A stretch of 64,000 bases of DNA from an uncultured Gemmatimonadales bacterium (lineage in GTDB: Bacteria; Gemmatimonadota; Gemmatimonadetes; Gemmatimonadales; Gemmatimonadaceae): the NCBI GenBank assembly GCA_963851265.1, contig CAWKNZ010000007.1, positions 672,001 through 736,000 of the forward strand. The letters are read 5' to 3'. The translations under genes were made by a program, and so were the position numbers. The notes under the pieces were generated by a model. It was not told the origin of the DNA, did no database searches, and saw only the letters and a list, made by a program, of their open reading frames with translations. This document shows positions 1 to 64,000 of the stretch, one piece after another (the first letter of the stretch is position 1; each line of letters opens with the position of its first letter).

Positions 1-806
1 TGCAGCACGTCGGCGTCGGTGGCCCGCGCGATCCCGGCGGCGTCCGCGCCGACGACGAGCTGCGTGACCTGCCCTGCGGGCGCGAAGCGCGGCACGTGGT
101 CCCACCGCGCGCGCCGCGCGGTCGTCAGCGGCCCGCCCCATCGCGCGCCGCGGGCGCGCTCGGTCTCGTACGCGTCGGCAATGCCGTCGCGCAGTTGAGT
201 CATCGCGGCGCGCATCGTCGCGTGCGTGCGACCGGGCGCGAGCGCGTCGAGATCGGCCTGCCGCGCGAGCTCGACGTTCACGCTCACCCGATCGGCCCAC
301 CGACCGGCCTCGTCGATCAGCTCCGGGCTCGCCTCGGGGATGACCTTGAGGTGAACGTACCCCGCGAACTGGTGCGCGCGGCGCAGCGTGCGTGCGACGG
401 CGACCAGCCGCTCCATCGTCGCATCGGCGCTGCCGTCGACGGCCGCGCTCAGAAACAGGCCGTCGACCAACCCCCGCCGATGATAGTCGAGCGTGAGGCG
501 GACGACCTCGTGCACCTCGAGACGCGCACGCTCGGTGTCCGCCGACCGGCGGAGCGGGCAGTATGCGCAGTCGTGGATGCAGTGGTTGCTGAGGAGGAGC
601 TTGAGAAGCGGGATGCGGCGCCCGTCGGCCGCGACGGCGTGGTAGATCGCCGCTGGCTCCACGTCGGACGCCACCAGGGACGGCAGCGGCCGCCGGGAGC
701 CGGAGGCCGCCGCACCGGTCCGCGCGGCGCACGGAGCGTCGAAGCGCGCCGCGTCGGCAAGGACGGTGAGGCGCCGACGGACGGGGAGCGGGGCGGAGCT
801 GCGCAC
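1..806 (-). CDS. Putative DNA modification/repair radical SAM protein (TIGR03916-like); 3' end lies outside the window
   Basis: Not in the ORF track. Manual translation from GTG at 806 gives ...RLTVLADAARFDAPC...DGRRIPLLKLLLSNHCIHDCAYC...GLVDGLFLS...FAGYVHLKVIP...ADRVSVNVEL, which has the CxxxCxxC motif and the family's signature blocks. Confidence 0.85.
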   Translation of the reverse strand, partial: MRSSAPLPVRRRLTVLADAARFDAPCAARTGAAASGSRRPLPSLVASDVEPAAIYHAVAADGRRIPLLKLLLSNHCIHDCAYCPLRRSADTERARLEVHEVVRLTLDYHRRGLVDGLFLSAAVDGSADATMERLVAVARTLRRAHQFAGYVHLKVIPEASPELIDEAGRWADRVSVNVELARQADLDALAPGRTHATMRAAMTQLRDGIADAYETERARGARWGGPLTTARRARWDHVPRFAPAGQVTQLVVGADAAGIARATDADVL

Positions 807-809
807 CCC

Positions 810-824
810 GAATATACCCCGAAC
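810..824 (-). promoter_or_regulatory. Candidate LexA-type box GTTC-N7-ATTC overlapping a -10-like TATATT
   Basis: Minus strand reads GTTCGGGGTATATTCGGGGTG(start), directly upstream of a repair-associated gene. Confidence 0.4.
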
Positions 825-919
825 GTGAAGCCCGGTTCTCGCCCGAAGAGGGCCGTCGGCGCCCTACGGACCGCGTTCGACGTCGGGAGCGCTCCGACGG
901 GAGCGCCCCCGTGCGCGGT

Positions 920-1522
920 TCAGCCGCCGCTCACCCGGTACACGACCTCGAGCAGCATCACGCCGAGAATTCCCATCCCGACCGCACGCCAACTCACTCC
1001 GCCTACGCGCCCGAGCAGCGGGAGCGCCGCGTCGGCCGAGGGCGACCGCGGCACGACGACCTTGATGGCCGCCTGCGCACGCCGGAACAGGAGGTAGTTG
1101 GCCGTCCCGCCCGCGAGGATGGCGAGCGAGAGGAGGATGCCCATGATGAGCAGCGTCGGCTCGGGCGCGAGCACGGTCACCGGCCGCCCACCGACGATCG
1201 GGTTCGGCACCGTCTGGGTCGGCACCTCGGCGCTTCCCCACAGCAGCCCGAACACCACGCTCGGCGCGAACAGGAAGAACGCGAAGGGGACGTACAGCTT
1301 GCGGTAGAGGAACCACACCGGCACGAGCGGAAACACGAGCGCTGCGGCCCAGTTCCACGTGGGCACGAACTGCGGGTCGTCGAAGAAGGGCGTGAACTTG
1401 CGGCGGTAGGTGGCCCAGCGCGGACCGACGAAGGCCGCGAGCTGCTGGTCGCTGGGCGAGCCGGGTGGCGGGCCGCCACGCGTCGGGCGGGTGGCCCACG
1501 AAGGGAGCGGAGGAACGGTCAC
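920..1522 (-). CDS. DUF2628-family membrane protein
   Basis: LAAFVGP..TYRRKF, TWNWAA..WFLYRKLY and ANYLL blocks; several TM segments. Confidence 0.75.
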   Translation of the reverse strand: MTVPPLPSWATRPTRGGPPPGSPSDQQLAAFVGPRWATYRRKFTPFFDDPQFVPTWNWAAALVFPLVPVWFLYRKLYVPFAFFLFAPSVVFGLLWGSAEVPTQTVPNPIVGGRPVTVLAPEPTLLIMGILLSLAILAGGTANYLLFRRAQAAIKVVVPRSPSADAALPLLGRVGGVSWRAVGMGILGVMLLEVVYRVSGG

Positions 1523-1531
1523 AGTGGGAAA

Positions 1532-2716
1532 CTACCGAGTCCGGGACGCAGACTGGGCCGCGGGCTGCTGCTGCGTGAGGCAGTGCAGGGTGCCGAGGCC
1601 CCAGACGAGGTCGACGGCGTGGATGCCGACCACCTGGCGGTCTGGCATCAGCTCGGCCAGGATGTTGAGCGCGCGCCGGTCGTTGGGGTCGTTGAAGGTG
1701 GGCACGAGCACCACCCCGTTGGCCACGTAGAAATTGGCGTAGCTGGCCGGCAGCCGCTCGCCGCGCATCACCACGGGACGCGGGAAGGGGAGCGTGACGA
1801 CGCGCAGCGCGCCGCGGTCGCCGCCCGCACGCTGCAGCCGGCGCAGGTTGTCGAGCGAGCGGCGGTGGTTCTCGTCGGCGGGATCCTCTTCGTGCGCGAG
1901 CACGACCACCCCGGGCGCGACGAAGCGCGCGACGTCGTCGATGTGGCCGTGCGTGTCGTCGCCCACGCACCCCTCGCCGAGCCAGAGCGTCTGACGCACG
2001 CCGAGCCAGTCGCGGAAGACGCGCTCGTAGTCGTCGCGGCCGAGGCCCGGATTGCGGACCTGCACGTCGCTCAGCAGCCATTCCTCGGTGACGAGCATCA
2101 GTCCCTGCCCGTCGACCTCGATCCCGCCGCCCTCGAGTACGAGGCGGGCGTCGGGCGCGTCGGGGCGCGCGGGGGCGAGACGGGGCACGCCGCTGATCTC
2201 GGCGAAGGTCTCGGCCACGCGCGCGTCGAGCTGGTAGTTGTCGTACTTCGCCCAGGCGTTGAATTCCCAGTCGAGCCAGAGCGGGGTGCCGTCGGCGCGG
2301 AGCACGCCGGTGGGGCCCGAGTCGCGCACCCACACGCGGTCGTTGCGCGTCACGTGCAGCCGGTAGCCGTCGGGCGACACCGCGTGCGCGTCTAGCGCGT
2401 CGCGCGCGGCCGCGCGCACCGCCTCGTCGTGGCAGAGGATCTCGACGCGCTCGTGCGCGTGCAGGGCGCGCACGATCTCGGCGTACACCCACGGGATCGG
2501 CCCCAACTTGCCGGGCCAGTCGGGCTCGTGGTGCGGCCAGGCGAGCCAGGTCGCCGCATGCGGCTCCCACTCGGCCGGCATGCGCAGCGGCTCGACCGGG
2601 GAGGGGGCGAGGAGCGCCTCGGGGACCGGGGGGAAGTCGCGCGCGCTCGCGGGGGTGCGGGCGCGCGTGGGGCCCAGCTCGCCGTCGCCGAGGTCGCCGC
2701 GCAGGGGGCCGGTCAT
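1532..2716 (-). CDS. aguA: Agmatine deiminase (PAD_porph family)
   Basis: RMPAEWEPH, WVRDSGP, LEGGGIEVDG, DDTHGHID, SYANFY and GTLHCLTQQQP motifs. Confidence 0.93.
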   Translation of the reverse strand: MTGPLRGDLGDGELGPTRARTPASARDFPPVPEALLAPSPVEPLRMPAEWEPHAATWLAWPHHEPDWPGKLGPIPWVYAEIVRALHAHERVEILCHDEAVRAAARDALDAHAVSPDGYRLHVTRNDRVWVRDSGPTGVLRADGTPLWLDWEFNAWAKYDNYQLDARVAETFAEISGVPRLAPARPDAPDARLVLEGGGIEVDGQGLMLVTEEWLLSDVQVRNPGLGRDDYERVFRDWLGVRQTLWLGEGCVGDDTHGHIDDVARFVAPGVVVLAHEEDPADENHRRSLDNLRRLQRAGGDRGALRVVTLPFPRPVVMRGERLPASYANFYVANGVVLVPTFNDPNDRRALNILAELMPDRQVVGIHAVDLVWGLGTLHCLTQQQPAAQSASRTR

Positions 2717-2719
2717 CGC

Positions 2720-3655
2720 CTAACGCGGCGCTCCCGCGCCGAGCCACCGGTTAAGGATCGGCTTGTACGCGTCCACGCGCCGGTCGCGCAGGAACGGCCA
2801 GTTGCGCCGCACCTCCTCCTGCAGCCGCGGGTCGCACGTGTGCACCAGGACGGCCTCCTCGGTGCCCGCCTCCGCGACCACGCGCCCGAACGGGTCGGCG
2901 ATGAACGAGTGGCCGAAGAACTCGAGTCCGTTGGTCCCCGGCTCGTCCTCGTGCCCGACGCGGTTGGGCGACGCCGTCCACACGCCGTTGGCGATCGCGT
3001 GCGCGCGCTGCGCCGTGCGCCACGCCTCGACCTGCGCCTGCCCCCACTCGTCCTTCTCGGCCGGGTGCCAGCCGATGGCCGTCGGGTAGAAGAGCACGTC
3101 CGCGCCTAACAGCGCGGTGATGCGCGCCGCCTCCGGGTACCACTGGTCCCAGCAGACGAGGACGCCGACGGTCGCGTAGCGCGTCTTCCAGACCATGAAG
3201 CCGTTGGCGCGGCCCGGCTGCTCGCCGTGGTAGTCGAGGTGCGCGTCGCCCGGCGTGAAGTAGTACTTCTCCTCGAACATCGGGTCGTGCGGGATGTGCA
3301 TCTTGTCGTACACGCCGAGCAGCGAGCCGTCGGCGTCGATCACGACCGCCGAGTTCATGTAGAGGCCCGCGGCGCGCCGCACGAACAGCGGCACGATGAT
3401 CACCACGGCCAGCTCCCGCGCGAGCGCCTGGAAGCGGTCGGTCGTCGGCCCCGGCACCGGCTCGGCCAGGTCGAAGTGCTCGACCTTCGTCGACTTGGCG
3501 AAGTAGGGCGTGTTGAAGAGTTCCTTGAGGCAGATGATCTGCGCGCCGCGGCGCGCCGCCTCGCGGACGAGGGCCTCAGCACGCGCGACGTTCGCCGGGG
3601 CGTCGTCGCTCGCGTGGTCCTGGATGATGCCGATGGTGAACGGGTCGCGGCGCAT
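2720..3655 (-). CDS. aguB: Carbon-nitrogen hydrolase, N-carbamoylputrescine amidase-like
   Basis: Nitrilase triad E (LKELF), K (DKMHIP), C (VCWDQWYPE); adjacent to aguA; ATG at 3655. Confidence 0.85.
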   Translation of the reverse strand: MRRDPFTIGIIQDHASDDAPANVARAEALVREAARRGAQIICLKELFNTPYFAKSTKVEHFDLAEPVPGPTTDRFQALARELAVVIIVPLFVRRAAGLYMNSAVVIDADGSLLGVYDKMHIPHDPMFEEKYYFTPGDAHLDYHGEQPGRANGFMVWKTRYATVGVLVCWDQWYPEAARITALLGADVLFYPTAIGWHPAEKDEWGQAQVEAWRTAQRAHAIANGVWTASPNRVGHEDEPGTNGLEFFGHSFIADPFGRVVAEAGTEEAVLVHTCDPRLQEEVRRNWPFLRDRRVDAYKPILNRWLGAGAPR

Positions 3656-3798
3656 GGCGGGCAATGTAGCCCCCATCGGTAACGCGGGACCGCGCGGCCC
3701 CGCGTCCGGACGCCCGGCCGCGCGGACACCCGGGCAACGCTTAACGCCCGCGCCGCCAGGGCGTCGAACGCGCGGTACACACCTTCCGGACTCCGCGC

Positions 3799-4473
3799 AT
3801 GCCCCGTCGCCTCTCCTCCCGCTTCGCGCCTCGCCAACTCGCGTTCGGCGCCGTCTCGCTCGCCGTTCTCGCGGGCTGCGCGCAACGGCCGGAGGCCCCA
3901 CCCGCAAGCGCCGACACCGCGCTGAACAACGACCTCGCACTCGCCGGGCAGCAGCAGCGCGCGACGCAGGTGGTCTCACCCCAGGAGCTGACCGCCGCGC
4001 CGGCACGCGCACCGGAGCCGGCGCGGCGGCCGGAACGCACGCGCGTGATCGAACACGTGATCTACCGGACCGCGCCCGCCGCACCCGCCGCGTATGCCTC
4101 GCCGAGCTATGCGGCCGCCGCCCCGGCGCCCGTGGAGCGGCCCACGTACACGCCGTACCCGCCGCCGCGGCGCGAAGAGACCTACGGCGGCGGCTACGGG
4201 GGCAACGGTGGCTACGGCGGTGGCTACGGGAACGGCAACTACGGCCGCGGAGGGTACGGCAACGGCGGGACTTACGGCGCGGCCCCACGCCCGGTCTACC
4301 GCCCGCCGCAGGGTCACGCACAGCGCGACGGCGCGATCGGCGCCGTGGCCGGCGCGATGGTCGGCGTCGCGGCCAGCCACCGCAAGGATCGGCTCCGCGG
4401 CGGCCTGATCGGCGCCGTCGCCGGTGGGGCGCTCGGCGCGATCTACGGCCACTCGGTCGACCGCACGCCGTAA
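3799..4473 (+). CDS. Lipoprotein with C-terminal glycine zipper (paralog 1)
   Basis: Lipobox LAGC; Pro/Ala and Gly/Tyr/Asn low-complexity middle; GAIGAVAGAMVG...GGLIGAVAGGALGAIYG. Confidence 0.8.
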   Translation: MPRRLSSRFAPRQLAFGAVSLAVLAGCAQRPEAPPASADTALNNDLALAGQQQRATQVVSPQELTAAPARAPEPARRPERTRVIEHVIYRTAPAAPAAYASPSYAAAAPAPVERPTYTPYPPPRREETYGGGYGGNGGYGGGYGNGNYGRGGYGNGGTYGAAPRPVYRPPQGHAQRDGAIGAVAGAMVGVAASHRKDRLRGGLIGAVAGGALGAIYGHSVDRTP

Positions 4474-4597
4474 CGCGTTCGCGGCGACCGGGCGCCGCAG
4501 TAGGTCGGGCACACGGGGGAACGTTTTGGCGTCATCTGTTTATCAAGTGACGAATCATTAACGGTCGACCCGTCCGCCCACCTTCGGAGGAGTCCCG

Positions 4598-5386
4598 ATG
4601 CGCCGTGCCATGCGCGCCCTATGCCCCGCGCTCTCCGTCGCGGCGCTCTCGTTTGCCGGAGCCTGCGCGCGACGTCCGATCGCGGCCGACACGGGGCTCA
4701 ATAAGGACTTCGCGCTCGCCGATCAGATGCAGCGGCAGAATGCGCCCGCGCTCGTCGCGGCGCCCGAGCTGGCGCCCGTGCCCGATTCGGCGCCCGTCCG
4801 ACCGGCGCAGATGCGACGTCCGATGGTGGTCACGCGCGTCGTCACGCGCACGATCACCGTCGTGCGCCCGCCCGCTCGCTCCGACGCCGGGACGGCGTAC
4901 AACGTGGAGGGTGCGGTTCCGGCGTCGCACGACGTTCGGACGTCCGGCGGGGCGATGGGCGGCGACGTGGTCGCGAGCGGAGCGGAGCGTCGGGGCGCGC
5001 GCCGAGATGCGGAAGCGACGGGCTCGTACGGCGTCGACGTGCCCGCGTCGGATGCGGGCACGTATGCCGGCGCGACGTCGGCGGGCGCGAACGCGGGTAC
5101 CGTCGTGTCTCCGACGAGCGCGCCGGACGGCGAGTACGGTTCGAACGTGCCGGTTTCGCGGCAGCCGCAGGCGCACGCGGCACGCGACGGCGTGTTCGGG
5201 TCGCTCGCCGGCGCGATCCTCGGAGCCGCCGCGAGTGGGCGTGGCAATCGCGTGCGCGGCGGTCTCATCGGCGCGGTGGCCGGCGGGGCGCTCGGCGCGA
5301 TCTACGGCGGGGCGGTCGACCGCACGACCTCGGGATACGGTTACGGATCGGCGTATCGGAGCCCTCGAGCGTACCGGACGTACTGA
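4598..5386 (+). CDS. Lipoprotein with C-terminal glycine zipper (paralog 2)
   Basis: RBS GGAGG; lipobox-like AGAC; shares RGGLIGAVAGGALGAIYG with paralog 1. Confidence 0.8.
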   Translation: MRRAMRALCPALSVAALSFAGACARRPIAADTGLNKDFALADQMQRQNAPALVAAPELAPVPDSAPVRPAQMRRPMVVTRVVTRTITVVRPPARSDAGTAYNVEGAVPASHDVRTSGGAMGGDVVASGAERRGARRDAEATGSYGVDVPASDAGTYAGATSAGANAGTVVSPTSAPDGEYGSNVPVSRQPQAHAARDGVFGSLAGAILGAAASGRGNRVRGGLIGAVAGGALGAIYGGAVDRTTSGYGYGSAYRSPRAYRTY

Positions 5387-5410
5387 GGCCGACCGCCTGG
5401 CGCCGTCGCC

Positions 5411-5444
5411 CTAGTGGTCCGAATCCGAAGTTCGCCGCCAGTTC
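5411..5444 (+). repeat. Left terminal inverted repeat (including CTAG)
   Basis: CTAGTGGTCCGAATCCGAAGTTCGCCGCCAGTTC. Confidence 0.9.
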
Positions 5445-5693
5445 TTCCGCACCCGTGCCGCTGTGTCGCGGCCGACTACACGGGCGGAGCACGTCGGACA
5501 CACGCGCGCCGCACGACGCCGCCCCGTGACGTGGGCGAGCGCCGCGGTGCCCTGCCGAGCGCCCGCCCCGCGCTTACGCCCGGGACCCGGCCCGCAGCAG
5601 TCCTGCTGCTTGCGTGCCGGAGCTGACGGTGGTACCGTGGCGCACCCCGCTTCCCGGGCAAGCCACGGCTTCGGGCGCAGGCGCCGTCCCTTG

Positions 5694-6689
5694 ATGGTGT
5701 ACCCAGTCCCCCCGCCCGTGCCCGCCGTCCGTCTGTCCCGCGCGCGCGCCCACGTCGCGCTCGCCCCCCTCGCGGCCGTCGCGCTCGCGGCCGCCCCGCT
5801 CGCCTCGCACGCCCAAGGCTACACGTACACCTCGTTCAACGCGCCTGGGGCGCGGGAATTCACCGCTGGCAGCGGCATCAACGACGCCGGGCAGATTGTC
5901 GGGAACTACGACGGCGGCACGGGCAGCTTCCTCTACAGCGCGGGGACATTCAGCCCCGTCACCGCGCCCGGGGCGAGCTACACCTTCGCTACCGGCATCA
6001 ACGCGGCCGGGCAGATCGTCGGGTACTATGACGACGCGTCGTACCACACTCACGGCTTCCTCGACAACGCCGGGACGTTCAGCACCTTCGACGTGCCCGG
6101 GGCGAGCTACACCTTCGCCACCGGCATCAATGCGGCCGGGCAGATCGTCGGGTCCTACACCGACGCCACGGGCAACGATCACGGCTTCCTCGACAACGCC
6201 GGGACGTTCAGCACCTTCGACGTGCCCGGCGCGACGCGCGGCACCTACGCCTCTGCCATGAACGCGGCCGGGGAGATCGTCGGGTACTACCACGACGCCT
6301 CGGGCTACCACGCCTTCCTCGACAACGCCGGGACGTTCACCACCCTCGGCGCGCCCGGGGCGACCAACACCTACGCCTACGGCATCAACGCGGCCGGGCA
6401 GATCGTCGGGTCCTACACCGACGCCACGGGCACCCACGGCTTCCTCGACAACGCCGGGACGTTCACCACCCTCGACGCGCTCGGGGCATCCTCGACGCAA
6501 GCCTACGGAATCAACACAGCCGGGCAGATCGTCGGAACCTACTACTTGCCCTCGTCGTACCCCGGCCACGGTTTCGAGGCCACCCCGAACGTGCCCGCGA
6601 CGACGACGCCCGAGCCTGCCATACTCGCGCTCGTCGGCGCGGGGCTGCTCGCCGTCGGCGGCCTGGCCCGGCGCTCGCGCATCGGCTGA
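5694..6689 (+). CDS. PEP-CTERM-sorted surface protein with six HAF-like repeats (probable beta-propeller)
   Basis: Signal peptide ending ASHA-Q; six GINxAGQIVG-type repeats; C-terminus TTTPEPAILALVGAGLLAVGGLARRSRIG. Start could be GTG at 5718. Confidence 0.88.
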   Translation: MVYPVPPPVPAVRLSRARAHVALAPLAAVALAAAPLASHAQGYTYTSFNAPGAREFTAGSGINDAGQIVGNYDGGTGSFLYSAGTFSPVTAPGASYTFATGINAAGQIVGYYDDASYHTHGFLDNAGTFSTFDVPGASYTFATGINAAGQIVGSYTDATGNDHGFLDNAGTFSTFDVPGATRGTYASAMNAAGEIVGYYHDASGYHAFLDNAGTFTTLGAPGATNTYAYGINAAGQIVGSYTDATGTHGFLDNAGTFTTLDALGASSTQAYGINTAGQIVGTYYLPSSYPGHGFEATPNVPATTTPEPAILALVGAGLLAVGGLARRSRIG

Positions 6690-6877
6690 GCGCCGGCAGA
6701 ACGTCGAAGGACCGAGTGGACGAGGGCGCATCGGCGTCCCCGTTCGGGGTCACGGGCGCCACTGCCCGTCTGCGAGGGCACACGGCGGTCGGCGGTGTGG
6801 CAATGGCGTGCGCGGGGGCTGCTTCCGACGTTCGTGGCCCGTGCGGCGGGGCGAGGCGCGACGGCGGCCGAACGCAC

Positions 6878-6911
6878 GAACTGGCCGCGATCTTCGGATT
6901 CAGACCACTAG
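6878..6911 (-). repeat. Right terminal inverted repeat (including CTAG)
   Basis: Reverse complement is CTAGTGGTCTGAATCCGAAGATCGCGGCCAGTTC. Confidence 0.9.
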
Positions 6912-8260
6912 CTCGTCCTGATCGCGACGACCACGTCCGCGACGTTCGTTCCGGTCGGAGCCGCGGGCAGCAGCGCGCCGGCCGCCCCGAGCGCGTCGGA
7001 GCTGCGGTGCGCGGCGAGGTCGGCGTCCGGGTCGCGGCCCGCCGCGCGCACACGCGCCCAGGTCGCGCCGTCGACCACCGCACCGGCCGCGTCGGTCGGG
7101 CCGTCGCGCCCGTCCGTGCCGGCGGCGAGCAGCGTCACCTCGCTCGCGTGCGGCGCGGCCGCATGGAGCGTGGCGGCGGCCGCGAGCGCGAATTCCTGCA
7201 TTCGACCGCCGCGAGCGTCCGGGGCTCCGCCGAGCGTGACGACCGGCTCGCCGCCCCAGACGTGCACCGTGTCGGGGGGACTCTCGAGCAGCACACCGGC
7301 GAGCGATCTGCCGAGCACGGCCGCCTCGCCCGCGAGCCAGTCGGCGTGGTCGATGACGGCATAGCCTAACGCGCGCGCCGCATCGGCCGCCGCGGCCCGG
7401 GCGTCGGCGTTGGCGCGCACGATCTGCAGCCGGACGCCCGCGAACGCCGGGTCGCCCGGCTTGGGCGTTTCGGCGCGCCACCTCTCGTCGGTCGCGTCGG
7501 CGACCGCCGCGACGGGCGGCGTGAGGTACCGCCGCACCGCGGGCGGGAGTGCCGGCCACACCGGGCCCGGCGCGAGCGTGTCGTGCAGCAGCGCCGCGGT
7601 CCACGGGTCGGGCGCGCACGGCCCCGAGCCGATCACGGCGGGCTCGTCGCCCGGAACGTCGCTCAGCATGAGGCAGAGGACGCGCGCGGGGGCGAGGGCC
7701 CGGGCGAGGCGCCCCGCGCCCCATCGACTCACGCGCTTGCGGACCGCGTTCACGACGTCGATCGGCACGCCGGCGCCGAGCAGGGTGCTGGACGTCGCGG
7801 CGACGTCGGCGGGCGTGAGCAGGGGGTCGACCGGCGCGCCGATCAGGCTCGACGTGCCGCCCGAGACGAGCACGAGGGCGAGGTCGAGCGGCCCGACGCG
7901 GGCAGCCGCGTCGCCGAGTGCGGCCGCGGCCGCGACCGAGCGGTCGCCGGGAATCGGATGGTCACCGACCACCACGCGCACGGCGGAGTTCGGCGGCGGG
8001 GCGTCACGGTGCGCGACCACGACGCCTCCGGCAACGTCCACGCCGCGCTCGGCGAGTGCGTCGACGGCGGCGCGGGCCATCTCGTGCGCGGCCTTGCCGA
8101 CGGCCAGCAGGTGCACGGCGTCGTCGCCCGTGAGGGCGTACGACGCGAGCGCGGCCGCGACCGCCGGGCCCGGTTGGGCGCCTGCGATCGCGGCCGCGTG
8201 GCAGGTCGAGAGGGCCGACCGTGCGCGCGACTCCGGAGAGATCGGCCGCGGGTCGGTCAC
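6908..8260 (-). CDS. Glycerate 2-kinase / hydroxypyruvate reductase family (DUF4147 + MOFRL)
   Basis: LAVGKAA, GDHPIP, LVSGGTSSL, LSDVPGD..VIGSGP, GGRMQE, GTDGRDG and TGTNVAD motifs; probable GTG at 8260. Confidence 0.9.
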   Translation of the reverse strand: MTDPRPISPESRARSALSTCHAAAIAGAQPGPAVAAALASYALTGDDAVHLLAVGKAAHEMARAAVDALAERGVDVAGGVVVAHRDAPPPNSAVRVVVGDHPIPGDRSVAAAAALGDAAARVGPLDLALVLVSGGTSSLIGAPVDPLLTPADVAATSSTLLGAGVPIDVVNAVRKRVSRWGAGRLARALAPARVLCLMLSDVPGDEPAVIGSGPCAPDPWTAALLHDTLAPGPVWPALPPAVRRYLTPPVAAVADATDERWRAETPKPGDPAFAGVRLQIVRANADARAAAADAARALGYAVIDHADWLAGEAAVLGRSLAGVLLESPPDTVHVWGGEPVVTLGGAPDARGGRMQEFALAAAATLHAAAPHASEVTLLAAGTDGRDGPTDAAGAVVDGATWARVRAAGRDPDADLAAHRSSDALGAAGALLPAAPTGTNVADVVVAIRTS

Positions 8261-8280
8261 CGCGTCGACGACCGGTCGCG

Positions 8281-8916
8281 TCAGCGCGACGCCATCATCA
8301 TCTGGTCGTGGATCTGCTTGATCCGGGCGAGATGGCGGACGACGGCCGGGCGCACCTGGTTCTGCAACATCGCCTTCTGGTCGGGGTCCGTCGCGAGCGG
8401 AATCAGGGAGGTGTCGAGCGTGTTGAGCGTGACGTCGTGCGACTCGATCTGCTGGAGCACGTACGCCTTGTCGAACTCCACGCCCTGCTTGCTCTGCAGC
8501 GAGTCGAGCGTCGGCTTCGCGTTCCGCTTGAGCTGGAGCGAGAGCGCGTTGTCCTCCTCGACCATCTTCTTCTTGTCGAGCATCGACCGGAGCTGCTGCT
8601 CGAGCATCGTGTGCTCGCTGACCATGTCGCGGGCGTACGCCTGGATCGCCGGATTCCGCGAATTCGTGAGCGCGAGGCGGCTGGGGTCGATCTCGTTGAT
8701 GTTCGAGATCGTCGCGACGGCCGCGATCTTGGCGGGGGTGAACATCTTCTCCGGCGAGTCGCCCGGGGCGAGCGTCAGCGGCGGAAGGCGATCGACGCCC
8801 CTGGAAGCCGCGGCGCCCTGCATGGCGGGCGTGGTGCCGCCGTTCTGTGCGAGCGCCGACCCTGCGGCGAGCCCGAGCGCGGAGAGAAGCGTGACGGAGG
8901 TGTTGACGAAACGCAT
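8281..8916 (-). CDS. Secreted DUF4142 (ferritin-like) protein
   Basis: Signal peptide; NINEI..SRLA, AYARDMVSEH, FDKAYVLQQIESH and RHLARIKQI. Confidence 0.85.
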   Translation of the reverse strand: MRFVNTSVTLLSALGLAAGSALAQNGGTTPAMQGAAASRGVDRLPPLTLAPGDSPEKMFTPAKIAAVATISNINEIDPSRLALTNSRNPAIQAYARDMVSEHTMLEQQLRSMLDKKKMVEEDNALSLQLKRNAKPTLDSLQSKQGVEFDKAYVLQQIESHDVTLNTLDTSLIPLATDPDQKAMLQNQVRPAVVRHLARIKQIHDQMMMASR

Positions 8917-9059
8917 GATGTAGTCCCGGAAGAAACGTTGGTTCAGTGCCTATCGAGCGATTTGCGCACGGGCTAAGGCAAAATCGGTGCACATGTTGCG
9001 CGAACGCTGCGGTTTTCTCGCATCGGCTACGGGATCTGCTCGGGGCGTCGAGCGGGACC

Positions 9060-9124
9060 GTGGTGGGCGTCCTGTGGTGGGCGTCGTGGTGGGCGTCCTG
9101 TGGTGGGCGTCCTGTGGTGGGGTC
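9060..9124. repeat. Five tandem copies of GTGGTGGGCGTC(CT)
   Basis: Units start at 9060, 9074, 9086, 9100 and 9114 (last one degenerate), in a divergent intergenic region. Confidence 0.9.
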
Positions 9125-9222
9125 ACGGCACGACGCACCGGGGTGACGGTCCCGACACGACGGAGCGGCGTCACGGCGCCGTGCAGAGGCAGGCACGGAC
9201 GGGTGCGCGCGCCCGCGACGCG

Positions 9223-9237
9223 TGGCCCGCGCTATGC
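9223..9237 (+). promoter_or_regulatory. Candidate sigma-54 promoter
   Basis: TGGCCC-GCGCT-ATGC has correct GG/GC spacing versus TGGCAC-N5-TTGC and lies 50 nt upstream of the ATG at 9287. Confidence 0.4.
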
Positions 9238-9286
9238 CACTAGCGGTGTCAGCAACCGAACCCGACGCTCCCGAGGATCCCCGACC

Positions 9287-9889
9287 ATGCAGCTCTCGTC
9301 CACCATTCGTTCGACGTCGCGTGTGCGCACCGCGTTCGCGCTGACCGCTCTCACCCTGGCTGCCGCGTGCGGCGGTCAGAGTTCCGATTCCGACCGCGCG
9401 CTGCGCAACGACCTGTCGCTCGCCGGCAAGCCGGGCGCGGCGCAGCAGGTGGTTTCGCCGCAGGAGATGACGCCAGCCGCTCCCGCCGCGGCCGCGCCGG
9501 TTCCCGCCGCGGGCGCCACCGGGGTGCCTGCCACGGCGTTGGCCGCGCCGGCGCCGGCCCCGGCACCTGCGCCCATCATCGATACGGTGTACCGCGACCG
9601 GCCGACGCACACGGCCTCGCACACGCGCGGGCACCACTCCTCGAATGCGGATTCGCGCAGCGGGCATTACAGCAACGGCGACGCGGTGGCGGCCGCGCCG
9701 GCGCCCGTGCCGACGGTACGGAAGAGTCACACGCAGCAGGGCGCGCTGATCGGCGGTGCCGCGGGCGCCGTGCTCGGTGCGGTGACGGGTGGCGGCATCA
9801 AGGGCGGGATCGTCGGAGGCCTCCTGGGCGCCGGCGCGGGCGCGGTGATCGGCAACAACACCGGCGTCAAGCACGTGCCGCAGCAGTAA
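9287..9889 (+). CDS. Lipoprotein with C-terminal glycine zipper (paralog 3)
   Basis: RBS GAGGA; lipobox AAAC; DRALRNDLSLAG; GALIGGAAGAVLG...GGIVGGLLGAGAGAVIG. Confidence 0.8.
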   Translation: MQLSSTIRSTSRVRTAFALTALTLAAACGGQSSDSDRALRNDLSLAGKPGAAQQVVSPQEMTPAAPAAAAPVPAAGATGVPATALAAPAPAPAPAPIIDTVYRDRPTHTASHTRGHHSSNADSRSGHYSNGDAVAAAPAPVPTVRKSHTQQGALIGGAAGAVLGAVTGGGIKGGIVGGLLGAGAGAVIGNNTGVKHVPQQ

Positions 9890-9907
9890 CCGCGGCGAAC
9901 GTGGGCC

Positions 9908-9948
9908 GGCGCGCGCGGGGACAGCCCCGCGCGCGCCGCTCTATTTTT
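9908..9948 (+). terminator. Rho-independent terminator
   Basis: 13-bp stem GGCGCGCGCGGGG-acag-CCCCGCGCGCGCC followed by gctctatttttg. Confidence 0.6.
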
Positions 9949-9955
9949 GTCGCCC

Positions 9956-11032
9956 ATGCCGTCCGCCTCTCGCGTCGCGCACGGGTCCGAGGGCCTCGCG
10001 GACGCCCGCCCCGACGACGCCAGCACCGCCGAACGCCGCGGCAGCCCGCGCCAGCCGTCGGCCGCGCCGCTCATGAGCTTCAGCCGCGCCCAGTGGGCGA
10101 AGCTGCGCGCCAACACGCCGCTCCCCCTGAGCGAAGCCGAGTTGCTCGGACTGCGGGGGCTGAACGAACCGATGTCGGTCGACGAGGTCGGGGAGGTGCT
10201 GCTCCCGCTCACGCGCCTCATCAACCTGTACGTCGTCGCCGCGCGCGAGTTGCTGCAGGTCAGCGACACGTTCCTCGGCCGCCCCTCGCTCGTGCCGCCG
10301 TTCGTGATCGGCGTCGCCGGGAGCGTCGCGGCGGGCAAGAGCACCGTCGCGCGCGTGCTCCGCGCCGTGCTCGCCCGGTGGCCCGCCCACCCGCGCGTGG
10401 ATCTCGTCACCACCGACGGATTTCTCTATCCCAACGCCGTGCTCGAGGCGCGTGGACTGATGCGCCGCAAGGGGTTTCCGGAGAGCTACGACGTCGGCCG
10501 GCTCCTCCGTTTCCTCAGCGAAGTGAAGGCGGGGGCGCCGGCGGTCGAGGCGCCCGTCTACTCCCACCTCGTCTACGACGTCGTCGCGGGCGAGCGCGCG
10601 GTGGTGCACCGCCCCGACATTCTGATCGTCGAGGGGATCAACGTGCTCCAGGCGCCCTCGCGCGCGCCCAACGACGGCGAGGCGCGCCCGCGGCAGGTCG
10701 TGAGCGACTTCTTCGACTTCTCGATCTATGTCGACGCCGCGGAGCCCGACCTGCGGCGGTGGTACGTGAATCGATTCCTCGCCCTGCGGGATACGGCGTT
10801 CCGCGATCCGCAGTCGTACTTCCACCGCTACGCGACGATGAGCACCGACGAGGCGACGGCGACGGCGGAGCGGATCTGGGAGGAGATCAACCTCGTCAAC
10901 CTCGTCGAGAACATCGAGGGGACGCGCGAGCGGGCGAGCGTCGTGCTGCGCAAGGGCCCGACGCACGCGGTGCAGGAGGTGCGGCTGAAGCGCACGGCGT
11001 TGGAGCCGGGCCCGGGGCGGCGGGAGCAGTAG
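9956..11032 (+). CDS. coaA: Type I pantothenate kinase
   Basis: [34 protein letters not shown] and [11 protein letters not shown]. Confidence 0.95.
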
Positions 11033-11065
11033 CACCGACCAGTAGCACCGACCGGTAGCGCCGGC
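11027..11065. repeat. Tandem 13-mer CAGTAGCACCGAC x2 plus one degenerate copy, beginning at the coaA stop
   Basis: Units at 11027, 11040 and 11053. Confidence 0.8.
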
Positions 11066-11079
11066 CTCCTACGACGCGA

Positions 11080-11113
11080 TCGGGGCGGCGGGCCACCCGG
11101 CCCGCCGCCCCGA
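11080..11113. terminator. Perfect 15-bp hairpin between convergent coaA and acnA
   Basis: TCGGGGCGGCGGGCC-accc-GGCCCGCCGCCCCGA. Confidence 0.65.
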
Positions 11114-11140
11114 CGTATGTGCCCGCGGCCCCGCGGCCGG

Positions 11141-13939
<2,799 letters not shown>

Positions 13940-14087
13940 GCGTAGCCCGGTGTCCGCGGCCGGCGGGTCCCTGCCCGCGTCGGGGCCGCGATGTTCTGGA
14001 CGGAGCCGCTGCGCGCACGTCGGAGGGCGCGCAGGCTACGTCAATGTATACGCCGTCTCCGGAGCGCCCGGGGTCGCCCGCGCCGAC

Positions 14088-15626
14088 CTACGGGTCGCGC
14101 GCGTCGGCGCTGTCAGGAGTCGCGCGCGGAAAAAAGAGGTGGAACGCCGTTCCCTCGCCCGCCAGGCTCTCGACCTCCACCCGCCCCCCCACGCCCGTGA
14201 CCACCCCGTACACGGTCGCGAGCCCCAGTCCGTATCCGTCGACCTTCGTCGTGAAGAACGGCTCGAAGAGGTGCGGGCGCACGTCGGGCGGAATGCCCAC
14301 GCCCGTGTCGCGCACGCTGAGCCGCACCTCGCCGTCGAGCGGGGCGGTCTCGACCGTGACCGTGCCGCCGTGCGGCAGCGCGTCGCGCGCGTTGGTCACG
14401 AGGTTGAGCAGCACCTGCTCCATCTGCGCCGGGTCCGCGGCCACCACGCCGGCGTCGGCGGCCAGCGCGGCTATCAAGGTCACGCGGGGCCCGGCGATCC
14501 GCCGCAGCAGGTCGGTCATGTTCTGCACGACCTCGTTCACCGCAACGGCGGTCCGGCGCGACTCCTGGTGCCGCGCGAACGTGAGCAGCTGCCGCGTGAG
14601 CGCGCGGCCCCGTCGCGCGGCGTCGGCCGCGTCGGCGAGATCCTCGTGCAGCGGGCTGTCGGGCGGGGTCGCCGCCGCGGCGGACTCGACCGCCATGAGC
14701 ATGACGCCGAGCAGGTTGTTGAAGTCGTGCGCCACGCCCGCCGCGAGGCGGCCGAGCGACTCCATCCGTTGCGCGCGGAGTCGCTCGGCGTCCGCCTGGC
14801 GGCGCTGGGTGACGTCGCGCCCGAAGCAGTGCACCGCGGGGCGTCCGTTGAGGCGCACGGCGGTCGACACGCCTTCGACGTCCACCCGCCGCCCGTCGGG
14901 CCAGCGGAAGCGGACGTCGTACGCGCGCACCGCGCCCTCGGGGCCCGCCTCGAGCTCCTCGAACATGCCGGCGTACGCCGCCTGGTCCTCCGGGTCGACG
15001 AACTCGGTCAGCGCGTGCCCTTCCACGTCGGCGGGCGTGAAGCCCGGTCCACGCATCGCCGCGCCCGCCGGGTTGATGAACTCGTACCGTCCGCCCACGC
15101 ACACGGCGACGCACTCCGGCAACCGTTCGACGAGCACGTGGTAGATCGTCTCGCCCTCGCGCAGTTTCTGCTCGGCCGCGCGGGCGTCCGTGACGTCCTG
15201 CGAGGTGGCGAAGACGCCGGCGACGACGCCGTCAACGACCACGGGCATCATGATCTCGCGCAGGTGCACCAGGCGGCCGTCGCGGTGTCGCATCACGCAC
15301 TCGCAGACGGACGCGCGACCGGCCATCGCCTCGCCGAACGAGTGCAGCGCCAGGCCGCGCGACTCGGGCGCCTCGAACTCCGTGATCGAACGGCCGCGCA
15401 CCTCCTCCAGGGTGTAGCCCAGCACGTCCGTCAGCCGCGCGTTCGCGCGCCGCACGGTGCCGTCGACGTCGAACTCCCACACGAGCTCGGGATTCCCGAC
15501 GAACAGCGCGGCGTCGAGCGCGGCGAGGTACGCGGCGTCCGCCGCCGCCGCAGCCGCCCCGTGCTCCCCGGGACTCGCCTGGAGAACCGCCCCGTCCGCG
15601 TCCGGCCCGGCGTCCATCTCCCGCAT
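14088..15626 (-). CDS. Cytoplasmic PAS-PAS sensor histidine kinase without a receiver domain
   Basis: RBS GGGAGG before ATG 15626; two PAS/PAC domains; H-box GVAHDFNNLL; NLVTNARDA, DTGVGI, FEPFFTTK and GLGLA. Confidence 0.9.
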   Translation of the reverse strand: MREMDAGPDADGAVLQASPGEHGAAAAAADAAYLAALDAALFVGNPELVWEFDVDGTVRRANARLTDVLGYTLEEVRGRSITEFEAPESRGLALHSFGEAMAGRASVCECVMRHRDGRLVHLREIMMPVVVDGVVAGVFATSQDVTDARAAEQKLREGETIYHVLVERLPECVAVCVGGRYEFINPAGAAMRGPGFTPADVEGHALTEFVDPEDQAAYAGMFEELEAGPEGAVRAYDVRFRWPDGRRVDVEGVSTAVRLNGRPAVHCFGRDVTQRRQADAERLRAQRMESLGRLAAGVAHDFNNLLGVMLMAVESAAAATPPDSPLHEDLADAADAARRGRALTRQLLTFARHQESRRTAVAVNEVVQNMTDLLRRIAGPRVTLIAALAADAGVVAADPAQMEQVLLNLVTNARDALPHGGTVTVETAPLDGEVRLSVRDTGVGIPPDVRPHLFEPFFTTKVDGYGLGLATVYGVVTGVGGRVEVESLAGEGTAFHLFFPRATPDSADARDP

Positions 15627-15839
15627 GGTTCCTCCCGACGTGAGGCGGCACGACTCTCGCCCGTGCCGGCCGACTGCGCGCTGAAATGTCTGCTTCTCGT
15701 ACAAAAATCGTGATGCCCGACCAACGACCCGACGTGACACCCAACCATCATACGCCCGCCCGATCCCGGCCGCTGGCCCGGCGCGGGGCGCAGCGCGTCG
15801 CCAGCGCCCGCGTGCCGACCGCCGCCGCGGGTGTGCTCC

Positions 15840-16916
15840 ATGCCTAATGCCGCACACGGCGCGCCACACGCGCCCGAGTTAGACGTCGTGGACGTCGCTT
15901 TGCGTCTATTACGCGCCGAATCGACGAGCGGCGCGGAGGCGCCGGCGGTGGACGCGACCGAGGCGATGCTGCGCGAACGCGGGTGGCGCGTCACGCGCAT
16001 TCCCGTGAGCGAAGGCCGTGACGATATCTTCACGGAAGCGGACGACTTGCCGGCGGAGGTCGTGCTCTCGACACACCTCGACACGGTGCCGCCGTACATC
16101 CCGCCGCGCCTCGACGGCGGGCGGCTCTGGGGCCGCGGGGCGTGCGACGCGAAGGGCATCGCCGCGGCGATGATCTGCGCGGCCGAGCGGCTGCGCGCTG
16201 CCGGCGTTCCGGTCGGGCTGTTGTTCGTCGTCGGCGAGGAAACCGCACACGACGGCGCGCACGCGGCCGACTCGGCGCGCGCCGTCGTGGCGCCCCGCGC
16301 GCGCGCGCTCGTCAACGGCGAACCCACCGAGAGCACGCTCGCGACCGGGACCAAGGGCGCGCTGCGCTTCCGCCTGCGTACGATCGGGCGCGCGGCGCAC
16401 TCGGCCTACCCGCACCTCGGCGACTCCGCCACGCAGCGGCTCGCGCACCTGCTCGTCGAGCTCGAGGGCCTTCGCCTCCCGCACGACGCCGTGCTCGGCG
16501 CCACGACGGTGAACGTCGGCGGACTCGCGGGCGGCGTGGCAGACAACGTCATCGCGCCGTGGGCCGAGGCGCGCTGCATGGCGCGCCTGGTCACCGACGC
16601 CGACGAGGTGCGTGCCGCGCTGGACGCGTGGGTCGCGCCGCACGTCGAGGCGGGCCGCGTCGAGCTCGGCTACGGCAGCATGGTGCCGCCGGTGCGCCTC
16701 GCCACGGTACCGGGATTTCGCACCGGCGTCGTCGCCTTCGCGACGGACATCCCGGCGATGCCGAGCTGGGGCACCCCGTACCTGTTCGGGCCGGGGTCGA
16801 TCCACGTCGCGCACACCGACGGCGAGTACGTCGACGTGGACGAACTGCGCGCGGCGGTGGACGCGTACGTGCGGATCGCCGAAGCGGCGCTCGCCGCGTC
16901 GGCGGCTACCGGATGA
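15840..16916 (+). CDS. M20 family metallopeptidase / acetylornithine deacetylase-like
   Basis: STHLDTV, GRGACDAKG, VGEE, NGEPT, AHSAYP and HVAHTDGEYV. Confidence 0.88.
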   Translation: MPNAAHGAPHAPELDVVDVALRLLRAESTSGAEAPAVDATEAMLRERGWRVTRIPVSEGRDDIFTEADDLPAEVVLSTHLDTVPPYIPPRLDGGRLWGRGACDAKGIAAAMICAAERLRAAGVPVGLLFVVGEETAHDGAHAADSARAVVAPRARALVNGEPTESTLATGTKGALRFRLRTIGRAAHSAYPHLGDSATQRLAHLLVELEGLRLPHDAVLGATTVNVGGLAGGVADNVIAPWAEARCMARLVTDADEVRAALDAWVAPHVEAGRVELGYGSMVPPVRLATVPGFRTGVVAFATDIPAMPSWGTPYLFGPGSIHVAHTDGEYVDVDELRAAVDAYVRIAEAALAASAATG

Positions 16917-17358
16917 ACTGGTAGAGCCCGACGAGCCCGACCACCGCGCCGCCGATGGCGAGCGCGGTGCCGCCGGAGCCGCCGATCACGGCGCCGAGTA
17001 CGAGCGCGACGCCGCCGACGACCATGAGGGCGACCGGGCGGCCGGCGCGCGGGCCGTTCACCGGGACAGCGGTGGCCGAGACGTCGGCAGCCGACGTCGT
17101 GCGCGTCGCGCCGACGCGCGCGCCGTCGAGCGTTGGACCGGCTGGCGCCGTCGTCGTGGACGCGGGCAGAGCGGGCGCGGCGGTGCCGGCCGCGGCAGTA
17201 CCGGACGCGGCGGCGGTGGAGATCGAGGCGGCGGGGCTCGACACGGAATCGGCGGCCGTCTGGCCGAGCGCGAGGCGCGGCGCGAGAAGGGCAGTGGCGA
17301 AGGCGAGCGCGGCGGCCGCGACCTGGGCGGCGCGGCGCTGGGCTGTGCGACGTGGCAT
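16906..17358 (-). CDS. Secreted Ala-rich hypothetical protein with a C-terminal Gly-rich TM hairpin
   Basis: Signal peptide; [41 protein letters not shown]. Confidence 0.7.
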
Positions 17359-17618
17359 CGAATCAGGGTGAGGGTGCGGGGTGGGGTGGGCGGAAACGCG
17401 TCGGAAAGAACCGGGCCAGGGGGGATCCCGGAACCCCGCGGCCGGAACGGCACCGCGTACCGCGGTATTACTTACCCACGCCACGACACACGCCGAGCCG
17501 CCGGCCGGGGCTGCCCCTGGACGGAGGGGGCGACCCGCGCACGACGGCGCAGACGGCGTCGTTGCACTCCCGCTTGCCCCGCTGCCGCACGTTCCACTCT
17601 TCCACGTTCGAGGGCCGC

Positions 17619-19205
17619 ATGTCTGCCACGATCGATCCGACCACCACCGGGACCGCGGGCGCCGACGACGCCGTCCGCCACGCGACGCTTCCCGACGGCG
17701 CGCGCAAGTACGCGATCAGCATCCCGATCAAGGCGCGCTACGACAACTGGATCGGTGGGACGTACGTGCCGCCGGCGAAGGGGCAGTACTTCGGCAACCC
17801 CTCGCCGATCACGGGCCAGCACCTGTGCGACGTGGCCCGCTCGACGGCGGAGGACGTGGAGCGCGCGCTCGACGCGGCGCACGCGGCCGCGCCCGCGTGG
17901 GGCCGGACGTCGCCGGCGGAGCGCGCGAACATGCTGAACAAGATCGCCGACCGGGTGGAGCAGAACCTCGAGGCGCTCGCCGTGATCGAGACGATCGACA
18001 ACGGGAAGCCGGTGCGCGAGACGGTGAACGCCGACCTCGCGCTCGTCGTGGACCACTTCCGCTACTTCGCCGGGTGCATCCGCGCGCAGGAGGGCGGGCT
18101 GTCGCAGCTGGACGACGACACGGTGGCCTACCACTTCCGCGAGCCGTTAGGCGTGGTCGCGCAGATCATCCCGTGGAACTTCCCGCTGCTGATGGCGACG
18201 TGGAAGCTCGCGCCCGCGCTCGCCGCGGGGAACGCGGTGGTGATCAAGCCGGCCGAGCAGACGCCGGTGAGCATCATGGCGTTCGTCGAACTGATGGCCG
18301 ACCTGATTCCGGCGGGCGTGGTGAACGTGGTGCAGGGCTTCGGGGTCGAGGCCGGCAAGCCGCTCGCGTCGAGCAACCGGGTGGCCAAGGTGGCGTTCAC
18401 GGGCGAGACGACGACGGGGCGCCTCATCATGCAGTACGCCTCGGAGAACCTGATCCCGGTCACGCTGGAGCTGGGCGGCAAGTCGCCCAACATCTTCTTC
18501 AGCGACGTGATGCGCGAGGACGACGACTACTTCGACAAGGCGCTCGAGGGGTTCGCCATGTTCGCGCTGAACCAGGGCGAGGTGTGCACCTGCCCGAGCC
18601 GCGCGCTCGTGCAGGAGGACATCTACGACCGGTTCATGGAGCGCGCGCTCGCGCGCGTGGGCAAGATGGTGCAGGGGCACCCGCTCGACCCGACGACGAT
18701 GGTCGGCGCGCAGGCGAGCAACGACCAGCTCGAGAAGATCCTCAGCTACTTCGACATCGGCCGCAAGGAAGGGGCGAAGGTCCTGATCGGCGGCGACCGC
18801 GCGACGCTCGGCGGCGAGCTGGCCGAGGGCTACTACGTGCAGCCGACCGTCTTCGAGGGACACAACAAGATGCGGGTGTTCCAGGAGGAGATCTTCGGGC
18901 CGGTGGTGTCGGTGACCACGTTCAAGACCGCCGACGAGGCGCTCGAGCTCGCGAACGACACGCTGTACGGGTTGGGCGCGGGCGTGTGGTCGCGCGACGG
19001 CAACACGGCGTACCGCATGGGACGCGGCATCAAGGCGGGGCGCGTGTGGACCAACTGCTACCACCTGTACCCGGCGCACGCGGCGTTCGGCGGCTACAAG
19101 CAGAGCGGTGTGGGGCGCGAGAACCACGCGATGATGCTCGACCACTACCAGCAGACGAAGAACCTGCTCGTCAGCTACAGCCCGAAGGCGCTCGGGTTCT
19201 TCTGA
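17619..19205 (+). CDS. NAD-dependent acetaldehyde dehydrogenase (ExaC/AcoD/AldB-type)
   Basis: [41 protein letters not shown] and NLLVSYS..LGFF. Confidence 0.93.
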
Positions 19206-19207
19206 GG

Positions 19208-19621
19208 ATGACGGCCCCGACCCGCGTCGACGTCACGCCGGCCGCGGCCGCGCTGGTGGAAAAGCTCGCGGCCCAACACGGGCCGCTGCTCTTCCACCAG
19301 AGCGGCGGGTGCTGCGACGGCAGCGCGCCGATGTGCTTCCCGCGCGGCGAGTTCCGCGTGGGCCAGCGCGACGTGTACCTCGGCACGATCGCCGGGGCGC
19401 CGTTCTACATCGGCGACCAGCAGTACGAGTACTGGAAGCACACGCACCTCACGATCGACGTCGTGCCCGGACGCGGGAGCGGGTTCTCGGTCGAGGCGCC
19501 CGAGGGGATGCGGTTCCTCACGCGGTCGCGCCTGTTCGAGGACGCGGAGTGGGCGGCACTCGAGGCCGCGGGGCCGGTCGCCCGCGGTCCCCAGTCCGCG
19601 GGTCCCGACGCCGCGGAGTGA
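19208..19621 (+). CDS. DUF779 family protein
   Basis: HGPLLFHQSGGCCDGSAPMC and GRGSGFSVEAPEG.RFLTRS; typical neighbour of this ALDH. Confidence 0.92.
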   Translation: MTAPTRVDVTPAAAALVEKLAAQHGPLLFHQSGGCCDGSAPMCFPRGEFRVGQRDVYLGTIAGAPFYIGDQQYEYWKHTHLTIDVVPGRGSGFSVEAPEGMRFLTRSRLFEDAEWAALEAAGPVARGPQSAGPDAAE

Positions 19622-21975
19622 GCACGCGCGTCGGCGTACCGCGTCTCGTGGCGCCGCTGGTTGGGCTGTTGGGTGCGGCGGCCGGCGCGCAGGTCCCGGG
19701 CGCGCCCGCGCCACACGCCGCGGCGCGCGACACCGCGACACGTGACTCTGCCACACGTCACGCCGCGGTCCGTGACACGAGCGCGCGGCACGCGCCGGCG
19801 CGGCTCTCGCCCGTGGTCGTCGTCGCCGGGCGCCTGACGCGACCGGCCGGCGGGGCCGGGGCGGCCGCGCGCGTTGACGAGGCCGGGCCCGACGCGCGCA
19901 CGGCCGCGCGGCCGCCGGTGGGCGGGCCTGCGCCCGCGGCCGCCCTGCTGGCGCGCCTGCCCGGCGTGAGCAGCTTCGACGACCAGGGCACGCGCGCGCA
20001 GCCCACCCTCGACGTGCGCGGGTTCACGCTGTCGCCGGTGGTGGGCGTTGGGCAGGGGGTGAGCGTGTTCCTCGACGGCGTGCGCGTGAACGAGGCGGAC
20101 GCGCAGGAGGTGAACTTCGACCTGCTGCCGGCCGAGGCGGTGCGCGGGGCCGAACTCGTGCGCGGGCCGTCGGCGCTGTACGGCAAGAACACGTTAGGCG
20201 GTGCGCTCGTGCTCACGACGCGCCGCGGCGGCGACGGCGGCCCCGCGCTCGACGCCGGTGCGGACGCCGGCGCGTTCGGGCAGCGGGGGGTGCGGTTCGC
20301 GGCGTCGGGCGCGCGCCCGTTGGGCGCGCCGGCCGTGGGCGGCGCGGCCGTCGACGGCTACGTGCTCGCGCGGTCGTCGCGGGAGGACGGGTGGCGCGAC
20401 GCGACCGCGGCGCGGCGGCAGCTGCTGTTCGCGACGGGGGGGCGGCGCGACGCCTCGGGCGACGTCGCGCTCTCGGTGCTCGCGGCCCGCGACTCGCTGG
20501 GCCAGGCCGGCTCGCTGCCCGAGAGCTGGCTCGCCGCGGGGGGCGACGCGGCACGGCGCGCCAACTACACGCCCGGCGACTGGTACGCGCCGACCACCCT
20601 CGAAGTCGCCCTGCGCGGCCGGCGGCGGGTGGGCGCCCCCGACGCGTCCGCGTCCGAGGTGCGCGGCACGCTGTTCGTGCGTGACACCCGGAGCGGGCAG
20701 TTCAACGTGAACGCGGACGCGCCGAGTACGCTGGCGCGGGTGGTCGCGGCCAGCGCGGGCGGGACGGTCGAGGGGGAGCGGCGGACCCGCCTGTTGGGCA
20801 CCCCACTCGTCGCGATCGTGGGGGGCGAGGTCTCGCGCGACGCCGTGCGCTACCGCGTGTTCGAGCGCGCGTCGGGGCCGTCGCGGTCGGCGCAGCCCGA
20901 CGACGCGTGCGCGCCGGCCGCGTCGTCGGGCGGCGACGCGCTCTGCGAGGACGCGACGGCGAACGCGCTCAACGGGGCGGCGTTCGCGCAGGGAGTGCTG
21001 GCGCCGGGCGGGCGCGTCTCGCTCGTCGCGAGTTTGCGCGCCGACTGGGTGCGGGTGCCGTTCGTCGACCGCCAGACCCCGGCGAACTCGGGCACGAGCG
21101 CGTTCCGGCAGCTCTCGCCGCGCGTGGGCGTGACCGTGACGCCGGCGCCCGCCTGGCGCGCGTACGCGACCGTCGGGACGGGATTCCGCGCGCCGGCGGC
21201 GGTCGAGCTCGCCTGCGCCGACCCGTCGAGCCCCTGCCCGCTCCCGTTCTCGTTAGGCGACGACCCGCCGCTGCGGCCCGTCCGCGTGCGCAACGCGGAG
21301 GCGGGCGCGGACTGGACGCCCGCGCCGCTCGTCGCGTTCACGGCGAGCGCGTTCCGCGCCGACGTGCGCGACGAGATCCTGCTCGTCGCGAGCGAACGCA
21401 CCGCGGGGTACTTCACGAACTTCCCGCGCACGCGCCGCGCGGGGCTGGAGCTGACGGCGCGCGCCGGGCCGGCGCCCGGGGGACGCGCCGGCGGCGTGTC
21501 GGCGTTCGCGTCGTGGGCCCTCGTGCGCGCGACCTACGAGGCCGACGGGCTGCTAGCGTCGGCGCGCGCGACGCCGGACTCGGTGCACCCCGGCGACCGG
21601 CTGCCTCTCACGCCCGAGACGCGTGCGACGGCCGGGGTGCGCGCGGAAGGGCGCGCCGGGGGGGTTGCGTTAGGCGCGGAACTGTCGGCGTCGGCCGTCG
21701 GGCCGCAGCGCATGCGCGGCGACGAGGGCGGGGCCGGGGCGCCGCTGCCGGGCTACGCGCTCACCGCGCTCGGCCTCAGCGCGGCGCGCGGCCGGGTGCG
21801 GGCCGACGTGTCGGTGTGCAACCTGTTCGACCGGCGGTACGTGACGTTCGGGACGTGGGCACCGAACGCGCTCGCCCCGGACCGGCAGCGGCTCGTGGGT
21901 GGGGAACGGGTGGAGCGCTTTCTCACACCCGGGTACCCGCGCGCCGTGGCGATCGGCGTGAGCGTGGCCCGGTAG
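19618..21975 (+). CDS. TonB-dependent outer-membrane receptor
   Basis: GTGA overlap with DUF779; plug RGFTLSP...DGVRVNE...YGKNTLGGAL; GFRAP, NLFDRRY and a terminal beta-strand. Confidence 0.88.
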   Translation: MSTRVGVPRLVAPLVGLLGAAAGAQVPGAPAPHAAARDTATRDSATRHAAVRDTSARHAPARLSPVVVVAGRLTRPAGGAGAAARVDEAGPDARTAARPPVGGPAPAAALLARLPGVSSFDDQGTRAQPTLDVRGFTLSPVVGVGQGVSVFLDGVRVNEADAQEVNFDLLPAEAVRGAELVRGPSALYGKNTLGGALVLTTRRGGDGGPALDAGADAGAFGQRGVRFAASGARPLGAPAVGGAAVDGYVLARSSREDGWRDATAARRQLLFATGGRRDASGDVALSVLAARDSLGQAGSLPESWLAAGGDAARRANYTPGDWYAPTTLEVALRGRRRVGAPDASASEVRGTLFVRDTRSGQFNVNADAPSTLARVVAASAGGTVEGERRTRLLGTPLVAIVGGEVSRDAVRYRVFERASGPSRSAQPDDACAPAASSGGDALCEDATANALNGAAFAQGVLAPGGRVSLVASLRADWVRVPFVDRQTPANSGTSAFRQLSPRVGVTVTPAPAWRAYATVGTGFRAPAAVELACADPSSPCPLPFSLGDDPPLRPVRVRNAEAGADWTPAPLVAFTASAFRADVRDEILLVASERTAGYFTNFPRTRRAGLELTARAGPAPGGRAGGVSAFASWALVRATYEADGLLASARATPDSVHPGDRLPLTPETRATAGVRAEGRAGGVALGAELSASAVGPQRMRGDEGGAGAPLPGYALTALGLSAARGRVRADVSVCNLFDRRYVTFGTWAPNALAPDRQRLVGGERVERFLTPGYPRAVAIGVSVAR

Positions 21976-22086
21976 GGCGGGGGTTCCAGTACGGGGGCGG
22001 CTGCCGGGACGGCGCCGCGCGTGCTTTACCTTGTACGCGTCGCACCGAATGCCCGGTGCCCGCCGCTTCTGCCTCTCGCCTCACGC

Positions 22087-23745
22087 ATGCGCCTCCCGTC
22101 CGCCCTCCTCGCGCTCGTGCCCGCGCTGCTCGCGGGCGCCGCACCTTCAGTCCACGCGCAGCGCGCGGCGCGGGCCGCGCCGGCCGCGATCTCCCCCGCC
22201 GAGATCGACGGCGACCTCAAGTTCCTCTCGTCCGACCTGCTGGAGGGCCGCGCCCCCGCCACGCGCGGCGGCCGTCTCGCCGCCGACTACATCGCGAGCC
22301 AGTTGCGCGTGGCCGGCGTCTCGCCCGGCGTTGGTGACTCGTCCTACCTGCAGCGGGTGCCGATCGACGTCGTGAAGGCCGACCCAGCGACGATCCGCGT
22401 CGGCGCGTCGGGCAGGGCGACCGCGACGCTCCGCTTCACCGACGACGTGGTGGTCTGGGCGGGCTCCGCGACCGACTCGAGCGCGGCGCGCGGCGAGGTG
22501 GTCTTCGTCGGCTACGGCGCCGCGGCCCCGGAGTACAGGTGGGACGACTTCAAGGGCGTGGACGTGAAGGGCAAGTGGCTCATGGTCCTCGTCAACGACC
22601 CGCCGGCACCACCCGACGAGCCGACGCTCTTCGGCGGCAAGGCGATGACGTACTACGGGCGGTGGACCTACAAGTACGAGGAGGCCGAGCGGCGCGGCGC
22701 GGCCGGAATGCTGATCGTGCACACCACCGAGCGCGCGGGCTACCCGTGGCAGGTGGTCGTCGGCTCCAACTCGGTCGAGCACCGGCTGCTGCCGCGCGAC
22801 CCCGCCGGCCCCGCCCCGATCGGCGTGCGCGGGTGGATCAAGGACACCGTCGCGGCCTCGTTGCTCAAGCAGGCGGGGCTGGACTTCGATTCGCTGCGGG
22901 CGCGGGCCGCGCGCCGCGACTTCCGCCCGGTGAGCACCGGCATCGTGCTCGACGCGTCGTTCCGCAACCGCGTGTCGCACCTCGCCTCGGAGAACGTGGT
23001 CGGCGTCGTGCGCGGCGCGGCGCGGCCGGGCGAGTACGTCGCGCTGTCGGCCCACTGGGACCACCTCGGCATCGGCCCGGCGGTGAACGGCGACTCGATC
23101 TACAACGGCGCGCTCGACAACGCGTCGGGCGTGGCCGACCTGCTCGCCGTCGCGCGCGCGTCGGCCGCGGCGCCCCGGCCCGCGCGCTCGCTGCTCTTCG
23201 TGTTCGTCACCGCCGAGGAGTCGGGACTGCTCGGCAGCGCGTGGTTCGCCGAGCACCCGACGGTGCCGGCCGCCGGGCTGGTCGCCAACCTCAACCTCGA
23301 TGGCGGCAACCTGCTCGGGCGCGTGCGCGACCTCAACGTCCTGGGCGAGACGAAGAGCGCGTTAGGCCCGATGCTGGCCGCGTTCGCGCGCCCGCGCGGG
23401 CTGCGGCTCGACCCGGAGGAGCACCCCGAGCAGGGGCACTTCTACCGCTCCGACCACTTCTCGTTCGCCAAGGCCGGCGTACCCGCCGTGAGCATCGGCC
23501 CGGGCACCGACTACGTCGGGCGGCCGGCGGGGTGGGGGAAGGCGCAGGACGAGGCGTACACGGCGAAGCACTACCACCAGCCGAGCGACGAGTACCGGCC
23601 CAACTTCGACCTCTCGGGCGCGGTGCAGCTGTCGCAGCTCGTGTTCGATTTCGCGCACTCGCTCGCCAACTCGACCGCGTGGCCGACGTGGAACGCGGAC
23701 GCGGAGTTCAAGCGGCCGGCGGCGGCGCGGACTGCGGCGCGGTGA
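22087..23745 (+). CDS. Secreted M28 peptidase with PA domain
   Basis: LSSDLLEGR, YYGRWTYKYEEA, SAHWDHLG, GALDNASG, TAEESGLLG and YHQPSD. Confidence 0.92.
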   Translation: MRLPSALLALVPALLAGAAPSVHAQRAARAAPAAISPAEIDGDLKFLSSDLLEGRAPATRGGRLAADYIASQLRVAGVSPGVGDSSYLQRVPIDVVKADPATIRVGASGRATATLRFTDDVVVWAGSATDSSAARGEVVFVGYGAAAPEYRWDDFKGVDVKGKWLMVLVNDPPAPPDEPTLFGGKAMTYYGRWTYKYEEAERRGAAGMLIVHTTERAGYPWQVVVGSNSVEHRLLPRDPAGPAPIGVRGWIKDTVAASLLKQAGLDFDSLRARAARRDFRPVSTGIVLDASFRNRVSHLASENVVGVVRGAARPGEYVALSAHWDHLGIGPAVNGDSIYNGALDNASGVADLLAVARASAAAPRPARSLLFVFVTAEESGLLGSAWFAEHPTVPAAGLVANLNLDGGNLLGRVRDLNVLGETKSALGPMLAAFARPRGLRLDPEEHPEQGHFYRSDHFSFAKAGVPAVSIGPGTDYVGRPAGWGKAQDEAYTAKHYHQPSDEYRPNFDLSGAVQLSQLVFDFAHSLANSTAWPTWNADAEFKRPAAARTAAR

Positions 23746-23790
23746 GTCGCTCGCGACCGACGGGTGCACCCCCGCTTCGGCGGGGATGAC

Positions 23791-25242
23791 GTGACGTCAG
23801 GGCAACCCACTCCCACCGTCGCCCCCGCGCAGGCGGGGGCCCACCCGACCCGGCCGACGGAGCCGGCCCACCCCGCGGGCCCTCGGCTCGTCCGCGCGCT
23901 CGGCCCGCTCGGGCTCGGCGCGGCGATCGTCAACGTGATCGTCGGCGGCGGGATCTTTCGTCTCCCGTCGGGGGCCGCCGCGGCGTTGGGCACGGCCGCG
24001 CCGATCGCCTACGTCGCGTGCGCGGCCGCGATGGCGCTGATCGTCCTCTGCGTCGCCGAGGCGGGGAGCCGCGTGGGGCGCACGGGCGGGCTCTACGCGT
24101 ACGTCGAGGTCGCGTTCGGCCCGTTCGTCGGATTCGTCGCGGGGGTGATGCTCTACGCCTGCATGGCGGCGGCGCTCGGCGCCGTGTCGTCGTTCCTCGC
24201 CGACCTGCTCGGCGCGATCATGCCCGCGCTCGCGGCCGGGGTGCCGCGCGCGGCCGCGCTGCTCGCGATCCTGGCGGCGTTCGCCGCGCTCAACGTGCGC
24301 GGCGTGCGCGCCGCGAACCGGACCAACGCGGTGCTCACGGCCGCCAAGCTCGTGCCCCTCGCGCTGTTCGTCGTGCTCGGCGCGTTCGCGGTGCGCGCGC
24401 CCAACCTCGCGATCCGCGCGCTCCCGTCGGGCGGCGACGTCGCGCGCACGGCGACGTTCCTCATCTTCGCCTTCCTCGGCGTCGAGAGCGCGCTGGCGCC
24501 GAGCGGCGAGGTGCGCGACCCGGCGCGGACCGTGCCGCGCGCGCTCTTCGGCGCGATGGCCGCGGTGACCGTGATCTACCTCGCCGTGCACCTCGTCGCC
24601 GAGGGCGTGCTGGGCGCCGCGCTCGCGACGAGCAAGACGCCCGTGGCCGACGCGGCAGGCGTGGCGTTAGGCGGCTGGGGGCGCGCGCTCGTCCTCGCCG
24701 GGTCGCTCGTGTCGATGCTCGGCTACGTGGGCGGGATGACGTTCGCGGCCCCGCGCATGCTGTTCGCCCTCGGCCGCGACGGCTTCCTCCCGCGCGGGCT
24801 CGCCGCGGTGCACCCGCGCTTCCGGACGCCGTACGTGGCCGTGCTCGCGCAGACGGCCGTCACCGCCGTGCTCGCCCTCGGCGGCGCCTTCGAGCGGTTG
24901 GCCCTCGTCGCGAACGGGGCCGCCCTGCTCGTGTACGCCGCGTGCTGCGCGGCCGCGTGGGAGCTGCGGCGGCGCGACGTGCGCGAGGGCGGGGGAGAGC
25001 CGCTCCGGACGCGCGTGGGTGCCGTGGCGCCGTGGGCGGCGATCCTGGTCATCGCCTGGCTGCTGAGCGGCCTCAAGCGCGACGAGTTGATGTGGGTCGG
25101 CGGGACCGCGCTCGCGGCCGTCGCGGTGTACGCCGTGGTGGGCGTGCGGCGCGCTACCGGCGGCGTGGCGCGAGCGGTCATCGCGGGGGCGAGCGCGGGC
25201 ACGCCGGGCGGCGGTCGTTCGTCGCCGCCCGGCTCGGGGTGA
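23791..25242 (+). CDS. APC family amino acid permease
   Basis: IVGGGIFRLP, FAFLGVE, GEVRDP.RTVPRA and about 12 TM segments. Confidence 0.9.
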   Translation: MTSGQPTPTVAPAQAGAHPTRPTEPAHPAGPRLVRALGPLGLGAAIVNVIVGGGIFRLPSGAAAALGTAAPIAYVACAAAMALIVLCVAEAGSRVGRTGGLYAYVEVAFGPFVGFVAGVMLYACMAAALGAVSSFLADLLGAIMPALAAGVPRAAALLAILAAFAALNVRGVRAANRTNAVLTAAKLVPLALFVVLGAFAVRAPNLAIRALPSGGDVARTATFLIFAFLGVESALAPSGEVRDPARTVPRALFGAMAAVTVIYLAVHLVAEGVLGAALATSKTPVADAAGVALGGWGRALVLAGSLVSMLGYVGGMTFAAPRMLFALGRDGFLPRGLAAVHPRFRTPYVAVLAQTAVTAVLALGGAFERLALVANGAALLVYAACCAAAWELRRRDVREGGGEPLRTRVGAVAPWAAILVIAWLLSGLKRDELMWVGGTALAAVAVYAVVGVRRATGGVARAVIAGASAGTPGGGRSSPPGSG

Positions 25243-25258
25243 CAGATTGCACCCCGTG

Positions 25259-26491
25259 ATGCATCCCGACCCCCTCCTGCGCTTCCGCCCCGAGTTCCCG
25301 ACACTCGCGAACTCGACGTACCTCGTCTCCAACTCGCTCGGCGCGATGCCGCGCGCGACGCGCGACCGCCTCAACGCGTACGCCGACGCGTGGACGGCGC
25401 GCGGCGTGCGCGCGTGGGCCGACGCGTGGTGGGAGCTGCCCGTCTCGGTCGGTGACGTCGTCGCCCCGCTCATCGGCGCGCCCGCCGGCACCGTCGCGAT
25501 GACGCCCACCGTGACGCTCGCGCACGCGGCCGTGGTCACGGCCCTCGACTTCGGCGGCGCGGCGGGCGGCGCGGCCGGCGGCACGCCGCGCGACACGATC
25601 GTGATGACCGCGCTCGACTTCCCCAGCGTGCGCTACGCCGTCGAGGCGATGGCGGCCCGGCTCGGCGCGCGCGTCGTCGTCGTCGAGAGCGAGGACGGGA
25701 TCACCGTCGACGCCGACGCCGTGTGCGCGGCCGTGGACGAGCGCACGCGGCTCGTCGCGGTGTCGCACGTGCTCTTCCGGTCCGCGTTCGTCATGGACGC
25801 CGAGCGGATCGTGCGGCACGCGCACGCGGCGGGCGCGCTGGTGATGCTCGACGCGTACCACTCGGCGGGGGTGATGCCGGTGGACGTGGTCGCGTTAGGC
25901 GTGGATTTCCTGGCGGGTGGCGTGCTCAAGTGGCTCTGCGGTGGGCCGGGCGGGAGCTTCCTGTACGTGTCGCCCGAGGTCGAGGCGCGGGCCGGGGCGC
26001 CCGTGCGCCCCGCGCTCACCGGGTGGCAGGCGCACGCGCGGCCGTTCGCGTTCGACACCGCGATGGAGCGCGCCAACGGCGCGTGGGGGTGGCTGGGCGG
26101 GACGCCGGTCGTGCCCGCCCTGTACGCCGCCATCGAGGGCCCGCGGATCCTCGCCGCGGCCGGCATGGACGCGGTGCGCGCGAAGAGCACGCGGCAGACC
26201 GGGCGGCTGATCGCGCTCGCCGACGCGCGCGGCTACCCGGTCCGTGCGCCGCGCGATCCGGAGCGCCGCGGCGGTACGGTCGCCTTCGACGTGCCGCACG
26301 GCTACGAGGTCGCGCAGGCGCTGCTCGCGCGCGACGTGGTGATCGACTACCGGCCGGGGGCGGGGATCCGCGTCGCCCCGCATTTCTACACGAGCGACGA
26401 GGAGCTCGAGGGCGCGGTCGGAGCGATCGACGAGATCCTGGAGCAGGGAGCCTGGCGCGCGTTCGAGGGGCGGCGCGCGGTCGTGACCTGA
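25259..26491 (+). CDS. PLP class V aminotransferase, kynureninase-like
   Basis: YLVSNSLGAMP, LDAYHSAG, LKWLCGGPG, GWQAH and IRVAPHFY. Confidence 0.8.
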   Translation: MHPDPLLRFRPEFPTLANSTYLVSNSLGAMPRATRDRLNAYADAWTARGVRAWADAWWELPVSVGDVVAPLIGAPAGTVAMTPTVTLAHAAVVTALDFGGAAGGAAGGTPRDTIVMTALDFPSVRYAVEAMAARLGARVVVVESEDGITVDADAVCAAVDERTRLVAVSHVLFRSAFVMDAERIVRHAHAAGALVMLDAYHSAGVMPVDVVALGVDFLAGGVLKWLCGGPGGSFLYVSPEVEARAGAPVRPALTGWQAHARPFAFDTAMERANGAWGWLGGTPVVPALYAAIEGPRILAAAGMDAVRAKSTRQTGRLIALADARGYPVRAPRDPERRGGTVAFDVPHGYEVAQALLARDVVIDYRPGAGIRVAPHFYTSDEELEGAVGAIDEILEQGAWRAFEGRRAVVT

Positions 26492-26608
26492 CGGGCGGCG
26501 GGGTGACGCGGCGGCCGTGCTCGCGCTCGCGTTCCCTTGACGCATCTTTCCCGCGCACGCTCTATTCGACCCGCGCCTGCCCGTCCCGTCCCCCACCGCC
26601 CGCGACCC

Positions 26609-26842
26609 ATGGCCACCGCCCCGAAGCGCGTCCGCAAGCAGTACGTGAACCACGACTACCCGCTCGTCCTCCTGCGCTTCGAGGACGGCCACGAGATCAA
26701 GGTCTACAAGGGCACCGGCAAGGAGTTCGACGCCTACCCGGGCGAGACCGTGCGGGTGCTCGCCCTGTACGACCCGACGTCGACCGAGCGCGAGCTCGTC
26801 GCTTCGCGCAAGACCGAAGACTTCGAGGACGCCGCGGAGTGA
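26609..26842 (+). CDS. Small hypothetical protein (77 aa)
   Basis: Strong GC3 codon bias; its stop overlaps the next start (GTGA). Confidence 0.75.
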   Translation: MATAPKRVRKQYVNHDYPLVLLRFEDGHEIKVYKGTGKEFDAYPGETVRVLALYDPTSTERELVASRKTEDFEDAAE

Positions 26843-27795
26843 TCGCGCGGCGCGCGGCCGCCGCGGCGCTGGTGCTGAGCGCGGCGGCCGCGCCCGGGCG
26901 CGCACAGGCACCCGGGCGCCGCGCCGCGGTCGACGCCGCGCGCGCCGACACCGGCGTGCTGCGACGCGCGCTCGACTCGCTCGTCGCGCCGTACGAGGGG
27001 GCCCGCCGCGGCGTCGTGGGCTACGCCGTCCGCAACCTCGACACCGGCGAGCGCCTCGACCATCGCGCCGACGAGACCTTCCCGACCGCGTCGCTCATCA
27101 AGGTCGGCATCCTCGTCACGGTGTTCGACCTCGTCGAGCAGAAGCAGCTCGCGCTCGACGACCCGCTCACCGTGCTCAAGATCGACCAGGTGCCCGGGAG
27201 CGGTCAGCTGCAATGGATGCACCCGGGGCTCGCGGTCACCGTGCGCGACGCGGCGTGGCTGATGAGCACGACGAGCGACAACACGGCCACCAACCTGCTG
27301 CTCGACCGGATCGTGATCCGGCGCGTGTGGCAGAAGATGGAGGCGCTCGGGCTGCCGCACACGAAGGTGCACTCCAAGGTGTACCTCCGTCTCGCGAGCG
27401 TCGCCCCCGACAGCTCGGCCAAGTACGGGCTCGGGGTCTCGACGCCCGGCGAGATGGCCTCCCTGTTCGCGATGCTCGCCGGCGGCCGCGCCGTGAGCCC
27501 CGCCGCCGACTCCGCGATGCTCGACATCCTCGCGCACAACGAGGACGAGCAGCTGCTGCAGCGCTACGTCGACGGCATCCGCGCGCCGCACAAGACCGGC
27601 GCGGTCGACGCGGCGCGCACCGAGTGCACGCTCTGGTACCTGCAGTCGCGCGTGGTCGCGTGCGTGTTCACGAAGGAGAACCAGGACCAGCGCTGGGTGA
27701 TCGACACCGAACCGCAACTGCTCATGGCGCGCATGGGCCAGCGCATCGCCGCGGCCTGGCCCGCCCCCGCCGTCCGCCAGCCGCCCCCGCCGTGA
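26839..27795 (+). CDS. Secreted serine hydrolase, class A beta-lactamase-like (Beta-lactamase2 fold)
   Basis: SLIK (SxxK), SDN and HKTG motifs. Confidence 0.85.
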   Translation: MIARRAAAAALVLSAAAAPGRAQAPGRRAAVDAARADTGVLRRALDSLVAPYEGARRGVVGYAVRNLDTGERLDHRADETFPTASLIKVGILVTVFDLVEQKQLALDDPLTVLKIDQVPGSGQLQWMHPGLAVTVRDAAWLMSTTSDNTATNLLLDRIVIRRVWQKMEALGLPHTKVHSKVYLRLASVAPDSSAKYGLGVSTPGEMASLFAMLAGGRAVSPAADSAMLDILAHNEDEQLLQRYVDGIRAPHKTGAVDAARTECTLWYLQSRVVACVFTKENQDQRWVIDTEPQLLMARMGQRIAAAWPAPAVRQPPPP

Positions 27796-27806
27796 CGCAT
27801 CTCCGT

Positions 27807-28262
27807 ATGACCGACCCTCCGTGCCGCGCGCCCGTCCGGGCCGCGGCGGCGCTCGCCGGCGCGCTCGCCCTGGCGGCCCTCGTGCCCTGCGCCCGCGCGA
27901 ACGCGCAGATCGCCGGCGTGCTCACGCCCCCGCGCGCCGTGCGCCCGGCCCCCGACTCGGTCGCGGGCGCCGACAGCACGGTCCGCGTCGGGCGCGCCCA
28001 GGCGAAGGTGCCCGTGGACGAGCGCCAGCGCCTCGACATCCAGGCCTGGGTCGACTCCGCGGCGGGCGCGCTCGCACAGTCGCCGCCGGCGCCGATCCCC
28101 GCGCCGGGTACCGGGTCGATCTTCACCGCGCCCGCGGTGCCCGACAGTCTGCGTCCGCCGCCGGCGCCCGCACCGCGAGCCCGCGCCCGCGCGAACGCGC
28201 GCGCCCGGACGCGTCCGGGTGCGCGTCCCCGCGCCGCGCGTGCGCCCGCGCGCGCGGGATGA
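27807..28262 (+). CDS. Secreted Pro/Arg-rich hypothetical protein
   Basis: Signal peptide ending ANA-Q; RLDIQAWVDSAAGALA core; position within the operon. Confidence 0.65.
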   Translation: MTDPPCRAPVRAAAALAGALALAALVPCARANAQIAGVLTPPRAVRPAPDSVAGADSTVRVGRAQAKVPVDERQRLDIQAWVDSAAGALAQSPPAPIPAPGTGSIFTAPAVPDSLRPPPAPAPRARARANARARTRPGARPRAARAPARAG

Positions 28263-28283
28263 ACCGCCGGGCATGAGCTCGGG

Positions 28284-29255
28284 ATGAACGGCGCCCTCCT
28301 CCGCGAATCAACCGCCGTCCGCACCGCGCGAGCGTCGGGGCGGCCGGTGGTCCTCCTCGAGAGTTCGGTGCTCGCGCAGGGGCTGCCCATTCCCGCCAAC
28401 CGCGAGGCCGCGGACCGCATGGTCGCGGCCGTGCGCGGCGCCGGCGCCGAGCCCGCGATCAGCGCCGTCGTGCGCGGCAGGCCCGCGCTCGGGCTCGAGG
28501 ACGACGAGCTCGAACGGTTCCTCGCCCGCGACGGCGTGCGCAAGGTGAGCGCGCGCGACCTCGCCGCCGCCATGCTCGACCGGGCCGACGGGGCGACCAC
28601 GGTCGCGGCCTCGCTCGCCCTCGGCCGGCTCGCGGGCGTGCCGGTGTTCGCCACGGGCGGAATCGGCGGCGTGCACCGCGATCTGCCCGGGACGCCCGGC
28701 GCGGGCGCGCCGACGGCCGGCGGGGTGCGCGACGAGTCCGCCGACCTGCTCGAGCTGGCGCGCGCGCCGATGGTCGTCGTCTGCGCCGGGGCGAAGTCGA
28801 TCCTCGACCTGCCCGCGACGCTCGAGCGGCTCGAGACGCTCGGCGTGCCCGTGGTCGGGTACCGCACGCGCCGGCTGCCGGGCTTCTTCACGGCCGACGC
28901 GGGGCTCCCGGTGCCGCACACGGTCGAGCGCGCGGGCGACGTCGCGGCGCTCTGGCGCCACCAGCAAGCGTTAGGCAGGTCGGAGGCCGTGCTCGTCGTG
29001 CAGCCGCCGCCCGCGGACGCGGCGCTGCCGGCCGCCGTGGTCGACGGCGCGGTGGCCGAAGCGCTCGCCGCGGCGGGGCGCGACGGGGTGAGCGGGGCGG
29101 CGGTGACGCCCTACCTCCTCGGCGCGGTGGAGCGCGCCACGGGCGGTCGTTCGCTCGCCGCCAACCTCGCCCTGCTCGAAGCCAACGCGCGGCTGGCCGC
29201 CGAGATCGCGCGCGAGATCGCGCGCGATCTGGCGGCGGCCCCGCCCGACGCCTAA
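28284..29255 (+). CDS. psuG: Pseudouridine-5'-phosphate glycosidase
   Basis: LESSVLAQGLP, GATTVA, FATGGIGGVHR, ESADL, GAKSILD and VTPYLL. Confidence 0.92.
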   Translation: MNGALLRESTAVRTARASGRPVVLLESSVLAQGLPIPANREAADRMVAAVRGAGAEPAISAVVRGRPALGLEDDELERFLARDGVRKVSARDLAAAMLDRADGATTVAASLALGRLAGVPVFATGGIGGVHRDLPGTPGAGAPTAGGVRDESADLLELARAPMVVVCAGAKSILDLPATLERLETLGVPVVGYRTRRLPGFFTADAGLPVPHTVERAGDVAALWRHQQALGRSEAVLVVQPPPADAALPAAVVDGAVAEALAAAGRDGVSGAAVTPYLLGAVERATGGRSLAANLALLEANARLAAEIAREIARDLAAAPPDA

Positions 29256-29265
29256 CGCATCGCCG

Positions 29266-29297
29266 CGGTTCGGGCGCGCCGGGCGGCGCGCGAACCG
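29266..29297 (+). terminator. Hairpin after psuG
   Basis: CGGTTC-gg-GCGCGCC-gggc-GGCGCGC-GAACCG; no U-tract. Confidence 0.4.
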
Positions 29298-29502
29298 GTT
29301 CGGCCGTTCGGCGCCGCGTTCGAGGGAGCGCTCGCCGCGGGGCCCGGCGGCGGCGGCGACCATTTGTTTACATCTCGCACACAAAGAATCGTGTGCGCGG
29401 TGACGCCGCCGGGGGCGGTCGGGTCCGCTCTTCCGTTGCGCCCGCGTCCGGTCGCCGTCGCCGTTGACGCGCGGGCACCGCCCCCCCCGCGCAGGAGAAA
29501 GC

Positions 29503-32500
29503 GTGAGAGACTTCCGGAGGCCAGTCCCCGCGGCCGCCGTCGCCGTCGCCGTCTCGCTCACCGCCGTGTCCCTCGCCGCGGCGCGGGCGCAGGCCCAGCG
29601 CCGGGTGACGGGGAGCGTCACCGGCGAGGGCGGGGTGCCACTCGCCGGCGCGACCGTACAGGTGGTCGGCACGCAGGCCGGGACGTACACGACCGAGGCC
29701 GGGCGTTTCACGATCCCGGTCGGCGCGGGCGCGCAGACGCTGCGCGTGCGACGCATCGGCTACCAGGCGCGCACGGTCACGGTCGCGGCCGGCCAGACCG
29801 ACGCCGGCGCCCTCGCGCTCGCGCGCGACGTGCTCCAACTCGAGGCGCAGGTGGTCACCGGCGTGGGCACGACCATCGCGCGGCGCAACGCGGCCAACGA
29901 CGTCGCCGTCGTGTCGGGCGCGGAGCTCAACGCGGTGCCGCAGCCCACGGTCGACAACGCGCTGCAGGGCAAGATCGCCGGCGCCGTGGTGTCGCAGAAC
30001 TCGGGGGCGCCGGGCGGCGGCGCGCAGTTCCGCATCCGCGGCGCCAACTCCATCCTCGGCAACACCGACCCGCTGCTCATCGTCGACGGCGTCATCGTCT
30101 CCAACGACGTCATCCAGCCGGGGACCAACGCCGTGCTGCAGGCGTCGACGGCGACGCGCAACGCGTCGAGCCAGGACAACGGCGTCAACCGCATCGCGGA
30201 CCTCAACCCCAACGACATCGAGAACATCGAGGTGCTCAAGGGCGCCTCGGCGTCGCAGATCTACGGCTCGCGCGCGTCCAACGGCGTCATCATCATCACC
30301 ACGCGCAAGGGCCAGGCGGGGCGGCCGCAGTTCAACCTCTCGCAGCGCGTGGGCGGCGCCAGCATCCTGCGCACGCTCGACGAGCGGCACTACTCGCTCG
30401 CCGAGGCGTTCGCGAGCGGGATCGGCGCCGGCCTCGACTCGGCGGCGGTGCGGGCGAACTACGCACAGTGCAACGGCTTCTGCGACCACCAGACGGAGCT
30501 GTTCGACCACGCCGGCGCGTCGTACGAGACCGACCTCTCGGTGCGCGGCGGCGGCAACACGGCGCAGTACTACGTGTCCGGACTCGCCAAGCGCGACGGC
30601 GGGCTCGCCATCCGCACCGGCTACGACAAGCAGTCGCTGCGCGCCAACCTCACCACCGCGCTCAGCTCGCGGTTCAACGCGCAGGTGAGTGCCAACTTCG
30701 TGCACTCGCTCGCGGAGCGCGGGTTCTCGAACAACGACAACGTCAACGTCACGCCGTACTTCGTGTTCCCGGCCACGCCCACGTGGTTCGACCTGCGGCC
30801 CGTGAACGGCGTGTTCCCCGTCAACCCGTTCACCTCGTCCAACCCGCTGCAGACCTTCTCGCTGTCGCGCACGCCCGAGGAGGTGTGGCGCGAGATCGGC
30901 GCCGTCACCGCCGACTACGCGCTGCTGGCGCAGGAGCGGCAGACGCTCACCCTGCGCTTCAACGGCGGGATCGACTTCTACAACCAGCAGGACAACCTCA
31001 GCGCCCCGGCCTTCCTGCAGTTCGAGGCCGCGCAGCCCAACCCCGGCATCCTCACGCTGCAGTCCGGGAACAACATCTACGGCAACTCCGCCGTCACGCT
31101 CGCGCACACGTACCGGCCCGGCGCGGGCACGTCGCTCACGACGTCGGCCGGCGCGCAGTACGAGTACCGGTCGCAGCGCGTGGGCAACATCGTCGGGCAG
31201 AACGTCCTCGCCGGGCAGCAGAACCTGCAGAACGCGTCGACCATCAACGCGTACGACTTCCGGCTGCGCCAGATCGACCTCGCGTACTTCGCGCAGGAGG
31301 AGTTCCTCACGCTCGGCGAGCGGCTGCTGCTCACGGCCGCCCTGCGCGCGCAGCGCTCGACGGTCAACGGCAACCAGGACAAGTACTACGTCTTCCCCAA
31401 GGCCTCGGCGTCGTACCGCATCCCCGGCCTGCCGAGCGCGATCAACGAGGCGAAGCTGCGGCTGGCGTACGGCGTGGCCGGGAACCCCCCGCTCATCACG
31501 TCGCAGTTCACCCCCGTGACGACCACCGTGTACGGCGGGCAGAACGCGGTGATCCCCGGGCTGCGGCTCGGCGCCCCGAGCATCCACCCCGAACTCCAGC
31601 GCGAGATCGAGGGCGGCGTCGACCTCACCCTCTTCAACAGCCGCGCCAGCGTCGGCATCACCGGCTACAACCGGTCGATCAGCGACCTCCTGCTCGAGCC
31701 CACCGTGGCCTCGTCGCGCGGGTTCACGACCCTCGACATCAACGGCGGCCGCATGTACAACCGCGGCATCGAGCTCAACGCGTCGGGCACGCTGGTGCAG
31801 ACGCGCGACGTGACGTGGGTGCCGCGGCTCGTTTTCTCGCGGAACGTCAACAAGGTCACCGCGCTGCCCGACGTCGTCGGGCACATCCAGTGCCTGACGG
31901 CGGCGGGCGACGGGTTGCAGACCGACCCGCTGCAATGCCCCCGCGGGTTCACCGTGGGCACGTTCGGGTTCGACCTCGGGCAGGGGCGCGTGCAGGAGGG
32001 CGCGTCGCTCACCCAGGTGGTCGGCACCGACACGGTGCCCAACACCGGCTGTGCGGCCGGGGCCGCGACGTGCGTGAAGTACGCGCGCAAGTACGGCGAC
32101 ACCGAACCCCGGTTCACCGTCGGCTTCTCGAACGAGGTCACCGTGCACGGCGTGCGGCTGTACGCCCTGCTCGACTGGCGCTACCGCTTCGCGATCGTGA
32201 ACACCACGCAGAACACGTTCGACTCGTTCGGCGCGCTGGCCGACACCGCGGCCAGCGCGCGGCGGCTCGCCTCGTACCAGGTGACCGCGCCGTACATCCA
32301 GGACGGCACGTTCCTCATGCTGCGCGAGGTCACGGCCAGCTACACGCTGCCGGCCGCCGTCTCGCAGCGCGTGCTGCGCGGGCGGGCGAGCAGCCTGTCG
32401 GTCGAGCTGAGCGGGCGCAACCTCGCGCTCCACACGCGCTACGCGGGGCTCACGCCCGAGGTGAGCAACTTCGGCAACTCCAACGTGGTCCGAAACCAGG

Positions 32501-32559
32501 ACCTCGCGCCGTTCCCGCAGTCGCGCACGTACTTCGTTTCCTTCAACGTGGGGTTCTGA
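29503..32559 (+). CDS. SusC/RagA-family TonB-linked outer-membrane protein
   Basis: RBS AGGAGA; N-terminal CarboxypepD_reg-like domain; DIENIEVLKGASASQIYGSRASNGVIIITT; terminal Phe. Confidence 0.93.
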   Translation: MRDFRRPVPAAAVAVAVSLTAVSLAAARAQAQRRVTGSVTGEGGVPLAGATVQVVGTQAGTYTTEAGRFTIPVGAGAQTLRVRRIGYQARTVTVAAGQTDAGALALARDVLQLEAQVVTGVGTTIARRNAANDVAVVSGAELNAVPQPTVDNALQGKIAGAVVSQNSGAPGGGAQFRIRGANSILGNTDPLLIVDGVIVSNDVIQPGTNAVLQASTATRNASSQDNGVNRIADLNPNDIENIEVLKGASASQIYGSRASNGVIIITTRKGQAGRPQFNLSQRVGGASILRTLDERHYSLAEAFASGIGAGLDSAAVRANYAQCNGFCDHQTELFDHAGASYETDLSVRGGGNTAQYYVSGLAKRDGGLAIRTGYDKQSLRANLTTALSSRFNAQVSANFVHSLAERGFSNNDNVNVTPYFVFPATPTWFDLRPVNGVFPVNPFTSSNPLQTFSLSRTPEEVWREIGAVTADYALLAQERQTLTLRFNGGIDFYNQQDNLSAPAFLQFEAAQPNPGILTLQSGNNIYGNSAVTLAHTYRPGAGTSLTTSAGAQYEYRSQRVGNIVGQNVLAGQQNLQNASTINAYDFRLRQIDLAYFAQEEFLTLGERLLLTAALRAQRSTVNGNQDKYYVFPKASASYRIPGLPSAINEAKLRLAYGVAGNPPLITSQFTPVTTTVYGGQNAVIPGLRLGAPSIHPELQREIEGGVDLTLFNSRASVGITGYNRSISDLLLEPTVASSRGFTTLDINGGRMYNRGIELNASGTLVQTRDVTWVPRLVFSRNVNKVTALPDVVGHIQCLTAAGDGLQTDPLQCPRGFTVGTFGFDLGQGRVQEGASLTQVVGTDTVPNTGCAAGAATCVKYARKYGDTEPRFTVGFSNEVTVHGVRLYALLDWRYRFAIVNTTQNTFDSFGALADTAASARRLASYQVTAPYIQDGTFLMLREVTASYTLPAAVSQRVLRGRASSLSVELSGRNLALHTRYAGLTPEVSNFGNSNVVRNQDLAPFPQSRTYFVSFNVGF

Positions 32560-32568
32560 GGCGCGCCG

Positions 32569-34056
32569 ATGACTCGATTCCCCCACACGCGCCGTGCGCG
32601 GCGTGCGCGACCCGCCGGCGTCACGGCGGTCGGCGTCGCCGCCTTCGGCGTCCTCGCGGCCGGCTGCAACACGGACAAGGTGTCGGCGCTCAACGGGCCG
32701 GTGCTCAGCGCCTTCCAGCCCATCACGAGCCGCGACCAGGTGCAGCAGCTCGCGAGCGGCGTGGCCGACGGCGACCGGGCCAACTACGGCACGCAGCTCG
32801 TGTTCTTCAGCATCGTCGGCCGCGACCTGTACCGCATCGACGCCTCGGAGCCGCGCTGGACGACGGTACTCCTCGACCAGGTCACGCCGGACAACAGCAC
32901 GGGGTTCGGCGGCGGACTCTGGACGACCTCCTACCAGACGATCAACGCCGGCAACTTCCTGATCCGCGGCGCGACCGGCACGGGCGTCCTCAACGCGCAG
33001 GAGAAGTCGGCCACGGTCGGCTTCGCGCAGACGATGAAGGCGCTCGAGTACCTGTCGCTGATCCGCTCGCGTGACACGGTCGGCATCGCGATCCAGGCGG
33101 TGCAGGACTCGACCGTCCCGATCCGCTGCAAGCCCGCCGCGCTCGCCTACGTCAGCGCCCTGCTCGACAGCGGATCCACGGCGCTCGTCGCCGCGGGCAC
33201 GACGGCCTTTCCGTTCGCGCTCCCGCCGGGGTTCGCCGGCTTCACCACGCCCGCCGCGTCGGAGGGGACGAGCTTCCGCCAGTTCAACCGCGCGCTCAAG
33301 GCGATCATCGAGATGTACCGCGGGCTCATCCCGCTCGAGACGGCCAACAACCCGCTTGCCGCGCCCGACGCCGCGCGCATGACGGCCGCGCTCGCCAACT
33401 TCGACTCGTCCTTCTACAACCCCGCCCCGTCCGCGACGTCGCTCGCCACCGGCGTGTACTACACGTTCAGCACGGCCTCGGGCGAGACGCCCAACCCGCT
33501 CACCAACCCGTCGGTCTTCCGCGCCAACCCCAAGATCGTCGCGAACGCCGAGCCGGGCGACCCGCGCGTGGCGGCCAAGGTCGACACGAGCGCGGCGTCG
33601 ACCGCGATCAGCATTCCGGCGCAGAAGGACACGGTCACCTCGCGCTACGGGCTGCGCTACCCGAAGAGCGCGACCGACCCGCTCGCCCTGCTCAAGAACG
33701 CCGAACTCGTGCTGAGCCGCGCCCAGGTCCTGTGGACGCTCGGCCGCGACCCCGAAGCGCTGGCGCTCGTCAACGCGGTGCGCCAGGCCAACGGACTGCC
33801 GGCCAGGACCGCCGCGAGCTTCACCAACCGCGTGGACTTCCTCGTCAACGGCATACTCCACGAAAAGCGCTACGAGCTGCTCTTCGAGAGCCCGACCAGC
33901 TGGGTCGACTTCCGCGACATGGGCATCCTCGGCCGCATCGGAGGCGAACTGCCGATCTCGGCGGGGAACCCGGCGGGCAAACAACCGTTTCCCTTCTTCC
34001 CGATCCCGAACGCGGAAATCACGGCGCGCAACGGCACGGCGGCGTGCCAGCCGTAA
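32569..34056 (+). CDS. SusD/RagB-family lipoprotein
   Basis: Lipobox AAGC; AELVLSRAQ, ILHEKRYELLFE and FPIPNAE; directly follows SusC. Confidence 0.9.
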   Translation: MTRFPHTRRARRARPAGVTAVGVAAFGVLAAGCNTDKVSALNGPVLSAFQPITSRDQVQQLASGVADGDRANYGTQLVFFSIVGRDLYRIDASEPRWTTVLLDQVTPDNSTGFGGGLWTTSYQTINAGNFLIRGATGTGVLNAQEKSATVGFAQTMKALEYLSLIRSRDTVGIAIQAVQDSTVPIRCKPAALAYVSALLDSGSTALVAAGTTAFPFALPPGFAGFTTPAASEGTSFRQFNRALKAIIEMYRGLIPLETANNPLAAPDAARMTAALANFDSSFYNPAPSATSLATGVYYTFSTASGETPNPLTNPSVFRANPKIVANAEPGDPRVAAKVDTSAASTAISIPAQKDTVTSRYGLRYPKSATDPLALLKNAELVLSRAQVLWTLGRDPEALALVNAVRQANGLPARTAASFTNRVDFLVNGILHEKRYELLFESPTSWVDFRDMGILGRIGGELPISAGNPAGKQPFPFFPIPNAEITARNGTAACQP

Positions 34057-34167
34057 CAGTCCGGCTGCGGCGTCGACGCGCCCCCAGCGCCTCCCGAGCG
34101 CGCCGTTGAACGCTCGGTGCTCCGCGCGGTACAATACCGTCGACCCGCGCGCGGAGAGAACGCCCGA

Positions 34168-35286
34168 ATGCCCGACCCCTTCCTCAGCTCTGAAGAGTAC
34201 GACGAGCGTGCCCACACGCTCTACAACGAAGGGGAGTACGACGAGGCCATCGCCGTCCTGAAAGAAGGGCTCGGCCTCTACCCGCACGCCGTCGAACTCC
34301 ACGTCGGGCTCGGCTACGCCCGCCTTGCCCGCGAGGAGTTCGCCTGGGCGCGCCGCGCGTTCGACGACGCGCTCGCCCTCGACGCGGAACACGAGGACGC
34401 CCTCGCCGGCCTCGCCGAAGTGCTGATGAAGTTCGGCCAGCACGAGGCGGCGATGCGCACGTTCCAGCACACGCTCGAGCTCGGCTACCACGACGACGTC
34501 GAATTGATGCTCCAGATCGGGCGCGCGCTCTTCCGCGAGGGGCTGATCGAGGAAGCCAAGAGCTTCTTCGAGATCGCCGCCCGCGAGGCGCCCGACAACG
34601 CCGAAGTGGTGGCCTGCGTGGGCTACGCGCTGCACCGGCTGGGCGACGACGACGGCGCGGCCACCGCGCTCCGCCGCGCGCTCGAGCTCGACGACGACCA
34701 CGTCGAGGCGCGCATCTACCTCGGCAACCTGCTCTACGACGCGGGCGACTACGAGGGCGCACTCTCGCACCTCGAGCGCTCGGCGCCGGAAGACCACTGG
34801 GACGAGCTGGGGCTGTGGCGCACGGTCGAGCTGTTGAAGACCGTGCGCGAAGTGCCCGAAGGCGACGAACGCCTGCACCCCTGGGAGGCGCGCGCCACCG
34901 AGCTCGCCGGCGAGCCCGACGCGATCGACGAACTGCTGGCCGAGCTGGAGGACCAGGCCGAACGCGACGACCAGCTCGAGCTGTTCGCCGAGGTCGGGGA
35001 GGGCGCCGGCGACGCGGCACCCGCGCCCCCGGCGTCGCTGCCGCCCGCCACGCGCCACCGCGTCGTGACCGTGGACGGGCGCGAGATCGACGGCACGTGG
35101 GACGAGATCGTCGCGCGGCTCCGCGAGGTGAGCGGCGACGAGGTGCGTGGCGCGTCGGTGAGCGAGTACATGGCCGCGGTCGCGCGCCGGCAGTACCGGT
35201 CGACGGGCGTGCGAATCTCCGCGCGCGACGCGGAGTCGTTCATCCGCGGCAGTGCCGACGCGGGCCTGCTCCGGATCGTCCGATGA
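34168..35286 (+). CDS. Cytoplasmic TPR protein with a small C-terminal domain
   Basis: Multiple TPR helices; TACAAT and GGAGAG upstream. Confidence 0.85.
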   Translation: MPDPFLSSEEYDERAHTLYNEGEYDEAIAVLKEGLGLYPHAVELHVGLGYARLAREEFAWARRAFDDALALDAEHEDALAGLAEVLMKFGQHEAAMRTFQHTLELGYHDDVELMLQIGRALFREGLIEEAKSFFEIAAREAPDNAEVVACVGYALHRLGDDDGAATALRRALELDDDHVEARIYLGNLLYDAGDYEGALSHLERSAPEDHWDELGLWRTVELLKTVREVPEGDERLHPWEARATELAGEPDAIDELLAELEDQAERDDQLELFAEVGEGAGDAAPAPPASLPPATRHRVVTVDGREIDGTWDEIVARLREVSGDEVRGASVSEYMAAVARRQYRSTGVRISARDAESFIRGSADAGLLRIVR

Positions 35287-36470
35287 GCCCCGCCGACCTT
35301 CGCTCCGCGCGCGCCGCGCTGGACGTGGCGCGCCCCGCCGTCGTCCGTCTCGACGTCGACAACGCCCCCGAGCACGCCGCGGCCGACCTGCTCGACGCGT
35401 GGGCCGCGACCGAGACGGCCCTGCGCGCCACGATCGGCGGTTCGGGGCTCTCGGGCCCCGCGCTCGTCCGCGAGGCACGCGGGCGGGGAGTGATCGAGTA
35501 CCCGCACGCGCACGCGCTGCTCTCGTTCCAGTCGGCGGCCGACCGCGCGACCTTCCCCGATTACGGGGTCACGGTCGACGACGTCGCGTCGGCGCGCTCG
35601 GGATTCCAGGCGCTCGAGGCGGTGCTCGGCCTCGGGATCGCGGCCGACACGGACGTGCACAGCGCGCTCGGACGGACCGCGGCCGCGCCGGCAGCATCGC
35701 CGTTCGCGCCGCCCACCGGGCCGTACGACGCGCCCCCCGGCTACACGCCCGCGCCGTACCCGCCGCCGGCCTACACGCCGCGGGCGTCGCGCGCCGTCAC
35801 GCCGACGCCTGCCCCGGGCGTGCCGACGCTCGACGCGGCGCCGACGAGCGCCGACGGGACCGGCGACGGAGTGCCGCGACGCCGTCGCAGCCTCACGGCC
35901 GGGATCATCGGCGCGGTGATCGCGCTCGCCGTGGTCGCCGCGGGGCTGTACTGGCTCGTCGCGGGCAACCGCACGCGCGCGCTCGACCAGGCGGTGGCCG
36001 AGTACAAGGCGGGGCAGCGCGAGGCGGCGCGGCGCGACTTCCAGAAGGCCGCCGACGCCAACTCCGCGTCCGCGCTGCCGCACGTCTACCTCGCGCGCAT
36101 GGCCCGCGAGGACGGCGACCTGCCGCGCGCGTCGACCGAGCTCGAGACCGCCACACGCGTCGAGCCGGGCAGCTCGCTCGCGCAGCGTGAGGTCGGGCTG
36201 CTGCTCCTCCAGACCAACCACCCTGACCGCGCGATCGAGTACCTGCGCACCGCCGTCCAGACCGATCCGACCGACCGCGTCGCGATGGGATGGCTCGGCT
36301 GCGCGCTGGTCCGCGTCGGGAACACCACGGTCGCGCAGAGTTTCTTCACGCGCGCCGGGCAGGGCGACTGGAGCAAGTGCCGCCCCGACCCGGCGGCCGG
36401 GGCGGCCGCGGGTGGTCCCGCGGCGGGGGTCGCTGCGCCATCGTACTCCGCGCCGGCGACGCGCCCCTGA
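35283..36470 (+). CDS. Single-pass membrane protein with periplasmic TPRs
   Basis: ATGA overlap; N-terminal helical domain, Pro-rich linker, TM (IIGAVIALAVVAAGLYWLV) and TPRs. Confidence 0.8.
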   Translation: MSPADLRSARAALDVARPAVVRLDVDNAPEHAAADLLDAWAATETALRATIGGSGLSGPALVREARGRGVIEYPHAHALLSFQSAADRATFPDYGVTVDDVASARSGFQALEAVLGLGIAADTDVHSALGRTAAAPAASPFAPPTGPYDAPPGYTPAPYPPPAYTPRASRAVTPTPAPGVPTLDAAPTSADGTGDGVPRRRRSLTAGIIGAVIALAVVAAGLYWLVAGNRTRALDQAVAEYKAGQREAARRDFQKAADANSASALPHVYLARMAREDGDLPRASTELETATRVEPGSSLAQREVGLLLLQTNHPDRAIEYLRTAVQTDPTDRVAMGWLGCALVRVGNTTVAQSFFTRAGQGDWSKCRPDPAAGAAAGGPAAGVAAPSYSAPATRP

Positions 36471-36715
36471 TCGAGTTCGACGCGGTCTCCAAGCGCTACG
36501 ACGGTATCGGCCGGCGCGCGGTCGACGCGATGACCGCGGCCACCCTCACGGTGCGCCGCGGCGAGGTGTCGGGCGCCGCCGGGCCTAACGGAGCGGGGAA
36601 AGGCACGCTCATCGGCCCGTTGCTCGGGCACCTGCAGCCGAGCGCGGGCGCGGTCCGCGCGTACGTACTGACCGCCGGCGTCGCCGTCCTGCGCCGGCGC
36701 CCGATCTCCACCTGA
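36467..36715 (+). pseudogene. ABC ATPase N-terminal fragment fused to a permease-like C-terminal tail
   Basis: IEFDAVSKRY...VRRGEVSGAAGPNGAGKGTLI..LLGHLQPSAGAVR followed by AYVLTAGVAVLRRRPIST*; no signature motif or Walker B; begins at CTG. Confidence 0.8.
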
Positions 36716-36726
36716 GTCAACCCGTC

Positions 36727-39354
36727 GTGCACGCTGCCCCGCTGTTCGACCCCGCGACCGTCACCCGCCGGCGCCTCGCCAACGGCCTCACCGCCGTCGT
36801 GCGGCGAGACACGTCCGCCCCCGTCGTCGCGATCAACACCTTCGTCGCGGCCGGCTACTTCGACGAGCCCGACCCCGTCACCGGCGTGGCGCACGTGCTG
36901 GAGCACATGTTCTTCAAGGGCACGCCGCGGCGCGGCGTGGGCGAGATCGCGAAGCAGACCAAGGCCGAGGGCGGCTACCTCAACGCGCACACCATCTACG
37001 ACCACACGAGCTACTACGCCGTGCTGCCGTCGTCGGGGTTCCGCGAAGGGCTCGACATCCAGGCGGACGCCTACGCCAACTCGCTCGTCGACGCGGGCGA
37101 GCTGGCGAAGGAGTTGGAGGTCATCATCCAGGAGGCGAAGCGCAAGCTCGACAACCCGTCGGCGGTGACGGTCGAGTCGCTCTACGCGCTGCTGCACGAC
37201 CGCCACCGCGTGCGCCGCTGGCGCATCGGCACCGAAGACGGACTGCGCCGCCTCACGCGTGACGACGTCGACGGCTTCTACCGGACGTACTACCGCCCGT
37301 CCAACACGGTGCTCGCCGTCGTCGGCGACGTCGACCCCGACGAGGCGTTCGGCGAGATCGAGCGGCGTTACGGGGCGTTGCCGAACGGCAACGTGCCGCG
37401 CGACCGCGGACCCGCGGAGGACGGTCCGGTCGCGTCCGGCCCGCGTTACCTGGAGCTCGACGGCGACGTGCGGCAGGCGCAGCTCGCGCTCGGCTGGCGC
37501 ACGCCGGGCACGTTCGATCCCGACACGCCGCGACTCGATCTCGCCGCCGCGGTGCTCGGCACGGGGCGCGCGTCGCGCCTGTACCGCGCGGTGCGCGAGC
37601 GCTCGCTCGCGTCGTCCATCGGCGCGTACGACAGCACGCCGGTCGAACTCGGGATCTTCGTCGTACACGCCGAGGGCGACGCGGCGCGGCTGGTCGGTGC
37701 GGCGCGCGCCGCGTGGGCCGAGGTCGCCGGTCTGCGCGCCGACGGCGTGGGCGCGGACGAGCTGGACCGCGTGCGGCGCATCCTCGAGGCGCGCTCCCTC
37801 CGCCGGCTCGAGACGATGGAGGGGCAGGCGAGCTGGCTGGCCGAGTGGGAGGCGTTAGGCGGCTGGGAGCGCGGCGAGCGCTACCACGCGGCGCTGCTCG
37901 CGGCCACGCCCGACGAGGTCACCGAGGCCGCGCGCCGCTGGCTCGCGCCCGAAGCGGCGGGGGCGGTAGTCTACCGGCCGCGCGGGACCGCGCCCGTGGC
38001 TGCCGACGCGGCCGCGTTCTTCGGCCTCATCGGCGGCGCCGCCGCGGCCGGCGTGCCGCCCGCGGCACCCGCTCCGGCGCCGGCCCGGTTGGCCGCAGCC
38101 CCCGTGCTCGAGCGCGTCGAGGCCGGCGTGCACGTCTTCCGCACCGACGCGGGCGTGCCGGTGCTCGTCGTGCCCCGGGCGGGGCTGCGCATCGTCCACC
38201 TCGCCGCGTCGGCGTTCGGCGGGGCGGTGGCCGAGCCCGACGGCGAGGAGGGGCTCAGCGCCCTCGTCGCGGCCGCGAGCGTCAAGGGCACGGGCAGTCG
38301 CGACGCGGCGGCGATCGCCGAGGAGGCCGAACGCCTCGGCGGGAGCGTGGGGGCGAGCGCGGGGGCGGAGAGCACGGGGTGGGGGATCTCGGTGCCGACC
38401 GCGCACTACGCGGCCGCGGCCGAGCTCCTCGCCGACGTGGTGCAGCGCGCGACGTTCCCCGACGCGGCCGTCGAGACCGAGCGCGGCGTCCTCGCGCAGG
38501 AGGCGCGCACGCTGCGGGACGACATGTACCGCTGGCCGATGCGGCTGGCGACCGAGGCCGCGTTCGGCGGACACCCGTACGGGCGCCCGGTCGGCGGCAC
38601 GGAGGCGTCGCTCGCGGGGCTCACGGCCGACCGCGTGCGCGCGTGGCACGCGGCGATCGTCGCCGGCAGCGCGTGGGCCGTCGCGGTGGTGGGCGACGTC
38701 GAGCCGGCCGAGGCGGCGGCGGTCGTGGCCGGCGCGTTCGGCGCGCTGCGCATGGCCGAGCGACCGGCGGTCGCCGCGCCAGCCTGGCCGCGCGAGGTCG
38801 TGGTGCTGGCCGAGGCGCGCGACAAGCGGCAGACCGCGCTCGCGTTGCTCTTTCCGGGCGCCTCGCGGCGCGACCCGGCGCGGATCACGGCCGGGCTGCT
38901 CGCCGGCATCGCGAGCGGGCTCGGCGGCCGCTTCTTCGACGAACTGCGCGACCGGCGGTCGCTCGCCTACACGGTGCACGCGTTCGGCGCACCGCGCGCG
39001 CTCGCGGGGACGTTCGGCGCCTACATCGCGACCTCGCCCGGGCAGGAGGCCGACGCGCGCGCGGGACTGCTGGCGGAGTTCGCGAAGCTGGCCGCCGACG
39101 GCGTCACGCCCGACGAGCTGGCGCGCGCGCAGACGTACGCGTTAGGCACCTACGCCATCGCGCGGCAGGGCGGGGGCGCGGTGCTCGGCGACGTGCTCGA
39201 CGCGTGGCAGGCCGGCGACGGACTGCACGAGCTGGACGAGTACGAGGCGCGGGTGCGGGCCGTCACCACGGACGACGTGCGCGCGTTCGCGGCCGCGCAC
39301 TTCGATCCGGCGCGCCACGTCGAGGGCGTGGTGCGCGGAGCGGACGCGACCTGA
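36727..39354 (+). CDS. M16 (pitrilysin) zinc peptidase, fused two-module
   Basis: HVLEHMFFKGT (HxxEH) and NAHT; the second module lacks the zinc motif. Confidence 0.92.
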   Translation: MHAAPLFDPATVTRRRLANGLTAVVRRDTSAPVVAINTFVAAGYFDEPDPVTGVAHVLEHMFFKGTPRRGVGEIAKQTKAEGGYLNAHTIYDHTSYYAVLPSSGFREGLDIQADAYANSLVDAGELAKELEVIIQEAKRKLDNPSAVTVESLYALLHDRHRVRRWRIGTEDGLRRLTRDDVDGFYRTYYRPSNTVLAVVGDVDPDEAFGEIERRYGALPNGNVPRDRGPAEDGPVASGPRYLELDGDVRQAQLALGWRTPGTFDPDTPRLDLAAAVLGTGRASRLYRAVRERSLASSIGAYDSTPVELGIFVVHAEGDAARLVGAARAAWAEVAGLRADGVGADELDRVRRILEARSLRRLETMEGQASWLAEWEALGGWERGERYHAALLAATPDEVTEAARRWLAPEAAGAVVYRPRGTAPVAADAAAFFGLIGGAAAAGVPPAAPAPAPARLAAAPVLERVEAGVHVFRTDAGVPVLVVPRAGLRIVHLAASAFGGAVAEPDGEEGLSALVAAASVKGTGSRDAAAIAEEAERLGGSVGASAGAESTGWGISVPTAHYAAAAELLADVVQRATFPDAAVETERGVLAQEARTLRDDMYRWPMRLATEAAFGGHPYGRPVGGTEASLAGLTADRVRAWHAAIVAGSAWAVAVVGDVEPAEAAAVVAGAFGALRMAERPAVAAPAWPREVVVLAEARDKRQTALALLFPGASRRDPARITAGLLAGIASGLGGRFFDELRDRRSLAYTVHAFGAPRALAGTFGAYIATSPGQEADARAGLLAEFAKLAADGVTPDELARAQTYALGTYAIARQGGGAVLGDVLDAWQAGDGLHELDEYEARVRAVTTDDVRAFAAAHFDPARHVEGVVRGADAT

Positions 39355-39397
39355 CGCGGCCGCGGGCGCGCGCCGCGACGGCAGCCCCGCCGCGCGG

Positions 39398-39676
39398 CTA
39401 CCGCGGCTGGTAGAGCGTCGGCGTGGCGCGCTCGCCACCCTCGGCTGACGTCCGGTCCGCGAGCAGCGCGGCGGTGAACCGCTGCCCTTCGGCCACGCGC
39501 TCGACCTCGATCGCGATCGCGTCGACGGCCTGCTCGATGCGCGCGAGCCGCGCGTCCATCGCGCGCAGCTCGGGCCCCCCGGCGCCGCGGCCGCGGCCGG
39601 CCATCGTCCTCACCACGCTGACGATGGTGCCGGAAATGATGGCGACGACGGAAACGAAGGCGAGCGCGTGCGACAC
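39398..39676 (-). CDS. Small TM plus coiled-coil hypothetical protein
   Basis: N-terminal TM; RLARIEQAVDAIAIEVERVAEGQRFT, a motif I recall as recurrent in Gemmatimonadota. Confidence 0.75.
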   Translation of the reverse strand: MSHALAFVSVVAIISGTIVSVVRTMAGRGRGAGGPELRAMDARLARIEQAVDAIAIEVERVAEGQRFTAALLADRTSAEGGERATPTLYQPR

Positions 39677-39824
39677 GAGGACTCCGGGATGATCGGCGGG
39701 TGAGGCGCCCCGGCGTGCGGGGCCGCGCGCCGGCCATGACCGTGCCGGCTCGGGCCCTACGGCCGCGACCGCCCGGCGGTGTCAACGCCTCCGGCCGGCT
39801 CCGGGAGGCACGCGGCGCCCGCCG

Positions 39825-41006
39825 TCACCCCGCGAACCGCACGCACACCGGCGCCGGCACCTCCACGTGCAGCCCGCTCGGCGTGAGGCGCCCGCTCGAC
39901 CGGTCGACGCGGAATCCCGTGATCGTGTTGGACCGCTGGTTGGCCGCGTACAGGAACGCCCCCGAAGGGTCGAGCGCGAAGTTGCGCGGCCAGTCGCCGC
40001 CCGTCGGCACGCGCTGCACGAGCGTGAGCGTGCCCGTCCGCTGGTCGATCCCGAACACGACGAGCACGTTGTCGCCGCGCACCGACGCGTAGAGGAACCG
40101 CCCCGAGGGCGCGACGTGCAGGTCGGCGGCCGTGCGCTCGGTCGCGCCCGACGCCTCCACCGCGGGCACGGTCTGCAGCGGCGTCAGCGCCCCGGTGGCC
40201 GGGTCGAAGCGGTACGCGCCGACCGTGAGGTCCAGCTCGTTGGTGACGTAGACGAAGCGCCCGCCCGGGTGGAAGGCGATGTGGCGCGGCCCCGCGCCGG
40301 GCCGCGTCGCGATGGTCGGCACTGCGGCGGGGGTGAGCGCGCCACCCGAACCGCCGAGCGCGTAGACGTAGATCTGATCGGTGCCGAGGTCTGCGGAGAG
40401 CGCGAAGCGACCCGACGGATCGGGGACGATGCTGTGCGCGTGCGGGCTCTGCTGCCGGTCGGTACGCGGCCCCGAGCCGGTGTGCGGCAGTAGCTGCGTG
40501 AGCGCGCCGAGGCTGCCGTCCGCCGCGATCGGTAACGCGGCGACGCTCCCGCCCGTGTAGTTCGCGACCAGCGCGGTGCGTCCCGCGGGGTCGACCGAGA
40601 TGTAGGCCGGCGCCGCGCCACCCGACGCGTGCGGCTGACCGAGCGGGGTGAGCTCGCCGGAGCCCGCGGCAATCGCGAAGGCACTCACCGCGCCCGACGC
40701 CGCACCCTCGTACTTCTCGACCTCGTTGACCGCGTACAGCACCGTACCGCGCGGGTGGAGGGCGAGGAACGACGGGTTGGGCCCCACGACGCTCGCGCCG
40801 AGCGGGCGCCACTCGCCGGTCGTCGGGTTCACGCGGTAGCGGTACACGCCCTCCGTGCGCCCGCCCTCGGTGTAGGTGCCCACGTAGACGAGGCGCCCGT
40901 CCTCGACGGATGCGCCGGACGGCGCCCGGCCGTCGCGACCGGTGGACGCGCGGGCCGCGAGCCAGACGGCCCCGGCGGAGGAAGCGAGGAAGTCGCGACG
41001 ATTCAC
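39825..41006 (-). CDS. Lactonase (6-phosphogluconolactonase/cycloisomerase 2 family) with Tat signal
   Basis: NRRDFL; YVGTYT, NPSFL, ANYTGG, HAH, GPRH and WPRNF. Confidence 0.9.
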   Translation of the reverse strand: MNRRDFLASSAGAVWLAARASTGRDGRAPSGASVEDGRLVYVGTYTEGGRTEGVYRYRVNPTTGEWRPLGASVVGPNPSFLALHPRGTVLYAVNEVEKYEGAASGAVSAFAIAAGSGELTPLGQPHASGGAAPAYISVDPAGRTALVANYTGGSVAALPIAADGSLGALTQLLPHTGSGPRTDRQQSPHAHSIVPDPSGRFALSADLGTDQIYVYALGGSGGALTPAAVPTIATRPGAGPRHIAFHPGGRFVYVTNELDLTVGAYRFDPATGALTPLQTVPAVEASGATERTAADLHVAPSGRFLYASVRGDNVLVVFGIDQRTGTLTLVQRVPTGGDWPRNFALDPSGAFLYAANQRSNTITGFRVDRSSGRLTPSGLHVEVPAPVCVRFAG

Positions 41007-41013
41007 GGCGATG

Positions 41014-42414
41014 TCAGGGGAAGACGACCCGCAGGAGGAGCGCGGCCGCGAGCCCGGTGAGCGCGATGATCGCCTCCATCACGCTCCACGTGGCGAACGT
41101 CTGCCGCACGGTGAGGTTGAAGTACTGCTTGAACATCCAGAAGCCGGTGTCGTTGACGTGCGAGAACATGAGGCTCCCCGCACCCGTCGCGATCACCAGC
41201 AGTTCGGGCCGCGCGACGCCGGCGTGCGCGATCGGCGCGATGATGCCCGCCGTGGTCAGCGCCGCGACCGTCGCCGACCCGACGGCGAACCGTAACGCCG
41301 CGGCGACCGCGAAGGCGAGGAGGATGGGGTTCCAGCGCAGCAGGATCGCGCGCCGCGCGACGTAGTCGGCCACGCCGCCGTCGCGTAGAACCTGCGCGAA
41401 CGCGCCGCCCGCGGCGATGACGAGCACGAGCATCGCCACGCCCCCGACGGCCCCCGCGAGCGCGGGCATCAGGTCGTCCATCCGTCGCCCGCGCCGCACG
41501 CCGAGCGTGTAGAGCGCGACGAGAACCCCGGCGAGCAGGGCGACGTTCGCGTTGCCGACGAACTTGCCGGCGACCACGACCGCCCGCAGCGTCGGGTCGG
41601 GCACCGCCGCCGCGAGGCGGGTCGTGAAGCCCGCGACGTTGCCGATGGGGTCGAGGGCCGCCGTCCCCGCCACCGCGTCGACCAGCGCGCCCGAGAGCAT
41701 GCAGAGCACGGGAACGAGCGCCGTCCCGGCCGCGACGCCGATCCTGGGGAGCGCGGCCGGGTCGACCTCACGCCGCGTGAACAGCGCCGGCGGGGGCACC
41801 GCGGCGGCCACCGCTCCCGTGCGCAGCGTGCGGCCGAAGAGGATCCCGCCGAGCAGGACGGCGGGCACGGCCGCGACCAGACCGACCGCGAGCGTCCGCC
41901 CCACCCCGGCGCCGTACGCGTAGGCGAGGAACGTCGGCGCGGGGTGCGGCGGCAGGAACCCGTGCGTGGCCGACAGCGCCGAGGCGAGCGGCACGCCGAG
42001 GTAGGCGAGCGGCAGCCCGGTAGCGACGCTGAGCGCGTAGACGAGCGGGATGAGCACGAGGAAGCCCGCGTTGTACAGCATGGGCAGTCCGACGAGCAGC
42101 CCGGCCGCCGCCATCGCGAACGGCACCCGGCGCGGCCCGAACGCCGCGGCGAGCCGGCCGACGATCACGTGCGCCGCGCCGCTCTCGTCGAGCAGCCGGC
42201 CGAGCATCGCGCCGAACACCAACACCAGCACCACGCTCCCCATCGTCGACCCGATGCCGCGCAGCATCGCGTCGAGCACGGCGAGCGGGCCCATGCCGTT
42301 GAGCAGGCCGACCGCGACGGCCGTCAGCAACAGCGCGAAGAACGCGTCGAGCCGCACCACGAGGACGAGGACGAGCAGTAGCGCGATCCCGGCCGTGACC
42401 CAGAGCAGTGGCAT
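41014..42414 (-). CDS. GntP family gluconate:H+ symporter
   Basis: HGFLPPHPAP, RFAVGSATVA and SHVNDTGFWMFKQYF. Confidence 0.92.
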   Translation of the reverse strand: MPLLWVTAGIALLLVLVLVVRLDAFFALLLTAVAVGLLNGMGPLAVLDAMLRGIGSTMGSVVLVLVFGAMLGRLLDESGAAHVIVGRLAAAFGPRRVPFAMAAAGLLVGLPMLYNAGFLVLIPLVYALSVATGLPLAYLGVPLASALSATHGFLPPHPAPTFLAYAYGAGVGRTLAVGLVAAVPAVLLGGILFGRTLRTGAVAAAVPPPALFTRREVDPAALPRIGVAAGTALVPVLCMLSGALVDAVAGTAALDPIGNVAGFTTRLAAAVPDPTLRAVVVAGKFVGNANVALLAGVLVALYTLGVRRGRRMDDLMPALAGAVGGVAMLVLVIAAGGAFAQVLRDGGVADYVARRAILLRWNPILLAFAVAAALRFAVGSATVAALTTAGIIAPIAHAGVARPELLVIATGAGSLMFSHVNDTGFWMFKQYFNLTVRQTFATWSVMEAIIALTGLAAALLLRVVFP

Positions 42415-42438
42415 AGGTCGTACATGCTAACCCGGCGT

Positions 42439-42984
42439 ATGCCGCCCTCGCGCATGGTGATCATCGTCATGGGGCCTGCGGGCTCGGGGAAGTCCTTCGT
42501 CGGGGAACGCCTCGCCGCCGCACTCGGCTGGCGCTTCTACGAGGGCGACGCATTCCACCCCGCGGCCAACGTCGCGCGCATGCGCGCGGGGCTGCCGTTG
42601 GGTGACGCGGAGCGCGCGCCGTGGCTCGACGCGCTGGCGCACGTGGTCGCGGACTGCCTCGCGGGCGGAACGCCGGCGGTGCTCACGTGCTCCGCATTAC
42701 GGCGTGCGTACCGGAGCGCACTCGTGCCGGCCGGCGCCGCGCCGGGGACGGTGCGCTTCGTGTACCTGCGCGCCACACCGGCGCTCCTCGCCGCGCGTCT
42801 CGCCGCGCGCGCGGGGCACTTCTTCGCGCCCGACCTCCTCGCGAGTCAGCTCGCCGCACTCGAGCCGCCCGACGACGCGGAACCGGCGCCCGTGCTCGTC
42901 CTCGACGCCGCCGCGTCGCCAGACGCGCTGATTGATGACGTATGCCGCACATTCGCACTCGACCAACGACCGAAATCGCACTGA
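42439..42984 (+). CDS. gntK: Gluconokinase
   Basis: MGPAGSGKS, EGDAFHP.AN, CSALRRAYR and HFF..LL.SQ..LEPP. Confidence 0.9.
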   Translation: MPPSRMVIIVMGPAGSGKSFVGERLAAALGWRFYEGDAFHPAANVARMRAGLPLGDAERAPWLDALAHVVADCLAGGTPAVLTCSALRRAYRSALVPAGAAPGTVRFVYLRATPALLAARLAARAGHFFAPDLLASQLAALEPPDDAEPAPVLVLDAAASPDALIDDVCRTFALDQRPKSH

Positions 42985-43043
42985 CGCGCCACAAATCCGC
43001 GTCCCCGCGCGTGTACGGCGCGGCCCGTGCGAGACTGCGACCC

Positions 43044-43322
43044 GTGCCCTCCTCCGACGCCTCGGCCGGCAATCCCGCCGGCAACGCCCCGCTGCGCGGC
43101 GAGGCGCGCTCCGCGCAGCCGCGGCCGTTGCGGCGCGTGCTCGTCCACATGGGCGTCGAATGGACCGTGACCGAGTGTGACGGCTCGCAGGTCCCCGGCT
43201 CGCGCGGTGCGCGGTGCCTCGTGTTCGCGTCGTCTGAGGCGATCCGCCGCGTCTGGGACGTGCCGCCCGACTGGTACACCCTCCCCGACGCGACACTCTT
43301 CGCGCTCAGCTGGCGGCGCTGA
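43044..43322 (+). CDS. Small hypothetical protein
   Basis: WTVTE...RCLVFASSEAIRRVWDVPPDWYTLPDATLFALS block; start uncertain. Confidence 0.6.
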   Translation: MPSSDASAGNPAGNAPLRGEARSAQPRPLRRVLVHMGVEWTVTECDGSQVPGSRGARCLVFASSEAIRRVWDVPPDWYTLPDATLFALSWRR

Positions 43323-43434
43323 ACGGGGCGAGGCGGCGGGCGACGCGTCGCACGTGGCCGCGCCCGGGACGACGCGCGGACCGGCGGCACCGAATGTGAA
43401 CCGGGCGCCTGCGTCCCTCATCCCTCCCGTCCGC

Positions 43435-43851
43435 ATGGCTGACCAGTCCGACCGCTCCGAATCGCGCCAACAGGCGCTCAACCCGCACCGCGACGAGGAC
43501 CGCCAGCGCGCGGCCGACGTCGCCTACTCGCAGCTCCGCCAGCGCGGCGTCGACGTCACCGGTGACGAGGACCCCGACGCGCTCGCCGACATCCTCGAGT
43601 CCGTCGAGCGCTTCGAGAACGCCGTCTCGATGCTCGGCGCCGACCGCATGACCAACGCGCCCGACAGCGCGCAGCCCGACGACCGCCGCCTCGTGCTCCC
43701 CCCGCGGCTCGACGGCGAGGCGCCCGCGACCTACGCGCGCCGCATCCGCTCGGCGGCCGACGGCATCCAGAGCCGCGCGCCGGCCGACGCGCCGGCCCAG
43801 GGCGCGGGCGACGCCGCGTTAGGCGGTCTGGCCGCCGACGCGCAGGGCTGA
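43435..43851 (+). CDS. Hypothetical protein (138 aa)
   Basis: LRQRGVDVTGDE...LESVERFE.AV..LGAD; good codon bias. Confidence 0.75.
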   Translation: MADQSDRSESRQQALNPHRDEDRQRAADVAYSQLRQRGVDVTGDEDPDALADILESVERFENAVSMLGADRMTNAPDSAQPDDRRLVLPPRLDGEAPATYARRIRSAADGIQSRAPADAPAQGAGDAALGGLAADAQG

Positions 43852-43886
43852 GCGCGGCGGGGCGGCGCGCCGCCATGCCGGCACCG

Positions 43887-43928
43887 GTCGCGCCGTAGCC
43901 GGTCGCGCGCGACCGGCTACGGCGCGAC
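43887..43928. repeat. Perfect spacer-less 42-bp palindrome overlapping a stop codon
   Basis: GTCGCGCCGTAGCCGGTCGCGCGCGACCGGCTACGGCGCGAC equals its own reverse complement. Confidence 0.9.
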
Positions 43929-45500
43929 GCCCTCGCGCAACCCGCGCAGTGCGCGGCGTACGGCGTTCATCGCCGGGCGCACCGCCCCACTCGCGCCGCG
44001 CAGGCCGGTCATCTCGGTGTAGTCCCCGGGCTCGCCGACGAGCACGCCGCCGATTTCGGGCCGCCCGCTCGCCCAGGCGATCGTGTGCCACACGACCCCT
44101 TCCTGGCTCGCGACGCCGTGCACCACGGGGAACCCGCGCACGTCGAACACCCACTCCTCCTTCGGCCGCGGCGGCGCGTCCGGGGCGGACTCGGCCGCGC
44201 GCACCCAACGTTCGGCCGCGCGGAGCCGCGCGTCGACCCCGCCGGCGCCGCTGAACGACGGGCGCACCGTGAATCCCACCACGTCGAGCGGCGCCGCGCG
44301 CGACGCGGCCCACGCCCAGAGCGTGCTGTCCGCCGCGCTGTAATCGCCCGCCGCGACGCCGACGCGGATCCGGCGGTTGACCGCGTGGGCGCGCGTGGCC
44401 GCGGCCGCGAGATAGCGCTCCCACTCCGCGGGGGCCAGACGGCCCACGTCGTCCGTCGCGTCGCCGTAGGGCGCGCCGGCCGGAAGGATCAGGTCGGGGC
44501 GGAGCGCGCGTGCCGCGCGCTCGACGAGCGCCAGCCGCCGCGCGTCGAACCCCTCCGGGTCGGCACGCCGCCGGGCCGCGTCGCCCGGCTCGTAGTCGAG
44601 CGTGACGACGAGGAGCGTGCTGTCGCGCTGCGTGGGTTCGAGCACCCCGGACAGCGAGTCGAGCGCGGTGAGCGCGAGCCCGCCGGGGCGGAGCCGCACG
44701 TGCACCGCGTCGAGGTCGACCGAGTCGACGAGCGGCGCGTCGTTGCGGACCGTGAGCGCGGGCGGCGGCCCGGCGAGGTGCGTCAGCATCGCGAGCCCGA
44801 CCGCGAGATCGCCGTTCGGCCGCTCGCTCAGGCGTTCCGTGCGGTAGGGCGCGTAGCTCGCGATCGCCGCCGTCGCTCGCGGCAGCTCGAGGACCGTCAC
44901 GCCCGCGACGAACGCCGCCGACACCGAAATCAGCGCGCGCGTCGCACGCGTGAGCCGCCAGCGTGCCGGATAGGCGGGCACGAGCAGGGGCACGAGCACC
45001 GCGAGCGGTGAGACGAGTGCCGCGTTGCCGAGCACCGTGCCGAGCACCGTCGCCTGGGCGGCCGAGAGCGAGAGGAGAAACGCGGGCGGTTCGACCCCGC
45101 GTTCGACGAGGTAGCGGGTGACGGTGACCAGCGTGACGACGAGGTCGTACACGACGAGCGGGATCCCGACGAGTGGCGTGACGAGCCTCCGCCCGGTGGC
45201 GTAGGCCGCCTGCGCGAGCACCAGCAGCGCCGTGAGCGGCCAGAGCCACGCCACCGTGTTCACCGCACGGCCGCCGTACAGCGTGCTTCCCGCGATGTGC
45301 GTGAGGTAGGCCGGCGCGATGAGCAGCCCACACACGCCGCTCAGCAGGGCGAGCGCGCCTGGCGCGCGGCGCAGCTGCGCGATGCGCCCCGCGTAGGCCA
45401 CGTTCCACGCGACGGCGAGCAGCGTCGCCGCTGCGTACCCCGCCACCGACGGCTCGACCGTCGGAACGACGGCGAGCGCCAGTACCGCGAGTCCTGCCAT
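43917..45500 (-). CDS. Multi-TM membrane protein with a C-terminal alpha/beta (possibly TIM-barrel glycoside-hydrolase-like) domain
   Basis: About 6 N-terminal TM segments followed by an alternating beta/alpha soluble domain; TGATG coupling to the upstream gene. Confidence 0.7.
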   Translation of the reverse strand: MAGLAVLALAVVPTVEPSVAGYAAATLLAVAWNVAYAGRIAQLRRAPGALALLSGVCGLLIAPAYLTHIAGSTLYGGRAVNTVAWLWPLTALLVLAQAAYATGRRLVTPLVGIPLVVYDLVVTLVTVTRYLVERGVEPPAFLLSLSAAQATVLGTVLGNAALVSPLAVLVPLLVPAYPARWRLTRATRALISVSAAFVAGVTVLELPRATAAIASYAPYRTERLSERPNGDLAVGLAMLTHLAGPPPALTVRNDAPLVDSVDLDAVHVRLRPGGLALTALDSLSGVLEPTQRDSTLLVVTLDYEPGDAARRRADPEGFDARRLALVERAARALRPDLILPAGAPYGDATDDVGRLAPAEWERYLAAAATRAHAVNRRIRVGVAAGDYSAADSTLWAWAASRAAPLDVVGFTVRPSFSGAGGVDARLRAAERWVRAAESAPDAPPRPKEEWVFDVRGFPVVHGVASQEGVVWHTIAWASGRPEIGGVLVGEPGDYTEMTGLRGASGAVRPAMNAVRRALRGLREGVAP

Positions 45501-45850
45501 CAGCCGCGCGCGTGCGCTTCGGCGTGCACCGAGCGCGCGCTCAGGCGCCGGGCAAACACGTCGGCCGCCTTGCGCGGATCGCCCGCGAGCGGCGCCAGCA
45601 CGTCGAGCAGCAGCACGCCTTCGTCCGGGCGCGTGTGCACGATGATGTGGCAGCTGCCCAGGAGGAGCGCCGCCGCGATCCCACCGCTGGGCAGCGTGCG
45701 GATCACCGGCGTGCCGTCGCCCGCGATCGCGCTCAGCCCCGCCGCCCCCGCCGCGGCGACGAGCAACCCCCCGACGAGGGCGCGGTCGGTGAGCTGCGCG
45801 GCGGGCACTCCGGCGAAGTCGGCGAGCAAGTGCGTGAACGCGGGGGGCAA
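45500..45850 (-). CDS. Divergent S-adenosylmethionine decarboxylase (SpeD class 1B)-like proenzyme
   Basis: HLLADFAG at the N-terminus; GGIAAALLLGSCHIIVHTRPDEG..LLDV; terminal RG; 116 aa. Confidence 0.75.
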   Translation of the reverse strand: MPPAFTHLLADFAGVPAAQLTDRALVGGLLVAAAGAAGLSAIAGDGTPVIRTLPSGGIAAALLLGSCHIIVHTRPDEGVLLLDVLAPLAGDPRKAADVFARRLSARSVHAEAHARG

Positions 45851-46066
45851 GCGAGGGCCAGCGACGAGCGGCGGCGAGGGCGGGCGATCGATCCGGGCAC
45901 GTTACGGGCCCACGCCCGCGCGCGGCAGTGGGCGCCGCGCAGGCCTGTCGTGCGTCCGACGCGACGCGTCCGGCGTACGCGTCCGGCGTACGCGTCGGTC
46001 GCAGCCGCCCGTAGCGCCGGCGCTCGGGGGCGCGCGCGAGCGTACGGGCGGTATAGCTTCTCGCCC

Positions 46067-46624
46067 ATGCCGTTCACCCCCGCCGCCAGGCCGGCCACTT
46101 CGGGGCCGACGACGCTGTGGACGCTGCCCAACGTCGTGTCGCTCTCGCGCGTCGCGCTCGCCGTCGGCTTCGTCGCCTCCACGGGGCCGGGCCAGCAGCT
46201 CGCCTACGTCGGCGTTGCCTCGCTCACCGACTTTCTGGACGGCTGGCTCGCGCGGCGCCGCAACGCGGTCACGCGCTGGGGCGCGCTGCTCGATCCGATC
46301 GCGGACCGCATCTTCGTGCTCGCCGCGGTCGCGACGTTCGTCGCGCACGGCGCGCTCGCGCCGTGGCAGGCGGTCGCGCTCCTCCTGCGCGACGTGATGA
46401 CGGTGATCGGCTTCTTCGTCGCGCGCTCGATCGCGTGGCTCCGCCCGGTGCGCTTCCGCGCCCGCCCGCTCGGCAAGGTCGTCACCGGATTTCAGCTCGC
46501 CACGCTGTTCGCGCTGATCCTCGTGCCGCGCCTCGCGTCGTGGCTCGTCGTCACCGTACTCCTGCTCGCGATCGCGGCCACGGTGGACTACACCCTCCTG
46601 CTGTGGCGCGAGCGCGAACGCTGA
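46067..46624 (+). CDS. CDP-alcohol phosphatidyltransferase (PgsA-like)
   Basis: TLPNVVSLSR and TDFLDGWLARR...WGALLDPIADR. Confidence 0.9.
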   Translation: MPFTPAARPATSGPTTLWTLPNVVSLSRVALAVGFVASTGPGQQLAYVGVASLTDFLDGWLARRRNAVTRWGALLDPIADRIFVLAAVATFVAHGALAPWQAVALLLRDVMTVIGFFVARSIAWLRPVRFRARPLGKVVTGFQLATLFALILVPRLASWLVVTVLLLAIAATVDYTLLLWRERER

Positions 46625-47127
46625 CACGGGCACGGACGCAGTCCCGCACGGCCCGCGTCGCCCTGGCGGCGCTGCTCGCCCTCGTAGTCGGCGCCCGCCG
46701 CGGCGCCGCCCAGCCCGCCGCCGACGCGCCACTCCGGCCGAGCCTGGCGGCGACCGCGGTGTTCGACGCGCACCCGCTCGGCCTCGTCAGCGCGGGCGTG
46801 GAGGGCGACGCGGGACTCTACACGCGCCTCGGTCTCAGCGCCGCGATCGGCACCTCGACCGCGAGCGGCGCGCACACCGTGGGCGAGGTGGCCGCCACCG
46901 GGCGCTTTCTGCTCGACCCGCTTCGCCAGCAGGCCCACGGGGTGTACGCGACCGGGGGGCTCGCGCTCCGCCTACAGCGGGCCACGCGACCGCGCCCCCT
47001 GGTGCTCGCCGGGTTGGGCGTCGAAGGGCGCCCGCTCGGGCCGGTGATGCCGGCGCTGGAAGCCGGGCTGGGCGGCGGGGCGCGGCTCGGCGTGGTGCTG
47101 CGCCCGGCGCGTCCGCGGCGCCGCTGA
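46603..47127 (+). CDS. Secreted hypothetical protein, small beta-barrel-like
   Basis: Signal peptide; amphipathic strands GRFLLDP, GVYATGG and EAGLGGGARLGVVLR; start uncertain. Confidence 0.6.
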   Translation: MARARTLTRARTQSRTARVALAALLALVVGARRGAAQPAADAPLRPSLAATAVFDAHPLGLVSAGVEGDAGLYTRLGLSAAIGTSTASGAHTVGEVAATGRFLLDPLRQQAHGVYATGGLALRLQRATRPRPLVLAGLGVEGRPLGPVMPALEAGLGGGARLGVVLRPARPRRR

Positions 47128-47247
47128 GCGCCCGCCGGGCGCGGCGTTAGGCGCGGGCGCGCCGGCCGGAAATGCGAACGCCCCCGAGTGCGGGGGCGCT
47201 GCGGACGTGCGGGCTCGGCGGGCGATCGGTGCCGGGCGGTGCTGACG

Positions 47248-47538
47248 TCAGGCCGCGGTCGTCGCGACCTGCTGCCGCTTCGGCGGCTGCGCGAAGCGCT
47301 CGCCGAGGGTGCGGAGCTCGCGGAGCTGCGCCGGGGCGAGCTCGGAGAAGCGGTCGGTCATGTACGCCATGGTGGCGTCGAACCACTCCTTCTGGTGCTC
47401 CGGCTCGGCGCCGATGACGCCGCACGACATCACGTGCTGGAACAGCTCGTCGCGCGCCTCCTCGAACGGGGTCGGGGCGGCCGTCTCGCGACGGGGTCGG
47501 ACGGCGGGGCCGCCCGCTTGCTGTCTCACTCTGCTCAT
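47248..47538 (-). CDS. Hypothetical protein (96 aa)
   Basis: FEEARDELFQH..CGV...WFD.TM.Y..RF helical core; AT-rich upstream region. Confidence 0.75.
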   Translation of the reverse strand: MSRVRQQAGGPAVRPRRETAAPTPFEEARDELFQHVMSCGVIGAEPEHQKEWFDATMAYMTDRFSELAPAQLRELRTLGERFAQPPKRQQVATTAA

Positions 47539-47682
47539 GTAATCGGGTTATGGACGAAAGGTTAGATATTGCTGCTGTAAAGTAATGGGACTGCGTGCCA
47601 GTTCCTAGCCAAAATGCCTGACGTGGTGCCGGGATCCGCGCCCCGTCGCGCGACCGTGACAGGGCGCCGCGTGCGGTCGGCA

Positions 47683-48654
47683 CTACTCCTCCGACTGCCG
47701 CCGGTCGGCCCCGCCGCGGTCCGCCTGCCGGCGGTCGCCGGAGTCTGCGGCGGCCACCGGAACTGCCGGCGCCGTGCGCGCCTCCGCGAGGTCGTCGGGC
47801 GTCGGCGCGGGGGCGTCGATCTCGGTCCGCGCGGCGTGCGCCGCGATCGTCGCCGCGAGCGCGTAGGGGGCCTCCTCCGGGACGAGCCGCCCGACTTTGG
47901 GAAACCGTTCGAGGCGGCTGCCCGGAATGGCCCGGAGCAGCTGCGCCGGCGTTCCCCGGTCGAGCCAGGGGTCGTCCTCACCCCACACCACGAGTGTCGG
48001 GGCGGTGATCGAGGCGAGGTCGATCTCTTCGACTTCTTCTACCCGTAAGGAGCGCGCAAGATCGAGCAGGTGCGGCACGCCTTCCGACCCCACGAACGGC
48101 GCGAGGTAGCGCGCGACGAGTTTCTCGGGCATGTGCTCGGGGTTGGCCACCGAGCCGCGCAGGAGCGGCGCGAGCAGCGGCGCCGCGCCGAACACCCCGC
48201 GCCCCAGCCGGAACACGAACCGCGCGGTGTTGCGCTGCAGCGTGCGCACGTCCTCGCCCGGCACGTCGTCGAAGGCGACGGCGTTGACCACCACCAGTCC
48301 GGCCACCCGGTCGGGGCGCGTCGCGGCGAGCCGCAGGGCGACCGCGCCGCCGATGTCGACGCCGACGACCAGCGCCCGCGCGACGCGCAGCACGGTGAGC
48401 GCCCGGTCGAGATACTCCGACTGTGCCGCGACCCCGAAGTCGGCCTCGAGCGGGCGGTCGCTCTCGCCGTGGCCGAGCAGGTCGATCGCGAACACCGTGT
48501 GCCGCGCGGCCGCGAGCGCCGGCGCCACGGCGCGCCACAGGAACGTCGAGGTGCCAAACCCGTGCAGCAGCACGATCGGCAGCCCACCCTGGCCGTAGCG
48601 TTCGACGTGGACCGAGCCCGGCCCAACGGGGATACGAAGATGGTCGGCGCGCAC
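47683..48654 (-). CDS. Alpha/beta hydrolase fold protein with Asp nucleophile; catalytic His replaced by Arg
   Basis: LLHGFGT, DLLGHGESD, GVDIGG, VVWGEDDP and VGRLVPEEAP. Confidence 0.85.
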   Translation of the reverse strand: MRADHLRIPVGPGSVHVERYGQGGLPIVLLHGFGTSTFLWRAVAPALAAARHTVFAIDLLGHGESDRPLEADFGVAAQSEYLDRALTVLRVARALVVGVDIGGAVALRLAATRPDRVAGLVVVNAVAFDDVPGEDVRTLQRNTARFVFRLGRGVFGAAPLLAPLLRGSVANPEHMPEKLVARYLAPFVGSEGVPHLLDLARSLRVEEVEEIDLASITAPTLVVWGEDDPWLDRGTPAQLLRAIPGSRLERFPKVGRLVPEEAPYALAATIAAHAARTEIDAPAPTPDDLAEARTAPAVPVAAADSGDRRQADRGGADRRQSEE

Positions 48655-48736
48655 GGCGCAAAGGTATGCGCATCGCATGCCGCTACGGCCACGTCTAGCT
48701 TACGACCGGCGTCCCGCCGTCCATCACCGCCTCTCG

Positions 48737-49042
48737 ATGTCCGATTCCGACCAGACCTACGACGCCGGGCGCGCCCGCAACCTCGAAGCGCTCCTCGTCA
48801 CCCTCGCCGACCGCATCCGGGCGCTCCACGGCGAGGGTGTCCTTCTGCGGCACGCGGGCGAACTCATGCGCCTCCTCGGCGACGTGCGCAGCGAGCTGTT
48901 TCACTACGAAGTGCGCGCGACCTACGACACGCCCGAGGTGGCCGAGAGCCGCCGGGTCGTGCGCGACGCCATCGACGCCCAGTCGGGTCCCACCTGGCAA
49001 CCCTCCGAGTGGGCACCCGACGCACCCGAGGACCGCGAGTGA
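48737..49042 (+). CDS. Hypothetical protein (101 aa)
   Basis: Codon bias; GTGA overlap with the DsbA gene. Confidence 0.7.
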   Translation: MSDSDQTYDAGRARNLEALLVTLADRIRALHGEGVLLRHAGELMRLLGDVRSELFHYEVRATYDTPEVAESRRVVRDAIDAQSGPTWQPSEWAPDAPEDRE

Positions 49043-49806
49043 CCGCCCCACGCCCCGCCGGCAAGACCGGCCCCAACGTCGTGCGCCAGACCCGTGGCGG
49101 CTCCAGCCGCAAGGGCTTTTACGTGGTGCTCCTGCTGATCGCCGTCGTCGGCATCGCGGCAATCGCCACGGTGCTACAGCGGAGCAATGCGAGCGAGACC
49201 GCCCCGATCACCGTGCCGCCCCCCACGGCCGCGCTCGGCGCGCGGCCGGTCGGCTACACCCTCGGCAACGCCAACGCGCCGGTCGAGATCATCGAGTTCG
49301 CCGACTTCGAATGCCCGATCTGCGGCCAGTTCGCGACGGTGAGCGAGCCCGACGTGCGCAAGCAGCTCATCGCCACCGGACTCGCGCGCTATCGCCTGTA
49401 CGACCTGCAGGTGAACACGGGGCACCACAACAGCCCGGCCGCCTCGCTCGCGGCCGCGTGCGCCGACGAGCAGGGCAAGTTCTGGCCGATGCACGACCGG
49501 CTGTTCGAGGGGCAGAACGACTGGAACACCGAGGCCACGAGCGAGCCGCGCCCGGTCTTCGCCGGCTACGCGCAGCAGCTCGGCCTCGACATGACGCGCT
49601 GGAATCAGTGCTTCGACCAGCGCCGCCACCTCGAGCGCCTCGCCGCCAACCGGGCTGAGGCCGAGCGGGTCCATTTCCAGGGCACGCCCAACTTCGTGAT
49701 CGGTGACCGGCTCTACTCCAACCCGCTGACCTTCGACCAGATCAAGGCCGCGGTCGACTCGGCGCGCACGCGCGTCACCGCTACGCCGCCCGTCGCGGCG
49801 CAGTAA
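49039..49806 (+). CDS. Membrane-anchored DsbA/thioredoxin_4 family oxidoreductase
   Basis: N-terminal TM; EFADFECPIC, AAACADEQGKFWPMHD and GTPNF. Confidence 0.9.
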   Translation: MTAPRPAGKTGPNVVRQTRGGSSRKGFYVVLLLIAVVGIAAIATVLQRSNASETAPITVPPPTAALGARPVGYTLGNANAPVEIIEFADFECPICGQFATVSEPDVRKQLIATGLARYRLYDLQVNTGHHNSPAASLAAACADEQGKFWPMHDRLFEGQNDWNTEATSEPRPVFAGYAQQLGLDMTRWNQCFDQRRHLERLAANRAEAERVHFQGTPNFVIGDRLYSNPLTFDQIKAAVDSARTRVTATPPVAAQ

Positions 49807-49810
49807 GCCG

Positions 49811-49845
49811 GCGGGTCGTCCCGCGCACGGCGCGGGACGACCCGC
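49811..49845. terminator. Perfect 16-bp hairpin between convergent genes
   Basis: GCGGGTCGTCCCGCGC-acg-GCGCGGGACGACCCGC. Confidence 0.65.
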
Positions 49846-49863
49846 TCCGGGACGCGCGCCCGG

Positions 49864-50262
49864 CTACGCCCGCCGCCGCGCGTCCGCCGCGTCGTCCAAC
49901 CGCAGTCGCGGTTTGGCGGACACCGATTCCACGCCGGCGTCCGCGGCCGTCCCGTTCTCCGCGCGCCCCTCGGCCCGCTGGCGCCGGCGGTAGGGCACGA
50001 GGTCCTGCCCAAGTACGACGAGTGCGCGAGTCGCGACCGTGCTCGCCAGCGGCTCCGGAATTCCCATCACGCGGATGTACGTGTCGATCGCCCGGTCGAA
50101 CGTCATGTCCTCGGCCAGCGTGTCCATGAACATCAGCGCGTTGTCGACGTGCACGCGCACGATGGACTCCTCCGCCCGCGCCTGCGCCAACCGGAGCCGC
50201 CGCTCGGCAGCCTCGGGAAGCTTGCGGGCGAAGATGGATTCGGGGAACAGATTGCCGAGCAT
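49864..50262 (-). CDS. Hypothetical protein (132 aa)
   Basis: Helical protein RRLRLAQARAEE...HVDNAL; strong codon bias. Confidence 0.75.
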   Translation of the reverse strand: MLGNLFPESIFARKLPEAAERRLRLAQARAEESIVRVHVDNALMFMDTLAEDMTFDRAIDTYIRVMGIPEPLASTVATRALVVLGQDLVPYRRRQRAEGRAENGTAADAGVESVSAKPRLRLDDAADARRRA

Positions 50263-50426
50263 GGCCACGAGCGAGGTCCTCGGGGGACGGGCGGGGACGG
50301 GCGGAGCGGGCGCGCGAAGCCCCCGCTCGCCAGGCGGACGAGACCGCAGCCGGCGAACGGGGGCAGGGAGCGTACCACAGAGACCCGCGGGCGGGTCGAG
50401 GGGTCACGAAAACGGCAGGGGCCGCC

Positions 50427-52406
50427 TCAGCTCTCCTGGCTTTCGTACTGCTCCTTGAGCGACGCGACCACGCCCGGGTCGGCGAGCGTCGTCGTGTCAC
50501 CTAACGCACGCCCTTCGGCGATGTCGCGCAGCAGTCGACGCATGATCTTCCCCGATCGCGTCTTCGGCAGGTCGGCCGAGAAGAGGATGTCGTCGGGCTT
50601 GGCGATGGCGCCGATCTTCTCGCCCACGTGGTCGCGCAGCTCGTCGCGGAGCGCGCCGCTCTGCGTGAAGCCCGCTCGCAGCGTCACGAACGCCGCGATC
50701 GCCTGGCCCTTGAGCGCGTGCGCCTTGCCCACCGCGGCCGCCTCTGCGACGGCCGGGTGGTCGACGAGCGCGCTCTCGACCTCCATCGTCCCGATGCGGT
50801 GGCCGGCCACGTTGAGCACGTCGTCCACCCGCCCGAGGATCCAGTAGTAGCCGTCGTCGTCGCGCTTGGCGCCGTCGCCGGCGAAGTAGACGTCCGGGCG
50901 GTTGGGCCACTTCGTGAAGTAGGTGTCGACGTAGCGCTGGTCGTCGCCCCAGATGGTGCGCAGCATCGACGGCCACGGCTTCGTGATCGCGAGCAGGCCG
51001 CCCCCCTTCTCGATCTCCCTTCCCTCGGCGTCGAGGAGCGCGGCCGAGATTCCGGGGAAGGGCACCGTCGCGGAGCCCGGCTTCGTGGGCGTCACGCCCG
51101 GCAGCGGGGTGATCATGATCGCGCCCGTCTCGGTCTGCCACCACGTGTCGACGATCGGGCAGCGGCCGCGGCCGATGTGCTCCCGGTACCACATCCACGC
51201 TTCGGGGTTGATCGGCTCGCCGACGCTGCCCAACAGCCGGAGCGTCGAGAGGTCGCGCCGCGCGGGGTACTCGGCCCCCCACTTCATGAACGCGCGGATC
51301 GCCGTCGGCGCGGTGTAGAAGATCGTCACCCCGTAACGCTCGATCACGTCCCAGAAGCGGTCCTTGTCCGGCCAGTCGGGCGCGCCCTCGTAGAGCACGC
51401 ACGTCGCCCCGTTGGCGAGCGGGCCGTAGACGATGTAGGAGTGGCCGGTGACCCAGCCCACGTCGGCGGTGCACCAGTAGACGTCCTCCTCCTTGAGGTC
51501 GAACACGTACTTGGTCGTGGCCGCCGCGCCGGTGAGGTAGCCGCCCGTCGTGTGCACGATCCCCTTCGGCTTGCCGGTCGTGCCCGAGGTGTAGAGGATG
51601 AACAGCAGGTCCTCCGCATCCATCGGCGTGGGCGCGCGGTAGAAGCCGCCGTCGGGCGCCTTCGCATCGTGCATGAGGCGGTGCCACCAGTGGTCGCGCC
51701 CTTCCTGGATCTCGGGGAACGCGAGGTCGCCCTGCGCTCCCGGGCGCCGCTGCACGACCACGACGTTCTCGATCGAGGGGCACTCCTCGAGCGCCTTGTC
51801 GGCGTTGCGCTTGAGAGGCACCACCTGTCCGCGCCGGTACCCGCGGTCGGCGGTGATGAGGAGCTTGCACTGCGAGTCGTTGATGCGGTCGCGCAGGCTC
51901 TCGGGGCTGAAGCCGCCGAAGACCACCGAGTGCACGGCGCCCACCCGCGCGCAGGCGAGCATCGCGACCACCGCCTCGACGATCATCGGCAGGTAGATGG
52001 CGACGCGGTCGCCCTTCTGCACGCCGAACCGGTCGAGCACGAGCGCGAACTTGTTGACCTCGCGGTAGAGGTCCCAGTAGGTGAGCGTGCGGCGGTCGCC
52101 GGGCTCGCCCTCGAAGATCAGCGCGGCCTTGTTGCGCCGCGGCCCCTGCACGTGCCGGTCGAGGCAGTTGGCGCTCGCGTTGAGCTGCCCGCCGACGAAC
52201 CACTTCGCGTGCGGCGGCTGCCAGTCGAGCACCTGATCCCACGGCCGCATCCACTCCAGCTGGCCGGCCATCCGCGCCCAGAACGCCTCGGGGTCGCGCG
52301 CGCCCTCGGCGTGCAGCGCGTCGTCGGGGGCGAGTGCCGTCTGGCGGAACGCGGCGGGCGGCGGGAAGGAGCGAGTCTCCTGCAGCAGAACGTCGAGGTC
52401 GGACAT
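50427..52406 (-). CDS. acs: Acetate--CoA ligase
   Basis: [33 protein letters not shown] and [11 protein letters not shown]. Confidence 0.95.
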
Positions 52407-52594
52407 GGCGAGGGAGGAGAGCGGGTCGGGGGTGTCGACGTGAATCGCCCGGCGGACAGGGAGCGGTCGCGCCGGTGAACGTTACACCGGCGCGCGCGGA
52501 CGATTCTGGCGCCCCGTCGGTACGTCACATACCGTGCGCGTGCCGCATCACGTGCGCCCCCCACGCGTCCCCGCCCACCTCCCCCTCGCCGGCC

Positions 52595-54262
52595 ATGGCC
52601 ACCTACGCCCCCACCGCGCCGCTCGCGGCGCCCACGCGCGACGTCGCGATCAAGGACGTGCGCGGCGTCATCTTCGCCGCCTCGCTCGGCACCGTGTTCG
52701 AGTGGTACGACTTCTACCTGTACGGCTCGCTCGCGGCGATCATCTCGAAGCAGTTCTTCTCGGGCGTCAACCCGACGGCCGGCTTCGTGTTCGCGCTGCT
52801 CGCCTTCGCCGCCGGCTTCGCCGTCCGCCCGTTCGGCGCGGTCGTCTTCGGCCGGCTCGGCGACCTCGTCGGGCGCAAGTACACGTTCCTGGTCACGATC
52901 CTCATCATGGGCTTCTCGACCTTCCTGGTCGGGGTGCTCCCGTCGTACGCGTCGATCGGCGTGATCGCGCCCATCGCGCTCGTCACCCTGCGGCTGCTGC
53001 AGGGCCTCGCGTTAGGCGGCGAGTACGGCGGCGCGGCGACGTACGTGGCCGAGCACGCGCCCAACGGGAAGCGCGGCAGCTACACGGCGTGGATCCAGAC
53101 GACCGCGACGCTCGGCCTCTTCCTCTCGCTCCTCGTGATCCTCGGCTGCCGCGTCGTGCTCGGCACCGAGCAGTTCGAGGCCTGGGGCTGGCGCATCCCG
53201 TTCGCCGTCTCGCTCGTGCTGCTCGCGGTCTCGACGTGGATCCGGCTCCGCCTGGACGAGAGCCCGATGTTCCGGCAGATGAAGGCCGAGGGGAAGGGGT
53301 CGAAGTCGCCGCTCAAGGACTCGTTCGGCAACTGGGGCAACCTCAAGCTCGTGCTGCTCGCGCTGTTCGGGCTCGCGATGGGGCAGGCGGTGGTGTGGTA
53401 TACCGGGCAGTTCTACGCGCTGTTCTTCCTGACCCAGATGCTGAAGGTGGACGCGCAGAGCGCGAACCTGATGGTCGCCGCGGCGCTCCTGCTCGCCACG
53501 CCGTTCTTCATCGTGATGGGCGCGCTGTCGGACCGGATCGGGCGCAAGCCGGTCATCCTCGGCGGGTGCCTCGTCGCCGCGCTCACGTACTTCCCGCTGT
53601 TCAAGGCGCTCACCCACTACGCCAACCCCGCGCTCGAGCAGGCGCAGACGACCGCGCCGGTGACGGTCGTCGCCGACCCCAACGCGTGCTCGTTCCAGTT
53701 CGACCCGGTGGGTAAGGCCAAGTTCACGTCGAGCTGCGACGTGGCGAAGGCGGCGCTCGTCAAGGCGGGCGTGCCGTACGTGAACCAGGCCGCGGCGGCC
53801 GGCAGCGTCGCGCAGGTGACGGTGGGCAGCACCGCGCTGCCGTCGTACGACGGCAAGGCGCCCGACGCCAAGGCCCGCGGGGCCGCGTTCGACAAGGCGT
53901 TAGGCGGTGCGCTCAAGTCGGCGGGCTACCCGGCCAAGGCCGACCCCACGCGCGTCAACACGCCGATGGTCATCGCCGTGCTGTTCGTGCTCGTGCTCTA
54001 CGTGACGATGGTCTACGGGCCGATCGCCGCGATGCTCGTCGAGATGTTCCCCACGCGCATCCGCTACACCTCGATGTCGCTCCCCTACCACATCGGGAAC
54101 GGCTGGTTCGGCGGCTTCCTGCCGACGACGGCGTTCGCGATCGTCGCCGCGACGGGCAACCTGTACTCGGGGCTCTGGTACCCGATCATCATCGCGGCCA
54201 TCACGGTCGTCATCGGCGCGCTGTTCGTGCGCGAGACGCGGACGGTCGACATCCGCGGCTGA
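52595..54262 (+). CDS. MFS transporter, metabolite:H+ symporter family
   Basis: GTVFEWYDFYLY, FGRLGDLVGRK, RLLQGLALGGEYGGA and EMFPTRIRY. Confidence 0.92.
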   Translation: MATYAPTAPLAAPTRDVAIKDVRGVIFAASLGTVFEWYDFYLYGSLAAIISKQFFSGVNPTAGFVFALLAFAAGFAVRPFGAVVFGRLGDLVGRKYTFLVTILIMGFSTFLVGVLPSYASIGVIAPIALVTLRLLQGLALGGEYGGAATYVAEHAPNGKRGSYTAWIQTTATLGLFLSLLVILGCRVVLGTEQFEAWGWRIPFAVSLVLLAVSTWIRLRLDESPMFRQMKAEGKGSKSPLKDSFGNWGNLKLVLLALFGLAMGQAVVWYTGQFYALFFLTQMLKVDAQSANLMVAAALLLATPFFIVMGALSDRIGRKPVILGGCLVAALTYFPLFKALTHYANPALEQAQTTAPVTVVADPNACSFQFDPVGKAKFTSSCDVAKAALVKAGVPYVNQAAAAGSVAQVTVGSTALPSYDGKAPDAKARGAAFDKALGGALKSAGYPAKADPTRVNTPMVIAVLFVLVLYVTMVYGPIAAMLVEMFPTRIRYTSMSLPYHIGNGWFGGFLPTTAFAIVAATGNLYSGLWYPIIIAAITVVIGALFVRETRTVDIRG

Positions 54263-54272
54263 GCGCCTTGGA

Positions 54273-54304
54273 GGGACGGGGGCGCCGTGCGGCGCCCCCG
54301 TCCC
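54273..54304 (+). terminator. Perfect 14-bp hairpin after the MFS gene
   Basis: GGGACGGGGGCGCC-gtgc-GGCGCCCCCGTCCC. Confidence 0.6.
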
Positions 54305-54387
54305 CAGCACGCCGGGCCGCCGCCGGCGGCCTTGTCGGCGCGTGCGGGGCGCCGCATGTTCGCGCGACCCTCACCGGACCGCCCTTT

Positions 54388-55992
54388 ATGCGATACTCGC
54401 CTCCCTGGCCCGGCGCGGCAGTCCGCGCGGTGGCAACACTCGCGGCCGTCGGCCTGACGGCGATCGCGCCGCCTGCGCCGCTCGCCGCACAGCCGGTACG
54501 GCTCGGCGAGGTGAGCTTCCCCGTGTCCGCGACCGGCGCCGCCGCGCGCGAGTTCCGCACGGGCGTGCTCTACCTGCATAGCTTCGAGTACGATTCCGCC
54601 GCGGCCGCGTTCCGCCGCGCGCAGCAGCGCGCGCCGCACTTCGCGATGGCGTACTGGGGCGAGGCGATGACGTACACGCACCCGGTGTGGAACCAGCAGG
54701 ACACGGCCGCCGCCCGCGCCGCGCTCGGCCGCCTCGCCCCGACCCGTGAGGCGCGGCGCGCGGCGGCGGACACCCCGCGCGAGCGCGACTACCTCGACGC
54801 GGTCGAGGTGCTGTACGGTCCGGGCCCGAAGGCCGCGCGCGATACGGCGTACGCGGCGGCGATGGCGCGCGTGGCCGCCGCACACCCCGAAGACGCCGAG
54901 GCCCAGACGTTCTTCGCGCTCGCGCTGCTGGGGCTCAACCAGGGCGAGCGCGACGTGCCCACGTACATGCGCGCGGCCGCCATCGCCGGTCCGGTCTTCG
55001 CGGCCCATCCGACGCACCCGGGCGCGGCGCACTACCTCATCCACGCGTTCGACGACCCCGCCCACGCGCCGCTCGGGCTTCCCGCGGCGCGCGCCTACTC
55101 GGGCATCGCCCCCGACGCGCCGCACGCGCAGCACATGACGTCGCACATCTTCCTCGCGCTCGGCATGTGGGACGCGACGGTGCACGCCAACGAGGTCGCG
55201 AGCACCTACCACGACTCGGCCGGGCGCTCCCTGCACCTCACCTGCGGACACTACGGCGAGTGGCTGCAGTACGCCTACCTGCAGCAGGGACGTCCGAAGG
55301 CGGCCGCGAACGTCATGGCCGAATGCGGCGCCCAGATCCGCAACGCGCGGAACTCCCGCCCGCAGATGGGCCGGTCGTCGTTGGCGCACATGCGCGCGGT
55401 TCAGATCGTCGACGGGATGGTCGACACCGCGCCCGCGGCCGGCGACTCGGCCGGACTGTCCGCGTACGGTCGCGCCTTCGTCGCGCTCGGCGACGCGCAC
55501 GCCGCGGCGCATCGCGGCGACACGGCCACGCTGCGGACCGCCCGCGCCACGCTCGCCGGGCTGCCCGACGCACTGCCGTCCGGCTACGGCGAGATCGCGA
55601 CGCGCCAGACCGACGGACTGCTCGCGCGCGCCACAGGGGATAGCGCCGCCGCGCTGGCCGCACTGCGCCGGGCCGCGGCCGTCGAAGACAGCCTGCCGGT
55701 GGAGTTCGGTCCGCCGCTCGTCGTCAAGCCCTCCCACGAGCTGCTCGGCGAGACGCTGCTCGCGCTCGGCCGCCCGGCGGACGCGCGCGTCGAGTTCGAT
55801 CGCCAGCTCACCCGCACCCCGCGGCGCGCCGCGACGCTGCTCGACCTCGCGCGGGCGGCCCGCGCCGCCGGCGACCCGGCCCGCGCCGCGACGGCGCTCG
55901 CCGAGCTCGCCGACGTGTCGCGGCACGCGGAGCCCGACGCGCCCGTGCGGGCCGCGCTCGCGGCGGGGGCGGGGCGTACGGCCGAGCGTTAG
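54388..55992 (+). CDS. Secreted TPR-like protein with a conserved His-rich core
   Basis: Signal peptide; LHSFEY, MAYWGEAM, HPGAAHYLIHAFD and HAQHMTSHIF. Confidence 0.8.
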   Translation: MRYSPPWPGAAVRAVATLAAVGLTAIAPPAPLAAQPVRLGEVSFPVSATGAAAREFRTGVLYLHSFEYDSAAAAFRRAQQRAPHFAMAYWGEAMTYTHPVWNQQDTAAARAALGRLAPTREARRAAADTPRERDYLDAVEVLYGPGPKAARDTAYAAAMARVAAAHPEDAEAQTFFALALLGLNQGERDVPTYMRAAAIAGPVFAAHPTHPGAAHYLIHAFDDPAHAPLGLPAARAYSGIAPDAPHAQHMTSHIFLALGMWDATVHANEVASTYHDSAGRSLHLTCGHYGEWLQYAYLQQGRPKAAANVMAECGAQIRNARNSRPQMGRSSLAHMRAVQIVDGMVDTAPAAGDSAGLSAYGRAFVALGDAHAAAHRGDTATLRTARATLAGLPDALPSGYGEIATRQTDGLLARATGDSAAALAALRRAAAVEDSLPVEFGPPLVVKPSHELLGETLLALGRPADARVEFDRQLTRTPRRAATLLDLARAARAAGDPARAATALAELADVSRHAEPDAPVRAALAAGAGRTAER

Positions 55993-55999
55993 GCGCGCG

Positions 56000-57955
56000 A
56001 TGGTGCCCGAACCCGCGTCGCCCACGCCGCCGCCCGCCGGCGCCGACCTCCGCACCCTCCTGGCCGGGGAGGCGCCGATCCCGGCCCCCGCGTGGCTCGC
56101 CGAGCGCGCCCCGGTGGACTACGACGCCGAGCGCGCGCGCGCGGCGGCCGACCCGGACGCGTTCTGGGCGGAGCAGGCCGGTGCCGTCGAGTGGGCCGCG
56201 CCGTGGCACACGGTGCGCCGCTTCGAGCCCCCCGAGCACGCGTGGTTCGAGGGCGGGCGCCTCAACGTGACCGTCAGCTGCCTCGACCGGCACGCCAGGG
56301 GCGAGCGGCGGACCAAGGCCGCGCTCATCTGGCTCTCCGAGGACGGCGACGAACGCACCTACACCTACGGCCGCCTGTACCGGGAGGTCAACCGCTTCGC
56401 CAACGCGCTCGCGTCGTTAGGCGTGGGCGCGGGCGACCGCGTCGTCCTCTACATGCCCAACACGCCCGAGGGCGTGGTCGCGATGCTCGCCTGCGCGCGG
56501 CTGGGGGCGATCCACTCGGTCGTCTACGCGGGGATCGGCGCGGGCGCGCTGCGCGCGCGCATCGAGGACGCGGGCGCGAAGGCGGTGGTCTGCTCCGACT
56601 ACACCTACCGGCGCGGCAAGCCGGTCCCGCTCAAGCCGATCGTCGACGAGGCCGTGCGCGGGCTGGCCTTCGTGGAGCACGTCGTCGTCCACCGCCGCGG
56701 CTCGCGCCCGGGCGACGCGCCCGCGGGGTTCGCCCCGGCCGCGTTCAGCTCGGAGCGCGAGGTCGACTTCTACGACGTGCAGGCGCCGCACGCGATCCGC
56801 CGCGAGCCCGCGATGGTCGACGCCGAACACCCGCTGTTCATCCTCTACACGTCGGGCACGACGGGGCGGCCCAAGGGCGTGGTGCACACCACGGGCGGAT
56901 ACCTCGTCGGCGTGACCTACCTCGCGCGCGCCTTCCTCCAGCTGGGCGAGCGCGACGTCTACTACTGCACGTCCGACCTCGGCTGGGCCGTGGGGCACTC
57001 GTACATCGTGTACGGCCCGCTGTCGATCGGCGCGACGGTGGTCTTCCGCGAGGGCGCGCCCGACTGGCCCACCGCCGACGTGACGTGGGAGCTGGTCGAG
57101 CGCTTCGGCGTCGACGTGATGTTCACGGCGCCGACGGCGGTGCGCATGTGGATGAGCCACGGCGCGGAGGCGCCCGCCAAGTTCGACCTGTCGCGCCTGC
57201 GGCTGCTCGCCTGCGCCGGAGAGCCGCTCAACCCGGAGGCGCACCGCTGGGCGCAGCGGAACCTCGTGGGGCAGGGCGACGGCTTCGTCGTCGACAACTG
57301 GTGGCAGACCGAGATCGCCGCGCCGGTGCTCGCGACCTTCCCGGCGTTCGAGGCGCGGCCCGGGCGGGTGGGCAAGCCCGTGCCCGGGGCGGAGGTCGCG
57401 GTGGTCGACGCGGCGGGCCGGCCGCTGCCGCCCAACACGGGCGGACTGCTGGTACTCACGGCGCCGCTCCCGTGGATGCTGCGCACCATCTGGAACGACC
57501 ACGCGCGCTACGCCGCGTACTGGCAGCAGATCCCGGGCGTCTACACGGCGGGCGACGTCGCGGTGATCGACGAGGACGGCTACGTCGCGGTGTTGGGCCG
57601 CGCGGACGACGTGCTCAACGTCGCGGGGCACCGCATCGGGACGGCCGACGTGGAGGGCTCGCTCCTGCGGCACCCCGCGGTGGCCGAGAGCGCCGTGGTC
57701 GGGCTGCCCGACCCGATCCGGGGGGAGCGGATCAAGGCGTTCGTGGTCGTGCGCGCGGGACACCCGGCCGGGCCGGCGCTGATCGCCTCGCTGAAGGACC
57801 ACGTTAGGCAGGACCTCGGCCCGATCGCGCAGCCGAGCGAGGTCGAGGTGCGCGCGTCGCTGCCGAAGACCCGCTCGGGGAAGATCGTGCGGCGGATGCT
57901 GAAGGCGGAGGCGATGGGGGTGGACCCGGGGGACCTGAGCACGCTCGCGGATTGA
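56000..57955 (+). CDS. Second acetate/propionate--CoA ligase
   Basis: YTSGTTGRPKG, DLGWAVGHSY, CAGEP, DNWWQTE and [11 protein letters not shown]. Confidence 0.9.
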   Translation: MVPEPASPTPPPAGADLRTLLAGEAPIPAPAWLAERAPVDYDAERARAAADPDAFWAEQAGAVEWAAPWHTVRRFEPPEHAWFEGGRLNVTVSCLDRHARGERRTKAALIWLSEDGDERTYTYGRLYREVNRFANALASLGVGAGDRVVLYMPNTPEGVVAMLACARLGAIHSVVYAGIGAGALRARIEDAGAKAVVCSDYTYRRGKPVPLKPIVDEAVRGLAFVEHVVVHRRGSRPGDAPAGFAPAAFSSEREVDFYDVQAPHAIRREPAMVDAEHPLFILYTSGTTGRPKGVVHTTGGYLVGVTYLARAFLQLGERDVYYCTSDLGWAVGHSYIVYGPLSIGATVVFREGAPDWPTADVTWELVERFGVDVMFTAPTAVRMWMSHGAEAPAKFDLSRLRLLACAGEPLNPEAHRWAQRNLVGQGDGFVVDNWWQTEIAAPVLATFPAFEARPGRVGKPVPGAEVAVVDAAGRPLPPNTGGLLVLTAPLPWMLRTIWNDHARYAAYWQQIPGVYTAGDVAVIDEDGYVAVLGRADDVLNVAGHRIGTADVEGSLLRHPAVAESAVVGLPDPIRGERIKAFVVVRAGHPAGPALIASLKDHVRQDLGPIAQPSEVEVRASLPKTRSGKIVRRMLKAEAMGVDPGDLSTLAD

Positions 57956-57992
57956 GCGGGCGCGCCCGCGCAGCCCCGGTTAGCGTTCCCCC

Positions 57993-58718
57993 GTGCCCGC
58001 GCCCGCCGCCCCGCCCCCCGCCCTCGAAGCGCTCGCCCTGGCCCGCCGCTACGGCCCGCGCCGCGCCGTGGACGGCGTGAGCTTCGCGCTCGCCCCGGGC
58101 GACTGCCTCGCCCTGTTCGGGCCCAACGGGGCGGGGAAGAGCACCCTGCTCAAGATGCTCGGCGGCCTGCTCCGCCCCTCGAGCGGCGAGGCGCGCGTCG
58201 CCGGACGCGCGGTCGGCGGCGACGACGGCGCGGCGCGGGGGTCGGTCGGCCTCATCTCGCACCAGAGCCAGCTCTACGCCGCGCTCACCGCCCGCGAGAA
58301 CGTCGCCTTCGCGGCGCGCCTCTACGGCGTGCCCGATCCCGACGCGGCCGCGCTGCGCGCCCTCGAGCAGCTCCGGGTCGCCGACCGCGCCGACACGCCC
58401 GTGCGGCGCCTCTCGCGCGGGCTGCAGCAGCGCGTCTCGATCGCGCGCGCGGTCGTCCACGCGCCCGCCGTCCTCCTCTGCGACGAGCCCTACACCGGCC
58501 TCGACACGGTCGGCGCGGACGCGCTCACCGCGACGCTCACGGCGTTGCGGGCGGGCGGCGCCGCCCTGGTGCTCGTCACGCACCAGTTAGGCGAGGGACT
58601 CGCGCTCGCCACGCAGGTCGCCGTGCTCGTGGCCGGGCGCCTCGCGCACCACGCGCCGCGCGCGGCCGTCGACGACGCCGCGTTCGTCGACGCGTACCGC
58701 GCGCTCGCCGCGGCCTGA
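57993..58718 (+). CDS. ccmA: Heme ABC exporter ATPase
   Basis: GPNGAGKST, LSRGLQQR and CDEPYTGLD; upstream of ccmB and ccmC. Confidence 0.85.
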   Translation: MPAPAAPPPALEALALARRYGPRRAVDGVSFALAPGDCLALFGPNGAGKSTLLKMLGGLLRPSSGEARVAGRAVGGDDGAARGSVGLISHQSQLYAALTARENVAFAARLYGVPDPDAAALRALEQLRVADRADTPVRRLSRGLQQRVSIARAVVHAPAVLLCDEPYTGLDTVGADALTATLTALRAGGAALVLVTHQLGEGLALATQVAVLVAGRLAHHAPRAAVDDAAFVDAYRALAAA

Positions 58719-58738
58719 CCGCGCGCAAGCCCGCCCGC

Positions 58739-59428
58739 GTGACGCCGCCGTCCGTCCTCGCGACCGCCCTGCTCGTCGCCCGCAAGGACCTGCTGATCGA
58801 GTTCCGCACGCGCAGCGCGTTCCTCGCCGCGGTGGTCTTCGCGCTCGTCGCGGTCGTGATCTTCCGCTTCTCGTCCGACCCCACCGCGGTCAACCCGCTC
58901 GACCTCGCGCCCGGCGTGCTCTGGACGATCTTCGTCTTCAGCGGCATCCTCGGCCTGCACCGCTCGTTCGGCGTGGAGCAGGCCGACCGCGCGATCGACG
59001 CGCTGCTCGCCTCGCCCGTTCCGCGCGAGGCGGTGTTCATCGGCAAGCTGCTCGCGAACTTCGCGTTCGTCGCGTGTGTTCAGCTCGTGGCGATCCCCGC
59101 GGTCGCGCTCTTCTACGACCTGCCGATCGGCGGCGGCATTCTCGCCGGGATCTTTGCGATCGCGGCGCTCGCGGCGGTCGGACTGGTCGCCGTCGGCACC
59201 CTGTTCTCCGCGATGACCGTCAACACGCGACTCGCCGAGCTGCTGCTGCCGATGCTCGCGCTGCCCTTCTTCGTGCCCGTCGTGACGCCCGCCGCGCTCG
59301 CCACGGCCCGGCTGCTCGCCGGGCGGCCGCTGGCGGAAGTGGGGGGAATGCTCAAGCTTTTGGGGAGCTTCGACCTGGTGTTCCTCGTCGCGTGCACGCT
59401 CGCCTTTCCGTACACGCTCGAAGACTGA
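58739..59428 (+). CDS. ccmB: Heme exporter permease
   Basis: KDLLIEFR, APGVLW and ELLLPMLALP. Confidence 0.88.
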   Translation: MTPPSVLATALLVARKDLLIEFRTRSAFLAAVVFALVAVVIFRFSSDPTAVNPLDLAPGVLWTIFVFSGILGLHRSFGVEQADRAIDALLASPVPREAVFIGKLLANFAFVACVQLVAIPAVALFYDLPIGGGILAGIFAIAALAAVGLVAVGTLFSAMTVNTRLAELLLPMLALPFFVPVVTPAALATARLLAGRPLAEVGGMLKLLGSFDLVFLVACTLAFPYTLED

Positions 59429-59464
59429 TCCGTTCGGGATGACTCTCGAGATGACCCTGCCGGT

Positions 59465-60220
59465 ATGACCAACCCGTCGTTCACGCTCTCGCCACCCCTC
59501 GCGCCGACGCCGGCGGCCGCCGCGCCGGCCGCGCCCGCGCGTCCGGCCCGCGGCGTCGACCTGCTGCTCATCGCCGGCCTGCTCGCCGTCGCGGGCGCGA
59601 TGGCGCGCGCGGTCTGGTTCACGCCGATCGAGGCGATGCAGGGCGCGGCGCAGAAGATCTTCTACGTGCACGTGCCGTCGGCCGTCGTCTCCCTCTACCT
59701 CGGCCTGCCGCTCGTCGCGATCGCGAGCGGCGTCTACCTGTGGCTCAAGGACGACCGCCTCGACCGGCTCGCGGAGAGCGCGGCCGAGGTGAGCCTCGTG
59801 TTCATGACCGCGGTGCTCGTCACCGGGCCGGTGTGGGGCAAGCCGATCTGGGGCACGTGGTGGACGTGGGACGCGCGCCTCACGCTCACGCTCTTCCTCT
59901 GGTTCGTCGTCGTCGGCTACCTCGTGCTGCGTGGTGCGATCGAGGACCGCGCCCAACGCGCGCGCTACTCCGCGGTGCTCGGCCTCTTGGCGGTGCTGCT
60001 CGTGCCGTTCATCCACCTCAGCGTGTACCTGTTCCGCACGCTGCACCCGATGCCCGTGGTGCTCAAGCCGAGCGCGCCGTCGCTGCCGCCCGAGATGACG
60101 CACACGCTGCTCCTGAGCTTCGGCGCGTTCGCGCTGCTGTTCGTCGCACTGCTGCGCGCGCGCCTGCGCTACGCCAACGAGCGCGAGCTCGTCGCGCTGG
60201 CCGAGGAGGCCGGACAGTGA
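59465..60220 (+). CDS. ccmC: Cytochrome c biogenesis heme chaperone/exporter
   Basis: IFYVHVP; WWD motif WGKPIWGTWWTWDARLT; RTLHP. Confidence 0.92.
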   Translation: MTNPSFTLSPPLAPTPAAAAPAAPARPARGVDLLLIAGLLAVAGAMARAVWFTPIEAMQGAAQKIFYVHVPSAVVSLYLGLPLVAIASGVYLWLKDDRLDRLAESAAEVSLVFMTAVLVTGPVWGKPIWGTWWTWDARLTLTLFLWFVVVGYLVLRGAIEDRAQRARYSAVLGLLAVLLVPFIHLSVYLFRTLHPMPVVLKPSAPSLPPEMTHTLLLSFGAFALLFVALLRARLRYANERELVALAEEAGQ

Positions 60221-60366
60221 GCGGCGGCCCTCCCGACAATGCCGCGTACTTTCACGCCGCGTACGTGCTCGTCGTACTCGTGTACGGCGGCTATGCGGCG
60301 GTGCTGCTACGCCGCCGGGCGCGCGTACGCCAGATCCTCGACCGACTGGGTGCGCCGGACCGCTGA
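60217..60366 (+). CDS. ccmD: CcmD-like small membrane protein
   Basis: GTGA overlap with ccmC; 49 aa; Y..AAY TM followed by a basic tail. Confidence 0.7.
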   Translation: MSGGPPDNAAYFHAAYVLVVLVYGGYAAVLLRRRARVRQILDRLGAPDR

Positions 60367-60393
60367 ACTGGCCCGGGCGTATAGCTTTCGCGT

Positions 60394-60981
60394 ATGCTGA
60401 ATCCCTGGCACGACCTCCCGCCCGGCCCGCATCCGCCCGACCAGGTCACGGCGATCATCGAGATCCCGGCCGGTAGCCGCAACAAGTACGAGCTCTGCAA
60501 GGACTCGGGCATGCTGCGCCTCGACCGCGTGCTGTACTCGGCCGTGCACTACCCGGGCGACTACGGCTTCGTCCCGCAGACGCTGCACGAGGACAACGAC
60601 CCGATCGACATCCTCGTGCGCATCCAGGAGCCCACGTTCCCGGGATGCCAGATCGACGCCCGCCCGATCGGCGTGCTGCGCATGCTCGACAAGGGTGAGC
60701 CGGACGACAAGATCCTCGCCGTGCCGATGCACGACCCGCTGCACCAGGAGTACTTCGACATCGCCGACCTGCCCGCGCACTATCTGAAGGAGGTCGAGCA
60801 CTTCTTCCGCATCTACAAGGACCTCGAGGGCAAGCGCGTCGAGATCCTCGGGTGGGAGAAGAGCGAGAGCGCGATGCGCCTGATCGAAGAGAGTATCGTG
60901 CGCTACCAGGCGAAGTACGGCGTGCGCGCGCCGGCACCGGAGTCGAGCGCGCCGGTGATCGCCTCCGCGGCGCTGCGCTGA
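60394..60981 (+). CDS. ppa: Inorganic pyrophosphatase (family I)
   Basis: IEIP.GSRNKYE, YPGDYGFVPQT, EDNDPIDILV and DDKILAV. Confidence 0.95.
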   Translation: MLNPWHDLPPGPHPPDQVTAIIEIPAGSRNKYELCKDSGMLRLDRVLYSAVHYPGDYGFVPQTLHEDNDPIDILVRIQEPTFPGCQIDARPIGVLRMLDKGEPDDKILAVPMHDPLHQEYFDIADLPAHYLKEVEHFFRIYKDLEGKRVEILGWEKSESAMRLIEESIVRYQAKYGVRAPAPESSAPVIASAALR

Positions 60982-61015
60982 CGGCATCACTCGCGCCGCG
61001 TCGCTCGCGGCGCGG

Positions 61016-62416
61016 TCAGTAGTTCACGGTCTGACCCGCGAGCGCTTCGGCCGGCCGCGGGAGCGGACGGACGCCCGCGCGCGTCGCGCGCACGGCGCCG
61101 TCCTTCATCTCGTGCGCGATGCGGTCGGCGTACGTCCAGAAATCGACCTGGATCGTGTGGCGCGGCGAGGACCGGTACCGCCGCGCCACGGCGGCGGCAT
61201 CCTCGCCGATCGCGCGGCGCATCACCTCCGCGTCGGGTAGCGCCCAGTCGCCCGCGACAAGGCCCGCCACCCACCGGCCCTGCAGCTCGGCCAGCGGCAC
61301 GATCGAGCCGATCGGCTGGAGCAGTCCGATGAAATACAGGCCCGGCGACGTAGGGGGCACCACGCCCCGAAAGAGCGCGACGTGGTTGTCGCGCACCGGA
61401 AGCACCTCGGGCGGCAGGAACGGGAACGTGATGTTGTAGCCGGTCGCGTAGATGATCGCGTCGAACGGCGCGCGGGTGCCGTCCTCGAACACGATCTCGG
61501 TTCCCGCGAGTTCGGCGACGTTCGGCTTGATCTTGAGCCGCCCGTGCCCGACGTAGCTCAGGAACTCCTGATTGATCGTCGGGTGCGCGGCGAGCATTCC
61601 GTATGGCGGCGTCGGCATCCCGTAGCGGAGCTGGTCGCCGGCCGTGAGGTAGACGAGGGCGCGGTACAACCGCTCGCGCATCCAGAGCGGCAACCGCTCG
61701 GAGCCGCGGGTCACCCACTGGTCGGCCGGGCGGCCGAGGATGTACTTCGGGACGATCCACGCCCCCGACCGCGTCGAGAGCGCCACGACGTCCGCGATGC
61801 GCGACAGGTCGACCGCGATGTCGACCGCCGAATTGCCGATCCCGACGACGAGCACGCGCTTGCCGCTGTACGCCTCGGGCCGGCGGTAGTCGTGCGCGTG
61901 GATCGCGTCGCCGTCGAAGCGCCCCGGGAACTCCGGCAGCCGCGCGTCCCAGTGGTGTCCGTTGCACACCGCGACCGCGCCGTAGCGTCTCGTGCTCTCA
62001 CGCCCGTCGCGGTCGCGGACCGTGACGACCCATTCCCCGCCGTCCGGCTCCACGCGCCGCACCTCGGTGCGGAACTGGATCAGCGGCGTCACCCCGAAAT
62101 GATCGGCGTACGCCTCGAAATAGCGCAGCACGTCGGAATGATGGCCGAAGTCCGGGAAGCCCGCGGGCAACGGGAAGTCCGCGAACTCCATGTTCGACTT
62201 GCTCGAGTTGATGTGCAGCGAGTGGTACGCCGCGCTCTGCCCGTTGTCGTTGCCGTACCGCCAGTTCCCGCCCAACGCCGAGCCCTTCTCGTAGCAGTCG
62301 AACGGCACGCCGCGCTCGGCGAGCGCCTTGGCCGTCGTCAGGCCGGCACAGCCCGCCCCGATGACGCAGACGCGCTGGCCGGCGGCGATGGCGCTAGGAA
62401 CGGTCGCGGACGTCAT
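61016..62416 (-). CDS. Flavin-containing monooxygenase (class B)
   Basis: IGAGCAG, FMO motif FDGDAIHAHDY, VGIGNSA and ATGY. Confidence 0.9.
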   Translation of the reverse strand: MTSATVPSAIAAGQRVCVIGAGCAGLTTAKALAERGVPFDCYEKGSALGGNWRYGNDNGQSAAYHSLHINSSKSNMEFADFPLPAGFPDFGHHSDVLRYFEAYADHFGVTPLIQFRTEVRRVEPDGGEWVVTVRDRDGRESTRRYGAVAVCNGHHWDARLPEFPGRFDGDAIHAHDYRRPEAYSGKRVLVVGIGNSAVDIAVDLSRIADVVALSTRSGAWIVPKYILGRPADQWVTRGSERLPLWMRERLYRALVYLTAGDQLRYGMPTPPYGMLAAHPTINQEFLSYVGHGRLKIKPNVAELAGTEIVFEDGTRAPFDAIIYATGYNITFPFLPPEVLPVRDNHVALFRGVVPPTSPGLYFIGLLQPIGSIVPLAELQGRWVAGLVAGDWALPDAEVMRRAIGEDAAAVARRYRSSPRHTIQVDFWTYADRIAHEMKDGAVRATRAGVRPLPRPAEALAGQTVNY

Positions 62417-62491
62417 GACGAATTTCGTGGGGATCAAATCACCGCGCGGAGTGCCCGTTTATAGGTCGACGTCCGCCGTCGCGCAATATCG

Positions 62492-63223
62492 CTATTCGGC
62501 ATCGAGCTCCGCGCCTTCGAGGTCCGCGGCGTCGCCCTGCAGCACGCGCACCTCGGCCATCACCGACGAGCCCCGGATGTGCACCCGCGGCGCATGTCGG
62601 GCGTCGAGGTCGGCATGCATGGTTTCGTCGTGCGCCGCGCCGATGAACGGGAGCACGTCGACCGTCGCCTGCACCCCCCGGGGTAGCAGGACGCGCACAT
62701 TCGCCATCACCGCACCGATGTCGATCTCGCACCCCCCCACGGGCAGCACGGCGTCGCGCAGGTCGAGCACCGCCTCACTCATGATCGCCCACACACGAAG
62801 TCGCGGCGACACGAGCCACGGACCGACGCGCCGGGTCGAGCTCATCACCGCCAGCATCCGGTTCTCGTCGCGGCTCACGTCGCGCACCGGCACGAGCGTT
62901 CCGCGCTGCCAGCCGTAGGCACCAGGCGGGAGTCCGACCGTCTCCGGTTGCGGCCGCGGGCCCGTGGCGGCATGCGGCGCGGCGGGCCAGGCCGCGGTCG
63001 TCAACGCGTCGCCCATCTGCTCGAGCGCGCGGGCGTCGGTCAGCGCATGCAGTCGGTCGAGTTCGGCCTCGAACTGCTCGACCGTGAGCGAATCGTCCGC
63101 GTACCGATCGGTCAGCAGGCGGACGACGCGCTCGCGCGCGACCTCACGGCGCGCGATCTCACGCTGCGCGGCCTCGTCGGCCCGGTCGGGGAAGGCGTTC
63201 GGCGTCGGAGGCATGCCCGCCAT
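62492..63223 (-). CDS. DUF1707 (SHOCT-like) plus LiaF/DUF2154-like protein
   Basis: RERVVRLL..YADD.LT.EQFE; C-terminal AIMSEAVLDLRDA...AVMANV.V..P. Confidence 0.75.
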   Translation of the reverse strand: MAGMPPTPNAFPDRADEAAQREIARREVARERVVRLLTDRYADDSLTVEQFEAELDRLHALTDARALEQMGDALTTAAWPAAPHAATGPRPQPETVGLPPGAYGWQRGTLVPVRDVSRDENRMLAVMSSTRRVGPWLVSPRLRVWAIMSEAVLDLRDAVLPVGGCEIDIGAVMANVRVLLPRGVQATVDVLPFIGAAHDETMHADLDARHAPRVHIRGSSVMAEVRVLQGDAADLEGAELDAE

Positions 63224-63314
63224 ACGCGCGCGGACGACGGAAGGTGTCGCAGGGGCGGTCGGCGTACCGCATCACGTGATGCCGCCCCGCCCGCGACCGA
63301 CGATCGCGCCGCGC

Positions 63315-63359
63315 GATCGCCCTCGCGGTGATCGCTCTCGCGGTGATCGCCCTAGCGGT
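63315..63359. repeat. Three tandem 15-mers GATCGC(C/T)CT(C/A)GCGGT; the last contains the fabF stop
   Basis: Units at 63315, 63330 and 63345. Confidence 0.8.
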
Positions 63360-64000
63360 GCCGCCGGAACACCAGCGCGGCGTTGATTCCGCCGAACCCG
63401 AAGCTGTTCGACATCGCCACGTCGACCTCTTCGTCGCGACCCTCGCCCGTGATCATCGCGAGGTCGCAAGCAGGGTCCGGCACTTCGAGGTTGATCGTGG
63501 GGGGCAGCCACCCGCGGTGCAGGGCGAGCACGGTGATGGCCGCCTCGACCGCGCCCGACGCGCCGAGTGCGTGGCCGTAATAGCCCTTCGTGCCGCTCAC
63601 GGGGAGCGCGTCCGCGTGCGCGCCGAACACCTGCCTCGCGGCGAGCGTCTCGGTGGGGTCGTTGAGCGGCGTCGACGACCCGTGCGCGTTCACGTAGCCC
63701 ACCTCGTGCGGGGCCACGTGCGCGTCGCCGAGGGCGAGGCACATCGCGCGGGCCGCCTGGCGTCCGTCGGGACGCGGCGCGGTCATGTGGTGCGCGTCGT
63801 TGGTCGTGCCGTAGCCGACGACCTCGGCGTAGATGCGCGCGCCGCGCGCGAGGGCCCGCTCGCGCTCCTCCAGCACCAGCACCGTCGCGGCCTCGCCCAT
63901 CACGAACCCGTCGCGGTCCTTGTCGAAGGGGCGCGACGCGGTGGCCGGGTCGTCGTTGCGCGTGCTCATCGCGCGGATGAGCGCGAACGCGCCGAAGCAG
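63352..64000 (-). CDS. fabF: Beta-ketoacyl-ACP synthase II family, 5' partial
   Basis: [30 protein letters not shown] and SNSFGFGG. Confidence 0.85.

Follow-up and report, generated by a model that had tools for sequence, protein, structure and literature searches.

Well-known examples of highly iterated words that reshape coding sequence in bacteria are few, namely DUS, USS, and HIP1. A DUS or USS is expected to have a sequence-specific pilin receptor that covaries with the word (ComP; PpdA is predicted). Chi sites, which act with RecBCD or AddAB, are non-palindromic, orientation-dependent, usually skewed by replichore, similarly dense, and linked to recombination, while the matS, SlmA, and Noc boxes are palindromes that follow region-wide rules. 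In PMC1939737, DUS and USS are described as short, non-palindromic, and unoriented words located in and outside genes, evenly spaced, at hundreds to more than 1,000 per Mb. In PMC13756078, HIP1 (GCGATCGC) is described as highly iterated, position-conserved, and spaced, and is proposed to be a cross-species uptake signal. Here, we describe a word, YGTTAGGC, whose iteration was not found in the literature searched, although whole-collection oligonucleotide surveys could list it in their supplements.

The window is a 64,000-nucleotide stretch of a Gemmatimonadaceae genome with 73% GC, hereafter the host genome (G000). A first-pass annotation of the window reported 26 copies of GTTAGGC or its complement GCCTAAC, every one of which was found at the position given (Table 1), and 24 of the 26 extend to CGTTAGGC as claimed. 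Dinucleotide shuffles of the window yielded means of 2.5 copies for the 7-mer and 1.33 for the 8-mer, with 0 of 100 reaching the observed 26 and 24. Most copies (20/26) indeed read as TTA-GGC (Leu-Gly) in the coding-strand frame, and the copies said to form TAG or TAA stop codons, along with the single GTT-AGG case, were likewise correctly read. Genes were called with our own hexamer caller, for which gene starts are approximate, and 2 of 26 copies fall outside them: the one annotated as intergenic and the CCT-AAC copy, also rightly framed, for which direct reading of the uncalled remnant gives G-P-N-G-A-G-K. Two variants had been described as recurring; this holds for GTTGGGC (32 in the window and 2.6-fold enriched genome-wide) but not for GTTAGGT (1 in the window and 0.88 times the expected number genome-wide).

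Table 1. Copies of the word in the window, with their reading frame or context
Feature	Position	Strand
GTTAGGC as TAG stop of minus-strand gene	2718..2724	-
GTTAGGC, TTA-GGC (Leu-Gly), no C before word	3104..3110	-
GTTAGGC, TTA-GGC frame	7364..7370	-
GTTAGGC, TTA-GGC frame	11354..11360	-
GTTAGGC, TTA-GGC frame	13145..13151	-
GTTAGGC, TTA-GGC frame	13604..13610	-
GTTAGGC, TTA-GGC frame	18146..18152	+
GTTAGGC, TTA-GGC frame	20193..20199	+
GTTAGGC, TTA-GGC frame	21252..21258	+
GTTAGGC, TTA-GGC frame	21669..21675	+
GTTAGGC, TTA-GGC frame	23361..23367	+
GTTAGGC, TTA-GGC frame	24666..24672	+
GTTAGGC, TTA-GGC frame	25894..25900	+
GTTAGGC, TTA-GGC frame	28970..28976	+
GCCTAAC on +, TAA stop of plus-strand gene	29250..29256	-
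GCCTAAC on +, CCT-AAC (Pro-Asn), uncalled ABC-ATPase-like remnant	36583..36589	-
GTTAGGC, TTA-GGC frame	37854..37860	+
GTTAGGC, TTA-GGC frame	39141..39147	+
GTTAGGC, TTA-GGC frame	43818..43824	+
GTTAGGC, spacer of convergent genes	47146..47152	+
GTTAGGC, TTA-GGC frame	53011..53017	+
GTTAGGC, TTA-GGC frame	53899..53905	+
GTTAGGC as TAG stop of plus-strand gene	55988..55994	+
GTTAGGC, TTA-GGC frame	56416..56422	+
GTTAGGC, GTT-AGG (Val-Arg), two rare codons	57803..57809	+
GTTAGGC, TTA-GGC frame, no C before word	58586..58592	+

The iteration is confirmed and is larger than first reported, since it extends beyond the window across the host genome, with 1,762 copies of YGTTAGGC counted as the 7-mer on both strands. 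Shuffles that keep the proteins and the codon usage left 58 to 82 coding copies versus the 1,281 present, and enrichment ranged from 9- to 127-fold across all four usable coding frames. The word accounts for 991 of the 1,290 TTA codons in the genome, and tripeptide enrichment in the proteins is small (ALG, 1.11; SLG, 1.19). The orientation along the coding strand noted in the window is correct as a count, yet it reflects the commonness of x-Leu-Gly rather than a strand preference, because per opportunity (8-mer) the word takes up the antisense Pro-Asn frame (167/788) no less frequently than x-Leu-Gly (783/4,728). No replichore skew was apparent in 250-kb segments of the host genome, nor any polarity in 20 samples of G232 (141 forward versus 139 reverse), and no consensus extended beyond one or two upstream bases. 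That the word is a DNA-level signal and not a protein or codon constraint, as first proposed, is thus borne out by the enrichment in all frames, its survival of the codon-preserving shuffle, the share of TTA codons, and the absence of polarity. A codon or composition artifact could be argued from the single frame that holds most copies, but it is refuted by the shuffle and the frames, by the 277 intergenic copies, by the use of TAA at half of the GCC-stop-C gene ends (128 TAA versus 128 TGA), and by the presence of only 3 to 65 copies in 26 of 40 relatives, leaving it a negligible chance.

The word is highly iterated in scattered genera of Gemmatimonadales. In a second phylum, the same holds for 31 of the 51 genomes surrounding one from Chthoniobacterales, where the dialect is TCGTTAGGC; the lineages differ as YGTTAGGC versus TCGTTAG(GC). 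Motif-rich genomes carry 300 to 1,250 8-mers per Mb, a density like that of DUS and USS loci (1,411 and 889 per Mb) and in line with an uptake function. A third lineage did not emerge from four other taxa of the collection scan (70 to 165 copies, below their controls), and a scan of sequencing runs gave uninformative shares of only 0.05 to 0.09. No other dialect replacing the word was seen in 25 to 80 kb of each of five motif-poor relatives, and the clusters of copies in such relatives, considered as giant repeat proteins or prophages, proved to be attC arrays. A few phages also carry the word. The complete phage G233, in which no tyrosine integrase was found, has 33 copies, 32 of them on one strand, with occupancy of 13/43 in sense versus 1/27 in antisense (P = 6e-5 against the G232 ratio), while three other phages with the word are not clearly polar.

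Between species, 40 of 50 sites are kept. In the host genome, sites avoid one another within about 300 bp (9, 22, and 48 per 100-bp bin versus approximately 100), an exclusion far sharper than at DUS or USS, while in G232 and G012 the depletion of neighbors resembles in extent that at real DUS and USS, which supports an uptake signal. Genes with atypical codon use are poor in the word (occupancy of 5% versus 29%), which also favors uptake. Conversely, few sites lie within 200 bp of a gene start on the coding side, as would suit an intracellular binder. Spacers between convergent genes hold more copies (67 in 55 kb) than those between divergent genes (47 in 162 kb), a further point for uptake, and opposite-strand pairs 30 to 200 bp apart number 9 among the 1,762 sites. 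A 45-kb motif-free block surrounds gidA-parA-parB in the host genome, longer than in any of 300 null draws. This block recalls nucleoid or occlusion sites, but the word is non-palindromic and the gap is shared, at the gene level, only within the genus and with G222, not with G012, G041, G171, or G232; a general origin or parS exclusion was therefore rejected.

Each site in the host genome lies within a symmetric halo of about 300 bp in which synonymous codons of the C:G-to-T:A type are halved. The best within-gene decay length is approximately 300 bp, such that halo and exclusion share one length scale. The halo is two-sided on both strands without strand asymmetry, and it tracks each genome's own, lineage-specific sites in the one species compared (G004). 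C-G differences are unchanged by it (0.27 to 0.29). The common length scale, the tracking of own sites, the two-sidedness, and the constant C-G differences all favor the uptake reading given below. Transition-type A/T codons near sites have odds ratios of 0.45 to 0.67, and transversion-type codons are not lowered (AGG/CGG, 0.97 [confidence interval, 0.78 to 1.20]; ATA/ATC, 0.89; AGA/CGA, 1.58). At fourfold sites, transition and transversion differences both drop near the word, so that three rare codon pairs carry the transition specificity. The halo was not significant in the densest genomes tested (G232, P = 0.22; G012, P = 0.69), and paired comparisons around real DUS and USS (Neisseria and Pasteurellaceae) revealed none (P = 0.05, with the direction reversed, and P = 0.31, respectively); both results weigh against uptake.

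Letter for letter, the word is the attC R-box of these bacteria's integrons, and it fits GTTRRRY, the integron core site. In the host genome, attC hairpins close with GCCTAACG/CGTTAGGC, and 13 of 18 arms carry GTTAGGC and 2 carry GTTGGGC, the only enriched variant. The 7 to 8 bases are the same, but about 99% of copies are single, unpaired, and in ordinary genes; paired R''/R' arms 50 to 150 bp apart, forming a hairpin with extrahelical bases, occur only at the true attC sites, of which there are about 10 to 12, on C10 and C6 (approximately 1% of copies). In Chthoniobacterales, attC arms beside intI start with TC (13/28) or TG (15/28), the former matching that dialect, a point for uptake. Exactly GTTAGGC is present in only 3 of 28 arms of motif-rich genomes, which speaks against it. 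The first-pass annotation could not have revealed that the word matches attC, occurs in a second phylum, keeps a spacing rule, and sits in a GC halo.

Taken together, the word seems to mark spots of preferential DNA recombination or repair. Tentatively, and at a little under an even chance, we read it as a donor signal that behaves like an uptake sequence and spreads by molecular drive. Natural transformation would include a sequence-specific step preferring short word-bearing fragments as donors for homologous recombination, and word-bearing alleles would keep replacing wordless ones despite the cost in rare codons. Since a fragment, at approximately 300 bp, would gain little from carrying the word twice, sites would space out. 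Repeated heteroduplex around sites, with T:G and A:C mismatches settled toward C:G, could leave the symmetric halo, and a reader preference matching the attC R-box common to soil integron cassettes could bring the same word to two phyla. Like DUS and USS, the word is short, non-palindromic, and overrepresented on both strands without orientation bias, in all frames and in non-coding DNA, with spacing more even than random and conservation in core genes, and it shares with them dialects and a mild depletion of neighbors. It differs from them in its two phyla, its patchiness among genera, its few inverted pairs, and its being a candidate signal for which no receptor was found, and the host's genus stands apart by its sharper exclusion and its GC halo. 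Membership in the DUS or USS families themselves was rejected, as word and hosts differ from Neisseriaceae and Pasteurellaceae; the word can work like DUS without being one of them.

The host encodes a type IV pilus, comEC, dprA, and a comEA-pilB-pilT-pilC-like operon, but motif-poor relatives are equally equipped. An orphan basic pilin of the FimU/FimT fold, with the C terminus GRVR, is also present; searching its sequence against solved structures gave nothing under an E value of 0.4, and ComP_DUS matches were below the cutoff. FimT-like pilins occur in 30 of 35 genomes of the family, where no residue or clade divides rich from poor, and as a weak match in 1 of 6 motif-rich Chthoniobacterales. 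No reader was found among the candidates compared: the one DNA methyltransferase found, IntI, RecBCD, AddAB, and the FimT-like pilin do not track the motif; MutS1, UDG, ComEC, and DprA occur in 5 of 5 genomes, rich and poor alike; and the 260 proteins with a counterpart in sampled Chthoniobacterales DNA (860 kb of G232, about a quarter of the genome, plus other loci) included no conspicuous candidate. Two further points speak against uptake: a word common to two phyla cannot mark conspecific DNA, and the copies in phage G233 are not predicted by drive through host transformation.

In the main alternative, to which we assign roughly one chance in four, the word is the landing site of a protein inside the cell that shields or mends about 300 bp to either side against C:G-to-T:A change, be it deamination or a T:G mismatch; the occurrence of the word in phages agrees with this. 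Selection would then favor sites as local antimutators, each further site bringing less benefit, a regime that large soil populations could maintain, and the binder may double as a nucleoid organizer. The sparing of transversion-type codons, the sharp exclusion in the host, and the depletion of gene starts and divergent spacers agree with such protection, as does the UDG-linked radical SAM family TIGR03916, which is present in G000, G001, and G004 and in 13 of 17 motif-rich versus 1 of 16 motif-poor Verrucomicrobiota genomes. However, that family exceeded the cutoff in 0 of 13 other clearly motif-rich Gemmatimonadales, the halo is weak or absent in the densest genomes, its transition specificity has the narrow basis given above, and no binder was found among the 260 shared proteins. 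Less probable is an integron integrase or a domesticated relative as the reader, with chromosomal copies serving as docking, decoy, or exchange sites. The hairpins and arms, including the GTTGGGC variant, and the attC arrays of motif-poor relatives point to it, and an enzyme of like specificity in the two phyla would account for the word arising more than once. However, intI exceeds the cutoff in 25 of 41 Gemmatimonadales, rich and poor alike, and in 13 of 31 rich versus 12 of 20 poor Verrucomicrobiota (P = 0.26); the host carries an interrupted intI, and a further IntI-like protein was not found in its genome. Other GTTRRRY cores are not enriched genome-wide (GTTAGAC, 1.5-fold; GTTAGGT, 0.9-fold), and sites within essential genes would be harmful targets.

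In a HIP1-like scheme, a methyltransferase would mark the word, whose copies would then multiply through methyl-directed repair or through methyl-dependent uptake. The penultimate A of GCCTAAC fits Type IIG targets, and the copies are spaced, conserved, abundant, and unpolarized, as HIP1 is portrayed in PMC13756078. But HIP1 is a methylated palindrome, whereas this word is non-palindromic and AT-cored in a 73% GC genome, and its halo lacks strand asymmetry. The sole methyltransferase from a motif scan, which others may have escaped, is Eco57I-like; it occurs in 34 of 34 Gemmatimonadales irrespective of motif content and in 0 of 6 rich Chthoniobacterales. The methylome of Gemmatirosa kalamazoonensis, a strain that may or may not carry the word, lists only RGATCY, ATGCAC, and CCAGN7TCA (PMC3974934). 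We judge this scheme very improbable; of the three candidates first put forward, a methylation target has the least support, and both an uptake sequence and a protein landing site are likelier. An equally slim prospect is that an enzyme translocating along the DNA reads the word as a Chi-like signal or as one of replication direction. Such a signal would account for the strand bias of phage G233, but hosts are unpolarized, the halo is two-sided, the other phages are not clearly polar, and the enzymes do not track the word: RecC turned up in 12 of 80 genomes, among them rich as well as poor ones, but not in the host, and the host AddB was not found in G001, G003, G004, or G012 in a strict first look.

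It is possible, although rather doubtful, that abundant soil bacteria of two phyla each acquired, on their own, a protein that reads the attC core, probably as a means of drawing gene cassettes from DNA in soil or by co-opting integrase specificity, and that chromosomes and phages then filled with the word, each copy becoming a local hot spot that shifts its flanks toward G+C. If true, the word would be a signal for uptake or repair that crosses phyla and stems from a mobile-element site, as well as a case of sequence-anchored, fine-scale GC-biased conversion or site-directed repair in bacteria. The halo offers a rare handle on the disputed question of whether recombination or repair raises bacterial G+C, which becomes directly testable with 1,762 sites to anchor it, a decay length that can be measured, and sites gained or lost in single lineages. 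The word adds one more to the few that reshape coding sequence, this one in common soil lineages, cross-phylum, and identical to an integron core, and it may help to transform hard-to-engineer groups and to assign phages to hosts.

The first-pass annotation had counted 26 copies of GTTAGGC in the window, 24 of them CGTTAGGC, and all were found at the positions claimed (shuffle means, 2.5 and 1.33). Across the 4.6-Mb host genome, G000, totals are 1,762 for GTTAGGC, 1,396 for CGTTAGGC, and 243 for TGTTAGGC, and GTTAGGC is the top-ranked 7-mer (18-fold by order-2 Markov ratio); each of the 12 contigs carries 27 to 41 copies of the 8-mer YGTTAGGC per 100 kb, split about equally between the strands. 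Frame counts, based on our own gene calls (3,823 genes), placed 995 sites in the TTA-GGC frame, 200 and 72 in the antisense CCT-AAC and CTA-ACN frames, and 23 in the GTT-AGG frame; a further 123 form TAA stops, 72 form TAG stops, and 277 are intergenic. The word had also been said to rely on an otherwise very rare TTA codon, and 991 of the 1,290 TTA codons of G000 fall inside it. All four coding frames were enriched over a synonymous null (observed/expected, 991/7.8 for TTA-GGC, 195/14 for CCT-AAC, 72/8.1 for CTA-ACN, and 23/0.8 for GTT-AGG), and the enrichment survived shuffling that kept proteins and codon usage, which gave 58 to 82 copies versus 1,281 observed. The consensus is sharp, with enrichment only for Y at position -1 and for GTTGGGC (2.6-fold); this was one of two variants proposed to recur, and the other, GTTAGGT, did not hold up.

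The host belongs to the Gemmatimonadaceae: its acetyl-CoA-synthetase-like protein has its closest matches (74 to 81% identity) mostly in records of this family. Among 40 relatives, 12 carry 177 to 6,360 copies of the 8-mer, above control, two are intermediate (173 and 194), and 26 carry 3 to 65; more than 170 copies were present in 8 of 150 genomes sampled from the phylum, and motif-rich genomes are spread over three families. Among the 7-mers of a named Chthoniobacterales locus, GTTAGGC again ranked first, and the dialect in this group is TCGTTAG(GC). Of 51 genomes around that Chthoniobacterales genome, 20 have 4 to 78 copies and 31 have 161 to 2,498; the latter include two unpublished genomes, and the weaker ones fall below their own reverse-pattern control. 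A scan of 185,579 species for two copies 340 to 370 bp apart returned at least 126 loci; among the matches listed, 85 belong to Gemmatimonadota or Verrucomicrobiota, as counted from titles, and the others are mostly arrays of attC (the integron recombination site), tandem repeats, or lone pairs. None of the four of these others that were checked for richness was motif-rich. A different, GCTGAAAG-like word (12 copies versus about 1 expected) in a 21.9-kb Acidimicrobiia locus could represent a further iterated motif or a family of repeats, and a 21.9-kb Armatimonadetes locus has 7 to 8 copies of GATTAAC and GTGATTA versus <1 expected. The dispersed word was present in 4 of the 80 virus loci with DNA (80 of 120 found), three of which carry phage structural genes. 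One, a complete 57.8-kb tailed phage (G233, locus L831) in which no tyrosine integrase was found, has 32 forward copies and 1 reverse (33 in all), in contrast to the unpolarised bacterial genomes. Arrays of attC-like cassettes built on this core are present in many of the virus contigs (L807 to L886).

Along G000 contigs, [ATPS]-Leu-Gly occupancy is similar in plus and minus genes, and 20 samples of one 3.58-Mb contig of G232, a Chthoniobacterales genome among the densest tested, hold 141 forward and 139 reverse copies; there is thus no replichore polarity, as the annotation had maintained. Word sites avoid each other at short range: there were 26 pairs at 0 to 100 bp (null mean, 71), 21 at 100 to 200 bp (68), and 32 at 200 to 300 bp (65), fewer than in any of 200 null draws, and occupancy at these distances from another site was 3/279, 11/305, and 30/279, compared with 14 to 26% from 300 bp to 4 kb. 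In spacers, the word is most frequent between convergent genes and least between divergent genes. The positions of the word are conserved: at 630 Leu-Gly sites (209 orthologs) shared with the congeneric G004, it is in both genomes at 40, in G000 only at 10, and in G004 only at 48; other rare codons were kept in 197 of 2,543 cases.

Each site in G000 is surrounded by a halo with fewer A/T-ending synonymous codons: third-position A/T rises from 3.6% at 25 to 50 bp to 5.3% at 200 to 300 bp, 7.1% at 0.8 to 1.2 kb, and 8.8% at 5 to 8 kb. Comparison inside the same genes gave 4.6% near sites and 6.7% far from them (930 genes; p 3e-33), with a best-fitting decay length of about 300 bp, and the halo persists when codons fewer than 100 from the gene start are left out (553 genes; p 1e-24). 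Profiles around three control words in G000 were flat, and GTTGGGC has a weak halo. The within-gene halo was not significant in G232 (p 0.22), in G012, another of the densest genomes, or in the small samples of G004 and G001, and pooling of loci gave borderline values (p 0.012, 0.053, and 0.067). At the same aligned codons, motif-poor relatives are almost flat (0.14 to 0.17), whereas G000 climbs from 0.02 to 0.09. In both genomes, the halo tracks the genome's own sites more closely than those of its relative (G000, -0.98 versus -0.54; G004, -1.24 versus -0.78; Fisher p 0.028 on lineage-specific sites), which points to the site as the origin of the halo and to some memory of past sites. Between G000 and G004, C-G differences are constant with distance (0.27 to 0.29) and weak-strong differences grow away from the site (0.049 to 0.117). 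Near sites, 11 transition codon pairs fall to 0.45 to 0.67 and three transversion pairs show no such fall, though fourfold-site transversion differences are likewise lower.

GTTRRRY is the label for the integron core site. The G000 integron has about 10 to 12 attC sites, roughly 1% of all word copies, whose hairpins close with GCCTAACG/CGTTAGGC and include compensatory pairs; the scarce copies of motif-poor relatives are grouped as attC arrays. Chthoniobacterales arms, sampled beside intI with the word not used for selection, begin with TC or TG, and GTTAGGC arms make up 3/28 in rich genomes versus 5/6 in two poor ones. In these loci (L333 to L345), arms of motif-rich genomes mostly end in GTTAGAT or GTTAGGT, off the iterated word, and two motif-poor relatives retain GTTAGGC arms. 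Presence of intI did not track word abundance in genomes of either phylum. The word-attC match reaches the lineage's upstream base(s), and chance likeness to some known motif is possible.

Locations of features in G000 (C, contig; L, locus)
Feature	Location	Strand	Remarks
Orphan basic FimU/FimT-fold pilin	G000:C7:452372-452776 (L717:8372-8776)	-	Invariant R-x-G-R end
Chromosomal integron	G000:C10:188900-215025 (contig end) and C6:1-6044 (contig start)		Insertion sequences and numerous small cassette genes of toxin-antitoxin-like type; intI broken up by large recombinase-like gene
Word-free stretch	G000:C1:182876-227962		45 kb; gidA-, parA-, parB-, and mnmE-like genes; third-position A/T 9.0% vs 4.2-4.7% in flanks
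Possibly partition region of second replicon	G000:C8:256199-260526		Within 21-kb gap; second parA-like gene, weak ParB-N neighbour, 616-aa protein with DnaA-N-like domain
TonB-dependent receptor and partner genes	window 29503-34056		0 copies; orthologous G004 region (near parB, G004:C1) has two
ABC-ATPase remnant, apparently degraded	window 36470-36715		Uncalled; G-P-N-G-A-G-K stretch; one word copy
TIGR03916 radical SAM gene (UDG-linked family)	window 1-674	-	Crosses left edge; one of two in G000
Eco57I-like methyltransferase, 1,141 aa	G000:C7:582086-585511	-	Relative in 34/34 Gemmatimonadales searched; conservation unusual for restriction-modification-type gene
addAB-like pair	G000:C3:244500-250300		In G000 and G023, high identity

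In both G001 and G004, orthologs of the genes in the word-free stretch have almost no sites, and the 80 kb surrounding three parS in G222 hold 1; no such gap was seen in G012, G041, G171, or G232. TIGR03916 was present in 13/17 motif-rich Chthoniobacterales versus 1/16 poor relatives. With the addAB-like pair as query, nothing was found in three other genomes of the genus, and RecBCD is patchy across both phyla.

The word behaves most like DNA uptake sequences and HIP1, the cyanobacterial iterated word, and is a member of none of the families tested. Neisseria (688 kb; 36/79 loci left after dropping overlapping, short, and motif-poor ones) and Pasteurellaceae (942 kb; 54/79 loci) controls showed a neighbour shortage of 30 to 45% out to about 400 bp around real uptake sequences, like that of the word in G232 and G012, so its spacing fits an uptake sequence. 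Real uptake sequences lack a GC halo; the one seen in G000 is new. A literature search mostly outside subscription papers found no published description of the word as a genome-wide signal, and no reader protein was found among the candidates tested, which included the Eco57I-like methyltransferase, IntI, AddAB, RecC, and the FimT-like pilin. G000 carries parts for natural transformation, including a comEA-pilB-pilT-pilC-like operon and the orphan pilin, whose model (pLDDT 94) matches FimU (E 3e-6) and, weakly, the Legionella DNA-binding FimT (E 0.14); FimT-family pilins are DNA receptors, one predicted to read USS (PMC12616744). The pilin is vertically inherited in the family (30/35 genomes) and does not separate its motif-rich from its motif-poor members.

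Any process that both amplifies the word and skews the DNA on either side must favour the word-bearing copy; the word would be lost over time if it were a hot spot for cutting. The halo extends to both sides and both strands, deepest at sense-strand sites, and a polar Chi would make it one-sided. We tentatively favour, at somewhat less than even confidence, a donor-side preference in which transformation would prefer DNA carrying the word, donor fragments would be short, and repair would run towards C:G; such a model would cover count, spacing, conservation, and halo with a single length scale. That a bound protein shields or repairs the surrounding DNA matches the transition bias, the site gaps at gene starts, and the word in phages; we consider this main rival less likely. 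An integrase-type reader could lie beneath either donor preference or a bound protein, and seems improbable. As transformation supplies cassettes to chromosomal integrons (PMC12614218), a causal link of the word to attC would be plausible. Something categorically new behind the word is possible, though less likely than not. The pilin and operon suggest that natural competence may be widespread in Gemmatimonadaceae, and the word itself is real, under selection or drive, and common to two phyla.

Follow-up and report, generated by a model that had tools for sequence, protein, structure and literature searches.

A gene for a PEP-CTERM protein in an uncultured Gemmatimonadales bacterium sits as the single passenger between paired terminal inverted repeats of the IS630 type, with no transposase inside, at a locus that is empty in two relatives. 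The reading we prefer, at a probability of about 0.8, is that this is a single-gene unit, cut and pasted into the TA of a CTAG by an IS630 transposase that was supplied in trans. From its sequence, we would class it among the mobile insertion cassettes, as an IS630-derived one; the kind is known, but examples with IS630 ends have rarely been reported.

The window analyzed here (the whole 64,000-nt stretch of DNA) belongs to a 4.6-Mb assembly of 73% G+C in 12 contigs that is 94% complete (G000). The left arm of the cassette (5411-5444) and the reverse complement of its right arm (6878-6911) are identical at 31/34 positions, with the likeness ending at position 34. The pair scored 41.9 in an inverted-repeat search, compared with a mean of 20.0 (sd 3.0, maximum 32.6) for 300 random control loci, and was absent among the 25 longest repeats of a general repeat finder. 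CTAG, which is found at both ends, is scarce in this genome (555 observed, about 3015 expected from trinucleotides). No further copy of either arm was found in the 4.6-Mb assembly at up to 9 mismatches, and a search of the assembly with an end profile (see below) gave no ends beyond the two arms. The initial annotation of this DNA had counted a single-copy end sequence against a mobile cassette, and in part this is what was found, the end pair being single-copy in G000. Between the arms, the cargo gene is the only coding-like gene (Table 1); no transposase similarity was found there, nor any IS remnant in the interior beyond the repeats themselves. The leader and trailer are unlike the inner ends of IS630 elements (p 0.3-1.0 against shuffles), and a scan of both stretches detected neither a sigma-70 consensus promoter nor an intrinsic terminator. 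Sequence and profile searches thus confirm the earlier description of 31/34 inverted repeats around one six-repeat PEP-CTERM gene without a transposase. The placement of the right CTAG at the TAG stop of the adjoining kinase gene was also upheld, base 6908 (the last of the right repeat) being the third letter of that stop. This gene, on the minus strand and convergent, scores under the NCBIfam glycerate 2-kinase cut-offs and hence is only glycerate-kinase-like. We infer that the element proper is the 1,495-bp unit at 5414-6908, because IS630 elements duplicate TA and the junctions of a related unit in another genome of the genus (G001 C4, described below) fit TA.

Table 1. Features of the cassette and its flanks, in window coordinates.
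Feature	Position	Strand	Basis or remark
Likely TA target duplication, left copy	5412..5413		Within CTAG 5411-5414; sequence
Left terminal inverted repeat, IS630-type, 31 bp after TA	5414..5444	+	42.8 bits, end profile
Non-coding leader of cargo gene	5445..5693	+	No IS630 remnant, no sigma-70 consensus promoter found
Cargo gene, 331 aa, HAF-type repeats and PEP-CTERM	5694..6689	+	Predicted start codon
Non-coding trailer	6690..6877		No IS630 remnant, no intrinsic terminator found
Right terminal inverted repeat, IS630-type	6878..6908	-	43.9 bits; 31/34 to left arm, CTAG included
Likely TA target duplication, right copy	6909..6910		Within CTAG 6908-6911; sequence
Glycine-zipper protein gene, left flank outside element, stop 5384-5386	4598..5386	+	
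Glycerate-kinase-like gene (DUF4147 and MOFRL), right flank outside element, stop 6908-6910	6908..8200	-	

The cassette is probably an insertion at this locus, because the flanking genes adjoin without the cargo gene in two same-genus genomes. The kinase gene was detected in three of the four same-genus genomes. It faces the same glycine-zipper gene in convergent orientation in G001, where the two are 31 nt apart, and in G003, where they are 65 nt apart, and no HAF gene was found at this locus in the examined stretches of either genome. The stop-to-stop distance in the window is 1521 nt, and 24 nt remain after subtracting the unit and one TA. G001 and G003 are other species, and the junctions were compared by gene order and spacing, not base by base; the corresponding stop codons are TGA and TTAG, in spacers that do not align to the window. 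G004 has the kinase gene with a different downstream context, and one sequencing run, sharing 0.07 of the words, gave contigs that reach neither cassette junction. The empty locus in G001 and G003 supports the view, already taken in the initial annotation, of an end-bounded insertion without a transposase. Predicted lipoprotein-like genes with C-terminal glycine-zipper-like stretches lie nearby (window 3799-4473, 4598-5386 and 9147-9889), the first two being tandem paralogs that are retained in G001 and G003. Separately, inverted repeats bound other stretches of G000 as well (C6:3161-5253 and C9:4280-8517; arms of 19/19 and about 34 bp), and frames resembling transposases or integrases lie within or next to these.

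Related ends were sought by pattern searches of about 400 genomes of the family (largely the same sample in each search), 361 genomes of the phylum and a metagenome collection. The loci examined were matches with the core intact or nearly so; from 84 rows, core-mismatch matches and several matches at contig edges were left out. This resolved 19 two-ended units longer than 800 bp: 15 plain elements, one internally deleted element (G321) and three passenger-bearing units. The plain elements (in L058, L059, G007 (two), G313, G063, G051, G044, G108, G232, G097, G304, G281, G355 and G619) measure 1.07-1.25 kb and hold an IS630-like transposase, whole or broken. Complete elements of this size with the same kind of end encode IS630 transposases, those of L058 and L059 matching NF033545 at 243 bits, and every transposase found within ends of this type is IS630-like. 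An end profile was built from 14 ends of 7 transposase-bearing IS630 elements; the next best YTAG site in G000 after the two arms reached 1.0 bits (3578 sites). The arms share 24-26/34 positions with the ends of complete IS630 elements and 29/34 with a single end in G355. By these comparisons, the ends of the cassette are IS630-type, and the autonomous insertion sequence with matching ends that the initial annotation had called for exists in the form of such elements as those in L058 and L059. The best transposase-bearing ends differ from the cassette arms at 8/34 positions, and no exact parent element was identified. When a genome contig collection was scanned for an exact 20-bp end sequence, two matches emerged, neither adjoining a transposase. 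Viral contigs gave no matches to the ends, and plasmids gave three weak ones, one of them on an IS630 gene: on a Roseomonas plasmid, the end of an NCBI-annotated IS630 transposase coincides with a weak match to the left arm (25 bp, 92%, E 0.3). About 20 single ends in relatives have no partner and no transposase within the examined stretch.

There were several candidates that we did not accept as ends. An apparent end in G083 proved to be the tail of a His-rich protein (8.2 bits), a CTAG-led lookalike at C7:544137 of G000 scored at background level, and a loose 12-bp end pattern was rejected as noise. Two further arrangements were noted in passing. The end most like those of the cassette (29/34; L060 2098-2848, G355:C4) shares its CTAG with a neighboring IS630 and is followed by a 237-aa gene without a family match, no partner end being found. 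In L032 (2856-3185 and 4274-4443), several CTAG-bounded hairpin elements of about 75 bp form a contiguous row that separates an IS630 gene from other genes.

The initial annotation had assigned the ends to the IS701 or IS5 type and read the CTAG as a 4-bp duplication. This would account for the CTAG on both sides of the cassette, and G000 does hold a CTAG-bounded IS5-family element (C7:236235-237148; L025 3236-4149) of 914 bp with an open 293-codon transposase frame. However, the ends of that element are unrelated to those of the cassette, no DDE_5 (PF13546) match was found in G000, and the transposases found inside ends of this type are all IS630-like, as described above. We consider an IS701 or IS5 origin extremely improbable.

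CTAG stands on both sides in 16/18 two-ended units, which is compatible with a 2-bp or a 4-bp duplication alike; the two exceptions are G321 and the C4 unit of G001, which is flanked by TTAG at one junction and by CTAG at the opposite one. IS630 reportedly prefers the TA in CTAG, going by the title of a paper by Tenzen and Ohtsubo. The duplication made by the cassette is likely the 2-bp TA within CTAG and not, as had been suggested, 4 bp, because the ends belong to IS630 (PMC2170065) and the TTAG/CTAG of G001 C4 fits TA but not a 4-bp copy. For ISY100, an IS630-family element, mini-elements with 30 bp of each end are described as transposing in vitro with the transposase alone, duplicating TA (PMC2170065). 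It had also been proposed that stop-codon sites are targeted. Among other ends (one of the 39 from G321), 5/39 abut a stop, compared with about 11.6% expected (P 0.47), where the base rate comes from G000 only, 128 of its 553 CTAG sites being stops by a crude codon score, or about 11.6% per side. Stop codons are therefore at base rate, not favored beyond what a CTAG target gives. A stop codon does adjoin one end in 3/4 passenger-bearing units, a pattern that could reflect targeting but equally the persistence of insertions that do no harm.

For the supply of transposase in the host, no match to the IS630 catalytic domain was found in the 94%-complete assembly, and no protein of G000 lies above the NF033545 cut-off. 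The only sequences of the same IS630 subgroup in G000 are two decayed C-terminal relics (C3:80587-80879 and C6:107583-107666), showing the past presence of this subgroup in the lineage. A fragment at C2:20030 proved to be a broken gene of another IS630 subgroup. Because no intact IS630 transposase was found, the cassette is probably stranded and immobile now, as far as an incomplete assembly can show. Complete IS630 transposases with related ends occur elsewhere in the bacterial family.

Besides the cassette, three passenger-bearing units with these ends were found in relatives. First, G001 C1 (L132 965-3160) is a 2,196-bp unit that lacks a transposase and has a PAS histidine kinase as its passenger. 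Its left end matches the left arm of the cassette at 29/34 positions; its right end, which lies where the upstream gene stops, scores -0.1 bits raw and 28.7 bits after setting aside a 10-nt tandem duplication. An empty site for this unit was looked for and not found. Second, G001 C4 (L064 4578-6670) consists of an end, a passenger, a frameshifted transposase and an end, the passenger being a predicted secreted protein without a family match. Third, G051 C2 (L068 5596-6737), in another genus than the cassette host, begins with an end, directly behind which lies a PEP-CTERM gene (22.2 bits); IS630 sequence then resumes at about position 33 of a complete element and stops about 47 codons later; no right end was detected. 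Other IS630 debris adjoins or surrounds the G001 C4 and G051 units, and accessory genes tend to collect in such places in any case. The inner CTAG of G001 C4 was not accepted as a decayed left end (-26.9 bits), though its 81-nt distance to the start codon equals that in L059. As side observations, a PEP-CTERM gene lies about 700 nt outside the left end of the G001 C1 unit, and the G051 C2 and G001 C4 units (L068 and L064), themselves transporter-like, each adjoin the end of another IS630 subgroup, an end that begins CTAAGTAC.

How the cassette may have formed can be sketched as follows. A gene was probably first placed immediately behind the left repeat in an IS630 element, the layout of G051 and G001, and the transposase part would later have been lost to leave a one-gene unit; alternatively, the two ends may derive from the outer ends of two IS630 copies. 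A transposase acting in trans would have bound the two ends of about 31 bp and cut the unit from an earlier site, and the excised unit would have been joined to the TA within CTAG, with TA duplicated. The element end begins with G, which would restore CTAG on both sides and is proposed as the reason that the TAG stop of the neighboring gene survived. The likeness of the two arms bears on the origin. At 31/34, it exceeds that between the two ends of the 7 complete elements (23-29/34), and simple deletion of one IS630 element does not predict arms this alike. A short IS630 miniature element (MITE) that arrived first at the CTAG, with the gene placed between its arms later by another route (recombination or an island remnant), would account for this match, and short paired-end elements of broadly this type do occur (98-226 bp, in G368, G175, G257 and G270), as do the hairpins of about 75 bp with near-identical ends in the alphaproteobacterial-like genome of L032. 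However, no integrase was found, nor any attachment-like direct repeat at the inner borders of the cassette, the passengers inside transposase-bearing elements in G051 and G001 indicate that capture by a full element occurs, and a unit formed by way of a MITE could still be moved by a transposase. We hold such an origin to be quite unlikely, and favor insertion of the gene and its IS630-type ends as one unit.

The cargo itself has six repeats at a spacing of about 126-132 nt, which match the HAF repeat (TIGR02913) at 83.5 bits. Its PEP-CTERM signal scores 17.8 bits against TIGR02595 (cut-off 16), 21.1 bits in a second search, and 19.3 bits against Pfam PF07589, just below the cut-off of 20.7; a likely signal peptide at the N-terminus was judged by eye. 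The features expected of a PEP-CTERM substrate are present (a C-terminal PEP motif, a transmembrane stretch and a basic tail), and G000 encodes one exosortase (PF09721, 209 bits; C2:530762-531508), outside the cassette as the initial annotation had anticipated, together with 28 PEP-CTERM gene matches. As the last step of the proposed scheme, the cargo would be secreted by export via this host exosortase. The gene is host-like in base use (GC 0.71, GC3 0.93), and the closest relatives found (54-57% identity) are in the same-genus genomes G003 and G004 at unrelated loci. Considering this base use and these relatives at other loci, the cargo is likely a native gene of the lineage that was moved or captured rather than a distant import. 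Two HAF-repeat paralogs in G000 (C6:15927-16883 and C9:159212-160012; 43-45% identical) are without terminal repeats. A protein search with the cargo gave 3546 matches, the best about 55% identical among the matches listed and none near enough for a second copy, and a sequence-profile search gave no related solved structure.

The initial annotation had gone further, proposing a dedicated cassette system that swaps PEP-CTERM surface genes and aims at stop codons. Of the four passenger-bearing units, two do have PEP-CTERM cargo and another encodes a predicted secreted protein; without the index case, the one PEP-CTERM gene in three units would arise by chance at about 2-9% if 0.7-3% of genes are PEP-CTERM genes. 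The stop flanking one end of 3/4 units and the fast turnover of PEP-CTERM sets between species (PMC1569441) would also fit such a system. However, flanking inverted repeats were found at only 1/28 PEP-CTERM genes of G000, the cargo gene itself, in a scan of about 500 nt around each gene, with gene starts placed crudely; the other 27 scored 14-24, inside the control range. IS630 ends were found at 0/31 homolog loci, comprising 29 HAF-homolog loci outside the window and the two paralog loci of G000, some of them cut by contig ends (the profile used here included one G321 end). Just 1/44 PEP-CTERM matches in G051 and 0/26 in G001 fall within the units found, one cargo is a cytoplasmic histidine kinase, and the count of other ends at stops, given above, is at base rate. 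There is no sign of a dedicated exchange system in this genome, and we regard one as very unlikely. What survives of the proposal is a weak form, kept by the one independent PEP-CTERM passenger in G051. On a bolder reading, one IS630 subgroup of this bacterial family might repeatedly take up a whole gene with its leader directly behind the left repeat and then shed its transposase, giving one-gene cassettes with a cargo that leans to secreted or PEP-CTERM proteins (3/4 units). We think this possible but rather unlikely. If it were true, G051 C2 and G001 C4 would represent an intermediate stage of IS630 gene uptake and the cassette its end stage, and transposons would offer one way in which PEP-CTERM repertoires turn over fast.

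In genomes with PEP-CTERM genes, few gene sets change faster than these, and the founding paper ascribed their turnover to duplication and loss (PMC1569441); the stems 'transpos' and 'mobile' are absent from the main text of that paper. Here, one PEP-CTERM gene is bracketed by transposon ends where sister species have an empty site, and an IS630 of another genus contains a second. As two PEP-CTERM genes are within IS630 units, transposition would therefore be at least one route of this turnover. A search of literature listings, mainly of freely accessible papers, found nothing that links PEP-CTERM genes to IS630 or to mobile insertion cassettes.

Set beside known systems, the cassette shows the features of a mobile insertion cassette (MIC), in that paired IS-family repeats are present and a passenger takes the place of the transposase. 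MIC231 of Bacillus cereus is reportedly associated with IS231, going by a paper's title, and IS231 is placed in the IS4 family, whereas the ends of our cassette are IS630-type. MICs in the definition of the ISfinder authors (PMC3129680), and likewise the qnrS2 'mic' on plasmids of Aeromonas (PMC4444841), share with the cassette the terminal inverted repeats and the passenger in place of a transposase. Those units are further described as having a target duplication and as movable by a cognate transposase in trans (PMC3129680, PMC4444841), while for the cassette mobility is inferred; where the qnrS2 'mic' has a resistance gene, the cassette has one for a HAF-repeat PEP-CTERM protein. MIC-like units without a transposase are said to be missed by annotation, and an IS with passenger genes is termed a transporter IS, a layout that G001 C4 and G051 C2 exhibit (PMC3129680). 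Compared with IS630 elements and mini-ISY100, for which in vitro transposition of an artificial marker flanked by 30-bp ends is described, the cassette is alike in end sequence, in repeat length and in the TA within CTAG at both junctions (PMC2170065). It differs from an autonomous IS630 member in encoding no transposase of its own, not even a remnant, and in arms that are more alike than those of the 7 complete elements. With respect to the PEP-CTERM/exosortase (EpsH) system, the cargo carries its C-terminal signal above the TIGR02595 cut-off. Overall, the element is of a known kind, has one copy in the genome and is probably stranded, and it belongs with the gene-carrying IS630 units, which are rarely reported; a 2024 paper presents its IS630 composite as the first (PMC11544213). 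In that composite, Tn630-NC1 of Nitrosomonas communis, IS630 ends enclose unrelated genes as they do here, but by means of two whole inactive IS630 copies around four genes, compared with 31 bp per end and one gene in the cassette (PMC11544213). The outer ends of composite units tend to match each other better than do the two ends of one element (PMC11544213), a tendency that the arms of the cassette follow.
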